Shown here: piece after piece, positions 1 through 64,000 of the stretch
How the letters are laid out: every line of letters begins with the position of its first letter
Numbering within the stretch: the first letter of the stretch is position 1
Source of the DNA: Candidatus Eiseniibacteriota bacterium
Lineage (GTDB): Bacteria > Eisenbacteria > RBG-16-71-46 > CAZAMP01
DNA length: 64,000 nt
Direction of reading: 5' to 3'
Assembly (NCBI GenBank): GCA_965224245.1
Contig: OZ245046.1
Location: 5,376,001 to 5,440,000, forward strand
Position numbers and translations under genes: made by a program
Notes under the pieces: generated by a model
Database searches by the model: none
What the model saw: the letters and a program-made list of their open reading frames with translations, nothing else
What the model was told of the DNA's origin: nothing

Positions 1-456
1 CGCCGCGCGCGTCTTTCCGCCGACGCGAAATCCGTACGAGTCCTCGAACTCGACCGTGATCGTCAGACTCGTGGTGTCGTCGTCCGCGTCGCATCGAAAG
101 CGGGTACAGACGCGGTCCACGAGGTTGATTCCGTCTTCCTGAAGCCGGTACTGACCCCCGACGAGCGCCGCCCGGTAGGTGTGGACCAGCGCGCCGGTCT
201 CGTCGTAGGTGCTGAACTCGGTGGAGTCGACGACGGCGATCGTCCTGGCCGCCCGGATCGATCTGGCCATCCACTCGAGAGCCTCGGTCGTGTTCTGCTG
301 GAGAACCGCCTTGTCGTGTCCGGAGCGCCAGGACGACTGGCTGGACAGAACGATCCGGCCCAGCACCAGGACGACGAAGAGTCCGATCACCAGCGCGACG
401 GTCAGCTCCACGAGCGTGTAGCCGCGGTGGGCGCGACGGGGCGCCGGCGTCGTCAT
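1..456 (-). CDS. Type IV minor pilin / prepilin-cleavage protein (PilW-like), runs off the left edge
   Basis: Not in the ORF track. Manual translation from ATG at 456 gives MTTPAPRRAHRG|YTLVELTVALVIGLFVVLVLGRI, a class III signal peptide with E5. ATGA overlap with the upstream gene stop. Confidence 0.85.
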   Translation of the reverse strand, partial: MTTPAPRRAHRGYTLVELTVALVIGLFVVLVLGRIVLSSQSSWRSGHDKAVLQQNTTEALEWMARSIRAARTIAVVDSTEFSTYDETGALVHTYRAALVGGQYRLQEDGINLVDRVCTRFRCDADDDTTSLTITVEFEDSYGFRVGGKTRAA

Positions 457-869
457 GGCATTCCTCGCGCCAGGATCGTCGTGGTCGACAGGTCCCGGGT
501 GATGCTCGAGCCACCGACCAGGGCGCTCCAGCTGACGGTCACCCCGACCGTGGTGGTCTGATCTTCCGGAGTGCCGGCGGTCACCTCGTGGGAGACGACG
601 TACGGTCGGTTGTCGACCACCAGGGTGGTGTCGGTTCCGTCCAGCAGCGGAAGGTCGTCATAGCGGAAGTCTCGCCGGATCCCGTCCAGACGAGCCTGAG
701 CGACCTCGGTGGCCTTCCGCCGATCCTCCTCGTAGCCCAGCTGTCGCCGTCCACGGCTGTAGATCTGGGCCAGCCCGAAGAAGACGATGAGAAGCAGCAC
801 GGCCGCGATGAGAATCTCGAACAGCGTGAAGCCGCCGTCCGATCGCCGACGCGGGGAACTTCGCCTCAT
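453..869 (-). CDS. Type IV minor pilin (PilV-like)
   Basis: MRRSSPRRRSDGG|FTLFEILIAAVLLLIVFFGL prepilin motif; start re-placed at ATG 869 within ORF 453..1154; pil operon context. Confidence 0.85.
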   Translation of the reverse strand: MRRSSPRRRSDGGFTLFEILIAAVLLLIVFFGLAQIYSRGRRQLGYEEDRRKATEVAQARLDGIRRDFRYDDLPLLDGTDTTLVVDNRPYVVSHEVTAGTPEDQTTTVGVTVSWSALVGGSSITRDLSTTTILARGMP

Positions 870-940
870 CTGACCGCTCGCTTCCGATGAACGTGAGGCA
901 CCGGGGCGAGGGTTCCCCCGCCCCAGGGCACCTCGACTCA

Positions 941-1375
941 CTACAGTCCGGTCACGACCGGTGCCTGTCCGTTCGAGTTGATGTTGGGTATCGTCACCAC
1001 CAGCGTGACACCCTCCATCTTTCCGCCCGGGATGCCGGTCGCCGTGATCACGAGCGCGGTCGATGTCGCGTCGGCGCCGCCGCCGCCGGTGATCGCGTAG
1101 TTGAACTCCGCGCTCGGGTTCAGGTCCACGATTCCACCCGCGCCCGCGGGCCACGTGGGATTGCCGGCCGCGTCCTGGTTCTCCTGCGCCCAGGCCTTCG
1201 ACGCGGTGACGATCTCGCCGATGCGTCCCGTGGCCTCGGAGATGCGCGCGTTCTTGATGTACTTGCCGTAGATCGGGATCGCGATGGCGGCGAGGATGCC
1301 GACGACCACGACCACGACCATGAGCTCGATCATGGTGAAGCCCTTCCGACCGGGCCTGCGACGGTAACGGAGCAT
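941..1375 (-). CDS. pilA: Type IVa pilin, probable major pilin
   Basis: MLRYRRRPGRKG|FTMIELMVVVVVVGILAAIAIPIY; AGGAGG RBS upstream of ATG 1375. Confidence 0.85.
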   Translation of the reverse strand: MLRYRRRPGRKGFTMIELMVVVVVVGILAAIAIPIYGKYIKNARISEATGRIGEIVTASKAWAQENQDAAGNPTWPAGAGGIVDLNPSAEFNYAITGGGGADATSTALVITATGIPGGKMEGVTLVVTIPNINSNGQAPVVTGL

Positions 1376-1463
1376 GTCAAGACCTCCTGTTGCCCGAGTA
1401 GTCGGGCGCCCTGTTTCCAGTCGTTGCGGCATCGAATCGTGCGCCGCGCTCGCCTGCAAAACG

Positions 1464-2708
1464 CTAGTAGTTGTATCCACCCTTCATGATTGCGTCGCCG
1501 AGCTGGAAGATCGGCAGGAACATTGCGACCACGATGATTCCGATCAGACCACCCACGAGGATGATCATGAGCGGCTCGATGAGCGACGAGATGGAGTGCA
1601 CGGAGGCTTCCACCTGCCGGTCGTAGAAGTCCGACGATTTGATCAACATCGCATCGAGGTTGCCGGCGTCCTCGCCGGTCGCCATCAGCTGAAGCGTCAT
1701 CTCCGGGAACGCGCCGGAAGCGCGAAACGACTCGGTGATGCCTCGACCGGACGCGATGCGCTCCTTCGCGTCGCCGATCGCCCGGGCGACGACGGAGTTG
1801 CCGGCCGCTCCCTTGACCAGCTCGAGGGCCTCCAGGATGGGGAGGCCACTGGCCAGCAGAATGCCGAACGTCCGGGCGAACCGGCTCATGACCGACTTGC
1901 GGACGATCGGTCCGAAGATCGGGAGCCTCAGGAGAGCCGCGTCCATGGCGTACCGCCCCCCACGCGTCCGGATCAGGAGTCCGAACACCAGGACGATCCC
2001 GACCGCCGCCGCGATGGACAGAAGCGCGTTCGACCGGATGAAGTTGGAGGCGACCACGATCTTCTGCGTCAGCAGCGGCAGCTCCTGTCCGAAGTCGGCG
2101 TAGATGTCCGCGAACGTGGGGACGATCTTGAGCAGGAGGAAGAGCGTGACGAGGATCGCGAAGCCGAGGACCATCACCGGGTACGCGAGCGCGGCACGGA
2201 CCTTGGTACGGATCGCGTCGACCTTCTCCAGGTAGACGGCCAGCTGATCGACGATCTGCTCCATCGTCCCCGCCCGCTCGCCGGCGCGGATCATGCTCAG
2301 GTACATGCGGCCGAACGCTTCCGGATGGCTGCCCATCGCGTCCGACAGGCTCTCGCCGCGCTCGATCCGGAGCGCGATGTCGTCGAGTGCCCGCGCGAGC
2401 ACGGGGCTGGTGGTGTCGCCGGCGAGTCCACGCAGCCCGCGCACGAGCGGCAGCCCGGCCTCCAGGACCGTGGCGAACTGCCGGCTGAACAGCGCCAGCT
2501 CGCGCGTACCAACCCGGCCGAACGAGATTCCGGCCAGCCGCTTCTGCCAGGTCTGCTGCGATCGACCGCCCGTGTCCTCGGCGAGATGCAGGACCGCCAG
2601 ACCCTGCGCGTGCAGCTGGCTCACGGCGTCGTCGATGGTGTTCCCCTGAAGGAACCCGCTGACTTCCTCGCCCTGCTGACTGCGTGCTACGTAGGCAAAA
2701 CTACCCAT
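1464..2708 (-). CDS. pilC: Type IV pilus platform protein (T2SS F family)
   Basis: Two GspF repeats (FSRQFATVLEAGLPL; FARTFGILLASGLPI), GERAG, ALAYP, C-terminal AMFLPIF. Confidence 0.95.
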   Translation of the reverse strand: MGSFAYVARSQQGEEVSGFLQGNTIDDAVSQLHAQGLAVLHLAEDTGGRSQQTWQKRLAGISFGRVGTRELALFSRQFATVLEAGLPLVRGLRGLAGDTTSPVLARALDDIALRIERGESLSDAMGSHPEAFGRMYLSMIRAGERAGTMEQIVDQLAVYLEKVDAIRTKVRAALAYPVMVLGFAILVTLFLLLKIVPTFADIYADFGQELPLLTQKIVVASNFIRSNALLSIAAAVGIVLVFGLLIRTRGGRYAMDAALLRLPIFGPIVRKSVMSRFARTFGILLASGLPILEALELVKGAAGNSVVARAIGDAKERIASGRGITESFRASGAFPEMTLQLMATGEDAGNLDAMLIKSSDFYDRQVEASVHSISSLIEPLMIILVGGLIGIIVVAMFLPIFQLGDAIMKGGYNY

Positions 2709-2736
2709 CGGATCCTCGTCGTTTCCGCGTTTCCGA

Positions 2737-4557
2737 TCAGTCGTCGCTCGAGCAGACGCGCACGACCTCTTCCAGCGTGGTCGTGCCCTCTCGAACCTTC
2801 TCGAGCCCGGCGTTGCGAAGGGTCGTCATTCCCTGCTGAAGGGCCAGCTCCCGGATCTCACCCGCCGGCCGTCCGTCGGCGATGAGCTGTCGCAGCCCCG
2901 GTGTCATCGTCATCCGTTCGATGATCGCGATCCGCCCCCGGTAGCCGCGTCCCTTGCAGGCGGCGCAGCCCTTGCCCCGGAGAAACCGCATGGGTTCACC
3001 GTTCGACGTGATCAGCTCGTGATCGCGAACGGCGAACCGCATCTCCTCGCTCGGCTCGTACTCCTCCAGGCAGTGCTCACAGCTTCGCCGGATGAGCCGC
3101 TGCGCCGCGACCATCGTGAGGGCGCTGGCGGCCATGAACGGCTCGATGCCCATCGAGACGAGACGCGTCGCCGTCGTGGGTGCGTCGTTCGCGTGAATCG
3201 TGCTGAAGACCATGTGCCCGGTCAGCGCCGCGCGAATGGCGATGTCGGCCGTCTCCTGGTCGCGGATCTCACCGACCATGATCACGTCGGGATCCTGACG
3301 GAGGAACGAGCGGAGCGCCGTGGCGAACGTGAGGCCCTTGCGCACGTTGACGGGCACCTGGTTGATGCGCGAGATCTGGTACTCGACGGGATCCTCGACG
3401 GTCGTGATGTTGATCGCGTCGCTACGAAGCTCGAGCAAGCTGGCGTACAGCGTCGTGGTCTTGCCGGACCCCGTGGGGCCGGAGAGAAGCACCATCCCGT
3501 ACGGATGGTGAATCGCGTCCACGAACGCGCGGTGATCGGCCTCCGAGAAGCCGAGATCCCGCAGCGAGAAGCTGAAGTTGGTCTTGTCGAGAAGACGCAG
3601 CACGAGCTTCTGCCCGTGGAGGGTCGGGATCGCCGAGACGCGGATGTCGACCTCGCGACCGCGGCTCCGGTGCGTGAACCGACCGTCCTGAGCCATGCGT
3701 CGCTCGGCGATGTCCATGTCGGCGAGGATCTTGATGCGGCTGGCGGCGCCGGTGTAGACGGCCTTCGGCGGCGTCAGCGCGTCGTAGAGGAGCCCGTCCA
3801 CCCGGTATCGGATGACCAGCTCGTGCTCCTGTGGCTCGACGTGGATGTCCGTTGCGCGTTCCTGGAGGGCCTGCGTGATGATCTGATCCACGAGGTGGAT
3901 GACGCCCGCGTCCTGTGCGTGGCGCTGGGCTTCGTCCTCGTCCGGCTCGTCGCCGATGCTGACGATCTCGATCTCGTCGATCACCTCGTCGATCAGCCGG
4001 GTCACCGTGCGGGAGCTCTCGATGAGGGCGTACTTGCTCTCGCGTGCCTCGTCGAGCACGTGGGCCGGCGCGATCAGGATCTCGAGCCCGAGGTCGGCTC
4101 GCGTCGCGACGCGCTGAAGGTGGTCGAGCGTCTCCACGTCGAGGGGGTCTTGCATCGCCACCGTGAGCGTGCCGTCGTCGACGCGTACGGGGAGCAGCCC
4201 GTGGCGTCGAGCCACGTCGAGCGAGATCAGCTCCAGCGCAGCGGGCTGAACCTCGTCCTGCGCGGGATCGAACAGCCGGTGGCCGAGCTGCTGCGAGAGC
4301 ACCTCGAGCACGTCGTGTTCGGAGATGTATCCCTGGCGCTTGAGGATCTCGCCGACGCGCTCACGCGTTCCGGATTGCTCCGAGAGCGCATCCTCGAGCT
4401 GCGAGGCCGAGATGCGTCCGCGCGTGACGAGCAGCTTTCCGATTGGGCTGAGCTTCGACACCTGTCCTTCCACCCCGACCACGACGTCGGCGGCGGGCGC
4501 CGACGCTTCGAGCCGGTTCTCGGGTGAGCCAACGTCCGATTTGCCGCTATCGCCCAC
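2737..4557 (-). CDS. pilB: Type IV pilus assembly ATPase (GspE/PilB) with N-terminal MshEN-like domain
   Basis: Walker A GPTGSGKTTT, TVEDPVE, LRQDPDVIMVGEIRD, Zn CxxC pairs (CEHC, CAAC). Confidence 0.95.
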   Translation of the reverse strand: MGDSGKSDVGSPENRLEASAPAADVVVGVEGQVSKLSPIGKLLVTRGRISASQLEDALSEQSGTRERVGEILKRQGYISEHDVLEVLSQQLGHRLFDPAQDEVQPAALELISLDVARRHGLLPVRVDDGTLTVAMQDPLDVETLDHLQRVATRADLGLEILIAPAHVLDEARESKYALIESSRTVTRLIDEVIDEIEIVSIGDEPDEDEAQRHAQDAGVIHLVDQIITQALQERATDIHVEPQEHELVIRYRVDGLLYDALTPPKAVYTGAASRIKILADMDIAERRMAQDGRFTHRSRGREVDIRVSAIPTLHGQKLVLRLLDKTNFSFSLRDLGFSEADHRAFVDAIHHPYGMVLLSGPTGSGKTTTLYASLLELRSDAINITTVEDPVEYQISRINQVPVNVRKGLTFATALRSFLRQDPDVIMVGEIRDQETADIAIRAALTGHMVFSTIHANDAPTTATRLVSMGIEPFMAASALTMVAAQRLIRRSCEHCLEEYEPSEEMRFAVRDHELITSNGEPMRFLRGKGCAACKGRGYRGRIAIIERMTMTPGLRQLIADGRPAGEIRELALQQGMTTLRNAGLEKVREGTTTLEEVVRVCSSDD

Positions 4558-4854
4558 CCATCGCCACGTGATGCGGCGTGAAGGGACGACGGACGAACTC
4601 CACCAAGTTGAAGATCGTGCACTTCGTCGCGGTTCTAGAGCTTCGATGGTGAAATCAGCCGGAGTCGCCCGTCACGCCCCGGGGGATGGGCCGGTCTCCG
4701 CCGGGGGGCGGGTGCGGCCGGTCGCCATGGATGGGGCAACGGCGTGCACAAGGCACTGATCGAACGGAAGTTGGCGGTGTCGGTCATCCGAGGCGGGCCG
4801 AACGGTCGAGATGAGCCGTCTCGATCCGATCGGCGGTTCGGAATCCGACGTGGG

Positions 4855-6084
4855 CTACCGGTTCCCGTTCGCCATCCTCGAGGACTCGGGGTCGCGTCTG
4901 AGCCGCGCCATGCCCACGATCCCGATGATCGGTCCGATCGCGAGCATCGGAAACACCCACGACCAGCCGACGCGATCCACGAGCGTCGGCACGACGTTGA
5001 TCGTGACCATCGTCAACAGGAACCCGAGGCTCGTCTGGAGGGTCAGCGCCGTCCCCACGTACCGCGGGTCGGCCAGCTCACTGACCGCGGCGCTGAACTG
5101 TCCGCTGTCGGCGACCACGGCGATGCCCCACACGATGCAGAGGACGGTGAGCGCGATCGGTGACGAGAAGAGCGCGCCCACGAGCAACGCACACGTCCCC
5201 GATATGGCCAGGCTGGCGATCGTCGTCGTCGTGCGTCCGATGCGGTCGGCGAGCCACCCTGCCACGACGCACCCGATACCGCCGGACGCGATCGTGGCGA
5301 AGCCGGCCAGACGCGCGGCCGTCAGGCCGAGCCCGCGGGCATCGTAGCTGGCGATCAGGAAGATCGGCGTCCACGTCCACATCGCGTAGAGCTCCCACAT
5401 GTGCCCGAGGTACCCGATGTTGGCCAGTCGCGTGGGCCGATGGGAGAACGCCCGCGTGGCGTACCGCCAGTCGAACGGCGCGGACGTCCCGAGGTGCGGT
5501 CCCGCGCGCACGAGCACCAGCACGATCAGGCCGCCCGCGGCGGCCAGCGCCGACGACGTCCGGAGCACCAGCGGCCAGGGCGGGATGCCGGCCGCTCCGA
5601 GAACGGGCACCGCGTTCAGGAAGTGGGGCAGAGCGCTCCCGACGGCGAGCGCCCCGATCAGGATGCCGATGCCGAAGCCGCGATCGTCCCGACACCACGA
5701 CGCGATCAGCTTCATGCCCGGCGGATAGACGCCGGCCAGCGTCACGCCCGTGACGAAACGCAGCACCATCACCGCCCCGAGCGACGCGTCGGACACGGTG
5801 ATCGCCGCGTTGGCGCCCGCACCGACGAGGGCGGAGACGCCGATCAGCCGCGTGGGAGGGATGCGATCGGCGAGGTTCAGGACCGCACTGACGAGCGCGC
5901 CGCACACGAACCCGAGCTGCACCGTCATCGTCAGCCACGAGGCTTGTCCCGGCGAGAGCTGCCAGGCGTCGCGGAGCTGCGGCACCACCGCCGATGCCGA
6001 GAACCAGAGCCCCATGGCCAGGAGCTCGGCCAGGGCCAGGAATCCGACGTTCAGCCACTTGGCGTTGGAGGCGAAGCGCGACAT
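4855..6084 (-). CDS. MFS transporter
   Basis: About 12 hydrophobic segments; motif-A-like LADRIP and GWLADRIGR. Confidence 0.9.
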   Translation of the reverse strand: MSRFASNAKWLNVGFLALAELLAMGLWFSASAVVPQLRDAWQLSPGQASWLTMTVQLGFVCGALVSAVLNLADRIPPTRLIGVSALVGAGANAAITVSDASLGAVMVLRFVTGVTLAGVYPPGMKLIASWCRDDRGFGIGILIGALAVGSALPHFLNAVPVLGAAGIPPWPLVLRTSSALAAAGGLIVLVLVRAGPHLGTSAPFDWRYATRAFSHRPTRLANIGYLGHMWELYAMWTWTPIFLIASYDARGLGLTAARLAGFATIASGGIGCVVAGWLADRIGRTTTTIASLAISGTCALLVGALFSSPIALTVLCIVWGIAVVADSGQFSAAVSELADPRYVGTALTLQTSLGFLLTMVTINVVPTLVDRVGWSWVFPMLAIGPIIGIVGMARLRRDPESSRMANGNR

Positions 6085-6217
6085 GCGCGCGAGAGTACAT
6101 CTCTCGAGCGGTTTCTGGACGTGGAAATTCGACCGAGGCGCAGCCGATCACCGTGGGCGGCGATGCCGACTCTCGCGGGCATGCGCACCACGTCCCCGAC
6201 ACCGGCCGTGTCGTCCG

Positions 6218-7474
6218 TCAGCCGGCGGCGCCGGCGTTCCTCCGGAGGATGTGGTCCACGAGGTGCTCCGCGTCGCCACCGACCCCGGCGACCAGACCCG
6301 AGACCCGGCGTCGCAGCCAGACGAACCCCAGGCAGTACAGTCCCGGCACGTCGCAGACGCCGTCTTCATGCCGTGGGCGTCCGCGATCGTCGAGGAGCGA
6401 CGGGTCGAGGAACCCGAGGTCGGGTCCGAAGCCGGTCGCCCAGATGACCGAGCGGATCGGGTCCCGATCGAGATCCACCGATCGCACCGCCGCCATGTCC
6501 GCGAGCCCGCCGTACGGGGCTTCTCCGGGCTCCGGCTCCGCCGGAGGCGCGTCGATGTTCGCGGACTCGATGAAGCCGTCGATCATCTTCCTCGTCCGTG
6601 CAGCCACCGCGTCGGCGTGCGCGACGTTCGTGGTCAGATCGTCTCCGATCTCGAGCGTGCGACCGCTGGCACCGGTCATGCGCCCGAGCAACCGCACGCC
6701 GTCGCGCGCGAGCTGCTGAAGGCTCACCGTGTGGCCTCCGTGGGTTCCGGACGTCTGGGGCTGCGGTGCGTGGACATCGGCGGGGTTCTCCAGGTCGGCG
6801 GGGCGCTGCTCGCCCAAGCGGGCCATGATCATCCACTCGAACACGTCCTTGCCCCGGTACCGGCGTGGCATCCGTCCCACCGCGCTCGTGCACAGATACA
6901 CGGTGCGACCCGCCTCGACGAGATCCTCGGCGATCTGGACGCCGCTCTGGGCGGAGCCGACGACGAGCACGGCGCCGTCGGGCAACCGATCGGACGACCG
7001 GTACTCCCCGGCGTGGAGCTGCGCGACGTCGTCGGGTAGCGAGGCCGCCACCGGGGGACGCCGGGGCGCGTTCTGGTCGCCGCAGCACAGCACGACGTTG
7101 TGCGCACGCCACGATCCGCGCTCGGTCTCCACGTCGAGCTCGCCGCCCCGGATCGCGACACGCGTGACGCGTACGCCCTCCTCGACCGGAAGCGAGTGAC
7201 GCTTCGCGTACGCCTCGAAGTAGCTCACCAGCGATGGAGCCGAGGAGAACCCGAGCGGCTCGTTTCCGTCGTACCGATCACCGGGCAGGAGGTTGAACGC
7301 GTTCGGGGTGTTCAGGCGAAACGACTCCCATCGCTGGGCACGCCAGCTCTGGCCCAGGCGCTCTCGCTCGAGAACGGCGTGGTCGACGTCGGCTTTCTGA
7401 AGGCAGCGGCTCATGGCCAGCCCCGCCTGTCCGGCTCCGATGACCACGGTGTTCGTCGTGCGGGTCTCGGCCAT
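6218..7474 (-). CDS. Flavin-dependent oxidoreductase/monooxygenase (CzcO/FMO-like)
   Basis: FAD motif VIGAGQAGLA, QLHAGEYR, NADPH motif VVGSAQSGVQIAEDL, WATGF; start at ATG 7474 after GGAG. Confidence 0.85.
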   Translation of the reverse strand: MAETRTTNTVVIGAGQAGLAMSRCLQKADVDHAVLERERLGQSWRAQRWESFRLNTPNAFNLLPGDRYDGNEPLGFSSAPSLVSYFEAYAKRHSLPVEEGVRVTRVAIRGGELDVETERGSWRAHNVVLCCGDQNAPRRPPVAASLPDDVAQLHAGEYRSSDRLPDGAVLVVGSAQSGVQIAEDLVEAGRTVYLCTSAVGRMPRRYRGKDVFEWMIMARLGEQRPADLENPADVHAPQPQTSGTHGGHTVSLQQLARDGVRLLGRMTGASGRTLEIGDDLTTNVAHADAVAARTRKMIDGFIESANIDAPPAEPEPGEAPYGGLADMAAVRSVDLDRDPIRSVIWATGFGPDLGFLDPSLLDDRGRPRHEDGVCDVPGLYCLGFVWLRRRVSGLVAGVGGDAEHLVDHILRRNAGAAG

Positions 7475-7600
7475 GGACAGCTCCTTCACCGGAGGATCGT
7501 GGATGACGTGCGGCACGTCGAGACGGCACGTGATGCGTGCGTGTGCGGGACCTCGAGACGACACAGTGAACCACGCGAGAGCCGCCGCGTCACGTCGCCG

Positions 7601-9580
7601 CTACTCGTACAGCCAGTCTGCGATCGCTCGCATGAGGTCGCGGAGCTCGTCCGGCTGCGTCTCGGCGATGCGCCAGAGCTCGGTGCCGATCCAGACGATC
7701 TTGCCGCTGGCCGAGCCGGTCACCGGCAGCACGCGCACCGCGACCGGCTGACCCTGGAACGGGGAGCCGAACGGCGTTCCGCAGACCGAGGCGGGATCGT
7801 CGGCCCACGCCCAGGAGTTCGAGACGTGCGTGTACAGGGGCTCGACGTACGGGTCGTCCAGCGGCGGGTCGCCGACCGGGCCCTCGGCGTGCGATCCGAG
7901 CGGGTTGTGGTAGCCCTCGGTCCACGACTCCTTCCAGATCGCGGCCTGCGCGGGGTCGTAGCCGGTCGGGTCGAGAGCCCCCTCGGGGAAGCCGAGCGAG
8001 AGGGCGGCACCGGTCGCCTCCAGACCGACGATCCCGGCGCACGGGAAGCCGAGCGCCGGCGCGGTGCCGCGAGCCACCCGATCCAGCTTCACGCGCAGCC
8101 GGAGGTGATCCCAGACGAACGTGCCCGGTCCGAAGTTGGGGTCGGCGAACGGGGGCAGGTCCGGAATGTACGCGGAGGACGACGGGTAGAAGTCGCCGAG
8201 CATGGCGCCGATGGTGTTGCGGCCCCAGACGACCAGGTTGCCGCCGCCGCGCACGTAGATGCTCAGCCAGTCTCCGTGCTCGGCGAACGGGCTCGGATCG
8301 GTGAACCGTCCCATCAACGAGCCGCTCCCGCCGGCCGCCACGTTCCAGAACAGCGTCCGGAAGCGCGCGAGGAGACTCAGCTCGACATCGTGAAGCGCGG
8401 ACAGCTCGATGCATTCGTCCGGCGTGACGTGGGCGTCCAGCAGTGCGAGCTCGTCGCCGTCGAGGTACGGCTCCACGGCGTAGGCGATGAGGTCGCGGAG
8501 AACGGCGTCCTGGTCGCAGTCCCGCACGCCCGCGGCGACGTAGTCGTCGACGAGAAGCGCGGGGCGATCGAACGGAAGTGCGATGATCTCCAGCGTGAGC
8601 ACGAGCTCGCTCTGGTGGGCCTCGTCGTCGCGCTCGTCCCGTCCTTGCAGCGTGACGACGACCTCGTTCCCGACGGCGGACTCGGGGATGTCGAAGTCGA
8701 TCTCCTGCGGGTCGCCCCACTCGGACCACTCTCCGTCGCACCCGTCGCACGCGATGCGAATGCGTGATGGTCCCGGATCGTAGCCGTACCAGTCGGCGTC
8801 GATCTGCCAGGTGAACGTCAGCGGAAGACCCTCGGGTATCTCGATCCTGTACGACGTCGAGCCGGGACCTCCTTCGAGGGTGCCGTACCCGTTGTCGAGC
8901 AGGATGTACGGTGCGGCAGGGAGGCTCGGAACGACGCCGAGCCGGGTCACGTTGCCTTCGACCCCCGCGCTCGCGATCGCGAACGCGTCGGCCGGCGTGA
9001 CGTGGCCCTTCTCGTCCACCGCCCGGACGGCGAGCGCGTAGGCGCCGGCCGGAAGATCGGTGAAGACCATCTCGCTCTCCGGGTACAGATCGTCGAGATG
9101 AGGCCACCAGTCGGTCTCGTAGTAGTGATCGTTCGACACCAGCGGTGGGAACGGCTCGCCGGGCTCGGGCTCCTCCACGGCGAAGCCACCCGGGATCAGG
9201 AGGTTCGGCCGGCGGATGTCGGAGGTTCCGCCCGGGAGTGTGTGCAGGAGGAAGCTCAGGACGAGATCGTCGGGGTGAGAGATGTCCGGGCCGATCAGCT
9301 TGAGCTGGTATCCGACGATGGGAACCTCTCCGGCGGGGACCGGGCTCCACTGCACGCGGAACGATGAGGGAACCTGCGCTCGTTCGAACTCGCCCGCCGT
9401 GGCGCGGACCGGTCGTGTGATCACGGCCGCGGGTGCGTCGACGGTGCGGTCCGGCGTGATCAGCTCGCCGAGCTCGTTCGAGACCGGAGACCCGGGCTCG
9501 TCACAGGACGTGGTCAGCGCGAGCAGCGATGCGGCGGCGAGGATCGGTCCACCGCCGGCGAGCATGTGGGCGTAGCGCAT
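7601..9580 (-). CDS. Putative lipoprotein with fibronectin-III/Ig-like segments
   Basis: Lipobox-like LALTTSC; FN3-like VQWSP...GYQL and FTDLPAGAYALAVRAVD; GAGGAGG RBS before ATG 9580. Confidence 0.7.
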   Translation of the reverse strand: MRYAHMLAGGGPILAAASLLALTTSCDEPGSPVSNELGELITPDRTVDAPAAVITRPVRATAGEFERAQVPSSFRVQWSPVPAGEVPIVGYQLKLIGPDISHPDDLVLSFLLHTLPGGTSDIRRPNLLIPGGFAVEEPEPGEPFPPLVSNDHYYETDWWPHLDDLYPESEMVFTDLPAGAYALAVRAVDEKGHVTPADAFAIASAGVEGNVTRLGVVPSLPAAPYILLDNGYGTLEGGPGSTSYRIEIPEGLPLTFTWQIDADWYGYDPGPSRIRIACDGCDGEWSEWGDPQEIDFDIPESAVGNEVVVTLQGRDERDDEAHQSELVLTLEIIALPFDRPALLVDDYVAAGVRDCDQDAVLRDLIAYAVEPYLDGDELALLDAHVTPDECIELSALHDVELSLLARFRTLFWNVAAGGSGSLMGRFTDPSPFAEHGDWLSIYVRGGGNLVVWGRNTIGAMLGDFYPSSSAYIPDLPPFADPNFGPGTFVWDHLRLRVKLDRVARGTAPALGFPCAGIVGLEATGAALSLGFPEGALDPTGYDPAQAAIWKESWTEGYHNPLGSHAEGPVGDPPLDDPYVEPLYTHVSNSWAWADDPASVCGTPFGSPFQGQPVAVRVLPVTGSASGKIVWIGTELWRIAETQPDELRDLMRAIADWLYE

Positions 9581-9766
9581 CACGACCTCCTCACGCGGGA
9601 GGGTGAGGGTCCCCGGCGACATCCAGAACGCTATCGCACATCCCGTCGATGGCTCAATGTGTTTCTGCCCGCCCGCGGGTCATCGTGTAGAATCGCGCTT
9701 CGAGACGCCGCGATGGGGTGCGGCTACGGGGCCGTGGGGTCCGAGTCGGACACGAGGAGTTGCGAT

Positions 9767-9997
9767 GTGAGCCACGTCTCCCGCTGGGTCGGCACGATCA
9801 CCCTGACGACCGCGACGCTGGGCCTCGCCTCCGCCGCCGACCTCGAGATGCACGACATCGGCGGGTTCTCGGTGCTCGGCCGCACGGGGACCTACCCCGA
9901 CGGTGTCTCCGGAATCTCCATGTCCACCACCATCTGCAACGGGGGCGCCGACGCCGTCCCGTGGCAGGCGATGCCGTTCGACGATCGCGCGTCGTGA
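9767..9997 (+). pseudogene. Short, probably truncated secreted protein (76 aa)
   Basis: TAGAAT -10-like hexamer near 9688, GAGGAG RBS, GTG start, signal-peptide-like N-terminus; ends abruptly at a 16-bp direct repeat. Confidence 0.5.
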
Positions 9998-10019
9998 CGA
10001 TCAGACGATCGCGCGTCGT
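9980..10019. repeat. 16-bp direct repeat GACGATCGCGCGTCGT (9980-9995 and 10004-10019)
   Basis: Read directly; the 8-bp spacer GACGATCA repeats the start of the unit. Confidence 0.9.
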
Positions 10020-10024
10020 ACCGG

Positions 10025-12256
10025 TCACGAGAGGGTCAGGCGTTTCGCGTCGGCGTCCGCGTCGACGTCCACGACCACGTGGCCGCCTCCCGCATACTTT
10101 CCGAAGAGAACCTCTTCGGTGAGCGGACGCTTGATGTGCTCGTCGATCACGCGCGAGAGCGGTCGGGCGCCGAAGGCCGGCTCGTAGCCCTCCTTCGCGA
10201 GCCACGTGCGTGCGGCGTCGGTCAGCTCCAGCGTCACCTTCTTCTCGGCCAGCTGCGCGCCGAGCTGACGGATGAACTTGTCCACGATCAGGCCCATCAC
10301 CATCGGGTCGAGCGCGTCGAACGATAGCCGCGCGTCCAGGCGATTGCGGAACTCGGGGCTGAAGAGCCGCTCGACCGCCTTCTGGTCGGCACCGTCCGGT
10401 GAGCCGCCGCCGAACCCGACCTTGCGCTGCGCCATCTCACGAGCGCCCACGTTCGAGCTCATCAGGATGATGACGTTGCGGAGGTCGGCCTCCTTGCCAT
10501 TGGCGTCGGTCAACGTGCCGTGGTCCATGATCTGAAGGAGGATGTTGAACACCTCGGGGTGCGCCTTCTCGATCTCGTCCAGGAGCAGCACCGCGTGCGG
10601 GGTCTTGGATACGGCCTCGGTCAGGAGTCCGCCCTGCTCGTGACCGACGTATCCAGGTGGCGCGCCGACCAGGCGCGAGACCGTATGCCGCTCCATGTAC
10701 TCGGACATGTCGAAGCGCAGGAACGAGATTCCGAGCACCTCGGCCAGCTGCCTGGCCATCTCGGTCTTGCCCACCCCGGTGGGGCCGGTCAGCAGGAACG
10801 AGCCGACCGGCTTCTCGGGCTCGCGCAGCCCGGCCCGCGCCACCTTGATCGCGGACACGAGGGTCTCGATGGCCCGGTCCTGTCCGAAGATGACCTTCTT
10901 GAGCTCGCTCTCCAGGCTCTTCAAGCGGTCGCGGTCGGAGCCCTGCACGCGCTTCGGCGGGATCTGCGCCATCGTGGCCAGGACGACCTCGATGTCGCGC
11001 ACGCCGACCATCCTCTTGCCGGTGAGCGCCGCGTTGGAGCCGGCCTCGTCGATCAGATCGATCGCCTTGTCGGGAAGCTTGTGGTCGCGCAGGTGCCGCG
11101 CCGCCAGCGTCACCGCCTGCTCGATGGCCGGGCGCGTGTACCGGACCCCGTGGTGCGCCTCGTAGCGGGGCTTGAGGCCCATCAGGATCTGCACCGCCTC
11201 GGCGTGCGACGGCTCGCGGATCTCGACCTTCTGGAAGCGCCGCGACAGCGCGCGGTCGCGCTCGAAGTGCTGCCGGTACTCGGGCCACGTGGTGGCGCCG
11301 ATGCATCGGAGGTGTCCGCTCTCCAGGGCGGGCTTCAAGAGGTTGGACGCGTCCATGGAGCCCGAGCCGGCGGCGCCGGCGCCGACCAGCGTGTGGATCT
11401 CGTCGATGAAGAGGATCGGGCGCTCGAGCGCCTCCATGGCCTTCAGCACCGCCTTGAGGCGGTTCTCGAAGTCGCCGCGATAGCGGCTGCCGGCGAGCAC
11501 GGCGCCGAGATCCAGCCGGTAGATCTCGGTGTCGGCGAGCGGGGCCGGCACGTCGCCCGACGCGATCCGAGCCGCGAGCCCCTCCAGCATCGCCGTCTTG
11601 CCGACGCCGGGATCGCCCACGTACACCGGGTTGTTCTTCTGCTTGCGCTGGAGGATGCGGAACGTCCGCTCCATCTCCTGCTCGCGGCCGATGATCGGCT
11701 CGACCGCGCCGGCGCGCGCCAGCTCGGTGACGTTCGTGGTGAACGCCTGGAGCGGATCGCCCTCGGCCCCCTCGTCGTCGAGGCCGGGATCCCCGAACGG
11801 CGCGCCGGGGTCGGTCGGCTCGAGCTTGGAGACGCCGTGAGCCAGGTAGCTGACCACGTCGAGCCGCGTGACGCCGTGGCCCTCGAGCACGGTGACGGCG
11901 TACGAGTCGTTCTCGTCGAAGATCGCGACCAGCACCGACGTGGCCGTGACCTCGGTCTTGCCCGCGCCCTCGGAGTGGGCCACCGCGCGGGCGATGGCGC
12001 GCTGGAAGCCGCGCGTCGGCATGGGCTCGCGTCGCTCGGCCTCGGGAAGCGACTCGATCTGATCGTCGAGGTACACCTCGAGGTCGCGCTTGATCGCGCG
12101 CACGTTGCCGCCTGCGTGGCGGATCACGTCGGCGGTCTCCTCGTCGAGGAGCAGCGCGTACAGGAGGTGCTCGAGCCCGGCGTACTCGTGACCCTTCGTG
12201 GCCGCCTCGGTCACCGCGACCGACAGGGAGATCTGCAAGTCTTCAGAGAGTGTCAT
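10025..12256 (-). CDS. clpA: ATP-dependent Clp protease ATP-binding subunit ClpA
   Basis: Clp N domain, two AAA+ modules ([16 protein letters not shown]), VGF ClpP-binding loop, no M domain; downstream of clpS. Confidence 0.96.
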
Positions 12257-12564
12257 TCCGGCTCCGCCGTCACTTTGAGCGGCATCTCGGCGTCCTGTGC
12301 CTCCTGGGTGACGGCCGCGACCTTGGTCTCGGCGACGTCACGTGGATAGCGGCCGGCGACGCCGATCCCCTTGTGATGTACCTGCAGCATCACGTGCGTC
12401 GCCTCGGCGCCGGTCTTCTGGAAGTGCTTCATCAAGACGTGAATGACGAAGTCCATCGTCGTGAAGTCGTCGTTGTGCAGGAGCACCTTCCACAGGCGCG
12501 CCCGCTTGGTCTTTCGTCGCGTCCTGGCGACCAGCTCGTCGCCCGACTTCGGCGTCGATGACAT
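12253..12564 (-). CDS. clpS: Clp protease adaptor ClpS
   Basis: KVLLHNDDFTTMDFVIHVL...MLQVHHKG signature; 4-bp overlap with clpA. Confidence 0.96.
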   Translation of the reverse strand: MSSTPKSGDELVARTRRKTKRARLWKVLLHNDDFTTMDFVIHVLMKHFQKTGAEATHVMLQVHHKGIGVAGRYPRDVAETKVAAVTQEAQDAEMPLKVTAEPE

Positions 12565-12994
12565 CACGCTCCGTTACGGTACGTTATCGACCGTCGGATT
12601 GATACGTTTGCCTCGGCTGGCCCCGTCGTCGTCGCGACCCATCCGTCGACGGATCGCAGAACCGCCGATCGGCCGAGAAGTTCCGTCGGAGCCGCTCGGG
12701 GGGACGTCAGGACCGGTCGCCACCGCGTGATCGTTCCCGGGCCGACCCCGATGAGTCTAGCAGCGGGCGCGGTTCGACGCATCGCTCCGGCAGGGGCCTC
12801 CCGGACGTGGAGCCGGGTCCGACGACGTCACCACTCCGAACGGTACGCGTCCACCCAGTCCCAGACGGACGTCGACTCGAGGACTCGGTGGCGCCCGTGG
12901 CCCGCCGATGCGGCTCTACCTCACGGTCCGCACGACGCACGCCGTTTACGCCTGGCGACGCGTGCACGGGAGTCCGCGGCTCGACGCCGCGTGC

Positions 12995-14083
<1,089 letters not shown>

Positions 14084-14089
14084 GGGCTC

Positions 14090-14593
14090 CTACTCGGCGG
14101 CCTCCGGCTGCCGGCCGGCCAGCTCGGTGTCGATCATCAGAAGCGCCGCGCTGGAGTCGGCCGCGAGCTTCATGCGCTGGACGATCCGGTCGACCGAGGC
14201 CTCTTCCTCGACCTGCTCCTCGACGAACCACCGGAGGAAGGTCTCGGTGGGGTTGTCGCGATCGTCCTTGGCCTGGTTCACCAGATCGTTGATGAGCGAC
14301 GAGATGTGCCGCTCGTGGGCCAGGGCGGCCTCGGCCGCGGCCAGGGGCGACTCCCACGTCTTCGGCGGCGCGCCGATCGCGCCGAGCTCGATCTTGCCGC
14401 CGCGGTCGAGCACGAACTCGAAGATCTTCATCGCGTGGATGTGCTCTTCCTGGGCCTGCATGTCGAGCCAGTGGGCGAACCCGTCCAGGTTCAGGTCCTG
14501 AAAGTACCCCTGCATCTGGCGGTATACGTAGAACGACTCGAATTCGGCCGTGATCTGCTTGTTGAGCGCCTTCTCCATCGCGGCACCGAGCAT
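14090..14593 (-). CDS. ftnA: Non-heme ferritin
   Basis: ALNKQITAEFES, QAQEEHIHAMKI, WFVEEQVEEE ferroxidase motifs; start at ATG 14593 with GAGG RBS. Confidence 0.92.
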   Translation of the reverse strand: MLGAAMEKALNKQITAEFESFYVYRQMQGYFQDLNLDGFAHWLDMQAQEEHIHAMKIFEFVLDRGGKIELGAIGAPPKTWESPLAAAEAALAHERHISSLINDLVNQAKDDRDNPTETFLRWFVEEQVEEEASVDRIVQRMKLAADSSAALLMIDTELAGRQPEAAE

Positions 14594-15161
14594 GGGGGTA
14601 CCTCTCCTTTCGATCGGTCGTCCGGCCTGTTGGTCAGGGCCGCCTACCATAGCGCGTATCCGATTCGGCTTCCACTAAATGCATGTCCCGAGCGGCGTTG
14701 CGAAAGCCGAACTGGTGTCGGGAGTCCACCGCCGGACGGAGGCACGCCCGGCCGGGGTCGGTCGGCGGCCGGCGGCACCGAGGGACGTAATGTCAAGCGA
14801 GAGCGCGGCATCGACCGGACGACGGCCGATAACGACGTCCGAGAGGTTGCGTGTGGCTCCGGCGACACCGTATCCTCGTCCGGCGTCACCCGGACCGTCC
14901 ATTCACGCTTCCGGGACCGCCCCGGGCGAACCCAACAGCATGCTTCTCGGTTTGATCGACGTGCCGGTCGGGCTCCACGCAGCCGGCCGTGCGCGCGCGA
15001 GATCGTGCTCCGGCAACGGCTCGCGCCGACACGAGGCTCGGGACACAGATTCACATGACGAGTTCGCGTGGCGTCTCTGTTCGGCTCCGAGGCCGATCGC
15101 ACGGGCAGGGCGATCGACCCACGACGAGCCCCCGGGACCCGCGCCGACGAAAGGACGATCG

Positions 15162-16286
15162 ATGCCCTTGAAGAAAATCGGGACCTACGCGGTCCAGCAT
15201 CTTCAGGTGCTCGACGAGAACGGCAAGCTCGACGAGACGCTCGAGCCCGAACTCTCGACCGAGCAGCTCCTGACGCTCTACCGGAGCATGCTCCTGGCCC
15301 GTCGCGCCGACGAACGCCAGCTGAAGCTCCAGCGTCAGGGGCGCATGGGCACGTTCGGTCCGTGTACCGGCCAGGAGGCCGCGGTGTGCGCACCGGCCCT
15401 GGCGATGACGAAGGACGACTGGTTCGTCGGGGCGTTTCGCGAGATCGGCGCCCGCCTCATGCGGGGAGTCACCCTCGACGAGGAGTACCTGTTCTGGAAC
15501 GGCTTCGAGGAGGGCAACGTCACCGACGGGGCCCACCGGACGCTCCCGAACGCCGTCATCGTGGCCTCGCAGACGCTCCACGCGGTCGGCATCGCGTACG
15601 CGATGAAGCTCCGGGGCGAGAAGTCGGCCGTCGCCTGCTTCTTCGGCGACGGTGCCACCTCGCAGGGCGACTTCTACGAGGCGCTCAACTTCGCCTCGGT
15701 ATGGCAGGTGCCGTGCGTCTTCTTCTGCTGCAACAACCAGTGGGCGATCTCGGTCCCCCGCGCGAAGCAGACGCGATCGAAGACCCTCGCCCAGAAGGCG
15801 ATCGCGGCCGAGGTCCCATGCCTTCAGGTGGACGGCAACGACGCGCTGGCCATGTACCGCGCCGCCGACGAGGCGTTCACGCGGGCCCGCGACGGCGGCG
15901 GCCCCACGCTCATCGAGGCCGTCACGTTTCGACTGATGATGCACACCACGGCCGACGATCCGACGAAGTACCGCGAGAAGGCCGTCGAGGAGGAGTGGTG
16001 GCGAAAGGACCCGCTCCCGCGCTTCGAGGGCTACCTGCAGGACAAGGGCGTGCTGACCGACGCGATCAAGGCCGACTACGAGGCCGAGATCAAGGCCGAG
16101 GTCGACGCGGCGGTGGCCACGCTCGAGTCCCGCGACGACTTCAAGCCCGACGCGCCGTTCGACCACGTCTTCGGCACCAAGCACGCGGTCATCGAGGAGC
16201 AGCGCCAGGAGTTCCTGGCCCAGCTGGCCGAGGAGCAGGCGGCCGCGAGCACGCCGCCCGCGTCGAAGGAGACGGCCCATGCCTAA
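15162..16286 (+). CDS. pdhA: Pyruvate (2-oxoacid) dehydrogenase E1 alpha subunit
   Basis: LQRQGRMG, TPP motif GDGATSQGDFYEALNFA...NNQWAIS, HTTADDP; AAGGA RBS before ATG 15162. Confidence 0.92.
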   Translation: MPLKKIGTYAVQHLQVLDENGKLDETLEPELSTEQLLTLYRSMLLARRADERQLKLQRQGRMGTFGPCTGQEAAVCAPALAMTKDDWFVGAFREIGARLMRGVTLDEEYLFWNGFEEGNVTDGAHRTLPNAVIVASQTLHAVGIAYAMKLRGEKSAVACFFGDGATSQGDFYEALNFASVWQVPCVFFCCNNQWAISVPRAKQTRSKTLAQKAIAAEVPCLQVDGNDALAMYRAADEAFTRARDGGGPTLIEAVTFRLMMHTTADDPTKYREKAVEEEWWRKDPLPRFEGYLQDKGVLTDAIKADYEAEIKAEVDAAVATLESRDDFKPDAPFDHVFGTKHAVIEEQRQEFLAQLAEEQAAASTPPASKETAHA

Positions 16287-17259
16287 GCTGAACATGGTGC
16301 AGGCGCTGAACATGGCGCTCGATCACGAGATGGCCTCCGACGACAGCGTGGTCCTCCTGGGCGAGGACATCGGTCCCAACGGTGGGGTCTTCCGCGTGAC
16401 CGAGGGGCTCCACGCGAAGTACGGCGAGGCGCGCGTCATGGACACCCCGCTGGCCGAGTCCGGAATCCTCGGCACCGCCATCGGCATGTCCATGGCGGGT
16501 CTCAGGCCGGTCGCCGAGATGCAGTTCTCGGGCTTCTCGTACCTGATGTTCCACCAGCTCGAGGGCAACGCGTCGCGATACCGCTCGCGCACGCACGGGC
16601 GCTACACGTGCCCGCTGGTCGTGCGCATGCCGTACGGCGGCGGGGTGCGCGCGCTCGAGCACCACTCCGAGAGCCGCGAGGCCACGTACGGGCACGTGCC
16701 GGGGGTGAAGGTGATCGCGCCGTCCACGCCGCGCAACGCGAAGGCGCTCCTCCTGGCCGCCATCCGCGACCCCGACCCGGTCGTGTTCATGGAGCCCAAG
16801 CACTCCTACCGCGCGTTCCGCGAGGAGGTGCCCGAGACCGACGAGGTCATGGACATCGGCGTCTCGCATCTCGTCGAGCAGGGGCGCGACATCACGGTGG
16901 TCTCGTGGGGCTCGATGATGCGTCCCACGCTGGAGGCCGTGCACGGGGTCAAGCACGACCGCGGCATCGGGGTGGACCTGATCGACGTGCTGACCGTCTC
17001 ACCTCTCGACTCGGACACCATCATCGAGTCGGTCAAGAAGACCGGACGGTGCGTGGTCGTCCAGGAGGCGCCGCGCTCGCTGAGCGTCTCGGCCGAGATC
17101 ATCGCGCGGATCAACGACAAGGTCCTCATGTATCTCGAGGCGCCGGTGCGACGGGTCACCCACTACGACGTGGTCACGCCGAACTTCGGCCGCGAGAAGA
17201 TGTACCTGCCCAACGCGCGGCGGATCCGGAAGGCGATCGAGGAGACGCTCGACTTCTGA
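16279..17259 (+). CDS. pdhB: Pyruvate (2-oxoacid) dehydrogenase E1 beta subunit
   Basis: GGVFRVTEGL, DTPLAESGI, EHHSES; overlaps the pdhA stop. Confidence 0.92.
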   Translation: MPKLNMVQALNMALDHEMASDDSVVLLGEDIGPNGGVFRVTEGLHAKYGEARVMDTPLAESGILGTAIGMSMAGLRPVAEMQFSGFSYLMFHQLEGNASRYRSRTHGRYTCPLVVRMPYGGGVRALEHHSESREATYGHVPGVKVIAPSTPRNAKALLLAAIRDPDPVVFMEPKHSYRAFREEVPETDEVMDIGVSHLVEQGRDITVVSWGSMMRPTLEAVHGVKHDRGIGVDLIDVLTVSPLDSDTIIESVKKTGRCVVVQEAPRSLSVSAEIIARINDKVLMYLEAPVRRVTHYDVVTPNFGREKMYLPNARRIRKAIEETLDF

Positions 17260-17271
17260 GGGCGAGACGAC

Positions 17272-17294
17272 CCCGGTCGCGACCGGCGACCGGG
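17272..17294 (+). terminator. GC hairpin after pdhB (no U-tract; possible pause or processing stem)
   Basis: CCCGGTCGC-gaccg-GCGACCGGG, 9-bp stem. Confidence 0.4.
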
Positions 17295-17574
17295 AGCGTC
17301 GCGTGACCGGACACCGGCTTCGAGCGCCGTCCCATCCCGGTCGGCCGACCGGTGATTTTCGCGTAGGTGTTTGCACGACTTCGGTTTACAATGGCCGCCA
17401 CTGGATTGCGACCCGTCGGCGTGGAGCGCCGGCCCGCACCCGGGTCGACCGCGCCCGCATCCAACGCCATACTCCAGACCGTATCCCGTCGGCCCCGTCG
17501 CGAGAGGCCGATCGACTCAGAGCCCGGCATGATGGCCGGGGCCCGGCACAGTCGCCGGGGCTGGGAGGACTCAC

Positions 17575-18990
17575 GTGTTCGAATTCAAGCTTCCCGATCT
17601 CGGCGAAGGTGTCGCCGAGGGCGAGATCCTGAAGTGGTACGTCGACGTCGGCGGTGACATCGGCGAGGACGATCCCCTGGTCGACATCGAGACCGACAAG
17701 GCGGCCGTGACGATCCCGTCGCCGCGCGCGGGCAAGATCGCGTCGGTGGCCGGTGGCGTCGGAGACACCGTCGAGGTCGGCGACGTGCTGGTCACGATCG
17801 ACGAGTCCAGCGCGGGAGCGTCGACCGCCCCGTCCGAGTCCGCCCCGTCCGAGGACTCCCCCGAGCCGGCGTCGAGCCCATCGGCCGCCGCGCCGGACGG
17901 CGCCTCCAAGACGCAGGCGCCGAGCCTGCCGCCGGCCCACGCGCCCGCACCGAAATCGGCGACTCCGGCGCCGAGCGCGAGTCGGCCGTCCAGTCCGCTG
18001 GCGTCGCCGGCGGCCGCCAACGCGGCGCCACCCCGGCGGAACGGGGGTCCCGTGCCCGCGGCTCCGGCGACGCGCCGGCTCGCGCGCGAGCTGGGGATCG
18101 ATCTCTCGATGGTGCAGGGAACCGGTCCCGGCGGCCGGGTGACCGCCGAGGACGTCCGTCTCTACGCCGAGGGCGGCATCGCGACCATGGCGCCGTCCAC
18201 CCCGCCGCCGCCGATGGGCGAGTCGGCCGTGCCCGCCGACGGCCAGAGCGCCATCCCGTACTACGAGCTCGAGGAGATGCCGACGTTCGAGCAGTACGGT
18301 CCGGTGGAGCGCGTCGCGCTCCGATCGATCCGTCGCAAGGTCGCCAAGAAGATGGTGACGTCGATGGTGACGGTCCCGCACGTGGCCCACATGGACGACG
18401 CGGACGTGACCGAGCTCGAGGCCTACCGTACGCGTCTGAAGGCACAGGGGGGCGCGTCGGTGACGCTGATGGCGTTCGTCATGAAGTCGGTGGCCTCGTC
18501 GATGAAGCGCTACCCGATGATGAACGCATCGATCGATCCGTACCGGGGCGAGCTCGTCTACAAGGGCTACGTGAACGTGGGCTTCGCGGCCGATACGCCG
18601 CGGGGACTCCTCGTGCCCGTGGTCAAGAACGCCGATCGGCTGAGCGTGGTCGAGCTCTCCGCCGAGATCAGGCGGCTGGCCGAGGCCGCGCGCGAGGGGA
18701 CGATCGACGTCTCCGATCTCCAGGGCGGCACGTTCACGATCACCAACGTCGGCTCGCTGGGCGGCAAGTACGTGATCCCGACGATCAACTACCCCGAGTC
18801 GGCCATTCTCGGCATGGGGCGCACCGCGGACGAGGTCGTCGTGCGGGATGGCGACATCGTCGTGCGCAAGATCACGCCGCTGTGCATCACGTACGACCAT
18901 CGAATCGCCGACGGCGCGGATGGGGCGCGGTTCATGAACGAGCTGGTGCGCCATCTCTCCGATCCGATCAGCATGCTGGCCGCGATCTAA
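17575..18990 (+). CDS. pdhC: Dihydrolipoamide acyltransferase E2
   Basis: Single lipoyl domain (IETDKA), Ala/Pro linker, E3-binding AAPATRRLARELGIDL, catalytic DHRIADG. Confidence 0.93.
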   Translation: MFEFKLPDLGEGVAEGEILKWYVDVGGDIGEDDPLVDIETDKAAVTIPSPRAGKIASVAGGVGDTVEVGDVLVTIDESSAGASTAPSESAPSEDSPEPASSPSAAAPDGASKTQAPSLPPAHAPAPKSATPAPSASRPSSPLASPAAANAAPPRRNGGPVPAAPATRRLARELGIDLSMVQGTGPGGRVTAEDVRLYAEGGIATMAPSTPPPPMGESAVPADGQSAIPYYELEEMPTFEQYGPVERVALRSIRRKVAKKMVTSMVTVPHVAHMDDADVTELEAYRTRLKAQGGASVTLMAFVMKSVASSMKRYPMMNASIDPYRGELVYKGYVNVGFAADTPRGLLVPVVKNADRLSVVELSAEIRRLAEAAREGTIDVSDLQGGTFTITNVGSLGGKYVIPTINYPESAILGMGRTADEVVVRDGDIVVRKITPLCITYDHRIADGADGARFMNELVRHLSDPISMLAAI

Positions 18991-19007
18991 CGCCGGAGGA
19001 CCGCACC

Positions 19008-20444
<1,437 letters not shown>

Positions 20445-20545
20445 TGGAGCCGTCGGCCGTCGCCGCCGCCGGCGGCGACGCGAAGGCGGCCCTCGGGCGC
20501 CGCGCCCGCCCGGTCGCGCGCCGCGCCTCGGGCGTGGGCTGACCC

Positions 20546-21211
20546 GTGTCGCTCGACGTTCGTCCCTACGATCTCGACGACGATCTGGTCGACGCTACCT
20601 CGGCGGACGGCCGTCCCCGCGTGAGGGTGGCCCGGCCCGAGGCCGTGACGGTGGTCCTCGGACGGGGCAGCGATCCCGACGTCGAGCTGGACGTGGGCGC
20701 GTGTCGGCGGCTCGGGCTCGACATCCGCCGTCGTCGCGGCGGTGGGTGCGCGGTCGTCCTGGATCCCGGGAATCTGATCGTCTCGGTGGCCCTGCCCATC
20801 CCCGGGCTCACGCGTATCCGGTCGACGTTCGAAGCGCTCACGTCGATGCTGATCCAGGCGCTGGCCACGGCGGGCCTCGACGGCGTCGAGTCGGACGGCG
20901 TCTCCGATCTCGTCCTCGCCGATCGCAAGGTGTCGGGCTCGTGCGTGCACCGCAAGCTGGGGCTCTTCTACTACTCGGCGACGCTTCTGGTGGATCCGGA
21001 TCTCGAGGTCGTGACCGCGGCGCTCCGCCACCCCCCGCGCGAGCCCGCGTACCGGCGCGGACGTCCGCACGCGGCGTTCATGGGACGGCTCGCGGCTGCG
21101 CCCGCCGGGGCGGACCGGGGCCCACGCGATCCCGAGTCCACCCGGCACGCGATCGCCCGATCCGTGCGGGCCACGTTCACCGGCGAGCGCCTCGGCGCGC
21201 TCTCGACCTGA
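20546..21211 (+). CDS. Lipoate-protein ligase / octanoyltransferase family protein (catalytic domain only)
   Basis: RRRGGGCAVVLDPGNL and DLVLADRKVSGS motifs; directly after pdhABCD. Confidence 0.82.
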   Translation: MSLDVRPYDLDDDLVDATSADGRPRVRVARPEAVTVVLGRGSDPDVELDVGACRRLGLDIRRRRGGGCAVVLDPGNLIVSVALPIPGLTRIRSTFEALTSMLIQALATAGLDGVESDGVSDLVLADRKVSGSCVHRKLGLFYYSATLLVDPDLEVVTAALRHPPREPAYRRGRPHAAFMGRLAAAPAGADRGPRDPESTRHAIARSVRATFTGERLGALST

Positions 21212-21222
21212 AGGGAGGACCG

Positions 21223-21705
21223 ATGCACACGTCCCACGCGCTCCTGGACATCCACACCCGTGCGCACGACAGCCTGTCCCGGCTGATGACGCACTGCCAC
21301 CTGCTCACCGGCGACGAGATCGACCGCGAGCTGGACGGGTTCGGCTATCCCACCGTGCGCCTTCAGCTCCATCACGAGATCACCGGCGAGCGGTACTGGG
21401 TCAGCGTTCTCGAGGACCGCATGAACGCCGACGAGAACGACGCCGACTATCCGACCGTCGCGTCCCTCGAGGCGTATCGGGAGGAGGTCGCCGCCGTCAC
21501 GCGTGCGTACCTTGCCGCGGCGTCGGTGGACGAGCTCAACACGCCACGGGCAATGCGCACGTGGGGCGGCCGTGAGCCCGTGCTGATTCCCGCTCACGTC
21601 GTCATGCGAACGATGACGCATCTCTATCATCACCAGGGACAGATCCTGGCGATGTGTCGCCTCCTCGGAAAGCCGGCCTCGAAGATGGACTATCCCATCG
21701 AGTGA
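21223..21705 (+). CDS. DinB family protein
   Basis: TVRLQLHHEITGERYW and HLYHHQGQI His pattern; GGAGG RBS before ATG 21223. Confidence 0.8.
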   Translation: MHTSHALLDIHTRAHDSLSRLMTHCHLLTGDEIDRELDGFGYPTVRLQLHHEITGERYWVSVLEDRMNADENDADYPTVASLEAYREEVAAVTRAYLAAASVDELNTPRAMRTWGGREPVLIPAHVVMRTMTHLYHHQGQILAMCRLLGKPASKMDYPIE

Positions 21706-21835
21706 CCGATCGTGGCGGCGTGTGCCGGCCACCCGAGCCTCGGTCGGATGAGAGGGGCGTCGGCGCGCGACCGACCGGGTGTGTTAGGCTCGTGATCCGT
21801 CCCGGACGGACCTCGCGCAACGTCGGAGAACAGAC

Positions 21836-22939
21836 ATGCGACTCGGACCCACCGGCGCCTCGCTCGCGCGCGCCTCGGTGGCGATCTCCATCGCGATGAT
21901 CCCGATCGCGTCGCCGGCGATCGCGGAGATCCTCCTCGTCCGTCCCGACGGCACGGGCGATCACCCGACGATCCAGGCCGCGCTGGACGCGTCCCATCCC
22001 AGCGACATCATCGAGCTGGCCGACGGCATCTTCCGCGGTCCCGGCAATCGGGACGTCACGACGTCCGGCCAGAGCGCCACCCTCGTTCGTTCCGCGAGCG
22101 GAGATCCGAGCGCCTGCGTGATCGAGTGCGACGGGAGTCCCGCCGAGCCGCACCGCGCGTTTCTCGTCGTGGACGACTCGCTGTGGCTGGTGGGGGTGAC
22201 GATCCGGGGCGGCTACGCGAACGACCTCTTCGGAGGGGGCGCGATCGCGTCGCTGTCGTCCTGGCTACCCCTGGACGACTGCCGCTTCGTGGGCAACGAG
22301 TCCGCGACCGCGGGCGGCGCGCTGTCGATCATCGGGGAGACCGACTCGTTTCTGTCCGCCGAGCTCGCCGACTGCGTGTTCACCGGAAACCGAGCGGCAC
22401 GCGGCGGCGCGATCGCGGTCCAGGCGACCCCCACGATCGAGCGGTGCGTGATCACGGGCAACGTGGCCACCGAGTACGGCGGCGCGATCTTCGGAACGCG
22501 AACCGGAGCCGTGCGCGAGACGACGCTGGCAGGCAATCTCGGGGGCGTGGCCGGAGGGGGCGTTTACGTGACGGAATCGGTCGACGTCTTCCGGACGATC
22601 TTCTGGGCGAACTGCGCGCCGACCGGGGCGAGCGTGCAGCTCGAGGGGCCGGCGCGCGGGGGCGGCCGCATTCGTTGCTCGATCGTCCGGGCCGAGGACG
22701 TGGTCGGCGGCGTGGCCATCGACGACACGGACCGGGACGAGAATCCGCTCCTCTGCGATCCCCGGGCGTGTTCGGAGGCTCCGACCGACGCCGGCGACGC
22801 GGCGCTCGACGCCGCGTCGGTGTGCGTGGCCGAGCGGAGCCCGTGCGGCGAACGAATCGGCGCGCGTGGCGTCGCATGCTCGGGGACGACACCCGTTCTC
22901 CGGACGAGCTGGACTCGGATCAAGGCGTGCTACCGCTGA
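21836..22939 (+). CDS. Secreted right-handed parallel beta-helix protein with C-terminal TPV..TSW..IK..Y motif
   Basis: Signal peptide, TIQAALD start, repeated FxGNxAxxGGA units, Cys-rich end, terminal TPVLRTSWTRIKACYR. Confidence 0.8.
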   Translation: MRLGPTGASLARASVAISIAMIPIASPAIAEILLVRPDGTGDHPTIQAALDASHPSDIIELADGIFRGPGNRDVTTSGQSATLVRSASGDPSACVIECDGSPAEPHRAFLVVDDSLWLVGVTIRGGYANDLFGGGAIASLSSWLPLDDCRFVGNESATAGGALSIIGETDSFLSAELADCVFTGNRAARGGAIAVQATPTIERCVITGNVATEYGGAIFGTRTGAVRETTLAGNLGGVAGGGVYVTESVDVFRTIFWANCAPTGASVQLEGPARGGGRIRCSIVRAEDVVGGVAIDDTDRDENPLLCDPRACSEAPTDAGDAALDAASVCVAERSPCGERIGARGVACSGTTPVLRTSWTRIKACYR

Positions 22940-23027
22940 GTGGCGGGGCGACCGTTCATCGGACGTCGCCGTTCGAGCGGCTCGCGCGTGGCCGCTCGGG
23001 GAGCTGGCCGGCCCTGCTCGTCCCGGA

Positions 23028-23507
23028 TCACTGAAGGCCCGGCGGGTGCCCCAGGAGCCGACGCAGGATGCCCAGCTGACCGGTGTGGTACGTCTCGTGG
23101 AAGCAGAGCCCGACGAGCTGCTCGCCGCGCGTGGATCTGCCGTCCGGTGACGGCTCGTCGAATCGCGCCTCGCCGAATCCCGGAAGCACTTCGCCGAGCC
23201 GCCGCGTCGACACCGCCAGGTCGGCCAACATCTTCTCCACCTCGTGAACGCCCGGTCCTGCCTCGACGACGTTGGCGCTTCCGCGAACGTAGCGTGCCTT
23301 CTCCTCGTCGGACCAGATCGGCTCCAGCTCCACCAGCGCGTGCATCGGGTTTCGATGGAACACGATGTGGCCGAGGATCCAGTTGACGGTGTTGCCTCCC
23401 GGCTTCGGCGCGACCAGAGCCTCGGCGTCGGTGATGCCGTGCATGTTCCTGTCGATCGCGAACTCGTTGTATCGGAGCAGCGTTCGCACCTGTTCGGCCG
23501 TCGTCAT
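23028..23507 (-). CDS. DinB family protein
   Basis: NTVNWILGHI and FHETYHTGQL; GGAGG RBS before ATG 23507. Confidence 0.8.
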   Translation of the reverse strand: MTTAEQVRTLLRYNEFAIDRNMHGITDAEALVAPKPGGNTVNWILGHIVFHRNPMHALVELEPIWSDEEKARYVRGSANVVEAGPGVHEVEKMLADLAVSTRRLGEVLPGFGEARFDEPSPDGRSTRGEQLVGLCFHETYHTGQLGILRRLLGHPPGLQ

Positions 23508-23626
23508 CGGGACACCTCCTGCCGCCCCGACCGGCCCGGGGGCGGCTCGTTGACCGGCTCGGCGCCGGTTCAGTACGCTTTCCGTCCTCGATCCGGCACC
23601 GACCCCGAAGCACGAGGAGGCGAGCC

Positions 23627-25324
23627 GTGTGCTCGATTCTGGCCCTGTTCGAGCTCGCCGCCGACGCGGCGTCTCTTCGCCCGACGGTCCTCGAGCTGTC
23701 GCGCCGGATGCGGCACCGCGGCCCCGACTGGAGCGGCGTGGAGACCCGGCCGGACGCCATCCTGGCCCACGAACGCCTGTCGATCGTCGACGTGGTGCAC
23801 GGCGCACAGCCACTGGTGAGCGACGACGAGACCCGGATCCTGGCCGTGAACGGCGAGATCTACAACCATCGCGAGCTCCGGTCCGGACTGTCCCGGCCGT
23901 ACGCGTTTCGCACCGAGTCCGACTGCGAGGTCATCCTTCCGTTGTACGCCGAGCGCGGCACGGAGTTTCTGAACGACCTCAACGGCATCTTCGCGTTCGC
24001 GCTCTACGACGACGCGCGAAAGCGGTACGTCATTGCCCGCGATCCGATTGGCGTGGTCCCGCTCTACACCGGTCGCGACGAACGCGGGCAGCTCTACGTG
24101 GCCTCCGAGATGAAGGCGTTGATCGGCGTGTGTCGCACGATCGAGGACTTTCCGCCCGGTCACGTCTGGGACTCCGAGGTCGGGGAGCCGCGTCCATATT
24201 ACGCCCCCGTGTGGCGGGAGTACGAGGCCGTTCGCGGCGTGGACGCCGACGTGGATCGCCTCCGGCGCTCGCTGGAGGATGCGGTCAAGCGCCAGCTCAT
24301 GTGTGACGTCCCCTACGGCGTGTTGCTCTCGGGCGGGCTCGATTCGTCGCTGGTGAGCGCGCTGGCGGCCCGGCACACGCGCCGCCGGGTCGAGGAGGAC
24401 GAGCAGAGCGAGGCCTGGTTCCCGAGACTCCACTCGTTCGCGATCGGTCTCGAGGGCTCCCCCGATCTGGCGGCCGCTCGACGGGCCGCCGAGGCGATCG
24501 AGAGCGTCCATCACGAGCTTCACTTCACGGTGCAGGAGGGGCTGGATGCGCTCTCGGATGTGATCCATCACATCGAGACGTTCGACGTGACCACGGTCCG
24601 GGCCTCGACGCCGATGTACCTGATGGCCCGCCGCATCAAGGCGATGGGCATCAAGATGGTGCTCTCGGGCGAGGGTGCCGACGAGATCTTCGGCGGGTAC
24701 CTGTACTTCCACAAGGCGCCGAGCCCCGAGGAGTTCCACGCCGAGACGGTGCGCAAGCTCGACAAGCTCTACAAGTTCGACTGCCTCCGGGCCAACAAGT
24801 CGATGGCCGCCTGGGGTGTCGAGGCCCGCGTCCCCTTCCTGGATCGCGCGTTCCTCGACGTGGCCATGGGCTTCGACGCCGCGCACAAGATGGCCCGCAC
24901 GTCCGACGGCCGGCCCCGGATCGAGAAGCACGTGCTGCGTGAGGCCTTCGACGGCGAGGCGCTGCTTCCGCGCGAGATCCTGTGGCGGCAGAAGGAGCAG
25001 TTCTCCGACGGCGTCGGCTACTCGTGGATCGATTCGCTCCGCGCGTTCGCCGAGTCGCGAATCGGGGACGACGACTTCGCCCGCGCGCACCATCGCTTCC
25101 CGCAGAACACGCCGGCCACGAAGGAGGCGTACCTCTATCGCGAGATGTTCGAGCGGCACTTCCCGGGCACGGCGGCGGTGGACGTGATCCCCGAGGGACC
25201 GTCGATCGCGTGCTCGACGCCGACGGCGATCGCGTGGGATGCGTCGTTCCGGGATCATGCGGATCCGTCCGGCAGGGCCGTGCGGGGGGTGCATGTGGAT
25301 GCTTATCGGTCCGGGGACTCCTGA
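23627..25324 (+). CDS. asnB: Asparagine synthetase B (glutamine-hydrolysing)
   Basis: N-terminal MCS (Ntn Cys), HRGPDWSG, LSGGLDSS, SGEGADEIFGGY, QKEQFSDGVG. Confidence 0.97.
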   Translation: MCSILALFELAADAASLRPTVLELSRRMRHRGPDWSGVETRPDAILAHERLSIVDVVHGAQPLVSDDETRILAVNGEIYNHRELRSGLSRPYAFRTESDCEVILPLYAERGTEFLNDLNGIFAFALYDDARKRYVIARDPIGVVPLYTGRDERGQLYVASEMKALIGVCRTIEDFPPGHVWDSEVGEPRPYYAPVWREYEAVRGVDADVDRLRRSLEDAVKRQLMCDVPYGVLLSGGLDSSLVSALAARHTRRRVEEDEQSEAWFPRLHSFAIGLEGSPDLAAARRAAEAIESVHHELHFTVQEGLDALSDVIHHIETFDVTTVRASTPMYLMARRIKAMGIKMVLSGEGADEIFGGYLYFHKAPSPEEFHAETVRKLDKLYKFDCLRANKSMAAWGVEARVPFLDRAFLDVAMGFDAAHKMARTSDGRPRIEKHVLREAFDGEALLPREILWRQKEQFSDGVGYSWIDSLRAFAESRIGDDDFARAHHRFPQNTPATKEAYLYREMFERHFPGTAAVDVIPEGPSIACSTPTAIAWDASFRDHADPSGRAVRGVHVDAYRSGDS

Positions 25325-25374
25325 GGTCGGGGCGTTCGTACGGTGGGCACTCCCGGCTTTTCGGGGCGCGTTTC

Positions 25375-25518
25375 GGGGGCGACGGGGGTGGTGTCGTCTG
25401 CGCTCCGGCTGACGGCGTCGCCCTGCGACCGGTGGGGGGCATCATTCAGTGCGGGAGCGGCTTCGGGGGACACTCGTGTCGCATCAGTCGCTCCGACGAC
25501 ACCACCCCCGCCGCCCCC
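25375..25518. repeat. Structured ~144-bp repeat, copy A
   Basis: 25375-25398 pairs with 25495-25518 at 23/24 positions; core 25401-25490 matches the reverse complement of 27159-27248 at 80/90. Confidence 0.9.
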
Positions 25519-25756
25519 TCCGCGATCGAGGTCGGGGGCGCTTCCCGGTGCGTCGAGCGCGTGGGCATGTGACCCGCGCTTCGTCTCGTGGGTGTCGGGG
25601 AACGTGGCCACTTGCATCCACGAGCGGGTGTTACGGCACGGGGTTGGTGTGTCGTAGAATCACGCGTGCTGGGCGAGCGCCTGGGGGCATCAGCGCAGGC
25701 TCGCGTGTTCAGGTGGTGTCGGTCTCTGGGTCGCCGCCAGGCTCCGGCTTCGCCCG

Positions 25757-27013
25757 ATGGGAGAAGGCCATGGCTCGGCGCGCGTGGATGCGTGGGCTGG
25801 TCACGTGACGTTCGCACTGCCCGCCACGCCACGGGCCGACACGATCTCGGTTCCCGACTACGCGTCACTCACCGATGCTCTCGCGGCCGCCGCGTCCGGC
25901 GACACCGTCCTGGTCACGGCCGAGACCGTGCACGTCACGACCGATCAGATCGACATCCCGGCAGGTGTATGTCTCCGGAGCCTCAACGGCCGGGACGCGC
26001 ACACGATCTACGTGCCCCAGTACGGCATCAAGTTCGCCCCGGACGTGACGGACCCGGAACCCAGCATCCCCGAGGGGTTCACGATCCACGACGCCACCTC
26101 GGGTGCCTCGGTGAAGTTCCGCAACAATCCCGACGCGAGAGCCCTCGACAATCGCATCGTCAGCCTGGCAGGAGGTGCGTTTTCGGTCGGCGGCGGCGGG
26201 GGCGTCATTCACGGCAACGAGATGCTCTGTGCTCCTTTCGCCCTCGATCGGGCCCTGGACATCAATACCGGCGCCGAGACGTACCTCGAGATCTCATCCA
26301 ACGTGATCCTCTGCCCGGGTCTCGGTCTGTCCGTGTATGACGAAAAGGTAGGTTCCGCCTACGTCGAGTTCAGAAACAACACGATCGTTCACCCCGGCTA
26401 CGTCACGCAGGCCTGCAGCTGGTCCTTCGTGGACGACGTGATCGTGGTGTCCCACAACATCCTCTATGGGTTCTGGATCGACTGCTATGACCTGAGCGGC
26501 GGCGCAAGTGGCTTCAGCATGGACTACAACTGCATCTGGTTCTCGGGCTCGAGTCCTGAAACCGACTGTGATCTCTATTCTTGGCCCGGCAACTTCGAGG
26601 CGGATCCGCTCTTCTGTGACATCTCGGGACCGTCCTCGCTCGACCTCCGCCTCCGGCCCGACTCCCCGTGCCTCCACGGCGGCGAAGGGGGCTCCCTCAT
26701 CGGCGCTCTGGGTGCGGGCTGTGGCGTGGTCCACGTCGACGAAGCCGGCCGCGCGGCCACGAGTCTCGGTCTTCGTGTCATACCGGCTCCGGTGGTCGGA
26801 CGCGCATCCATCGCCTTCGACGAATCGCACGCCGGACGCTCCGCCTTCATCACGATCTACGACGTGACGGGCCGTCTCGTCGTCGAGCTCGAAGCCGAAC
26901 ACTCTCCCGTCACCTGGATCCGACGTGGCAAGGACGGTACCCCAGGTGTGTACTTCGTCGAGCTCAGAGCCAGCACGGGCGCCCGGAACGTCCAGCGAAT
27001 CGTCGCCAGATGA
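25757..27013 (+). CDS. Secreted beta-helix-like protein with C-terminal T9SS-CTD/FlgD-like domain; 5' end possibly frameshifted
   Basis: DYASLTDALAAAASGDTVLV start, FRNNTI/SHNI repeats, ADPLFC...SPC...IGALG, then IYDVTGRLV...VTW...GVYFVEL. Confidence 0.75.
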   Translation: MGEGHGSARVDAWAGHVTFALPATPRADTISVPDYASLTDALAAAASGDTVLVTAETVHVTTDQIDIPAGVCLRSLNGRDAHTIYVPQYGIKFAPDVTDPEPSIPEGFTIHDATSGASVKFRNNPDARALDNRIVSLAGGAFSVGGGGGVIHGNEMLCAPFALDRALDINTGAETYLEISSNVILCPGLGLSVYDEKVGSAYVEFRNNTIVHPGYVTQACSWSFVDDVIVVSHNILYGFWIDCYDLSGGASGFSMDYNCIWFSGSSPETDCDLYSWPGNFEADPLFCDISGPSSLDLRLRPDSPCLHGGEGGSLIGALGAGCGVVHVDEAGRAATSLGLRVIPAPVVGRASIAFDESHAGRSAFITIYDVTGRLVVELEAEHSPVTWIRRGKDGTPGVYFVELRASTGARNVQRIVAR

Positions 27014-27131
27014 GTCCACCACAAACCGAGACCCGGCCTCGAAGCGGCACCGACCACGCACTGGAATGCGCTGGCGGTTGCCGTAGCACATCGAGTTCAT
27101 CGCGAAGGCCGACAAAGCGGCCTCCCACACA

Positions 27132-27274
27132 GGGCCGGCGAGGGTGGGGCCGGAGTCGCGACTTGTGCGACACATGTGTGCCCCGAAGCCGCTCCCGCAC
27201 TAAATGATGCCCCCAACTGGTCGCAGGACGACGCCGGCAGCCGGAGCGACGTAGCGCTCCACCCTCGACGACCC
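27132..27274. repeat. Structured ~143-bp repeat, copy B (inverted relative to copy A)
   Basis: 27132-27150 pairs imperfectly with 27256-27274; core 27159-27248 is the reverse complement of copy A core with 10 mismatches. Confidence 0.9.
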
Positions 27275-27415
27275 GGCACTCGATGGCACGAGACCCGATC
27301 CGCCGTGGCGCCGGCACTTGCCGTCCGGTAGCATTCGTCCGTTCCCGCCCGTCGATACCCCCGCGGCGAACGTCGGTCGACGCGTCGCGATCCCCGAGAG
27401 GAGAGCTCGCCAGCC

Positions 27416-28558
27416 ATGGGCATCCTGGACTTCATTCGCGAAGAACTCATCGAGGTCATCGAGTGGACCGACGACTCGCGCGACGTGATCGTCCACCGGT
27501 TTCCCGACGAGGACGCGGCCATCAAGCGCGGCGCGCAGCTCATCGTGCGCGAGTCGCAGACCGCGCAGTTCGTCTACCTCGGGGAGTTCGGCGACACGTT
27601 CGGACCGGGCAAGCACACGCTGACCACCGAGAACATCCCCGTGCTCACGCGGCTCAAGTCGTGGAAATACGGGCTCACGTCGCCGTTCAAGGCTGACGTG
27701 TACTTCGTCAACACGCGGCTCTTCACCGGGCAGAAGTGGGGCACGTCGAATCCGATCATGATGCGCGACGAGGACTTCGGCATCGTCCGGGCCCGGGCGT
27801 TCGGCACCTACGACTTCCACGTGACCGATCCCAGGACGTTCCTGAAGGAGGTCTCGGGCTCCGATCACACGTTCCGGATCGACGAGTTCGCCGACACGAT
27901 GCGCTCTCGAATCGTGAGCATCTTCTCCGAGGCGCTGGCGCAGTCCGGCATCCCGGTGCTGGACGTGGCCAAGCAGTACAACGAGCTCGGACAGGCGCTG
28001 TTGCCGCTGATCAACCCCACGATCGGCACGATGTACGGGCTCGAGCTCGACACCTTCGTGGTCGAGAACGTCTCGTTGCCGCCGGCGGTGGAGGAGGCGA
28101 TCGACAAGCGGTCCAGCATGGCGGCCGTCGGCGATCTGAACGACTACGTGAAGTTCCAGATGGCGCAGGGCATGCAGACCGGTGGCGGCGGCGCAGGAGG
28201 CATGGCCACCGAGATGGCGGTCGGCTTCGCGATCGCGCAGCAGATGATGCAGCAGCAGGGCGGCGCGCTGGCACCGGGGACGACTCCCCAGGTGCCGGGT
28301 GCGGCGGGTCCGATCGGAGCCGGAGCGGCCGGAGCGGCCGGCGGTGCGGCAGCTGGCATCGCGTCGCCTCCCGGCTCGGGCGCCCCCGGGGTGCCCGGCA
28401 TCCCCGAGGTCTTGACGCCCGCACAGGTCGCCGACGCCCTCGGCGTCACCGAGGCGGACGTGATGTCGATCATCGAGTCCGGTGAGCTGAGCGCGAAGAA
28501 GATCGGCTCGGCGTACCGGATCAAGCGCTCGGCGCTGGAGGCCTTCCTCGCGGACTGA
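27416..28558 (+). CDS. SPFH/Band-7-like (YdjI-like) protein with C-terminal excisionase-type HTH
   Basis: EVIEWTDD...QLIVRESQTA...KWGTSNPI...RAFGTY; Gly/Ala linker; LTPAQVADALGV...IESGELSAKKIGSAYRI. Confidence 0.85.
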   Translation: MGILDFIREELIEVIEWTDDSRDVIVHRFPDEDAAIKRGAQLIVRESQTAQFVYLGEFGDTFGPGKHTLTTENIPVLTRLKSWKYGLTSPFKADVYFVNTRLFTGQKWGTSNPIMMRDEDFGIVRARAFGTYDFHVTDPRTFLKEVSGSDHTFRIDEFADTMRSRIVSIFSEALAQSGIPVLDVAKQYNELGQALLPLINPTIGTMYGLELDTFVVENVSLPPAVEEAIDKRSSMAAVGDLNDYVKFQMAQGMQTGGGGAGGMATEMAVGFAIAQQMMQQQGGALAPGTTPQVPGAAGPIGAGAAGAAGGAAAGIASPPGSGAPGVPGIPEVLTPAQVADALGVTEADVMSIIESGELSAKKIGSAYRIKRSALEAFLAD

Positions 28559-28565
28559 GGACACG

Positions 28566-29696
28566 ATGGCACCCGAGGATCCCACCCGGACCCCCGATCG
28601 GCCCGACGCCACGATCCGCGCCATCGAGCGCGATGCGTGTCCGGCGTGTGGGGCTGAGGCCACGTGGAATCCGACGAAGGTGGCGCTCGTGTGTCCCTAC
28701 TGCGGGACCGAGGCCCCGGGCGAGCGAGACCTCACGACGGGCCGGGTGCGCGAGATCGATCTGGCGTCGGCGCTTCGCGAGATCCCCGACGCGCTTCGCG
28801 GGTGGAAGGCCGAGAAGCGCGCGGTGCGCTGCCGGAGCTGCCAGGCGGTCTCGATCTTCGATCCCGAGCGCGTGGCCCAGCGCTGCGAGTTTTGCGGCTC
28901 TCCCGAGATCGTCGACTACGACGAGATCAAGTCGCCGCTCCGTCCCCAGAGCATCCTGCCGTTCACGGTCGACGAGGCGCGCGTGCGCGAGTCGATCCGG
29001 AGGTGGTACCGGAGCAAGTGGCTCGCGCCCAGCGCGCTCAAGAACCGGGCGCTCCTCGACACCGTCCGTGGCGTATACTTGCCGTACTGGACGTTCGACG
29101 CCAGCGTGCGCGCGAGCTGGGACGCGGATGCGGGCCACTACTACTACACGAACGAGACGGCTCGTGACTCCAGCGGCAAGCAGGTCGTGCGCCGGGTGCG
29201 ACACACGCGCTGGCAGCACGCGTCGGGGCGACTGGAGCATTTCTTCGACGACGAGCCGGTGCCGGCGTCGACGGGGGTGCACCCGGATCTCCTGCGCGAC
29301 ATCGAGCCGTTTCCCGGTGACGATCTCGTTCCGTACGACACGGCGTTCCTGTCGGGCTTCGTGGTGGAGCACTATCAGGTCGTCCTGATCGACGCGTACC
29401 GGCAGGCGCGCGAGTCGATGGATCGCAAGCTCGAGGCGTTCTGCGCGCGGCAGGTTCCCGGCGACACGTACCGGAATCTCCGCGTGCAGGCCGACTACGG
29501 GGGCGAGACGTTCAAGCACATGCTCGTCCCGGTGTGGCTCCTCACGTACCGGTACGGCGCGGAGACGTTCCAGGTGGTCGTGAACGGACACACCGGTGAG
29601 ATCGCCGGGGAGTACCCGCGAAGCGCGGTCAAGATCGCCGTCCTGATCCTGGCGGCGCTCGTGCTCGTGACCGTGGTGGCGCTCGTGTCGAAGTGA
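28566..29696 (+). CDS. Zinc-ribbon membrane-anchored protein (YdjG-like)
   Basis: Four CxxC (CPAC, CPYC, CRSC, CEFC), GVYLPYWTFD, C-terminal TM helix; 7 bp after the SPFH gene. Confidence 0.8.
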   Translation: MAPEDPTRTPDRPDATIRAIERDACPACGAEATWNPTKVALVCPYCGTEAPGERDLTTGRVREIDLASALREIPDALRGWKAEKRAVRCRSCQAVSIFDPERVAQRCEFCGSPEIVDYDEIKSPLRPQSILPFTVDEARVRESIRRWYRSKWLAPSALKNRALLDTVRGVYLPYWTFDASVRASWDADAGHYYYTNETARDSSGKQVVRRVRHTRWQHASGRLEHFFDDEPVPASTGVHPDLLRDIEPFPGDDLVPYDTAFLSGFVVEHYQVVLIDAYRQARESMDRKLEAFCARQVPGDTYRNLRVQADYGGETFKHMLVPVWLLTYRYGAETFQVVVNGHTGEIAGEYPRSAVKIAVLILAALVLVTVVALVSK

Positions 29697-29753
29697 CCCC
29701 GGAGCCGTCGCGCCCGTCTGGTGACCGGGGTCGAGCCGCCGACAGGAGGAGGG

Positions 29754-30485
29754 ATGCATCTCGAGCGACTCGCGCGACATGCGTACCCGATCGCCGCGCT
29801 CGTCTGGCTCACGGCCGCGGCGCACGCGGGTTCCCACGCCGCCGACGAGACCCCGCGGCTGTTGCTGCACTGGCCCACGGACGACTACGTGGGGCCGTGC
29901 ACCGAAGGCTTCGTGCCCGAGACCTGTGGCGACATGGACCCCAACACCCGGTACTCCGGACCGTTCTTCAACGGCTGGACCCTGGCCGCGCTCGATCTAC
30001 CCGAGCACCTGGCGTCGTACGAGCCACCGATCCGGGAGCTGTGGTTCGGCATCGAGTACGACGGCATCTTCTTCGACCAGGTCTGTCGCGTGGACGAGCT
30101 CGTGGGCACGGACGGAATCGAGGCACCGCCGTGGCCCGAGAGTGGAAGCGGCGTGACGCTGCGCTACGCCGCGCCCATCCTCGACGACGACGGCGACGGA
30201 CTGGTCCCGATCTGGGGCATGACGTTCCAGCCGCACTCGCAGGATCCAGCGGGCGATGCGCGACTGCGGATCGTGCCGCATCCCGTCCGGGAGACGGTCG
30301 GCTTCGTCGGCGGTGACGGGAACGAGTACCTGATCTGCGAAGACGTCCTCCCGATCCTGGATCTCCAGCTGTCCGAGACCGACCCGACCGGGAACGGTAC
30401 CAACCGATGCGAGGCGGGGTGCGCCACGCCGGTCCGATCCACGTCGTGGGCCCGGATTCGCTCGGCGTACCGGGTGCCGCAATAG
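29754..30485 (+). CDS. Secreted hypothetical protein with C-terminal TPV..TSW..IR..Y motif
   Basis: AGGAGGAGG RBS, signal peptide, terminal CATPVRSTSWARIRSAYRVPQ; resembles 53365..54000. Confidence 0.75.
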   Translation: MHLERLARHAYPIAALVWLTAAAHAGSHAADETPRLLLHWPTDDYVGPCTEGFVPETCGDMDPNTRYSGPFFNGWTLAALDLPEHLASYEPPIRELWFGIEYDGIFFDQVCRVDELVGTDGIEAPPWPESGSGVTLRYAAPILDDDGDGLVPIWGMTFQPHSQDPAGDARLRIVPHPVRETVGFVGGDGNEYLICEDVLPILDLQLSETDPTGNGTNRCEAGCATPVRSTSWARIRSAYRVPQ

Positions 30486-30513
30486 GGACACGCGGGCGCC
30501 CGATCGCGCGAGG

Positions 30514-30702
30514 CTAGCCGCGGCGCTTCTTCAGGTTGGCCAGGAGCAGCGTCAAGAGCCCCAGCAGGAACTCGTCGGCGAAGGGGATGACGTCCGGCAC
30601 CAGGAGGTCGACGACGAACACCACCGCCGTCACCAGGAACAGCTGCGGGTAGCGGAGATCCCTGGCGAACCTCCCGATGATCGTGTCCACGGGTCCTCGC
30701 AT
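30514..30702 (-). CDS. Small membrane protein (DUF6116/DUF1232-like)
   Basis: LRYPQLFLVTAVVFVVDLLVPDVIPFADEFLLGL; 4 bp after the pyk stop. Confidence 0.7.
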   Translation of the reverse strand: MRGPVDTIIGRFARDLRYPQLFLVTAVVFVVDLLVPDVIPFADEFLLGLLTLLLANLKKRRG

Positions 30703-30706
30703 GGCA

Positions 30707-32212
30707 CTATCCGATCTTCACGAGGCGCAGGAGATTCGACGCCTCGACCTGGGGTGCGTCGCCGGCCACGATCACGATCGAGTCCCCCGACCGGACCAGG
30801 CGTGCGCGCCGGAGCTCCGACACGCCGTCGTTCATCATGCGATACGTGTCGTCGGTCACCGAGAGCGGAATGGTCCGCGTGTTCCAGCTCAGGGCCAGGC
30901 GCCGCCGGACGTGCTCGAACGGCGTGAACGCGATGATGCCCATGTCGGGGCGATGCCGCGCGATCAGGCGTACCGTTCCGCCGCGCAGCGTGAACACGAC
31001 GATCCACTTTGCGTTCGCGCGCTCGGCCAGATCGACCGCCGCATGCACGATCGCCTCCTTCGGATTGCCGTGCAGCGCATCGGCCGCCTGTGCCGGACGC
31101 GGCCGGAAGTGCCCGGTCCGCCGGATCTCGTCCTCGGTCTCCTGGGCCACGCGTGACAGGGTCCGAACGGCCTCCACCGGATACGACCCGGTCGCCGTCT
31201 CACCCGAGAGCATCACGGCGTCGGTGCCGTCGAAGATCGCGTTGGACACGTCGGAGACCTCGGCCCGCGTCGGAAACGCCGAGTGCACCATCGACTCCAG
31301 CATCTGCGTGGCCGTGATCGTGAGGCGCCCGCGCTGGCGGGCGCGCCGGAGGATCGTCTTCTGCCACAGCGGTACCTTCTCCAGCGAGAGCTCCACGCCG
31401 AGATCGCCGCGGGCCACCATCACGCCGTCGGTCGCCTCCAGGATGGCGTCGAGGTCGTCCAGCGCGCGTGGCTTCTCCAGCTTCGCGATGATCAGCGGGC
31501 GCGGCGGGACGCGTCGCTTCACGTCGGGATCGCTCGCGTGCTTCGTGGCCGGGAGTCGGCGATCGACCACACGCCGGAGCCGAGCGATGTCGCCCGCGGT
31601 CTGGACGAACGACAGCGCGATGAAGTCGGCGCCCTGCTCGAGCGCGAAGGACGCGTCGCGCCGGTCCTTTCGCGTGGGGATCTCGACCGACAGCACGCGC
31701 CCCGGAACGTTCACGCCGGCCCGGGGCTTGAGTGGACCGCCGCGCTCGATCTTCACGTCGACGCCGTCGTCGTCGACCGCATGTACGTGCGCGGTGATCT
31801 TGCCGTCGTCGAAGAGCACGTCGTCGCCGACCTCGAGGTCGCGTCCCAGCGTCGGAAAGTCCACGACCACGCGATCGGATGTGGACTGACCGCTCCCGAA
31901 CGCCAGGCGGACGATCGAGCCCCGCCGGAGCACCGGGTGCTCGTCCGACGCGTTGGCGCGCGTCCGGATCTTGGGACCTTGAAGATCGATCAGGATGCCG
32001 ACGGGCGAGCCGAGCGCCGCCGCCGCCGAACGGACCTGCGCGATCATGGCGGCGTGAGACTCGTGATCGCCGTGGGACATGTTGAATCGAAAGAGGTCCA
32101 CCCCGGCCTGGATCATCTGCCGGACGATGCGCTCGCGTGCCGAGGCCGGTCCGAGCGTGGCCACGATCCGGGTGGCCGACCGGAGCGGTGAGACGTCGGG
32201 GCGTGTCGTCAT
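30707..32212 (-). CDS. pyk: Pyruvate kinase
   Basis: TRIVATLGPAS, FNMSHG, DLQGPKIR, MVARGDLGVE, ATQMLESM, DAVMLSGETA; start at ATG 32212. Confidence 0.97.
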   Translation of the reverse strand: MTTRPDVSPLRSATRIVATLGPASARERIVRQMIQAGVDLFRFNMSHGDHESHAAMIAQVRSAAAALGSPVGILIDLQGPKIRTRANASDEHPVLRRGSIVRLAFGSGQSTSDRVVVDFPTLGRDLEVGDDVLFDDGKITAHVHAVDDDGVDVKIERGGPLKPRAGVNVPGRVLSVEIPTRKDRRDASFALEQGADFIALSFVQTAGDIARLRRVVDRRLPATKHASDPDVKRRVPPRPLIIAKLEKPRALDDLDAILEATDGVMVARGDLGVELSLEKVPLWQKTILRRARQRGRLTITATQMLESMVHSAFPTRAEVSDVSNAIFDGTDAVMLSGETATGSYPVEAVRTLSRVAQETEDEIRRTGHFRPRPAQAADALHGNPKEAIVHAAVDLAERANAKWIVVFTLRGGTVRLIARHRPDMGIIAFTPFEHVRRRLALSWNTRTIPLSVTDDTYRMMNDGVSELRRARLVRSGDSIVIVAGDAPQVEASNLLRLVKIG

Positions 32213-32312
32213 GGGTCTCCATCGAGGTGCGCGGTGTCGGCGACCGATCGGCATACTATCCCCCGGGTCCGGGCTGGCCAAAGCGTGGCACGGGAGATTT
32301 CATGGAACCCGG

Positions 32313-32359
32313 TTGACGATCCGGCGTATTAAACGTATGTTTTAAACGGTCGTATGAAC
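32313..32359 (+). promoter_or_regulatory. Sigma70 promoter overlapped by PsrA-like TetR operator palindromes
   Basis: TTGACG(32313)-N17-TATGTT(32336); AAAC-gtat-GTTT and imperfect AAAC-ggtc-GTAT in an AT-rich patch. Confidence 0.7.
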
Positions 32360-32376
32360 AAGACCCGGAGGCGGCC

Positions 32377-33006
32377 ATCAGGGAACCAGATACGAGAACT
32401 CGAGTCCTGGACGCCTCGGAGCGCCTCTTCGCGGATCGTGGGTTCGACGCCACGTCGCTTCGGAGGATCACCCACGAGGCGGGCGTGAATCTGGCGGCCG
32501 TGCACTACCACTTCGGCTCCAAGGAGGCGCTGATCCACGCCGTCGTGGGGCGGCGCGTCACGCCGCTCAACGCCGAGCGGCTCCGCCGCCTGGATGCGAT
32601 CGACCCGTCGGCCCCACGGCGCGAACGCCTGCTCGGAACAGTCGCGGCGTTCATCGTGCCGCCCTGCGAGTTCGCCCGCCAGGCGAGCTGGGGCCCGAGG
32701 TTCGTGCGGCTGATGGGGCGAGCCAAGATGGAGTCCGGCGAGCTCTTCGCGAGCGTCCGGCGTGAGTTCTTCGACACCGTGTCCGAGCGGTTCCTCGCCG
32801 CGCTGACCGCGGTATTGCCCCAGCTGGATCCGTTGACGGTGCGCTGGCGCTTCACGATGCTCGTCGGTCTGATGATCAACGCGCTCCTGGAGGACCCGCG
32901 CGGGGAGACGGATTCGCACGATCTCTGTGATCGGGTCATCGCGTTCGCGATGGCCGGTCTCGAGGCGCCGGTGCGCGTGCATGCCGAGAAGGGACCGAGC
33001 TCATGA
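32377..33006 (+). CDS. TetR family regulator (PsrA-like); no in-frame canonical start upstream of the HTH
   Basis: Frame extends upstream of the track start: DTRTRVLDASERLFADRGFDATSLRRITHEAGVNLAAVHYHFGSKEAL; start uncertain (see finding). Confidence 0.85.
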   Translation: MREPDTRTRVLDASERLFADRGFDATSLRRITHEAGVNLAAVHYHFGSKEALIHAVVGRRVTPLNAERLRRLDAIDPSAPRRERLLGTVAAFIVPPCEFARQASWGPRFVRLMGRAKMESGELFASVRREFFDTVSERFLAALTAVLPQLDPLTVRWRFTMLVGLMINALLEDPRGETDSHDLCDRVIAFAMAGLEAPVRVHAEKGPSS

Positions 33007-34502
33007 GGACCCGCGTGTCGTCCCGAGTCGCGACCGCGCCCGCGACCGTGCTGGGGCTGGGGCTGGGGCTGGGGCTAGTGCTGGGGTGCGCCGGTGCGCC
33101 CCGGGAGGTCACGCTTCCGATCGACGTGGCCGGCGTACCGGACGCGTGGACGGCTGCCGCCGACACGAGCACCGCGGGCGGTGACGGCATCACCGCGCCC
33201 TCGACCGCGGTGAGCTGGTGGAGCACGTTCGGCGACGACACGCTCGATGCGCTGGTCGCCGAGGCCGTCGCGCACAACCACGACCTGGCGCGGGCCGCCG
33301 CGGCGGTGGACGGTGCGCTCGCTCGCGCGCGCATCGCCGGCGCCGATCTCTGGCCCCAGCTGAGCGGCTCGGCACGCGCGTCGCGAGACAAGCAGATCTT
33401 CACCGGGCTGCCGATCGGCGCGACCGGCGGGGAGCTGCCGAGCTCGGAGAGCACGTCCTACCGGGTGTCGATCGACGCGAGCTGGGAGGTCGACCTGTGG
33501 GGTCGGCTGCGCCGATCCACATCGGCGGCCGCGGCCGACGTGGAGGGTGCGCTGGCCGGCTACGCGCGGTCGCGGGATGTTCTGGCGTCGCGCGTCGCGA
33601 AGGCGTGGTTTGCGCTGATCGAGGCCGAACAGCAGGTCACGCTCGCCGCCGAGAATGCCGAGAGCCACCGGAGATCGCTCGACTACGTGGACCGCCAGTA
33701 CACCGCGGGCGTCACCACGGCGCTCGACGTTCGCCTGAGCCGCTCCGATCTGGCGGTCGCCGAATCGCAGCTCGACGCCCGGCGCGAGGCGCGCGACCGG
33801 GCGGCACGGCAGCTCGAGGTGCTCCTCGGTCGCTACCCGGGAAACGACCTGCAACCGATTGCCACGCTCCCCACGATCTCGGCTCCGGCGCCGGCCGGGC
33901 TCCCGGCCACGCTCCTTTCGCGCCGGCCGGATCTGGTCCAGGCCGAGCGTCTCTGCGCCGCGGCGGGCGCCCGCGTCTCGGCGGCACAGCGCGCGCTGCT
34001 GCCCCGCATCACGCTGACCGGATCCGCCGGACGGACCAGCGACGTCCTCGAGGATCTCACCGACGGAAGCTTCTCGATCTGGAGCCTGGTCGCCGGCCTC
34101 ACACAGCCGATCTTCCAGGGCGGTCGACTTCGCGCGCAGGTGGCGGCGTCGAGTGCGGCGGAGCGCGACGCGCTCCATGCCTACGCGAGCGCCGTGCTCG
34201 GCGCGTTCGCGGAGGTCGAGGCGGCGCTCGTGGCCGAGGAGACGCTCACCCGACAGGAGGCCCACCTCGGAGACGCCGTCGAGCACGCGATCGCGGCGAC
34301 CCGGCTGGCCGACGAGCAGTATCGCTCTGGCCTCGTCGACATCGTCACCGTACTCACGTCAAAACGCCGCGCGCTGGGTGCCGAGAGCGAGCTGCTCGCG
34401 GTCCGGCGCCGCCGACTCGACACGCGCATCGACTTACACCTGGCGCTCGGCGGCGGCTTCGACCGAGACCGGGTCCTCGACAAGGAGTCAGACCCCTCAT
34501 GA
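33003..34502 (+). CDS. RND outer membrane factor lipoprotein (NodT/OprM family)
   Basis: Lipobox VLGC, WWSTFGD, SWEVDLWGRLR, RRPDL, LALGGG. Confidence 0.92.
   Translation: MRTRVSSRVATAPATVLGLGLGLGLVLGCAGAPREVTLPIDVAGVPDAWTAAADTSTAGGDGITAPSTAVSWWSTFGDDTLDALVAEAVAHNHDLARAAAAVDGALARARIAGADLWPQLSGSARASRDKQIFTGLPIGATGGELPSSESTSYRVSIDASWEVDLWGRLRRSTSAAAADVEGALAGYARSRDVLASRVAKAWFALIEAEQQVTLAAENAESHRRSLDYVDRQYTAGVTTALDVRLSRSDLAVAESQLDARREARDRAARQLEVLLGRYPGNDLQPIATLPTISAPAPAGLPATLLSRRPDLVQAERLCAAAGARVSAAQRALLPRITLTGSAGRTSDVLEDLTDGSFSIWSLVAGLTQPIFQGGRLRAQVAASSAAERDALHAYASAVLGAFAEVEAALVAEETLTRQEAHLGDAVEHAIAATRLADEQYRSGLVDIVTVLTSKRRALGAESELLAVRRRRLDTRIDLHLALGGGFDRDRVLDKESDPS
33051..33074 (+). repeat. 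(CTGGGG)4 tandem repeat encoding LGLGLGLG
   Basis: Read directly; a fifth unit at 33081-33086. Confidence 0.9.
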
Positions 34503-35788
34503 GCGATCCCTCGTCACCCGGGCCTCACGGTCGCGTCGATCGGCCACGCCGCTCCTGGCTTGCATACGTGTTGCCACCGCTCATCCTGATCGTGGCGGTG
34601 CTCGGTGCGCTCGGCATCTACCGGGCCAGGCCGAAGCCCACGCCGACGCCCATCCCCCAGGTCGCGCCGCTCGTGCGCGTGATCGACGTCGTGCCGGGAC
34701 CGCACACGTTCGTCGTGGAGTCGGAAGGCACGGTGACCCCGCGAACCGAGATCACGCTCATCCCCGAGGTCGGGGGACGAGTGGTGGAGGTCTCCCCGGA
34801 CTTCGTGGCCGGAGGCTTCTTCGCCGAGGGCGACGTGCTGCTCCGGATCGAGTCGTCCGACTACCGGGCGGCGGTCGCACAGGCCGAGGCCGCGGTGCAG
34901 GCGGCGGAGCTTCGCGCGGCGGTCGAGGAGGCGAACGCGAAGGTCGCGGTCGAGGAGTGGGAGCGGCTCGGCGGCGGCGAGGCATCACCGCTGACCACGC
35001 GGCAGCTCCAGGTGGCGGGCGCCCGGGCCGACCTCGAGGCGGCCCGGGCCGCGCTCGAGATGGCGCGCCGCAACCTGGATCGCTGCACGATCCGGGCGCC
35101 GTTCGAGGGTCGCATCCGCACGCGCTCGGTGGACGTGGGGCAGGTCGTTTCGCCGCCGGCACCCATCGCGACGATCTACGCGACCGACTACGCCGAGGTT
35201 CGGCTGCCGCTGAAGCCGTCGGATCTGGCGTTCCTGGACGTTCCCCTGCACGAGCCCGACGGCGAGTCGGTCGACGCGCCACGCGTGATCCTGCGCGGGG
35301 AGATCGCCGGGCGCGAGCACGAGTGGGAGGGTCGACTCGTCCGCACCGAGGGCATCGTGGACCCCGCGACCCGTCTCCTGAACGCGGTCGTCCGGGTCGA
35401 TCACCCGTACCGGGAGGACGTCGCCCGTCCCGGTCGACCGCCGCTGGCGATCGGTCTCTTCGTGCGGGCCGAGCTGACGGGCCGGAGCGTCGACGGAGTC
35501 GTGACCCTGCCGCGGGCGGCGCTCGTCGGTCGCGACCGCGTGTTCGTCGTCGACGACGCGGATCGGCTCGACATCCGCCGCGTGCACGTGCTCCGGGCGG
35601 GCGACGAGGCCGTGATCGACGAGGGGCTCTCGGCCGGCGATCGCGTGTGCCTGACGTCCCTCGACACGCCGGTGCCCGGGATGTCGGTGCGGGTGGTGCC
35701 CGAGCCGGCGCTCGACGAGGGCGGTGCCGACGACGGTGCCGCACGGGACGACACGGCATCCGGGCGAGCGGAAGGAGTCCGCTCGTGA
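34499..35788 (+). CDS. RND periplasmic adaptor (MFP)
   Basis: N-terminal TM anchor, PEVGGRV, IRAPFEG; ATGA overlap with OMF. Confidence 0.92.
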   Translation: MSDPSSPGPHGRVDRPRRSWLAYVLPPLILIVAVLGALGIYRARPKPTPTPIPQVAPLVRVIDVVPGPHTFVVESEGTVTPRTEITLIPEVGGRVVEVSPDFVAGGFFAEGDVLLRIESSDYRAAVAQAEAAVQAAELRAAVEEANAKVAVEEWERLGGGEASPLTTRQLQVAGARADLEAARAALEMARRNLDRCTIRAPFEGRIRTRSVDVGQVVSPPAPIATIYATDYAEVRLPLKPSDLAFLDVPLHEPDGESVDAPRVILRGEIAGREHEWEGRLVRTEGIVDPATRLLNAVVRVDHPYREDVARPGRPPLAIGLFVRAELTGRSVDGVVTLPRAALVGRDRVFVVDDADRLDIRRVHVLRAGDEAVIDEGLSAGDRVCLTSLDTPVPGMSVRVVPEPALDEGGADDGAARDDTASGRAEGVRS

Positions 35789-38700
35789 AGTCGATCATCC
35801 GCTGGTTCGCCGGGAACGGGGTGGCCGCCAACCTCCTGATGGTGTTTCTGCTGATCTCGGGCGCGATCACCGTCGCGTCGCGCGTACGGCTCGAGGTGTT
35901 CCCCGAGCTGAGCGTGGACGTGGTCACGGTCGCGGTCCCGTATCCGGGCGCGGCGCCCGAGGAGGTCGAGGAGGGCATCTCGATCCGGATCGAGGAGGCC
36001 GTCCAGGGGATCGAAGGCGTCAGGAAGGTGTCCTCCAACTCGAGCGAGGGTGTGGGCGCCGTCAGCATCGAGGCGCTGACCGGCACCGACATGGATCGCT
36101 TCGAGCGCGACATCGAGGCCGCGGTGGATGCGATCACGACGTTTCCGCTGGAGGCCGAGGAGCCGCAGATCCAGCGCGTCACGATCAAGAGCCAGGTGAT
36201 CAACGTCGCCATCTCCGGCGACGCCGACGAGACGACGTTGAAGCGACTCGGCGAGCGCGTGCGTGACGAGATCGCCGCACTGCCCGAGATCACCCAGGTG
36301 GAGCTCGTGAACGTGCGGCCGTACGAGATCGCGATCGAGGTCTCCGAGTCCGCGCTTCGCCAGTACGGTCTGACGCTCGGCGAGGTCGCCGACGCCGTCC
36401 GGCGGTCGTCGCTGGACCTGCCCGGCGGCAGCGTCCGCACCGAGGGCGGGGAGATCCTGCTCCGGGCGAAGGGGCAGGCATACGCGGGCCCGGACTTCGC
36501 CGCGCTCCCGGTTCTGACCCGACCCGACGGCAGCCGCGTCCGGGTGGGTGACGTGGCCACCGTCGTGGACGGCTTCGAGGAGACCGACCAGTTCGCGGCC
36601 TTCGACGGCGCGCCGTCGGTGATGGTTCAGGTGTTTCGCGTGGGCGACCAGAGCGCGATCGAGGTCGCGGACGCGGTCAAGCGCTACGTGGCCGACGCTC
36701 GGCCGCGCATGCCCGACGGCATCTCACTGACGACGTGGCGCGACGACACGGTCATTCTGAAGAGCCGCATGAGCCTCCTTCTCCGGAACGGCGGCGCAGG
36801 GCTCGTGCTGGTGTTCCTGGTGTTGACGCTCTTCCTCCGGTTCGGACTCGCGTTCTGGGTGACGCTGGGGATTCCCATCTCGTTCATGGGCGCGATCCTC
36901 TTGATGCCGACGCTCGATGTCTCGATCAACCTGATCTCGCTCTTCGCGTTCATCGTCGTGCTCGGCATCGTCGTGGACGATGCGATCGTGGTCGGGGAGT
37001 CGATCTACCGGACCCAGCGCGAGGGCAGGGCGGGCCTCGCGGGATCCATCGCGGGTGCGCTCGGCGTCTCCACCCCGGTGGTCTTCGCGGTGATGACGAC
37101 GATCGCCGCGTTCACGCCCCTGATGCTCGTGCCCGGCCCCACCGGCAAGATCTTCCGCGTGATCCCACTGATCGTGATCCCGACGCTCGTGTTCTCGTTG
37201 ATCGAATCGCTGTTCATCCTCCCCAATCACCTGTCGCACTCGACGAAGGAGACACACACGAGCGCGATCGCCGGAGGCTGGGCCCGGTTTCAGGATCGCT
37301 TCGCGTCCGGGCTGGAGCGGTTCATCAGCAGCCGCTACGCGCCGTTTCTCCAGCGCGTGATCCGCATGCGGTACACGACCGTGAGCGTGTTCATCGGCGT
37401 CCTGATCCTGACCATGGGAGCGGTGGCCGGTGGGCTCCTGCGCTTCACGTTCTTTCCGCCGGTGGAAGCGGACTACGTCATCGCCATGCTGACGATGCCC
37501 CAGGGCACGCCCGCCCCACGCACCGCCGCTGCGGTGGCGCGGCTGGAGGAGGCGGCCCGTGAGCTCGAACGGGAGATCGACGGCGACGTCGCGCCGGACG
37601 TTGGAACGTTCCGTCACGTGCTCGCGTCCGTCGGCGAGCAACCGTATCGCGCCGAGCAGGAGCGGAACGGACCGGGTGGTCGCTCCACGAGCTACGTCGG
37701 CAGTCAGTACGGTGAGGTCATGCTGGAGCTGTCGCGAGCCGAGGATCGCGAGCTGTCCAGCGGGGAGATCGCACAGCTCTGGCGTGAGCGGGTCGGGCTC
37801 ATTCCCGACGCCGTCGAGCTGAAGCTGACGGCCTCGCTCTTCTCACCGGGTGCGCCGATCGACATCCAACTGACCGACCCCGACGTGCACCGGCTTCGCG
37901 AGGCCGCCGACGCGCTCAAGGAGAAGCTCGGTACCTACGCGGGGGTCTTCGACATCGCCGACTCCTATCGCGCGGGCAAGGAGGAGATCGTCCTGCGTCT
38001 GACCCCCGAGGGGGAGATCCTCGGGGTGGGCGTGGCCGATCTGGCCCGTCAGGTCCGCCAGGCCTTCTACGGCGAAGAGGTGCAGCGGGTCCAGCGCGGC
38101 CGCGACGAGGTGAAGGTGATGGTGCGCTTTCCGGCCGACGCGCGCCGCTCCCTGGCCGAGCTCGAGGACATGCGTGTGCGCACGCCCGACGGCCGGGCCG
38201 TCCCGTTCTCGGTGGTCGCGCACGCCGAGTTCGGACGCGGATACTCCACGATCACCCGTGCCGATCGGCAGCGCACGCTGAACGTCACCGCGGACGTCGA
38301 TCTCTCCCAGGCCAACGCGAACGAGATCATCACCGACCTGCAGTCCGACTTCCTGCCGGCGCTGGTCCGGGGCGAGCCCGGGCTCCAATACTCCCTCGAG
38401 GGCGAGCAGCGTGAGCAGCGCGAGACGATGGGGGGGTTGCTTCAAGGGTTCCTGATCGCACAGATCATCATCTTCACGCTGATGGCCGTCCCGTTCCGGT
38501 CGTACCTGCAGCCGCTGATCATCATGTCCGCGGTGCCCTTCGGGCTGGTGGGGGCGATCTGGGGCCACGTGCTGATGGGCATGAACCTGAGCATGCTCTC
38601 GGGCTTCGGGATCGTGGCCCTCTCGGGAATCGTCGTGAACGACAACCTCGTGCTGGTGGACTTCATCAACCGAGAGCGGCGCGCGGGCCGCTCGCTCCAC

Positions 38701-39018
38701 GACGCGGTGGCCGAGGCCGGCGTCGCGCGCTTCCGCCCCATCATGCTGACGTCTCTGACCACGTTCGCCGGGCTGTTGCCGATGCTCCTCGAGAAGAGCG
38801 TGCAGGCGCAGTTCCTGATCCCGATGGCGATCTCGCTCGCGTTCGGGGTGATGTTCGCGACGTGCATCTCGCTTCTGCTCGTGCCCGCCTCGTACGTGAT
38901 CCTCGAGGACGTGGCTCGCCTGCTGAGGATCCCGGCCGGCGAGTTCGGGCGAGCTCACGGGGCCGGGTCCGACACGGCGCCGGCCTCCGCGCTGGGATCG
39001 GGGGTCGGCTCTCCCTGA
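35785..39018 (+). CDS. RND efflux permease (AcrB/HAE1 family)
   Basis: GTG start at 35785; GIVVDDAIVV, RFRPIMLTSLTT, PMAISLAFG. Confidence 0.93.
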   Translation: MKSIIRWFAGNGVAANLLMVFLLISGAITVASRVRLEVFPELSVDVVTVAVPYPGAAPEEVEEGISIRIEEAVQGIEGVRKVSSNSSEGVGAVSIEALTGTDMDRFERDIEAAVDAITTFPLEAEEPQIQRVTIKSQVINVAISGDADETTLKRLGERVRDEIAALPEITQVELVNVRPYEIAIEVSESALRQYGLTLGEVADAVRRSSLDLPGGSVRTEGGEILLRAKGQAYAGPDFAALPVLTRPDGSRVRVGDVATVVDGFEETDQFAAFDGAPSVMVQVFRVGDQSAIEVADAVKRYVADARPRMPDGISLTTWRDDTVILKSRMSLLLRNGGAGLVLVFLVLTLFLRFGLAFWVTLGIPISFMGAILLMPTLDVSINLISLFAFIVVLGIVVDDAIVVGESIYRTQREGRAGLAGSIAGALGVSTPVVFAVMTTIAAFTPLMLVPGPTGKIFRVIPLIVIPTLVFSLIESLFILPNHLSHSTKETHTSAIAGGWARFQDRFASGLERFISSRYAPFLQRVIRMRYTTVSVFIGVLILTMGAVAGGLLRFTFFPPVEADYVIAMLTMPQGTPAPRTAAAVARLEEAARELEREIDGDVAPDVGTFRHVLASVGEQPYRAEQERNGPGGRSTSYVGSQYGEVMLELSRAEDRELSSGEIAQLWRERVGLIPDAVELKLTASLFSPGAPIDIQLTDPDVHRLREAADALKEKLGTYAGVFDIADSYRAGKEEIVLRLTPEGEILGVGVADLARQVRQAFYGEEVQRVQRGRDEVKVMVRFPADARRSLAELEDMRVRTPDGRAVPFSVVAHAEFGRGYSTITRADRQRTLNVTADVDLSQANANEIITDLQSDFLPALVRGEPGLQYSLEGEQREQRETMGGLLQGFLIAQIIIFTLMAVPFRSYLQPLIIMSAVPFGLVGAIWGHVLMGMNLSMLSGFGIVALSGIVVNDNLVLVDFINRERRAGRSLHDAVAEAGVARFRPIMLTSLTTFAGLLPMLLEKSVQAQFLIPMAISLAFGVMFATCISLLLVPASYVILEDVARLLRIPAGEFGRAHGAGSDTAPASALGSGVGSP

Positions 39019-39147
39019 GGCCGAGCCGCCACCCGGCCCGCACGCGGACCCGATTCCGACGCGGTCTCGGTGCAGAAGACCTTGAAGGGCATACCGGATT
39101 CACCGTACAGTATTCGAACATCGCTGGGGGGAAGTCAGGAGGGCGTC

Positions 39148-41907
39148 ATGTCCTGCGTTCGACGGCCCCGCGGTGTCGAATCCCCTGTCCGCTCCGCGGT
39201 CGATCCCCTCACCCCTCGCTCGCCGGTGCGTTCGCACCCGTCATGGCCCGTCGGCCTCATACGGACGGTCGTTCGTATGCTCACCGCGGTCTGTCTGGTG
39301 GCCACGTCGGCGGTCTCGCTCACGATCACGGGCACGATCACCGATGCGGGCAACCGCGAGCCGCTGCCGTGGGCCAACGTCGTCCTCACCGGCACCGGTC
39401 TCGGCGCCAGCTCGAACGACGACGGCGTGTTCACGATCCGGGACGTCCCCCCTGGCGAGTACGTGCTGCGGGTGAGCTACATGGGATACGCCACCCACAC
39501 CCGCGCCGTCGTCGTCTCGATCGACTCCGAGCCGCTGGCGGTGACCCTGATACCGACCGTCATCACGCTCCCCCCGGTCGACGTGCACGACACGCGGGAG
39601 CTCCGGAACGAGGCGACGCCCGAAAGCAAGTTCCAGGTCACGAGCGAGGAGATCGATCGGTCTCTGGCGGACGACGTCGAGCAGGTGATCGAGCTCAAGC
39701 CGGGGCTCATCGGCAAGGGTGACAAGCTCTACGTGCGTGGCGGTCGCGAGGACGAGCTCGACCTGAAGGTCAACGACGTGTCGGTGGTGGATCCGCTCAC
39801 CGGCGCTCGTCCAAAGCTCAGCATCCTCTCGGTCGCCCGGACCGAGCTGGTCACCGGAGGGCAGAACGCCCGGGATGGTCAGACCATCGGGGGCTCGCTG
39901 AACGTGCGCACGCGCGAAGGATCGGACCGCATCCAGGGTCGGATCCAGTACGAGACCGACGACTTCGGCGCGCCGGACAAGACGTACGACAACCTGGACC
40001 GTGTGCTGGTCGGCATCGGAGGACCGACCTGGATTCCCGAGATGACGTACTACGCGTCGCTCCAGGGTACGTGGCAGGACTCGTACCCCGCGACGCGCGA
40101 GCGACGCTCGCATCGCCGGGTCCTCGACTTCATCTCCATCGGGGATCGCATGGTCAACGATGTCCGGCTGCAGGGGAAGCTCGCCTGGCGGCCGTCCGCT
40201 CCGGTCAAGCTGTCGATGGAGTCGATGATCAGCCGGACGCGTTCGGACGAGTACCACCACAACTGGACGTGGGAGGGCTACGTTCAGACCATCGTCGACA
40301 CGCTCGACGACGGGAGCACGGTCACACGCCGCGGGGCCCGGAGCCCGTTTCCCGTGGACGACACGTACGAGTACTACAACGCGGCCGAGCACACGCCCGA
40401 TCGGGACGAGCGGTTCCAGCTCCACCAGCTCGGGCTGCGTCACGTGCTGTCAGCCGATACGTTCTACACCCTCAGGCTGTCGCACGTCCGGCGCCGCGCC
40501 GAGTCGACGGTGGCGGGGAAGTCGCCGTGGGAGTACGACGGGTCGAGCCGCCAGGACTACTACTACGACTACGCCGCCGACGAGATCTCGCCCTTCTACG
40601 CGACCTACGGCGACCTGCCCCGGTGGAGTCGCAACGTGTCGCGCGTGACCACGATCTCGGCCGACCTCACGAAGAGGGCCGGCAACCACACGCTCGAGGT
40701 GGGCGCCGAAGGCCGGTACAACGATCTCGAGGTGCACGACATCGGCTCGATGTTCCGGGGCGCGAACGACGCGGGCGGCATCGGCATCGAGGATCGGTAT
40801 CACTTCTACCAGCCCGAGGGTGGTGTCTATGCAGCGGACACCTGGGAGTACGAGGGGATGGTGCTGAACCTCGGCATGCGCCTCGACGCGTTCTCGGCCG
40901 GCGAGCAGCTGGACGAGGCCGAGATCGACCGGCGCGTGCGGCTCCAGTGGAGCCCGCGGGTGGGCATCGCCTATCCCGTGACCGAGCGTGACGTGTTCAG
41001 CTTCCACTACGGACACCTGTACCAGAGTCCGAGCCGCCACACGCTCTACACCAATCGCAACACGTTCAACGGGGGCGTGGTCGGCAATCCGAACCTCCGG
41101 AGCAAGCACACGGTGGCCTACCAGGCGACACTCCAGCATCTGTTCAACGAGACCGTTCGGCTGCAGTTCGCCGTGTACTACAAGGACATCTTCGGTCTGT
41201 TGACGATCCGGGAGGAGACCGTTCAGACCTCGGCGGCGCCCGTCGCGCGCTTCGTCAACCGCGACTACGCGTCCGCCCGCGGGATCGAGTTCACACTGAC
41301 CCGGAGCTTCGTGGCCGGCGTGACCGGCGAGGTCAGCTATGCGTACGGGCACGCGACCGGTGTCGCATCGGACGTCACGACGTCTCGGGCGTTCCGCTAC
41401 AACGCCATCTCCGAGCAGCCCCTGGACTGGGACGTGCGACACAGCGTGAGCGCACGCATGTCGCTGGCCGATCCCCGTGGGAGCTGGTTTCTGAACGCGG
41501 TGTACCAGATCAGCTCGGGCAGCCCCTACACGCCCCGCACGCGAGCCGATCGCGACGTCGAGCCCGAGATCGTGAACTCCCGCCGTCTCCCGGCGACGTC
41601 GACGCTCACGGTGCAGGCCGAGCGACGGATCCAGCTCTGGGGTCGGGCGCTGAAGCTTTTCGTGCGCGCGACGAACCTCCTGGACAGCCGCAACCTGATC
41701 GCGCTGGAGTCGGCATTGCCCACGCCGTCGCCCGCGTTCGATCCCACGAGCTACGTGATCTACTACACCGAGACCGGCAACACCGGAGGCGCCTATCTCA
41801 CGACCGACACCGACGGTGACGGGGAGGACGACTGGGTCGCCCTCCACGATCCGAGTGTGTTCGAGGAGGGACGGAGCGTGCGGGTCGGGGTCACGATCGA
41901 CTTCTAG
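39148..41907 (+). CDS. TonB-dependent receptor with N-terminal carboxypeptidase-regulatory-like domain
   Basis: ITGTITDAGNREPLPWANV, plug YVRGGR, SPRVGIAYP, C-terminal VGVTIDF. Start could be 39148 (AGGAGG RBS) or 39277. Confidence 0.88.
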   Translation: MSCVRRPRGVESPVRSAVDPLTPRSPVRSHPSWPVGLIRTVVRMLTAVCLVATSAVSLTITGTITDAGNREPLPWANVVLTGTGLGASSNDDGVFTIRDVPPGEYVLRVSYMGYATHTRAVVVSIDSEPLAVTLIPTVITLPPVDVHDTRELRNEATPESKFQVTSEEIDRSLADDVEQVIELKPGLIGKGDKLYVRGGREDELDLKVNDVSVVDPLTGARPKLSILSVARTELVTGGQNARDGQTIGGSLNVRTREGSDRIQGRIQYETDDFGAPDKTYDNLDRVLVGIGGPTWIPEMTYYASLQGTWQDSYPATRERRSHRRVLDFISIGDRMVNDVRLQGKLAWRPSAPVKLSMESMISRTRSDEYHHNWTWEGYVQTIVDTLDDGSTVTRRGARSPFPVDDTYEYYNAAEHTPDRDERFQLHQLGLRHVLSADTFYTLRLSHVRRRAESTVAGKSPWEYDGSSRQDYYYDYAADEISPFYATYGDLPRWSRNVSRVTTISADLTKRAGNHTLEVGAEGRYNDLEVHDIGSMFRGANDAGGIGIEDRYHFYQPEGGVYAADTWEYEGMVLNLGMRLDAFSAGEQLDEAEIDRRVRLQWSPRVGIAYPVTERDVFSFHYGHLYQSPSRHTLYTNRNTFNGGVVGNPNLRSKHTVAYQATLQHLFNETVRLQFAVYYKDIFGLLTIREETVQTSAAPVARFVNRDYASARGIEFTLTRSFVAGVTGEVSYAYGHATGVASDVTTSRAFRYNAISEQPLDWDVRHSVSARMSLADPRGSWFLNAVYQISSGSPYTPRTRADRDVEPEIVNSRRLPATSTLTVQAERRIQLWGRALKLFVRATNLLDSRNLIALESALPTPSPAFDPTSYVIYYTETGNTGGAYLTTDTDGDGEDDWVALHDPSVFEEGRSVRVGVTIDF

Positions 41908-42692
41908 CCGACCTTTGTCGGCTCCGCTCGGCGACCGGCGGCCGCCGCTCGACCGTGCACGGGGAGGAGGATGCGACATCGAACGCCGCGGTCCTCCGAC
42001 ATCGAGACGTCCACCGATCCGCCGATCTGGTTGAGGCGTGCGTACACCGTCGGAAGGCCGAACCCCACGGCCTTTCCGACCGCTTTGGTGGTGAAGAACG
42101 GCTCGAAGATGAGATCACGGATCTCGTCGGTGATCCCGGCGCCGTCGTCGGTGATCTCGACCACGGCCCACTCGACGCCGTCGTCGCGGCGGCGGGAGAC
42201 GTCGATCTGGATCGGGCCACCGCCGGGCATCGCTTCGGCGGCGTTGGCCACGATGCTGTCCAGGATCTCGGCCAGCACGCTCTCCTGGATCGTGATGCGC
42301 ATCGGGCTCTCGGACGACGCGAGGCCGATCCGACAGCCGGAGGCGACGCTGTCGCACCAGCGCCCGCGCGCGTTCCGTATCCACTCGATCAGGTCCAGCT
42401 CGGTCGGGGCATCGCGACACGGTCGGGTCATGTTCAGGAGACGCTCGGTCAAGGACGCGGCGCGACGCGACACGTCGTCGATTCCGTCCAGGCAGCTCCT
42501 CCACCGCGGTGCGTCCTCCGGCGGAAGGTCACTCTCGACCATGTCCCGCAGAAGCTCAACGTTGCCGAGGATCGCGGTCAGCACGTTGTTGATGTCGTGT
42601 GCGATGCCGCTCGTGACGCGGGCGATCGCGTCCATCTTCCGGGGGTCGAGGCCGGCTCTCTGATCACGCCCACGCGTCGCCAATCTACGCAT
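41904..42692 (-). CDS. Cytoplasmic histidine kinase (HisKA + HATPase) lacking sensor and receiver
   Basis: [16 protein letters not shown]-box, [24 protein letters not shown]. Confidence 0.85.
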
Positions 42693-43004
42693 CGGATACC
42701 GTTCCCACGTTGGGGTTGTCGAGACCCCGGCACGGAGGCGACGAGCGAACGTCCCGGACGGACCGACCCGAAGAGGTGGGCGGCGATGGACGCTGCGCTG
42801 GGCGGGGCGCGGGCGGCATCGACTCGGGGCCGGCTGTCACGGGCATTTCGTCGCGTTCATGAGCCGGGCAGTGCATGTTCCAGAGTGCGGCAATTGGATC
42901 TCTGGAGTTGGGTATCGACGACGACCCGAAATGCCTTAGCGCGAAGGCGATCGCCGTTCGGAGCCGGTGCCGGATCAGGCCGCTCGGGCCGGCGGTGGCC
43001 GACG

Positions 43005-46000
43005 TCAGCCGACGGGATGCGTCGGCCGGTCGAGTCGCGCGTATGCGATGGCCACGGTCACCGCGAGGAGCGCCAGGACGATGGGGGCCGGCGCCACGTA
43101 CGTCGCGACGGCGACACCGAGCCCGGCCAGTAGAACCAGCGCCAGAAGTCCGGCGCCCGCGCGTGTGGTTCGCGGGATGAGAAGGGGCAGCACACACACG
43201 ACCGGCGCAACGGTCCAGACGGCCGATCCCATCGGTGCCTCGCGGACGGCGGTCGTCCAGTACGACGCGGCCAGTGTCGTCCAGCACACCAGGACCGTGG
43301 CGAACGCCACCAGGAGGACACCGGCCAGCGACAGCGGCAGCGCCCAGAGACGCGGCCGGTCGGCCCAGAGGCTCCGCACGAGACTCGACAGCGCGGCCGT
43401 CGACAGGACGGCCACGATCCCGATCGCGACGATCCGAACCGATGACCAATCGGCGATGCGTGTCGTCACCGCCTCGGGAAGGGGGAACGCCGTGCGGTTC
43501 ACGAACGGCAGCGTGCCGAACACGAGGATGCCGGCGATCGTGACCGCGCTCGTGTGGACGAGGCTCGACCGCCAGGCAGCCTCGAGGCGCCATCGGACGC
43601 GAATGGCACCGTAGTAGAGCGCGGGCAACACCAGCACGAGGAGAACGGTGCTGGCCGCCAGGCCACCGATGGAGGACCAGGCGAGGTTCTCCCAGATGTC
43701 CTGACCCTGTTGTGCCTGCTCGGGAATGAAAGGCTCGAGGTAGCGTCCGAAGCGCCCGAGCTTGTCGGCCAGCCAGGCGACGTCGACGACGAGCGGCAAC
43801 AGCCCGACGATCGTCGTCCCGCTGGTCAGCAGAATCGATCGGAGGCGGATCCGGGTCCCCCGCGCGATGGCGCGGCGAAGCAGGGGCCCTCGCTCGTGCC
43901 GGGGCAGGCGCGACAGATCGGAGCCTCCAAGGACGCGCGACCGCCCGAACCAGCTCGCCGGCGGGTCGGCGGCGCCACGCGACCGGAGGATCAGCTCGGC
44001 CTCGGTGCGGAAGCGACTGGTGAGGAGGATCGCGTTGTTGACCACGATGCCGAACAGGAGCACGAGTCCGACCCGCGCCGAGGAGTCGAAGGCCTTGCCG
44101 TTCTGCCAGAAGATCATCACAACCCCGACCAGCGCCAGCGGCACCGACGAGAGCACCAGGAACGGTAGCGACCCGCTCTCGAAGAGGGCTGCGAGGATCA
44201 TGAAGATGAACGCCGCCGCCAGCACGAGCGTGAGCCGGAGGTCCTCTTCCTCCTCCTGGGTGAGGAAGCTCTGGGAGCCCTCCTCCGCCTCGTAGCCGTA
44301 TGGCAGCTCCATTCCGTCGAGCACGTTCGCGATGTACGAGCGGCGCATCTTGTCGGTGCCCACGTACTCCCAGTTCACCTTGACCGAGTAGCGCTGATCG
44401 GTGCGTGTGACCGGCCCGGTGAGGGGCTCGGTCTGCACGGCCACCACGTCCCCCAGGTGGATCTGATCGCCGCTCGGCGTCACGATCGGCGTGGACTCGA
44501 CATCGGCGAACTGGATCGTCTCGGCGTCGTCGAACGTCAGCTGCACGCGCTCCTGCTTGCCGTCGATGAGCATGCTCCAGGGGACGTCGACGCCGAGGAT
44601 GCGGCGGATGCGGGCCGACAGCTCGGCCACCGTCAGCCCGTGCTGGGCCAGCCGTTCCCGGTCGAGCGTGATCACGGTCTCCTCCAGGGACGAGCGCTCG
44701 AACCGCCCCCCCGTGGTGATCCGCGCGTTGCGCACCCGACGCTGGCGGGACACCTGGCGCAGCGTCCGCTCGGCGATCTCGTTCAGCCGTTTCGAGTTGT
44801 AGCCCGTGAGCTCGATCAGGGAGTTCAGCGACGAGCCGCCGAACGAGCCCTTGAAGTACGGCGCGTCGGCGAAGCCGCGAATGAAGATCGTCGTGCCCGC
44901 GGTGGCGTCGGCCTGCTCGACGAGGAGCGAGCGATAGAGCGTCGGCGTCGGGGTGACCAGGAGCTCGCGGTCGAACTCCACGCGCAGCACGGCCTGGTTG
45001 TCGAAGACCTGCGCGCGGGCGCGCGCGCCTTCGGGAACCGGGTCCAGCAGCTCCTCGAAGCCGAGGAGTGTCTCGGACGTCACGCGAACGTCGGTGCCCG
45101 CCGGCATCTCCAGGTACATGAAAAGCTCTTCGGACTCCGGAAACCCGGCGAAGCCACCCTTGAAGACCTCCTCGTCGTAGATCTTCCAGGCCCATCCGAA
45201 GAGCACCAGGGTAGCCGGCAGCACGAGCCACCACACCCGGATCCAGGGGCTCAGGAGACGCTCGAGCCAGGTGGGGCCTTCCTCGGTCGCGGGCCGGTCG
45301 GTCACGAAGCCCTCGAGCGCCTTCTCGTCGGTGAGGTCCCGGTCCCCGTCCGGGGTGTGCGAGACGATCCAGCGCGCCCATCCCTGGTTCAGCACCACGG
45401 GGATCCAGGCGAAGGCGATGAAGATCGACGCGGCCATCGCCGTGGTCACCGAGATCGCCAGCGGGATGTAGTACAGGGCCAGGCGCCCGGACAGGAAGAT
45501 GAACGAGAAGAACGCCACGATCGTGGTCAGCGTCGTGGCCAGGATCGGGAACATGACCTCGTTGGTTCCCGCCACGATCATCCGCGCGGCCACGCGCACC
45601 TTGGCCGCCCCCGTGAGTCCCGCGCTCGCCGCCTGCTCCAGTGCGTGCAGGCGGCGATGGATCGCGTCCAGGACCAGGATGCTGTTGTCGAGGATCAGCC
45701 CGAAGCAGACGGTCAGTCCCGAGATCGTGATGAAGTTGACCGAGAGCCTGAGGAAGTAGAAGAGGCTCAGGCAGATCACGATCGCAAAGAAGATCGACGC
45801 GACCACCGTGGCCGTCAGCCGCACCTGCCGCAGGGAGATCACCAGCAACAGGAACAGCAGGAGCAGGATCACACCCGACCGTGCGATCAGCTCTCGCAGC
45901 TTGTCCTCGAGATCGCGTCCGAGATCCTCGTCGATCGAGAACGTGACCTCGAACGGCACCGTGGCCTGGATCTCGGGAAGCGCAGCCCGAACGCGCCGGC

Positions 46001-46883
46001 TCACGCCGACCGAGTTGGATCCGCTTCGCTTCTCGACCCGGGCCTGGACCACGTTCCGGCCGTTCTCGCGCACGAAGTAGGTGGGATCGTCGAAGTCCTC
46101 CTCGACGGTGCCGAGCATCTGGAGCGTGTACGTGCGCTCCCCGCGTCGGGCGACGACGGCTCGTCGCAGCGCGTCGAGGTCGATGTCGCCGCGGATGGCC
46201 ACCAGCTTGTCCTCACCGTCGGTGTGAACGAGGCCGGCGGCCTGGAGGTCGTCGAGGCTGACCAGCGTCCGGAACACCTCGTCGGCGGTGATCCCGCGCA
46301 GGCGCAGTGCCGTGCGGTCCAGCGCGATCTTGATGATCGGCTCGGCGCCGCCCAGGATGCGGGCGTCGGCCACGCCCTCGACCGCCAGCAGGCGGGGCAC
46401 GATCCACGTCTCGGCCATGTCGCGTAGCGTGTTCGGGTCCAGGTGGGACTCGAGGCTGACGCTGAAGAACTCGTCGGTCTCGAACTCCTCGGGCACGAAG
46501 GCGGAGATCTCGGGCTGACCTGCGTTCAGCGGCAGGTTGCGGCGCACCGTCCCCAGCTGCTCGTTCAGCTCCAGACGCGCGAAGTCGATCTCCACGTCGC
46601 GGCGAAACTCCACCGCGACCGTCGACCGTCCGGCGCGGCTGGTGGAGCGGACGTGCTCGACGCCGTGCACCTTGCGGGCGGCCTCCTCGATCGGGAGCGT
46701 GATCGAGCGCTGCACGGCCTGCGGCGACGCACCGTTCCAGAGGGTCTGGATGGACAGCGACGGCAGGTCCACGTCGGGGATGGCCTCGACCTCCAGCCGG
46801 GGAACGGCGTAGAGCCCCAGCACGACGAACGCCGTGAAGAGCATCCACGTCATCACCGGATGGCGGACGAAGTACCGCGTCAT
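43005..46883 (-). CDS. RND permease subunit 2 with ~200-aa extra C-terminal membrane region
   Basis: Start at ATG 46883 (MTRYFVRHPV, overlapping the upstream stop); GLILDNSI, GIVVNNAI, RLRSILLTS; 1292 aa. Confidence 0.88.
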   Translation of the reverse strand: MTRYFVRHPVMTWMLFTAFVVLGLYAVPRLEVEAIPDVDLPSLSIQTLWNGASPQAVQRSITLPIEEAARKVHGVEHVRSTSRAGRSTVAVEFRRDVEIDFARLELNEQLGTVRRNLPLNAGQPEISAFVPEEFETDEFFSVSLESHLDPNTLRDMAETWIVPRLLAVEGVADARILGGAEPIIKIALDRTALRLRGITADEVFRTLVSLDDLQAAGLVHTDGEDKLVAIRGDIDLDALRRAVVARRGERTYTLQMLGTVEEDFDDPTYFVRENGRNVVQARVEKRSGSNSVGVSRRVRAALPEIQATVPFEVTFSIDEDLGRDLEDKLRELIARSGVILLLLFLLLVISLRQVRLTATVVASIFFAIVICLSLFYFLRLSVNFITISGLTVCFGLILDNSILVLDAIHRRLHALEQAASAGLTGAAKVRVAARMIVAGTNEVMFPILATTLTTIVAFFSFIFLSGRLALYYIPLAISVTTAMAASIFIAFAWIPVVLNQGWARWIVSHTPDGDRDLTDEKALEGFVTDRPATEEGPTWLERLLSPWIRVWWLVLPATLVLFGWAWKIYDEEVFKGGFAGFPESEELFMYLEMPAGTDVRVTSETLLGFEELLDPVPEGARARAQVFDNQAVLRVEFDRELLVTPTPTLYRSLLVEQADATAGTTIFIRGFADAPYFKGSFGGSSLNSLIELTGYNSKRLNEIAERTLRQVSRQRRVRNARITTGGRFERSSLEETVITLDRERLAQHGLTVAELSARIRRILGVDVPWSMLIDGKQERVQLTFDDAETIQFADVESTPIVTPSGDQIHLGDVVAVQTEPLTGPVTRTDQRYSVKVNWEYVGTDKMRRSYIANVLDGMELPYGYEAEEGSQSFLTQEEEEDLRLTLVLAAAFIFMILAALFESGSLPFLVLSSVPLALVGVVMIFWQNGKAFDSSARVGLVLLFGIVVNNAILLTSRFRTEAELILRSRGAADPPASWFGRSRVLGGSDLSRLPRHERGPLLRRAIARGTRIRLRSILLTSGTTIVGLLPLVVDVAWLADKLGRFGRYLEPFIPEQAQQGQDIWENLAWSSIGGLAASTVLLVLVLPALYYGAIRVRWRLEAAWRSSLVHTSAVTIAGILVFGTLPFVNRTAFPLPEAVTTRIADWSSVRIVAIGIVAVLSTAALSSLVRSLWADRPRLWALPLSLAGVLLVAFATVLVCWTTLAASYWTTAVREAPMGSAVWTVAPVVCVLPLLIPRTTRAGAGLLALVLLAGLGVAVATYVAPAPIVLALLAVTVAIAYARLDRPTHPVG

Positions 46884-49800
46884 GCGAGGCTCTCCTCGGA
46901 CGCCGCCGTCTCGTGCACCCCGGATCCCGGATCCCGGATGCGGTGGGCGAGCATGTACAGGATGGGCGTGAAGATGAGCGTGGTCGCCGTGGTCAGCGCC
47001 AGTCCGCCGATGATCGTGATCGCCAGCGGCCGCTGGAGCTGCTCGCCGCTGCCGAGCCCGATGGCCATCGGCAGCATCGCCAGAATCGTGGTGACCGTCG
47101 TCATCAGGATGGGCCGGAACCGGAGTCGGCTGCCCTCCACGATCGCCTCGAACGGCGGCAGACCGCCGGCGCGTAGCCGGCGGATCGTGTCCACCTTCAC
47201 GATGGCGTCGTTCACCGCGATTCCGAGCAGCGCCAGCACGCCGATCAGCGACAGGATGTTGATCGTGTTGCCGGTCACGGCGATCGCGAGGATCGAGCCG
47301 GCCAGCCCGATGGGGATCACGCCCGCGATCAGCAGCGGGTCCAGGAACGACTCGAACTGGGCGGCCAGGATCATGTAGACGAGCAGCACCGCCAGCACCA
47401 TCGCCCATCCGAGGTCCCGAAACGAGTCGTGCATCGCCGCCTGCTCACCCCCCTGGACGAGCGTCACGCCGCCGAACGGCCCCATCTCGTCGGCGATCGT
47501 CATCGCGTCGGACCAGACGTCGCTGAAGCCGCGTCCGCTCACGTCGGCCGTGATGGACACCATGCGTCGCTGATCGCGCCGCACGAGCTCGCGTACCGGC
47601 CGCTCCTCACTGAGGGTCACGAAGCTCCGGAGCGGCACGGTCTCGCCGGCCCCCACCATGATCGGCGAATCGAGGGCGGCGGTCAGGTCCTCGCGCTTGT
47701 GGCGCGGCAGCCGGACGGCGATGTCGATCCGCTGCTCCACCTCGTTGAACGTGGTCGCCTCGACGCCGGCCAGGCGGTTGCGGAGCTCGGCGGCGATGCG
47801 GTCGGGGTCGAGCCCGTTCTGGAGGATGCGCTCCCGATCCAGATGCGCGACCACGTTGGCGGTTCCGATGACGCGGTCGATCCGGATGTCGGTGAGCCCG
47901 TCCACCGAGGCGAGCTCGGCGGCGAGGGTCTCGGCCACCGACAGCGCCTCGGCCGCGTCGTCCGAGACGACCCCGAGCGTGAACGCCGACTCGCCGGACG
48001 CCAGCAGCTCGTCCAGACCGATTCCCTCGTCACGGAACACGTAGGCGAGACCCGGCTGCGCCTCCAGTCGGGCCACGATCGCGTCTCGGGTTTCCTGTGA
48101 ACGCCCGGCCGCGCCCCGTCCCGGATGGAGGATGATCCGCATGCGGCTCGTGTTCGGCGCCGCGTAGTCCTGCATGGCGGCCAGCGTCTTCTCGGTCCGC
48201 CCCACCTGCGTGAAGACGCGCGCCACCGACGGGTCGGAGTCGATCCAGCGGGCCAGGTCCTGCGTGAAGCTCTCGGTCTCCTCGAGCGGGGTCCCGGCCG
48301 GGAGCTCGATGTCGAGCCTCAGATCGCCACCGGACCGCGCGGGCATGAAGCCTCGATCGAGACGGGTGCCCACGACGGCCACCACGGTCAGCGACAGCAC
48401 GAGCAGCCCCAGATGCAGCACCGGCCGCCGCATGGATCGGAGCAAGAGTCCGTGATGGATGCGAGCCAGCGCGCTCAGCCCGGACTGGAAGAGCCGGAAG
48501 ATCGGCGCCGCATGGCCCGTCCGTAGCGCCAGGACGCGTGCGGCGAGCATCGGCTGGAGCAGAAGCGCCGCCGCCACCGACACCAGGAGGCTGAACGTGA
48601 CGGTCAGCGCCTGGTCCCGGAAGAAGGCGCCGGCGATGCCGGGCACGTAGACCACGGGAAAGAACACCGCGATCGTCGTGAACGTCGCCGCCGCGACCGC
48701 TCGGGCCACCTCGCTCGTGCCCGTGTACGCGGCCTCGGCCACGGTGGTCCGCTCGTCGCTCCCCGAGCGACGGAGCTCGAGATGTCGACTCACGTTCTCG
48801 AGCACGACGATGGCGTTGTCGACCAGCATGCCCGCGGCCAGCGAGAGCCCGCCGAGGCTCATCAGGTTCAGCTTCACGTCGCCGAAGTACAGCAGCGCGA
48901 ACGTGATCGTGATCGAGACCGGGATCGAGATCCCGACCACGATGGGGCTGCGCGCATCGGACAGGAAGACGAACAGAACCAGGAACGCCAGCATGCCGCC
49001 GACGATCAGCGACTGGACGAGCCCCGCGAACGAGGCGCGAACGTAGTCGGCGTCGCGGTAGATGAACGCGAAGCCGAAGTCGCCGTAGTCGGACGTGAGC
49101 GCGGTGAGCGCGGTATCGATGCTCTCGGAGACCTGGATCGTGTTGGCCTCGGGCTCCTTGTACACCAGCAGCGACACCACGCGCCGGTCCGCCAGCAGGG
49201 TGTGTCCCTCGGGCTCCTTGAAGCCATCGACGACGTCGGCCACGTCGCCGATCTGAACCGCGCTCGCGCCACGGCGGCGGATCTCGGTGGTCCGGATGTC
49301 GTCCAGCGTCTCGTACTCGCCGGCGATGCGGAGGCTCAGACGGAGCGGCCCCTGCCGGATCTTCCCTCCCGGGAACGAGACGTTGGCCTGGCTGAGCGCC
49401 TGGCGGATGTCGTCGAGCTGGATCCCGTAGATGGCCAGCCGCTCGGGATCGGGGCTCACCAGGATCTCGCGATCGCGTCCCCCGACGACCTCGGCCTGGC
49501 TGACGCCGTGCACCTGCTCCAGCGCGGGCTTGACCACCTCGGTCGCGAAGTCGGTGAGGGCACCGATCTGATCGGACCCTTCCAGGACCAGGATGCTGAT
49601 CGGACGCGACGTGGGGTCCCAGCGCAGGATGACCGGGCGGTCCGCGTCCTCGGGGAAGTCCTGCCGGAACGCCACGCGATCGATCGCTTCCCGGAGATGG
49701 AGGTTCGCGAAGTCCATCTCGGTGCCCCACTCGTACTCCACCGTGACCATGGAGACGCCTTCGCGCGAGCGTGAGACGGTGCGGCGAACCCCGGCCAGCG

Positions 49801-50011
49801 CGGTCACGGTCTCCTCGATGGGCTGGGTGACCAGACGTTCGAGATCCTCGGCGGGTACGTCGTCGTAGACGGTGAGCACGGTCAGGCGCGGATACGTGAC
49901 CTGGGGCAGCAGGTCGACCGGCAGCTTCCGGTAGCTGATCGCGCCGATCAGGACCAGGGCCAGAAACAGCATCGAGATCGCGATGGGACGCTCGATCGCC
50001 GCTCGCAGCAT
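46880..50011 (-). CDS. RND permease subunit 1
   Basis: AIERPIA, GMLVDNAIVVLEN, RFRPILMTTVTT, PLAITIIGGL. Confidence 0.92.
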   Translation of the reverse strand: MLRAAIERPIAISMLFLALVLIGAISYRKLPVDLLPQVTYPRLTVLTVYDDVPAEDLERLVTQPIEETVTALAGVRRTVSRSREGVSMVTVEYEWGTEMDFANLHLREAIDRVAFRQDFPEDADRPVILRWDPTSRPISILVLEGSDQIGALTDFATEVVKPALEQVHGVSQAEVVGGRDREILVSPDPERLAIYGIQLDDIRQALSQANVSFPGGKIRQGPLRLSLRIAGEYETLDDIRTTEIRRRGASAVQIGDVADVVDGFKEPEGHTLLADRRVVSLLVYKEPEANTIQVSESIDTALTALTSDYGDFGFAFIYRDADYVRASFAGLVQSLIVGGMLAFLVLFVFLSDARSPIVVGISIPVSITITFALLYFGDVKLNLMSLGGLSLAAGMLVDNAIVVLENVSRHLELRRSGSDERTTVAEAAYTGTSEVARAVAAATFTTIAVFFPVVYVPGIAGAFFRDQALTVTFSLLVSVAAALLLQPMLAARVLALRTGHAAPIFRLFQSGLSALARIHHGLLLRSMRRPVLHLGLLVLSLTVVAVVGTRLDRGFMPARSGGDLRLDIELPAGTPLEETESFTQDLARWIDSDPSVARVFTQVGRTEKTLAAMQDYAAPNTSRMRIILHPGRGAAGRSQETRDAIVARLEAQPGLAYVFRDEGIGLDELLASGESAFTLGVVSDDAAEALSVAETLAAELASVDGLTDIRIDRVIGTANVVAHLDRERILQNGLDPDRIAAELRNRLAGVEATTFNEVEQRIDIAVRLPRHKREDLTAALDSPIMVGAGETVPLRSFVTLSEERPVRELVRRDQRRMVSITADVSGRGFSDVWSDAMTIADEMGPFGGVTLVQGGEQAAMHDSFRDLGWAMVLAVLLVYMILAAQFESFLDPLLIAGVIPIGLAGSILAIAVTGNTINILSLIGVLALLGIAVNDAIVKVDTIRRLRAGGLPPFEAIVEGSRLRFRPILMTTVTTILAMLPMAIGLGSGEQLQRPLAITIIGGLALTTATTLIFTPILYMLAHRIRDPGSGVHETAASEESLA

Positions 50012-50055
50012 GAAGTCCCCTCTGGGGCGCTAGTGCCCCGCGTCGGAGCGGAACC

Positions 50056-51366
50056 CTAGTCGATCGCCCACGGATCGACCGTGGGACGGACGCGCTTGAC
50101 CTTGATCTTCGCGTCGTGCGCGAGGGTCAGGTGGTTCTCCACGACGACCTGGTCGCCGTCGGTGAGCGATCCGCCTTGCAGCACCTCGGCGATCTCGATC
50201 ATCGACTCGTTGCGGGCGCCGAGCTCGACGTACACCCACTTCGATCGATCATCCTCGACGCGGAAGACGAGGGGTCGGCCGTCACGGGTGAGGATGGCCT
50301 CGTGGGGCACCATCAGGCGATCGTGAAGCACGTCGCCGGCGATCGCGGCTCTCACGTACATGCCGGGCTTCGAGCTTCCGTCGGCGTTGTCGAGCTCGAC
50401 GAGGACGTGACAGGTCCGCGTGTCGGGATCGACCGTGCTCCCCACGACGTCCACGCGCGCGCTGACGGTGTCGCCGAGCGCGGTGATCTCCAGCAGGCAC
50501 GGGCGTCCGGCCACGAGCCCCTTGAGATCGGACTCGAGGACGTTGACGCGAGCCCGCAGGTGTCGCTCGTTGACGATGCTGCAGATCGTCGTCCCGACGG
50601 CGACCTGCTCGCCTTCGGCGATGGTCAGGTTCTCGACGATGCCCGCGAACGGCGCGCGAAACGCCGTTCGTTCCAGATCGAGACGTGCGCGGAGCAGGGC
50701 CGCTCGGGCGCCCGCGATCCCGCTGCGCGCGACCACGACGTCCTTGCGATACGCACCGGACCGGATGGCCTCGAACTCGCGCTCGATGTCCGAGAGATCG
50801 GGATCGTCCGGGTCGGTGCCGGTGTCCGGGCTGTCGAGGGCCGCGCGCAGCTCGCTCACGTCGACCCCTTCGGCGGCCAGGCGGGCCAGCGATTCGCGGT
50901 ACTCGGACTCGCGCTCGTCGACCTCGATCTGGTACTCGCGAGGGTCAATCTCGGCGATGAGCTGGCCCTTCCGGACGTGATCCCCTTCGTTCACCGCCAG
51001 TCGCAAGAGACGTCCACGGACCTCGGCCTCCAGCTCGGCCCGGTAGCGCGACTCGATGCGACCCTCGGCAATGATCGGGAGCACGAGATCGCCGCGGACG
51101 ACGTCGGCGGCCTCGACCGAGATGGTGCGCTCCCGCGACGCGCGGGCGGACGGCCGCGCGTCGGTGGAGTCGGCGTCGGCGGCGGTGGAGTCTGCCGACG
51201 CGCCGGCATCGGCCTCGGACTCGACCTGACATCCGACCTCGGCGAGAAGGCCGGTGAGAAGGGCCAGCGCGAGCCCGAGCGCGCCCAGCCCGCTGGCGGG
51301 TCGGGGCGGCCGTCGGGGACCACGTGAGACCCGGGATCGGGACGCGGTCGATGCTTGGTGGACCAC
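50056..51366 (-). CDS. RND periplasmic adaptor (MFP), probable lipoprotein
   Basis: Hydrophobic stretch then VGC, EGDHVRKGQL, RAPFAG, PGMYV. Confidence 0.9.
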   Translation of the reverse strand: MVHQASTASRSRVSRGPRRPPRPASGLGALGLALALLTGLLAEVGCQVESEADAGASADSTAADADSTDARPSARASRERTISVEAADVVRGDLVLPIIAEGRIESRYRAELEAEVRGRLLRLAVNEGDHVRKGQLIAEIDPREYQIEVDERESEYRESLARLAAEGVDVSELRAALDSPDTGTDPDDPDLSDIEREFEAIRSGAYRKDVVVARSGIAGARAALLRARLDLERTAFRAPFAGIVENLTIAEGEQVAVGTTICSIVNERHLRARVNVLESDLKGLVAGRPCLLEITALGDTVSARVDVVGSTVDPDTRTCHVLVELDNADGSSKPGMYVRAAIAGDVLHDRLMVPHEAILTRDGRPLVFRVEDDRSKWVYVELGARNESMIEIAEVLQGGSLTDGDQVVVENHLTLAHDAKIKVKRVRPTVDPWAID

Positions 51367-51496
51367 TGGTCAGCTCCGGCGTGAGGAGGTGCGGCTCGGG
51401 CTCGCGACGCGTTCACGCGAGTCCGAGCCGCCACGGTCGAATCGGAAGGAGTCTACCCGAAACCGATCCGAACCCCGAGCCGGACTCGCGCGGCCG

Positions 51497-51540
51497 CGAT
51501 CGGGCCCACGATCGGCCCACGATCGGGCCCACGATCGGGC
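51497..51540. repeat. Intergenic 12-bp tandem repeat CGATCGGGCCCA (~3.7 copies, one 11-bp variant)
   Basis: Units at 51497, 51509 (one G missing), 51520 and a partial unit at 51532. Confidence 0.88.
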
Positions 51541-51544
51541 TTGA

Positions 51545-52807
51545 TCAGTTCGGCGGCGTCGATTCCGTGAGCTGGTAGCAGATCACGGCCAGCGGCTCGG
51601 CATCCTCGTCGATCTCCTCCTCGTCGTCTCCGCCGGCCCCGGCACCCTGCGCCGCCGCCACCGCGCTCATGAAGTCGGTGATGACGTAGAGCCGGTCCTT
51701 GGCGAACAGCATCCGATCGTTCTCGACGTCGAGCGTGGCGCTGCCGGTCATGTTGACCTGATCCACGAAGTGACCCTCGGGGTCGAACACGTCGAACTGG
51801 ACGATCGTGCCCTCGGGCGGCGTCCGGAGCCCGCGGCTCGAGACGACCCACAGCGAGTTGTCGTCGCGTACGAAGATCTGCTCGACGCCGCGGTGGTTCT
51901 CGCGGATCTTGAACGACGCGTTCGGCATCTGGGCTCGCGTGAACTGACGGAAGCGGTCCTCGACGCGCTGGCGCTCCTCGTCGGTGCGCTCGAGGGGCTC
52001 GTACGCGCGCTCGACGATGCGATCGAACGTGCCGTCCGGGTTCCACACGTGCACGCGGTACTGATCGTTGCCGATCACCGCGTACACGCGGCCGTCGCGT
52101 CCGACGGTCCAGCGGTTGTCGAAGCTGTCCCAGACCGCCTCGTCCATGACGAGGTTCGCGAACTCGAGCGTGCGCACTTCCTCGTGATAGCGCGTGACCT
52201 CGTTGCCCTCGTCGTCGATCGACATCAGGTAGCGGGTCTGTTCGAGATGGTCGCCCTGCGGGTTGCTGACGAAGGCCCCGAACACCGTGTTGGACGGCGA
52301 GGCCGCCGCGTTCAGGAGCCCGAAGAAGCCCTCCACCTTCGGAAGCGGGACGTCGTCGAGCGGATCGCCCTCGCTGGTGAGGTGCACGAGCCGTCCGGGG
52401 AAGAGCTGCAGAACGGCGATCGACCCATCGGGCATGAAGACGAAGTCCGCCGCGGCGTTGAACTCCCCGGGCGCCTCGCCCGAGCGGCCGATGACGTCGA
52501 CGAACTGACCGTCGGCGTCGAAGATCCGGATCTCCGAGAGCTGGCCGTCGAGGAGGTACACGTTGCCGTCCTCGTCGGCCTGGATCTCGGCCACGACACC
52601 GAAGATCTGGTCGTCGTCGTCCGAGTAGCCCCCGACGCGCCAGAGCTCCTCGAGCTCGACCGTGCGCGCCGGGTTCATCGGCGTGTCGGGATTGCGGATC
52701 AGACGCTGTCCGTCCACCGTCGTTTCGGTGCCCGACCAGTCGGCGACGGCCGTCGGGGCCAGCCCGACGGCGAGGACCGCGGTCAGCGCCAGGGTGCGAG
52801 CGTGCAT
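51545..52807 (-). CDS. Secreted 6-bladed beta-propeller (NHL/TolB-like) protein
   Basis: Signal peptide from ATG 52807; DEDGNVYLLD...IFDADGQF...GRSGEAPGEF; FDVFDPEG. Confidence 0.8.
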   Translation of the reverse strand: MHARTLALTAVLAVGLAPTAVADWSGTETTVDGQRLIRNPDTPMNPARTVELEELWRVGGYSDDDDQIFGVVAEIQADEDGNVYLLDGQLSEIRIFDADGQFVDVIGRSGEAPGEFNAAADFVFMPDGSIAVLQLFPGRLVHLTSEGDPLDDVPLPKVEGFFGLLNAAASPSNTVFGAFVSNPQGDHLEQTRYLMSIDDEGNEVTRYHEEVRTLEFANLVMDEAVWDSFDNRWTVGRDGRVYAVIGNDQYRVHVWNPDGTFDRIVERAYEPLERTDEERQRVEDRFRQFTRAQMPNASFKIRENHRGVEQIFVRDDNSLWVVSSRGLRTPPEGTIVQFDVFDPEGHFVDQVNMTGSATLDVENDRMLFAKDRLYVITDFMSAVAAAQGAGAGGDDEEEIDEDAEPLAVICYQLTESTPPN

Positions 52808-53208
52808 CGTGAGACTCCAGGGTTCGAGGCGAGTGAGCGAGATCCGGAAACCGGGCCGAGGCGCCCACCAGGCGCGACCGCCATCCCGAGTACCGTGCTC
52901 GGGGGGTGGGTATTCGCCGGAAGCAGGGGCCGGATCTCGGAAGGTGGACATCGGCGTCGCATGTCGACGCCCTCGAACAGCCGATTGTACGGCCTCCGAT
53001 CACGGGGGTTGCGAGAGAAGCGGGGAGCCGAGGCGAGGCGTGCGACGCCGTCGCGAGGCGGACGTCGTATTTTATTGTCGCTTAACGATTTGAGGCCGGG
53101 GTCGGAGCCCGCGTCCCGGCATGTCGGTGGCTGTGGCGGGGCTCCCGCCTGTCGAAGCCCCTGGATCGGGCCGAATCGGGTTTTCGGGGTGCCCTGGATC
53201 TCGAGCCT

Positions 53209-53217
53209 GTGCTAGAC
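53209..53217 (+). promoter_or_regulatory. Extended -10 promoter candidate (TG-C-TAGACT)
   Basis: About 150 bp upstream of ATG 53365; the same 9-mer lies on the minus strand upstream of clpS (~12755-12763). Confidence 0.45.
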
Positions 53218-53364
53218 TTTCGTCGTTGCGCAATCCACACGTGTCTCCACCGGGCCGTTTCGGTCAGGGTCGGCATCGCGGCTTGTGCAGCGGCGAAACG
53301 TTCTAACCAGGCGCAAACAGGACAGCATCCCTCGGGCACGCAGACAGTCAGTGGAGGACACTAC

Positions 53365-54000
53365 ATGAAGCGACTCGCAATGTGTCTGGCCACGTTGATG
53401 ATTCCGGCCGCGTCGTTCGCACAGGACGACGTCGACGCGAACATGAACGTGTTCATTACGCTGCCGAGTTACGCAGGTTGCGGCGATCCCGCCTTCGAGG
53501 CGATCGATGCCGGTACCTGTGCGGACCTCGTCAGCTCTCCCTCCGGTGGACCCGGCTTCCTCTGGGTCGTGTCCAGCCGTGAGGGCGGCTACCCCGACGG
53601 TATCGGGGGCGCGCAGTTCGGCCTGAACCACGATCTCGGCGGCGGCCAGTCGTGGACCCTCTGCACGGGCGGTTCCGAGATTCCTGAGCCGGGCTTCCCG
53701 GACTCGGGTACCGGCAACGCCGTGACGTGGGCTGGCGGTTGCTACAATCCCGCCGGTTCGGCCGCGCGCGTCGGCTTCATCTCGGTCGCGCTCGACGCTG
53801 CCGGCAGCCTCGCCGTCACGGGCGATCCTCGCATCGGCGAGGCCGTGTATGCGGACTGCTCCGCGTTGCTGTACCGCATCTGCGACCGGAACCTCGGTGG
53901 TGCGGATCTCGCCAGTGGTACGAACCCGATCTGCGGGGACAACTGCGAGAGCACGCCGGTCCAGGAGACCAGCTGGGGTGCGATCAAGTCGCTCTTCTAA
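53365..54000 (+). CDS. Secreted Cys-rich hypothetical protein with C-terminal TPV..TSWG.IK..F motif
   Basis: GGAGG RBS, signal peptide MKRLAMCLATLMIPAASFA, terminal CESTPVQETSWGAIKSLF, TAA stop, own terminator. Confidence 0.85.
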   Translation: MKRLAMCLATLMIPAASFAQDDVDANMNVFITLPSYAGCGDPAFEAIDAGTCADLVSSPSGGPGFLWVVSSREGGYPDGIGGAQFGLNHDLGGGQSWTLCTGGSEIPEPGFPDSGTGNAVTWAGGCYNPAGSAARVGFISVALDAAGSLAVTGDPRIGEAVYADCSALLYRICDRNLGGADLASGTNPICGDNCESTPVQETSWGAIKSLF

Positions 54001-54024
54001 GACGACTTGTGACAGTGATCGTTC

Positions 54025-54057
54025 GGCCGGTGGTGCTTCGGCACCACCGGCCTTCTT
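54025..54057 (+). terminator. Rho-independent terminator
   Basis: GGCCGGTGGTGC-TTCG-GCACCACCGGCC-TTCTT: 12-bp stem with cUUCGg loop. Confidence 0.85.
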
Positions 54058-54265
54058 GATTCCCACCTGATCTCATCGCTTGCCGGGCCCCCGACGCCCC
54101 GGTCACCCACTTCCCGGTCCGGCACCGCACCGGCGGTCATCGGCCACCGAGGCTCCTCTTCACGCCCCCGAGGGGGAAGTCGCCACACATCCTGCAATCC
54201 CCCATCCTCGGGATGGACTCCGTAGCGTGCTTTCCGACCTTCCGCTTGGCCGGCTCCGGCATCGC

Positions 54266-54281
54266 TGGCACGAGGACTGCA
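54266..54281 (+). promoter_or_regulatory. Sigma54 -24/-12 promoter candidate
   Basis: TGGCACGAGGACTGCA versus consensus TGGCACG-N4-TTGCW, exact GG-N10-GC spacing; ~95 bp before ATG 54375. Confidence 0.6.
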
Positions 54282-54374
54282 ATCGAAGTCGGCCGTGCTT
54301 CGGGCTCAACCCCGGAGCGAGCCCGACGAGAACGAAGACGATGGCTCTCCGGAGCGCCAACCAAGGATGCCGCC

Positions 54375-55205
54375 ATGACGATCTCGACACTCACGAACGC
54401 CGGTCTCACCGTCACCATGCTCGCCGCCCTCACGATGGTCGGGTGCGGCAAGGACGGCGACCCCACGAGCGCCGAGACCGAGGCCCCCGCGCTTCCCCCG
54501 GTCCGGACCATGCAGTTCGACTTCAGCTTCTTCGACGACGGCGCCGGAGCGCGCGAGGCGCTGTCCCGCGAGAGTGATACCGACCTCGCCCAGCTGAACT
54601 GGCTGAATGCCGCCGCTCGCGTGGGCTTGATCAACGTGGCCGTGGTCACCGCGCTGACGCCGCCATCCGCCGCATTCGCCCTGGCCATCCACGAGGAGCC
54701 GGTGCTGCAGGAAGACGAGTCGTTCCTGTGGTCCTACCAGTGGAGCGACGGCCAGGGCGCCGAGGCTCGCATCGATCTGACCGGTCGGATCGACGGCGTG
54801 CACGTGGACTGGGAGCTCGCGGTCACGTCCAACGAGATGGTCCCGCCGGTCGAGAACGCCGTGTGGTTCCACGGTCGCTCGAGCGTGATCGAGGACGCCG
54901 GCTACTGGATCTTCACCGACCTCGCCGGCACCGACGTCGCTCGCGTCGAGTGGGTCGCCGAGGAATCGCTCTCGTTCGAGAACATCGAGGTGGACGGCGC
55001 CGACCTGGGCGATCACCTCGAGTACCACGTCGACGGCACCGACATCTCGGTGAGCTGGCACGACGAGTCCGAGGCTGTGGACGCCGTCATCCAGTGGAGC
55101 ACGTCCACCGGCGCCGGGAACCTCACCGTCCCCGACTACAACGACGGTCAGACCGCCTGCTGGGACGAGCAGCAGATGGACGTGGACTGCGACCCCGTCC
55201 TCTAG
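54375..55205 (+). CDS. Hypothetical lipoprotein (acidic, beta-rich)
   Basis: Lipobox TMVGC; AAGGA RBS before ATG 54375. Confidence 0.75.
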   Translation: MTISTLTNAGLTVTMLAALTMVGCGKDGDPTSAETEAPALPPVRTMQFDFSFFDDGAGAREALSRESDTDLAQLNWLNAAARVGLINVAVVTALTPPSAAFALAIHEEPVLQEDESFLWSYQWSDGQGAEARIDLTGRIDGVHVDWELAVTSNEMVPPVENAVWFHGRSSVIEDAGYWIFTDLAGTDVARVEWVAEESLSFENIEVDGADLGDHLEYHVDGTDISVSWHDESEAVDAVIQWSTSTGAGNLTVPDYNDGQTACWDEQQMDVDCDPVL

Positions 55206-55260
55206 TGGGCCGGCACCCGTGGGGGTGTGAGCGCCGGACGGGCCTCGGACCGGCGTCCGG

Positions 55261-56289
55261 TCACGGCCGTTCGCGGATCTCGATGTGTCCGCTCTCGGTC
55301 GCGACGCGGATCCGTCCGTCGCCTGCCCCCAGACGACCGGCCACCCCGTGAGCATCCTCGTGCACGTCGTCGGCGCCGGGGAGATCCACGTCGATCCCGC
55401 CGTCCTCGGACTCCAGGGTGAAGCGCGCGTTCAGCTCCCCGGGGACGCGGATCCGGACGTCGCCGTCATCGGTTCGGAGATCCCAGTCGATCGGACCGGC
55501 GTCGGCCAGCTCGAGGTCGAGGTCGCCGTCCTCGGTGCGAATGCGGCACGCCGAGGCGGCGACGGCGTCGAAGCGGACGTGTCCGTCGTCGGTGAGGACC
55601 TCGAACTCGCCGCGGCTCTCGTCGACCCGCACGTTGCCGTCGTGCGCCGACAACCCGATGCGATCGCACTCGGCGTGTGCGATGCGGATCTCGCCGTCGT
55701 CCGAGCTCACGCGGAGCTCGCCCGACAGACCGTCGATGCTCACGTCGCCGTCTCCCGTCGTCACGTGCGTCAGATCCGCCGCTATGTCGGTGAGTGCGAT
55801 CCGGCCGTCGTCGGTCGTGCATGCGATGTCGGCTCTCCAGCGTTCGATCGTGACGTCGCCGTCGTCGCCCTCGAACGACAGCGTCACCGTGGGCGGGGCC
55901 TTGATCGTGTAGCGGTACACGAGCCGGTTCATGATCCGGATACCGAACCTCATCGAGAAGTCGTTCTCCTCGCGCACGCGGATCACGTTCCCGTTCTGCT
56001 CGAAGCGGACCTCGAAGCGGCGCGAGTCTCCCACGCCGAGGCCCTTGGCCTCGGTTCGGTACTCCACGTCGATGACGACCTCGTCACCGTCGCTCGCGCG
56101 GACCTCGACGTCGCCGTCGCCGTGCGAGAGCTCGAGCCGGGTCTCGGCGGTGGCCGGGAAACGCTCGTGGTACTCGCGCTCGATCAGCTCGGCGCGGGCG
56201 GCCGACGTGGCGAGCACGGCGGCCAGAGCCCCCAGGGCGACCGCGATCGTGCCAGCGCGGACGGCACGTGCACGTACGTTCGACTTCAT
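55261..56289 (-). CDS. DUF4097-like beta-strand-repeat (putative adhesin) protein
   Basis: Signal peptide from ATG 56289; repeated xDGD[VI] units (HGDGDV, GDDGDV, TGDGDV, TEDGDL, TDDGDV). Confidence 0.8.
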   Translation of the reverse strand: MKSNVRARAVRAGTIAVALGALAAVLATSAARAELIEREYHERFPATAETRLELSHGDGDVEVRASDGDEVVIDVEYRTEAKGLGVGDSRRFEVRFEQNGNVIRVREENDFSMRFGIRIMNRLVYRYTIKAPPTVTLSFEGDDGDVTIERWRADIACTTDDGRIALTDIAADLTHVTTGDGDVSIDGLSGELRVSSDDGEIRIAHAECDRIGLSAHDGNVRVDESRGEFEVLTDDGHVRFDAVAASACRIRTEDGDLDLELADAGPIDWDLRTDDGDVRIRVPGELNARFTLESEDGGIDVDLPGADDVHEDAHGVAGRLGAGDGRIRVATESGHIEIRERP

Positions 56290-56398
56290 GCTGGCATCTC
56301 CCTCGGCTCGGGCGCGCGCGTGGGCGCGGCCGCGGGGTGATCGACGAGCGCGGCGACCATCGGCGCCGCTCGTCGGGTCGGTCCGGGTAGATGGGCCA

Positions 56399-57712
56399 TC
56401 ACCCGAGGCGGGCCGGGATGATTGCGGCCAGCGTCGGGTGTCCGATCTCCTGGAGCTCGTATCGCACACGAAGAGACGGCTTGTCGATCTGGATCAGCCG
56501 TCCCAGGTCGATCGGCGTCCCGATGATCACGAGGTCGACCGGCGCCCGCGCGATCGTCTCGGTCAGCTCGCGCACCTGATCCGCGCCGTAGCCCATTGCG
56601 GGCAGCACGGCTCCAGTGGTCGGGTACTTCTCGAACGTGGCCGCGATCGATCCCACCGCGTAGGGCCTCGGGTCGAGGATCTCGGCCGCCCCGTGTCGTC
56701 GCGCGGCGACCCATCCCGCGCCGTAGGCCATCTCGCCGTGCGTCAGCGTCGGTCCGTCCTCGACCACGAGCACCCGCTTGCCCCGGATGGCGTCTCCGCC
56801 GTCGACATGCAGCGGGCTCGCCGCGTCGACGAGCACCGCATCGGGGTTCAGCGCCATCGCCGTCTCGCGGGTGGCCTCGATCCCGGCCAGGTCGGCGGTG
56901 TCGATCTTGTTGACCACGATGACGTCGGCCAGCCGGACGTTGCTCTGACCCGGATAGTACCGCCGCGAGTGCCCCGGCCGGTGCGGATCCACCACCGTGA
57001 TCATCAGGTCGGGTCGGTAGAACGGCATGTCGTTGTTTCCGCCGTCCCAGATCACGACGTCCGCTTCCTTCTCGGCCTCGCGGAGGATGCGCTCGTAGTC
57101 GACGCCGGCGAACACGATGCGGCCCGCGTCGAGGTGGGGCTCGTACTCCTCGCGCTCCTCGATCGTCACGTCGTGCGTCACGAGGTCGTCGTGGGTGGCG
57201 AACCGTTGCACGGCCTGCGCCGCGAGGTCCCCGTACGGCATCGGATGCCTCACCACGGCCACGCGCTTGCCCATGTCGGCCAGGATCGCGGCCACGCGCC
57301 GGCTGGTCTGGCTCTTTCCGCAACCGGTACGCGATGCACAGACCGCCACCACCGGCTTGGTGGACGACAGCCAGGTGTGGCGCGCGCTCAACAGAACGAA
57401 GTTGGCTCCGAGCGCGAGGCACTCGGCGGCCAGGCCCATCACGTGGTCGTTCGTCACGTCACTGTAGCTGAACGCACAGAGGTCGATCTCGTGCTCGCGA
57501 ACCAGACGCGCCAGCTCGCTCTCGGACTCGATGGGGATGCCGTCGGGGTAGCGGGGACCGGCCAGCTCCGCGGGGTAGCGCCGGCCGTCGATGTCCGGAA
57601 TCTGAGTGGCTGTGAACGCGACGACCTCGAAGTCGTCCCGATCGCGGAAGTACACGTTGAAGTTGTGAAAATCCCGGCCGGCCGCGCCGAGAATGAGTAC
57701 GCGCTTCGACAC
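56399..57712 (-). CDS. Cyclic-2,3-diphosphoglycerate-synthetase-like P-loop ATPase; arginine synthetase (ArcE) family candidate
   Basis: ILGAAGRDFHNFN, AFTATQIPDI, RTGCGKSQT, RHPMPYG, TIEEREEYEPH, WDGGNND, VEDGPTLTHG, PAMGY. Confidence 0.8.
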   Translation of the reverse strand: MSKRVLILGAAGRDFHNFNVYFRDRDDFEVVAFTATQIPDIDGRRYPAELAGPRYPDGIPIESESELARLVREHEIDLCAFSYSDVTNDHVMGLAAECLALGANFVLLSARHTWLSSTKPVVAVCASRTGCGKSQTSRRVAAILADMGKRVAVVRHPMPYGDLAAQAVQRFATHDDLVTHDVTIEEREEYEPHLDAGRIVFAGVDYERILREAEKEADVVIWDGGNNDMPFYRPDLMITVVDPHRPGHSRRYYPGQSNVRLADVIVVNKIDTADLAGIEATRETAMALNPDAVLVDAASPLHVDGGDAIRGKRVLVVEDGPTLTHGEMAYGAGWVAARRHGAAEILDPRPYAVGSIAATFEKYPTTGAVLPAMGYGADQVRELTETIARAPVDLVIIGTPIDLGRLIQIDKPSLRVRYELQEIGHPTLAAIIPARLG

Positions 57713-57942
57713 CTAAGACCTCCCGAGAGCGAGAATGTGCGCGGGGCGCGCGATGTGCGCCGGGCGCGCAACGCGCGCGAGGACGCGCCATGGATGAACG
57801 AGCGTACATGATAGCCACCGCGCCCGGCAGCGTCCGTCGTGGGTTTCCACTAGACCCTGGTGCGGGGCGTTCCTGGTGAAGTGGAAAGGCCCCGGCGCGG
57901 CTTGGGGGGGCCGCACCGGGCGAGGAGCGAGCGTGGGGGCGT

Positions 57943-59403
57943 CTAGAACTGGGCGGCCTCGGTCGAGGTCTCGAGCGCGAGGGTCGAGCACTCTCCACCG
58001 GAGATCACCTGATTGACGAGGTCGAAGTACCCGGTACCGACCTCGCGCTGGTGCCGGGTGGCGGTGTAGCCCCGGGCCTCCGAGTCGAACTCCGCCCGCT
58101 GCAGCTTCGAGTACGCGGTCATGCCGTCGGTCGCGTATCCGCGGGCCAGCTCGAACATACCGTGGTTGAGCTGGTGGAAACCGGCCAGGGTCACGAACTG
58201 GAACTTGTATCCCATCCGTCCCAGCTCGCGCTGGAAGGCGGCGATGGTCGCGTCGTCGAGGTTCTTCTGCCAGTTGAACGACGGCGAGCAGTTGTACGCC
58301 AGGAGCTTGCCGGGGAACCGGGCGTGGATCGCATCGGCGAACCGGCGCGCTTCTTCCAGACACGGCGTCGACGTCTCGCACCAGATCAGATCCGCATACG
58401 GCGCGTAGGCGAGCCCGCGCGCGATCGCGCACTCGAGCCCGCCGGTGATCCGGAAGAACCCCTCGGGCGTGCGCTCGCCGGTCAGGTACGGATGATCGCG
58501 CGGGTCCACGTCGCTGGTGATGAGCTGCGCGCTGTTCGCGTCCGTTCGCGCGATCACCAGCGTGGAGACGTCCATGACGTCGGCCGCGAGCCGGGCCGCG
58601 ATGAGCGTGTGCACGAACTGGCTCGTGGGCACGAGCACCTTGCCCCCGAGATGCCCGCACTTCTTCTCCGACGAGAGCTGATCCTCGAAGTGCACACCGG
58701 CCGCGCCGGCCTCGATCATCCCCTTCATGAGCTCGAAGACGTTCAGCGGTCCTCCGAAGCCGGCCTCGGCGTCCGCCACGATCGGGGCGAACCAGTCGCG
58801 ATCGGCCGGGTCCGGTGCCGTATCGGGCGATGCTCCGTTTCCGTTGAGGCGGGCGACCGCTTGGTGACTCTCGTTGCCGCCCTTGGTCGCGGGCGATCCG
58901 TCGAGCCCGCACGCGGCCTCGATGGCCTCGGCCGTCTCGATCTGATCGGCCCGCTCGAGGGCCTGGTTGATGCGCTTCACGAGCGCGGGGACCGAGTTCA
59001 CCGGGTAGAGACTCTGATCCGGGTACATGTTGCCCGACACGTTCGCGTCGGCGGCCACCTGCCAGCCGCTCACGTAGATGGCCTTCAGACCGGCGCGCAC
59101 CTGCTGCATCGCCTGGTTGCCGGTGACGGCGCCGAGCGCGTGTACGTAGTCGGTGGTGTGCATCAGGTCCCAGAGTCGCCGGGCGCCACGGTCGGCCAGC
59201 GTGTGCGCGATCCGGATCGACCCACGCAGCCGCTCGACGTCATCGGACGAGTACGGGCGCGTGACGCCGTCCCATCGGTTCGCGGCAGCCGGGATCGCCA
59301 CCGAACGCGACCTCGGTACCCGCCGGCCGGCGCCGCACGCGTTCGCGCGGACACGGACGTCTTCACGCTTGGGGCAATGCCCTTTCCCGTTCGATGCTGA
59401 CAT
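57943..59403 (-). CDS. aceA: Isocitrate lyase
   Basis: [61 protein letters not shown] before ATG 59403. Confidence 0.96.
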
Positions 59404-59481
59404 GGTGCTGCTCCTCGTGATGCGATGGCCGTCGGTGTCGAACCCGTTCAACCTCAGTGGATGTCCTCGTGTCGCGTCTCC

Positions 59482-61083
59482 TCAACCGCCGGTACCGAGC
59501 TGGTCGTACGCGGCGAGCGTCAAGAAGGGAGCGAGGTCGCGTGCGGTCGCGATCTCGCGAAAGAGGGCCTTGGCGACCTCGAATCGCCCATCTCGCCACC
59601 CGTCGCGACCCAGGCGGTCTGCCAGGGCGACCGTCTCGTCGTGGACGATGTCGTCGATCAGCTCGGGGGTGACGGTGCGGCCGCAGGCCAGCGTGATCCC
59701 GTGACGGCACCACTGCCAGATCTGGGCCCGCGAGATCTCGGCGGTCGCGGCGTCCTCCATCAGGTGATAGAGCGGCACACACCCGTTGCCGCCGAGCCAT
59801 GCCGCGAGGTACTGGATGCCGACGCGGACGTTCAGTCGCAGTCCGTCTTCGGTGGTCGTGCCGATGGGGACGCGTAGCAGATCGTCTCGCGTCACCTGGA
59901 CGTCGCCGCGTCGGACGTGCAGCTGGTTGTCACCGGTGACGACCTCGCGGAAGATCCGGCGGGCGACGTCGACCAGACCGGGGTGCGCAACCCACGTGCC
60001 GTCGTGTCCGTCCTCGGCCTCACGACGCTTGTCCGCCTCGACCTTCGCGATCGCGCGGGCATTCGCCTCGGGATCGTCCTTTATCGGGATCTGCGCCGCC
60101 ATCCCGCCGATGGCCGGCGCCCCCCGACGATGGCAGGTCTTGACCACGAGCTGCGTGTAGGCGCGCATGCACGGCTGCGTCATCGACACCTGCGACCGAT
60201 CCGGCAGCACGGCGTCCGGCTCACCGGCCCGCGTCTTGATGTAGCTGAAGATGTAGTCCCACCGGCCGCAGTTGAGCCCGGCCGAGTGATCGCGCAGCTC
60301 GTACAGGATCTCGTCCATGCAGAACGCCGCGGGGAGGGTCTCGATGAGCACCGTCGCCTTGAACGTCCCCACCGGGATGCCGAGCCACTTCTGGGCGAAC
60401 ACGAAGACGTCGTTCCAGAGCCGGGCCTCCAGGTAGTGCTCGAGCTTCGGCAGGTAGAAGTACGGAGCGCTGCCGTGCTCCAGCAGTGCGTGTGCGTCGT
60501 GGAACACGAACAGGCCGAAGTCGAACAGCGCGGCCGGGATCGGCCGTCCGTCCACGAGCACGTGTCGCTCGACCAGGTGCCAGCCACGAGGGCGCACCAT
60601 GAGTGTGGCCGGGGAGGGACCGAGCCGGTAGTGCTTGTCGCGCACGGCGTCGTGGTACTCGATGGTGCCCCGGACGGCGTCGTGGAGGTTCTGTTGACCC
60701 TCCACCATGTTGGACCAGGTCGGCGCGCTGGAGTCCTCGAAGTCCGCCATGAAGCAATCCGCACCGGAGTTGAGCGCGTTGATGATCATCTTGCGATCCA
60801 CGGGACCGGTGATCTCGACGAGCCGGCACGCGAGATCGCGCGGAAGGGGTGCGATCGTCCAGTCCGACTCGCGCACGTGCGCGGTCTCGGCGGGGAAGTC
60901 CAGCCGATCCGCGCCGTCGCGCTCACGTGCGTCGAGCCGCTCGCGAACCCGGGGGGCGAAACGCACGGCGAGCTCGGCCAGGAAGGCCAGGGCCCGGGGG
61001 GTCAGGATCCGGTCGTAACCCGGCTCGAGCGGGCCTCGAACCTCGACGTCGGCGGCGGTCGCGCCGCGGTGGGTGTCGCGCAT
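59482..61083 (-). CDS. aceB: Malate synthase A
   Basis: VEITGP, MADFEDS, RPRGWHL, YLPKLE, LNCGRWDYIFS, LMEDAATAEISR. Confidence 0.96.
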   Translation of the reverse strand: MRDTHRGATAADVEVRGPLEPGYDRILTPRALAFLAELAVRFAPRVRERLDARERDGADRLDFPAETAHVRESDWTIAPLPRDLACRLVEITGPVDRKMIINALNSGADCFMADFEDSSAPTWSNMVEGQQNLHDAVRGTIEYHDAVRDKHYRLGPSPATLMVRPRGWHLVERHVLVDGRPIPAALFDFGLFVFHDAHALLEHGSAPYFYLPKLEHYLEARLWNDVFVFAQKWLGIPVGTFKATVLIETLPAAFCMDEILYELRDHSAGLNCGRWDYIFSYIKTRAGEPDAVLPDRSQVSMTQPCMRAYTQLVVKTCHRRGAPAIGGMAAQIPIKDDPEANARAIAKVEADKRREAEDGHDGTWVAHPGLVDVARRIFREVVTGDNQLHVRRGDVQVTRDDLLRVPIGTTTEDGLRLNVRVGIQYLAAWLGGNGCVPLYHLMEDAATAEISRAQIWQWCRHGITLACGRTVTPELIDDIVHDETVALADRLGRDGWRDGRFEVAKALFREIATARDLAPFLTLAAYDQLGTGG

Positions 61084-61129
61084 GGGGTGCAGAGTCTCCG
61101 GTGTCTGGCCGTTCGTTGATGTCGTGACT

Positions 61130-61245
61130 ACGTTACAAACGATAATTCAGGAATCGCAATTTGGTCAATAACTGCTTCGAAATCAATGTGTTAATGAGTT
61201 GAAACAAGTCGATACAGTGGTGTAAAATCGTCAAAACTGTAAATA
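61130..61245. promoter_or_regulatory. AT-rich divergent control region with candidate RamB/ScfR boxes
   Basis: GTTACAAA at 61132 and TGTAAA/GTCAAA/TGTAAA at 61221, 61230, 61238; similar to the TTTGCAAA-type sites known for this family. Confidence 0.45.
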
Positions 61246-61259
61246 TCCTGGAGGTATCG

Positions 61260-62747
61260 ATGGCTGCCAGACGCCGTCTGGGTCGCAAGGTGCGGGCGGC
61301 CCGGCTCGAGCGCGGACTGACCCAGGCCGCGCTGGCCGAGCGGGTGGGAATCTCGCCGAGCTACCTGAACCTGATCGAGCACGATCGGCGCAACCTGTCC
61401 GCGCCGCTCCTGGTCGCGATTGCCCGCGAGCTGGAGCTGAACCTGGACGCGCTCGACGAGCGCGTGGAGACGCGACTCGCCGCCGATCTGAACGAGGTGT
61501 TCAGTGATCCCCTCTTCGAGTCGTTCTCGATTCCCGCGGCCGACGTCGAGGACTTCGTGACCTCGGCGCCCGGCGCCGCGCGGGCTGTCCGTCAGCTCTA
61601 CGAGTCGTATCGATCCGCACGCAGCTCGGCGGACACGCTGGCCGCGAGCGCGGCCGAGCGACACGAGCTGGGGGAAGGAGGGCGCGCGCTCCCGTACCCG
61701 GACGAGGCATCGGACTTCATCCAGCACCACGGAAACTACTTCCCCGAGCTGGAGGAGGCGGCCGAGCGGATCTGGGTCGACGCGCACCTCACGGTGGGCG
61801 ACGACTTCTTCCGCGCGCTCGCCGACTACCTCGCCGACCGCCACGGCGTCACCGTGCGCATCCGCAAGGTCGGCGAGGTGCGCGGCGCGCTCCGGGTCTA
61901 CGATCGCGCGCGCCGCGAGCTGATTCTCTCCGAGGCGCTTCGCCGAGGGTCACGGAACTTCCAGCTCGCGCATCAGATCGGTCTCCTGAACGGATCGGAG
62001 GTACTGGATCGGCTCGTGGCCGATCCGGAGCTCACGTCGGACATCTCGCGGGCGCTGGCGCGCGTCTCGCTCGCGAGCTATTTCGCGGGCGCGGTTCTGA
62101 TGCCGTACGACCGGTTCCTGAAGGCCGCCATCGCCGAGCGCTACGACATCGATCTCCTCGGCCATCGCTTCCGATCCAGCTTCGAGCAGGTGTGTCACCG
62201 GCTCACCACGCTTCGGAGACCCTCGGCCGAGGGGGTTCCGTTCCACTTCCTGCGGATCGACATCGCCGGCAACGTCAGCAAGCGGTTCAGCGCCGACGGG
62301 ATTCGATTCCCGCGCTTCAGCGGGCTGTGTCCCCTGTGGCCCGTTCACGGGGCGTTCCTGAGGCCGGGCATGATGCGGCCCCAGCTCTCGCGCCTGCCCG
62401 ACGGCACGACGTTCTTCACGGTGGCCCGCACCGTGCGCAAGCACCGGGGAGGCTACCATGCGCCGAACGTGCTCTTCGCCATCGGGCTCGGGTGCGACGT
62501 GGCCCACGCGCCCAGGCTCGTGTACGCCGACGGAATCGATCTGACCCACTTGGAAGCCGCGGTCCCGGTTGGTATGACGTGTCGGGCATGCGAGCGTGTC
62601 GACTGCGCGGCGCGGGCGTTTCCATCGCTTCAGAGGCCGATCGAAGTGGATGAGGACGTGCGCGGGGTGTCATTCTATGCGCCCGTGACGGATCCCGAAG
62701 ACGACGCGCGCGAGCGCGGCGGTCCCGGTCCCCGGGCGCGACGATGA
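61260..62747 (+). CDS. ramB: Short-chain fatty acyl-CoA regulator (ScfR/RamB family, XRE HTH)
   Basis: LTQAALAERVGISPSYLNLIEHDRR, FQLAHQIG, EQVCHRLTTL, DIAGNVSKRFS, C-terminal CRACERVDC; divergent from aceBA. Confidence 0.88.
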   Translation: MAARRRLGRKVRAARLERGLTQAALAERVGISPSYLNLIEHDRRNLSAPLLVAIARELELNLDALDERVETRLAADLNEVFSDPLFESFSIPAADVEDFVTSAPGAARAVRQLYESYRSARSSADTLAASAAERHELGEGGRALPYPDEASDFIQHHGNYFPELEEAAERIWVDAHLTVGDDFFRALADYLADRHGVTVRIRKVGEVRGALRVYDRARRELILSEALRRGSRNFQLAHQIGLLNGSEVLDRLVADPELTSDISRALARVSLASYFAGAVLMPYDRFLKAAIAERYDIDLLGHRFRSSFEQVCHRLTTLRRPSAEGVPFHFLRIDIAGNVSKRFSADGIRFPRFSGLCPLWPVHGAFLRPGMMRPQLSRLPDGTTFFTVARTVRKHRGGYHAPNVLFAIGLGCDVAHAPRLVYADGIDLTHLEAAVPVGMTCRACERVDCAARAFPSLQRPIEVDEDVRGVSFYAPVTDPEDDARERGGPGPRARR

Positions 62748-62798
62748 CGCGACGCGTCCGGGCCGCGTGACCGACATCGACTCGAGAAGGAGTGGCGC

Positions 62799-63443
62799 AT
62801 GAGGCCGACCCAGACCCCATCATTCCCGACGCCGTGGAGAGGGCGTGCCGCCGGCACGCTGCTGATCGGTGTCGCATTGCTCGCATCGTGCGCGAGCGAG
62901 CCCGAGACGACCCGCGACGCCTCCACCGACGGCGACGCCGCACCGGGCCGGCCGCGTCCGGCGATCGCGATGAGCGACGTGCAGACCGTCGAGGGACTCT
63001 CGTTCCGGGTCCCGACCACGTGGCCCTCGGTCGAGCCGTCCGGCGCGATGCGCAAGGCCCAGTTCCAGATCCCGGGCGCGTCCTCGGACGGCGACGGCGA
63101 GCTGGTCGTGTTCCACTTCGGGGTCGGCAGCGGCGGCGACACCGAATCGAACATCACGCGCTGGATCCAGCAGTTCGATGCCGACGAGGGAGCGACGCCC
63201 GGTCGCTCCACGATCGAGACCGCGGCCGGCCTGAAGGTGTCCACGGTCAGCCTGGCGGGAACGATGAAGCCCTCGCCGATGATGGGCCAGACCGAGGCGA
63301 AGCCCGGGTGGTACCTCCTCGGAAGCGTCATCGAGGGCGAGGGCGGCCCCTGGTTCTTCAAGGCGACCGGTCCCCGCGAGACGCTCACCGCGAGCCGGGA
63401 CGCTTACAACGCGATGATCGCGACGTTCGCCCCCGCTCAGTGA
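62799..63443 (+). CDS. Hypothetical lipoprotein
   Basis: Lipobox LLASC; GGDTESNITRWIQQF, WFFKATGP; AAGGAG RBS. Confidence 0.72.
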   Translation: MRPTQTPSFPTPWRGRAAGTLLIGVALLASCASEPETTRDASTDGDAAPGRPRPAIAMSDVQTVEGLSFRVPTTWPSVEPSGAMRKAQFQIPGASSDGDGELVVFHFGVGSGGDTESNITRWIQQFDADEGATPGRSTIETAAGLKVSTVSLAGTMKPSPMMGQTEAKPGWYLLGSVIEGEGGPWFFKATGPRETLTASRDAYNAMIATFAPAQ

Positions 63444-64000
63444 CCCGATGGCCGGCCGCCTCGGCGGCCGGCGCCCGTCGTCCCATCCGTCATCGTCTCC
63501 AGCGCGCGTGACGTGTGGTCAGCCCGGATGTCTCCCCGGGCCAGGCGCCGCCGGAGTCGTTCGAGATCCTCGGGGCGGTCCACGTCGAACCAGCGCGCGA
63601 GCATCGACACCGCGAAGCCCCGGGACTCGAGGCGATCGCGTGTCCTGGCCAGGGTGTCTTCGCGACTCCACGGGAGACCGGCCAGGATCCCTTCGGGGCA
63701 CTCGGTGAGTCCGAGCGTGTAGAAGCCCCCGTCGGCGGTCGGCCCCATCGCCGCCCGCGCACCACGGGCCGCGGCCAGCCACCGGTTCGCCCGGGCCAGA
63801 GCCGCGGTGGGCACACCCGGGGAATCCACACCGACCGCCATCGCGACCGGCGCGTCGTGGAGCGCTCTCCTGAGGACGCGCTCCACACGATCACCGAGGT
63901 CGCCCTCGCCCTGGGTCCATATCGGGATCGACGGTGGGATCAGTCCGGTCTCGAACGGGCCCGTGCTCGCGACGGTCACCCGCGCCCAGTCGAGCGTGCG
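63437..64000 (-). CDS. DUF2064/TIGR04282-like glycosyltransferase-A-fold protein (5' end outside window)
   Basis: QGEGDLGDR, GVDSP, GPTADGGFY, LPWS, DVDRPEDL; frame open to the window edge. Confidence 0.82.
   Translation of the reverse strand, partial: RTLDWARVTVASTGPFETGLIPPSIPIWTQGEGDLGDRVERVLRRALHDAPVAMAVGVDSPGVPTAALARANRWLAAARGARAAMGPTADGGFYTLGLTECPEGILAGLPWSREDTLARTRDRLESRGFAVSMLARWFDVDRPEDLERLRRRLARGDIRADHTSRALETMTDGTTGAGRRGGRPSGH

Follow-up and report, generated by a model that had tools for sequence, protein, structure and literature searches.

We analysed a window of 64 kb (the whole stretch of DNA presented here) and found three + strand genes, at 21836-22939, 29754-30485 and 53365-54000, whose products end in a common motif, TPVxxTSWxxI[KR]xx[YF]. 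The features of these genes, together with one context gene, are as follows.

21836..22939, + strand: gene of a secreted beta-helix/PMP-repeat protein (P0002, 367 aa) with the tail, assigned from the ORF, its translation, TIGR01376 and Chlam_PMP
21836..21925, + strand: predicted Sec signal peptide of P0002, residues 1-30, read from the translation, with cleavage between ...SPAIA and E
22889..22936, + strand: C-terminal tail of P0002, TPVLRTSWTRIKACYR, then stop (translation, regex, shuffles)
25757..27013, + strand: context gene, product ending in a T9SS type A sorting domain (TIGR04183, 23.7 bits, cutoff 23)
29754..30485, + strand: gene of a secreted protein of the P0003/P0004 family, likely start at 29754, longest ORF from 29721 (homology to P0004)
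29754..29831, + strand: predicted signal peptide MHLERLARHAYPIAALVWLTAAAHAG, followed by S (translation read by eye, heuristic only)
30426..30482, + strand: C-terminal tail TPVRSTSWARIRSAYRVPQ, then stop (translation, regex, shuffles)
53365..54000, + strand: gene of a secreted beta-sandwich protein (P0005, 211 aa), longest ORF from 53209 (translation, AF2)
53365..53421, + strand: predicted signal peptide MKRLAMCLATLMIPAASFA, followed by Q (translation; homologue P0006 with the same N-terminus)
53953..53997, + strand: C-terminal tail of P0005, TPVQETSWGAIKSLF, then stop (translation, regex, shuffles)

The longest ORFs of the three tail genes (21836..22939, 29721..30485 and 53209..54000) all lie on the + strand, and their translations terminate in CSGTTPVLRTSWTRIKACYR, CATPVRSTSWARIRSAYRVPQ and CESTPVQETSWGAIKSLF, respectively, each directly followed by the stop. 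Through a six-frame regex scan of the whole window, exactly three matches to the full motif were found (22889-22933, 30426-30470 and 53953-53997), with no further copy in any frame; 1, 4 and 0 residues separated the motif end from the stop in the genes ending at 22939, 30485 and 54000. The back-translated DNA pattern occurred three times, whereas 100 dinucleotide-preserving shuffles contained it 0.00 times on average. The tails are not a DNA repeat, because identical residues often use different codons (codons differ at 3-5 of the 8-9 identical residues per pair of tails), and the GC3 of the ORFs (0.89, 0.87 and 0.78) showed a coding-type bias. As read from the translations, all three putative N-termini comprise a basic n-region, a hydrophobic core and an AxA-like site, with predicted cleavage after ...SPAIA (before E), ...AAHAG (before S) and ...ASFA (before Q). 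A preliminary description had proposed three secreted proteins sharing a tail, and its ORFs and quoted ends were confirmed, with signal-peptide-like N-termini on all three; the starts that it implied, 29754 and 53365, were judged likely over those of the longest ORFs. The exact 211-aa form of P0005 is present in the protein database.

P0002 matched TIGR01376 POMP_repeat with 38.2 bits (cutoff 15) and Chlam_PMP with an E-value of 4.6e-7. No Pfam or NCBIfam family was matched by the 29754-30485 protein. Between P0003 and P0004 there is weak homology (25% identity over 244 aa, E 8e-6), and jackhmmer also joined the two; P0002 shares nothing with them but the tail, which agrees with the two passenger families described before. 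The AF2 model of P0002 contained a helix at residues 5-25 and a confident beta-helix at 32-268; residues 269-367 had a pLDDT of about 30, with a helix at 359-366 within the tail. In the model of P0005 (mean pLDDT 67.5), the tail was composed of a strand at 197-201 (TPVQE) and a helix at 204-210 with a pLDDT of about 60, and some packing of this tail onto its passenger is conceivable. A Foldseek comparison of the P0005 model with the PDB gave cohesin-like beta-sandwiches as the best matches (E 4e-3, TM 0.3-0.5); since these matches are not significant, a cohesin-dockerin-like system is not claimed. The last 45 aa of P0005, used as a word-index query (coarse for short tails), found the protein itself and one homologue.

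The consensus of the tail is TPVExT[ST]WGxIK[AS][LM][YF]R-stop, about 16 residues. A genome scan with the DNA pattern (Gly position free, six residues allowed at the Lys position; filtered for a stop 0-8 codons past the aromatic residue, G/S/T after Trp and at least 14 open codons upstream) revealed at least 110 distinct tails, mostly in Candidatus Eisenbacteria MAGs, and a profile search of 1.84 billion representatives gave at least 382 representative clusters (50% identity) with E<=0.001; the tail counts from the genome scan and from both protein searches are lower bounds, biased towards the consensus. The core regex was matched by 146 of the best 149 new proteins of the profile search. In the logo (n=149) the counts were T 145, P 147, V 148, T 146, W 149, G 144, I 149 and K 147, and the Gly after Trp and the Lys were at least 90% conserved, beyond the demands of the DNA pattern (with a G/S/T filter at Gly). 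An Arg followed the aromatic residue in 111 of the 149, usually as a single terminal Arg, and one Lys is internal. Of the locus tails, 39 of 111 have a Cys at most 4 aa upstream of the motif, and so do 92 of the 146 representatives; this residue is frequent but lies outside the motif, and the 'C-x(1-3)' that had been proposed as part of the signal is not supported.

The proposed strict C-terminal position held. Among the 146 regex-matched representatives, 0-2 residues lie between the motif end and the C-terminus in 124 and at most 11 in 145, extra stretches of 3-11 residues being present in 21, and the genome-scan tails, as filtered, have their stop 0-8 codons past the aromatic residue. Protein P0190 continues for 28 more residues past the tail, and P0148 contains four tandem core copies. 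Such variable trailing residues and tandem cores would fit a binding motif but would be uncommon in an export signal placed at a terminus. PDZ domains recognise the C-terminal ends of proteins, and a position at or near the C-terminus with an aromatic residue plus R at the end might point to a ligand of a periplasmic PDZ-type or tail-specific protease or sensor, that is, to a degron or stress signal instead of sorting. This is very unlikely, since the distance from the motif to the free carboxylate is not fixed, with 0 to 11 residues trailing and some forms extended or in tandem, and the conservation reaches 15 residues upstream, far beyond the need of a PDZ ligand. An OMP beta-signal, a Lys-Trp crosslinked RiPP-like motif and a Bacteroidetes O-glycosylation sequon were also considered for the tail and rejected, as none of them matched the pattern of conserved residues.

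The mean Eisenberg hydrophobicity of the tail is -0.06, only about nine residues follow the motif, and no hydrophobic run was found in any genome-scan tail, so the absence of a TM helix was upheld. The amphipathic-helix reading of the preliminary description was not supported: the helical hydrophobic moment was 0.41 versus 0.36 in shuffles, 38% of which reached 0.41, and the helix modelled by AF2 is of low confidence. These values also bear on the idea that the tail anchors its protein at an interface by itself, as a short amphipathic helix (Trp, Tyr, Lys, Arg) lying partner-free on a membrane leaflet or LPS. W, I, L/M and Y/F with K and R resemble the composition of interfacial peptides, AF2 placed a helix over W..Y in both modelled window proteins, and the tandem cores of P0148 would suit an avidity-based binder. 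However, neither the moment nor the hydrophobicity agrees with such an anchor, the pLDDT of the helix is 30-60, a conserved Gly lies within it, and near-invariant T, P, V, T, G and K across families are unexpected for a generic lipid binder. We consider a partner-free anchor improbable.

The tail was carried by passengers of 33 body clusters among 61 proteins, and of 39 clusters among 91 proteins in a second set, which bears out its portability. Their Pfam domains include Beta_helix/Chlam_PMP, FG-GAP, NHL, LTD, cupredoxin, CHRD, Spondin_N, PD40, BACON, CBM96 and CBM_4_9, and in NCBIfam a spondin (NF038123) and a DNRLRE (NF033679) model were matched above cutoff and a ScyF-like NHL protein below cutoff. 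Elsewhere, spondin, DNRLRE and ScyF-like NHL domains occur together with PEP-CTERM or with anchors of other types. By a crude hydrophobicity heuristic, signal-peptide-like N-termini were present on 60 of 67 and 71 of 91 tail proteins, in line with the expected co-occurrence; some of the negatives (7 of 67 and 20 of 91) are fragments or have wrong starts.

Three copies were found in the 64-kb window and at least seven in one assembly, and 20 of 79 loci of 4 kb contained two or more tail ORFs. Carriers of the tail are chiefly Eisenbacteria, Krumholzibacteriia and allied MAGs, in line with the preliminary description, which had named Eisenbacteria and Krumholzibacteria, and all carriers are uncultured MAGs. 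A flank-extended tail alignment gave 35 tail proteins, which in the source are named only 'hypothetical', 'lamin tail domain-containing' or 'DNRLRE domain-containing', and in the ESM Atlas the tail was found only in unnamed Eiseniibacteriota clusters (scores up to 0.89). No Pfam or NCBIfam model matched the tail. A literature search by motif string found no published description of the tail; for Eisenbacteria, no literature on type IX secretion and none relevant to C-terminal secretion signals was found.

The product of the context gene at 25757-27013 matched TIGR04183 at residues 343-416 (Pfam Por_Secre_tail with E 5e-4, below cutoff). The same genome therefore also uses the long T9SS CTD, and because this protein of the window was detected, the test with T9SS models works. 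With the same models (TIGR04183, PF18962 and PF13860) we found 0 matches in the three window proteins and their tails, and none in 58 locus proteins (Pfam) or in 35 locus proteins and tails (NCBIfam). FlgD_ig neighbours were present in three of the four tested loci of an 11-locus cluster. Among the best 120 homologues of the P0002 body, 79 end in the tail (8 strict and 71 loose), 10 carry FlgD_ig (precomputed Pfam), 9 more have a sub-threshold FlgD_ig or Por_Secre_tail, and 0 carry tail and CTD together. The CTD-form homologues continue with a linker and the CTD after the same conserved 'AWPVGC' end, and the TPV..TSWG motif is absent from them. In this beta-helix family, tail and FlgD_ig exclude each other as alternatives at one and the same junction, which points to targeting and speaks further against a degron.

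The same comparison bears on the idea that the tail is without function, either a conserved last structural element of the passengers or the remnant of a truncated T9SS CTD. The TPVQE strand lying next to the sandwich in the P0005 model would agree with a structural element, but the 16-residue stretch recurs behind beta-helices, beta-propellers, cupredoxins, LTD, CHRD and many folds of unknown type. Against a remnant, the CTD-bearing homologues contain no TPV..TSWG and no T9SS model matches the tail; against a lack of function, the tail is under purifying selection at the protein level. This explanation is close to refuted. The sequence upstream of the 16-residue module differs between passenger families, and the conserved module, as had been claimed, is far shorter than a T9SS CTD.

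In 12 of 79 loci, which cover four passenger families, a tail gene had a Peptidase_C25 gene no more than 2 kb away, eight detected by a custom HMM and L007, L047, L066 and L073 by BLAST clustering (with Pfam on L007 and L073). This is a raw count, and the 12 loci collapse to a few syntenic groups. In L001, L042, L063, L016 and L071/L072 the C25 gene is directly downstream on the same strand, and the locus peptidases match the PorU model NF033707. The tail might then mark substrates for a C25-family (gingipain/PorU-like) cysteine peptidase, which would cleave it and maybe move the passenger to a surface polymer, as a small-scale counterpart of the PorU sortase reaction. However, the NF033707 matches are weak (45-99 bits versus a cutoff of 420) and cover the shared catalytic domain only, a gingipain-type propeptide on two of the peptidases suggests ordinary secreted proteases, cytoplasmic genes (DUF2007, thioesterase) intervene in L007-type loci, and a scan of 37 window ORFs revealed no C25 gene. 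A complex prediction of the L063 tail protein (20-214) with the downstream C25 peptidase (170-623) scored 0.00, which speaks neither for nor against. The recurrent C25 neighbour is only a lead, and a C25 substrate tag is unlikely.

We turn to the reading that we prefer, with a probability of roughly 60%: the tails are a self-contained module of about 16 residues that serves Sec-exported proteins of Eisenbacteria-like (FCB-group) bacteria as a portable C-terminal tag for sorting or anchoring. The best reading is a new, non-tripartite tag acting after Sec export; of the preliminary description, the portable C-terminal tag was borne out and the amphipathic helix and the Cys were not. Judging from the sequences, the N-terminal signal peptide would take the protein across the inner membrane. 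The tail would directly adjoin the passenger's final structural element, with no linker between them, and stay exposed as a linear recognition peptide, a step partly supported because dozens of unrelated folds carry the tail, its AF2 placement being not confident. A dedicated envelope protein would then bind the tail and either hand the passenger over to the outer membrane, or across it, or retain it at the surface. In doing so, the tail may do the job of a T9SS-type CTD of roughly 90 aa, as suggested by the mutual exclusivity in one passenger family. The route might be the T9SS via an adaptor, as for type B CTDs, or a separate one.

In the second case we might speculate on a hitherto unrecognised sorting pathway of Eiseniibacteriota and neighbouring FCB candidate phyla. 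A dedicated periplasmic receptor or translocon would read the 16-residue anchor-less peptide, a C25 PorU-like transpeptidase may process it, and an extensive and mostly uncharacterised secretome of at least 382 clusters would reach the surface in parallel to the T9SS. We hold this extension to be tentative and rather doubtful; nothing in the window points to a receptor, translocon or processing enzyme, and no adaptor gene adjoining the tail genes was found.

C-terminal sorting tags have repeatedly led to envelope machinery, such as sortase, exosortase, rhombosortase, myxosortase and the T9SS. The present tag, which probably directs where secreted proteins are sent or kept, combines very strong conservation with abundance and is restricted to lineages without cultured members. 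It has no TM helix and one-fifth of the size of a T9SS CTD, and therefore its reader is probably none of the known enzymes. The tag gives a handle on the surface and secreted proteome of Eisenbacteria-type MAGs, which is mostly without a Pfam family, and on the cognate machinery, which could be sought by phylogenetic profiling. An HMM of the tail would better annotate thousands of 'hypothetical proteins'.

Among the features given for tripartite C-terminal signals by Haft (10.1101/2023.06.07.544157) are a short signature close to the C-terminus in which three or more residues are near-invariant, several occurrences per genome, N-terminal signal peptides and diverse passengers. The tail shares the C-terminal placement (0-4 residues from the stop in the window), the multiple occurrences per genome, the near-invariant residues (T, P and V in 145, 147 and 148 of 149), and the diverse passengers, with signal-like N-termini on most members by the heuristic. 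It lacks the transmembrane segment after the motif and the 2-5 clustered basic residues at the end. LPXTG, PEP-CTERM, GlyGly-CTERM and MYXO-CTERM signals contain a TM segment and an Arg cluster, whereas the tail has neither, and therefore an intramembrane sortase-type mechanism cannot apply; the Cys is invariant in MYXO-CTERM-type signals and variable upstream of the tail.

PBP5/DacA exemplifies anchoring by a C-terminal amphipathic helix; such anchors show little sequence conservation and a clear amphipathic character. The tail resembles them as a short, possibly helical C-terminal segment of periplasmic proteins, but its sequence is strongly conserved, and its helical moment does not clearly exceed the value for composition-matched shuffles.

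The T9SS CTD (TIGR04183/PF18962, FlgD_ig-like PF13860) is likewise C-terminal on Sec-exported proteins, portable and present in many copies per genome of FCB-group lineages, and it is interchangeable with the tail at the beta-helix family junction. One published account (PMC11285876) describes it as a folded Ig-like 3+4 beta-sandwich of seven strands. With about 70-100 aa it is a folded domain, whereas the tail of about 16 residues cannot form that fold. Type B T9SS CTDs feed the translocon via cognate PorP/SprF-like adaptors. They are domains of about 90 aa, unlike the short tail, and with their adaptor they provide a precedent for a second class of C-terminal signal entering one translocon.

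Translation confirmed the three ORFs that a preliminary description had read as sharing one C-terminal motif, and their ends matched the tails quoted there. The three-gene observation is real, and the finding far exceeds three genes: judged by sequence, the tail (TPVExT[ST]WGxIK[AS][LM][YF]R, then stop) is a portable 16-residue tag in the predicted secretome of an uncultured lineage, with high conservation and a strictly C-terminal position.

21836-22939, +, beta-helix/PMP-repeat protein with tail (P0002)
29754-30485, +, tail protein (P0003)
53365-54000, +, tail protein (P0004; 211-aa form P0005)

A six-frame scan with TP[VIL]xx[ST][ST]Wxx[IVL][KR]xx[YF] gave exactly three matches in 64 kb, all on the + strand, with motif-to-stop distances of 1, 4 and 0 residues, and the back-translated DNA pattern matched three times against 0.00 expected (100 shuffles). 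Since identical residues often differ in codon (3-5 per tail pair), selection acts on the peptide and the tails are not a DNA repeat; GC3 of 0.78-0.89 in the three ORFs indicates coding sequence. The N-termini, described before as signal peptides, were likewise read by eye from the translations as putative Sec signals. P0003 and P0004 are distant homologues by sequence comparison, also joined by jackhmmer, whereas the tail is the only part that P0002 has in common with them, so at least two passenger families occur in the window, as proposed. Beside the third tail gene, a ScyF-related NHL/6-bladed beta-propeller protein (51545-52951, -) has an acidic C-terminus and neither tail nor CTD.

An exact-pattern scan of a species-representative genome collection gave at least 120 loci, with 124 matches among those listed. 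Eight of the 124 look like chance (L010, L029, L032, L041, L052, L055, L085 and a 32-aa ORF in L075), because the ORF or the Gly after Trp was absent or a stop was not nearby. Among the matches listed were at least 110 distinct tails, with the stop 0-8 codons past the aromatic residue. The consensus of 110 genome-scan tails was xTPVExTSWGxIKAxYR, with Gly and Lys each at least 90% conserved; the search pattern put no constraint on the Gly position and permitted six residues at the Lys position, and a later filter let through G, S or T after Trp. Most of the listed records were MAGs of Candidatus Eisenbacteria/Eiseniibacteriota or bins without a name, with further labels of Latescibacterota, Krumholzibacteriia, Aegiribacteria, Effluviviaceae and Gemmatimonadota. 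Convincing tails also occurred at six loci (L015, L090, L111, L108, L082 and L093) on contigs of MAGs with other labels, four of them from distant phyla (Udaeobacter, Saccharimonadales, Komeilibacteria and Myxococcota) and the others Bacteroidota and Fibrobacteraceae; this could be mis-binning or horizontal transfer. At least two tail ORFs, variants counted, were found in 20 of 79 4-kb loci, and the variants among dense loci include SPVE..TWG.IK and TWG.VK.

A profile from 111 tails, searched against 1.84 billion representative proteins, gave at least 382 matches at E<=0.001. The core regex was present in 146 of the best 149 new representatives; in 124 of these 146 the motif was followed by 0-2 residues and in 145 by no more than 11, and the strict C-terminal position for which a profile check had been suggested was thereby upheld. 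The sole exception, P0148, is a lipoprotein-like representative of 272 aa (LMSGC lipobox) with four tandem TWGxIKxxY cores, set apart by short spacers, in its final 70 residues. It was the only repeated core seen among the best 149, and the repetition argues that the core is a binding unit.

The proposal that the motif is portable was borne out by the passengers: BLAST of the bodies (signal peptide and tail removed) gave 33 clusters among 61 proteins, and 39 body clusters were found among 91 full-length representatives, the largest being the beta-helix family, with 37 members. Pfam domains were detected in 21/58 locus proteins (Beta_helix/Chlam_PMP, FG-GAP, LTD, cupredoxin, CHRD, NHL and Spondin_N) and in 11/65 representatives (FG-GAP, NHL, PD40, BACON, CBM96 and CBM_4_9); this second scan covered 65 of the 91, as 26 had earlier been assigned to the beta-helix family. 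In NCBIfam, spondin and DNRLRE domains passed their cutoffs, and a ScyF-like NHL protein fell short of its own; in other contexts these families are found with PEP-CTERM or other anchors. Of the locus ORFs whose 5' side was complete, 60/67 had a hydrophobic N-terminal segment, as did 71/91 representatives, and the tail thus co-occurs with signal-like N-termini. Tail proteins are small (median lengths 249-289 aa) and few are lipoprotein-like (3/58 and 10/91).

The first tail gene is followed, 2.8 kb downstream, by a further gene which indicates that the genome uses both kinds of C-terminus.

25757-27013, +, protein ending in a conventional type A T9SS sorting domain (TIGR04183, 23.7 bits; cutoff 23)

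Among tail-gene neighbours, an 11-locus BLAST cluster has a common C-terminal domain, with FlgD_ig in 3 of 4 tested members. The best 120 of 402 P0002 body homologues were classified: 79 have the tail at their end (8 strict and 71 loose matches), 10 have FlgD_ig by precomputed Pfam, 9 of 16 longer remaining ones have sub-threshold FlgD_ig or Por_Secre_tail, and the remainder are fragments or other forms; none of the 120 had tail and CTD together. CTD-type homologues have a conserved '...AWPVGC' end followed by a linker and the CTD, and those examined had no TPV..TSWG segment. As tail and CTD follow the same '...AWPVGC' end and did not occur together in any of the 120, they are alternative C-termini of one passenger family, which is the strongest argument for the tail as a targeting device. 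We favour, with a probability of roughly 0.6, a function parallel to that of the T9SS CTD, in which a dedicated putative partner would sort tail proteins after Sec export or retain them at the surface.

A Peptidase_C25 gene lies within 2 kb of a tail gene in 12/79 loci, covering four passenger families, and in several it immediately follows the tail gene in the same orientation. An operon-like arrangement was seen in L063 (665-4043) and also in L001, L042, L016 and L071/L072, with one or two tail paralogues and then, on the same strand, a Peptidase_C25 gene that encodes a signal or TM segment of its own. The C25 neighbours scored 45-99 bits against the PorU model (cutoff 420), the likeness being limited to the catalytic domain, and some carry gingipain-type propeptides. 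No C25 gene was found in the window ORFs scanned. The C25 neighbourhood is a lead to the tail machinery, not evidence of function.

The window also contains a type II secretion/type IV pilus-like gene set (1-4557, -) and two RND efflux clusters (33003-39018 and 43005-51366).

1-456 and 941-1480, -, prepilin-type N-methyl proteins
1464-2708, -, GspF-like platform protein
2737-4557, -, GspE/MshE-like ATPase
33003-34502, OEP gene, first RND cluster
43005-47408 and 46880-50011, AcrB-type ORFs overlapping by about 530 nt, second RND cluster
50056-51366, HlyD-type adaptor, second RND cluster

No secretin was seen within the 64 kb, and a link of the tail to the first set is pure speculation. The OEP gene is followed by a 1621-aa ORF matching AcrB only from residue 552; the long ORFs of the RND clusters probably over-extend upstream in high-GC DNA. 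Two further gene sets are ordinary metabolism: at 14679-21211 the E1 alpha, E1 beta, E2 and E3 genes of a 2-oxoacid dehydrogenase complex with a lipoyl ligase, and at 57943-62747 a glyoxylate-shunt pair (isocitrate lyase and malate synthase) adjoining a ScfR-type regulator.

SWxxIKxxY had been read as an amphipathic helix, and this reading proved weak, the helical hydrophobic moment being 0.41 against 0.36 in shuffles and reached by 38% of them; the beta-periodicity moment was 0.55 against 0.35, reached by 15%. AlphaFold2 modelled the P0002 beta-helix confidently, but pLDDT was about 30 for residues 269-367. The P0005 model was moderate, with TPVQE as strand and WGAIKSL as helix (pLDDT about 60), and the tail in it was neither confidently free nor confidently packed.

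The three window tails matched no Pfam or NCBIfam family at E<=10, three consensus-like tails matched no NCBIfam family at E<=1, and no description of the tail was found in these databases or in the literature searched for the motif and Eisenbacteria secretion. Tripartite C-terminal sorting signals, by the criteria in the consulted part of 10.1101/2023.06.07.544157, have a TM segment and an Arg cluster, whereas the tail has neither, as first described. The T9SS CTD is a seven-strand Ig-like domain in the consulted part of PMC11285876, and the far shorter tail is too short for such a fold.
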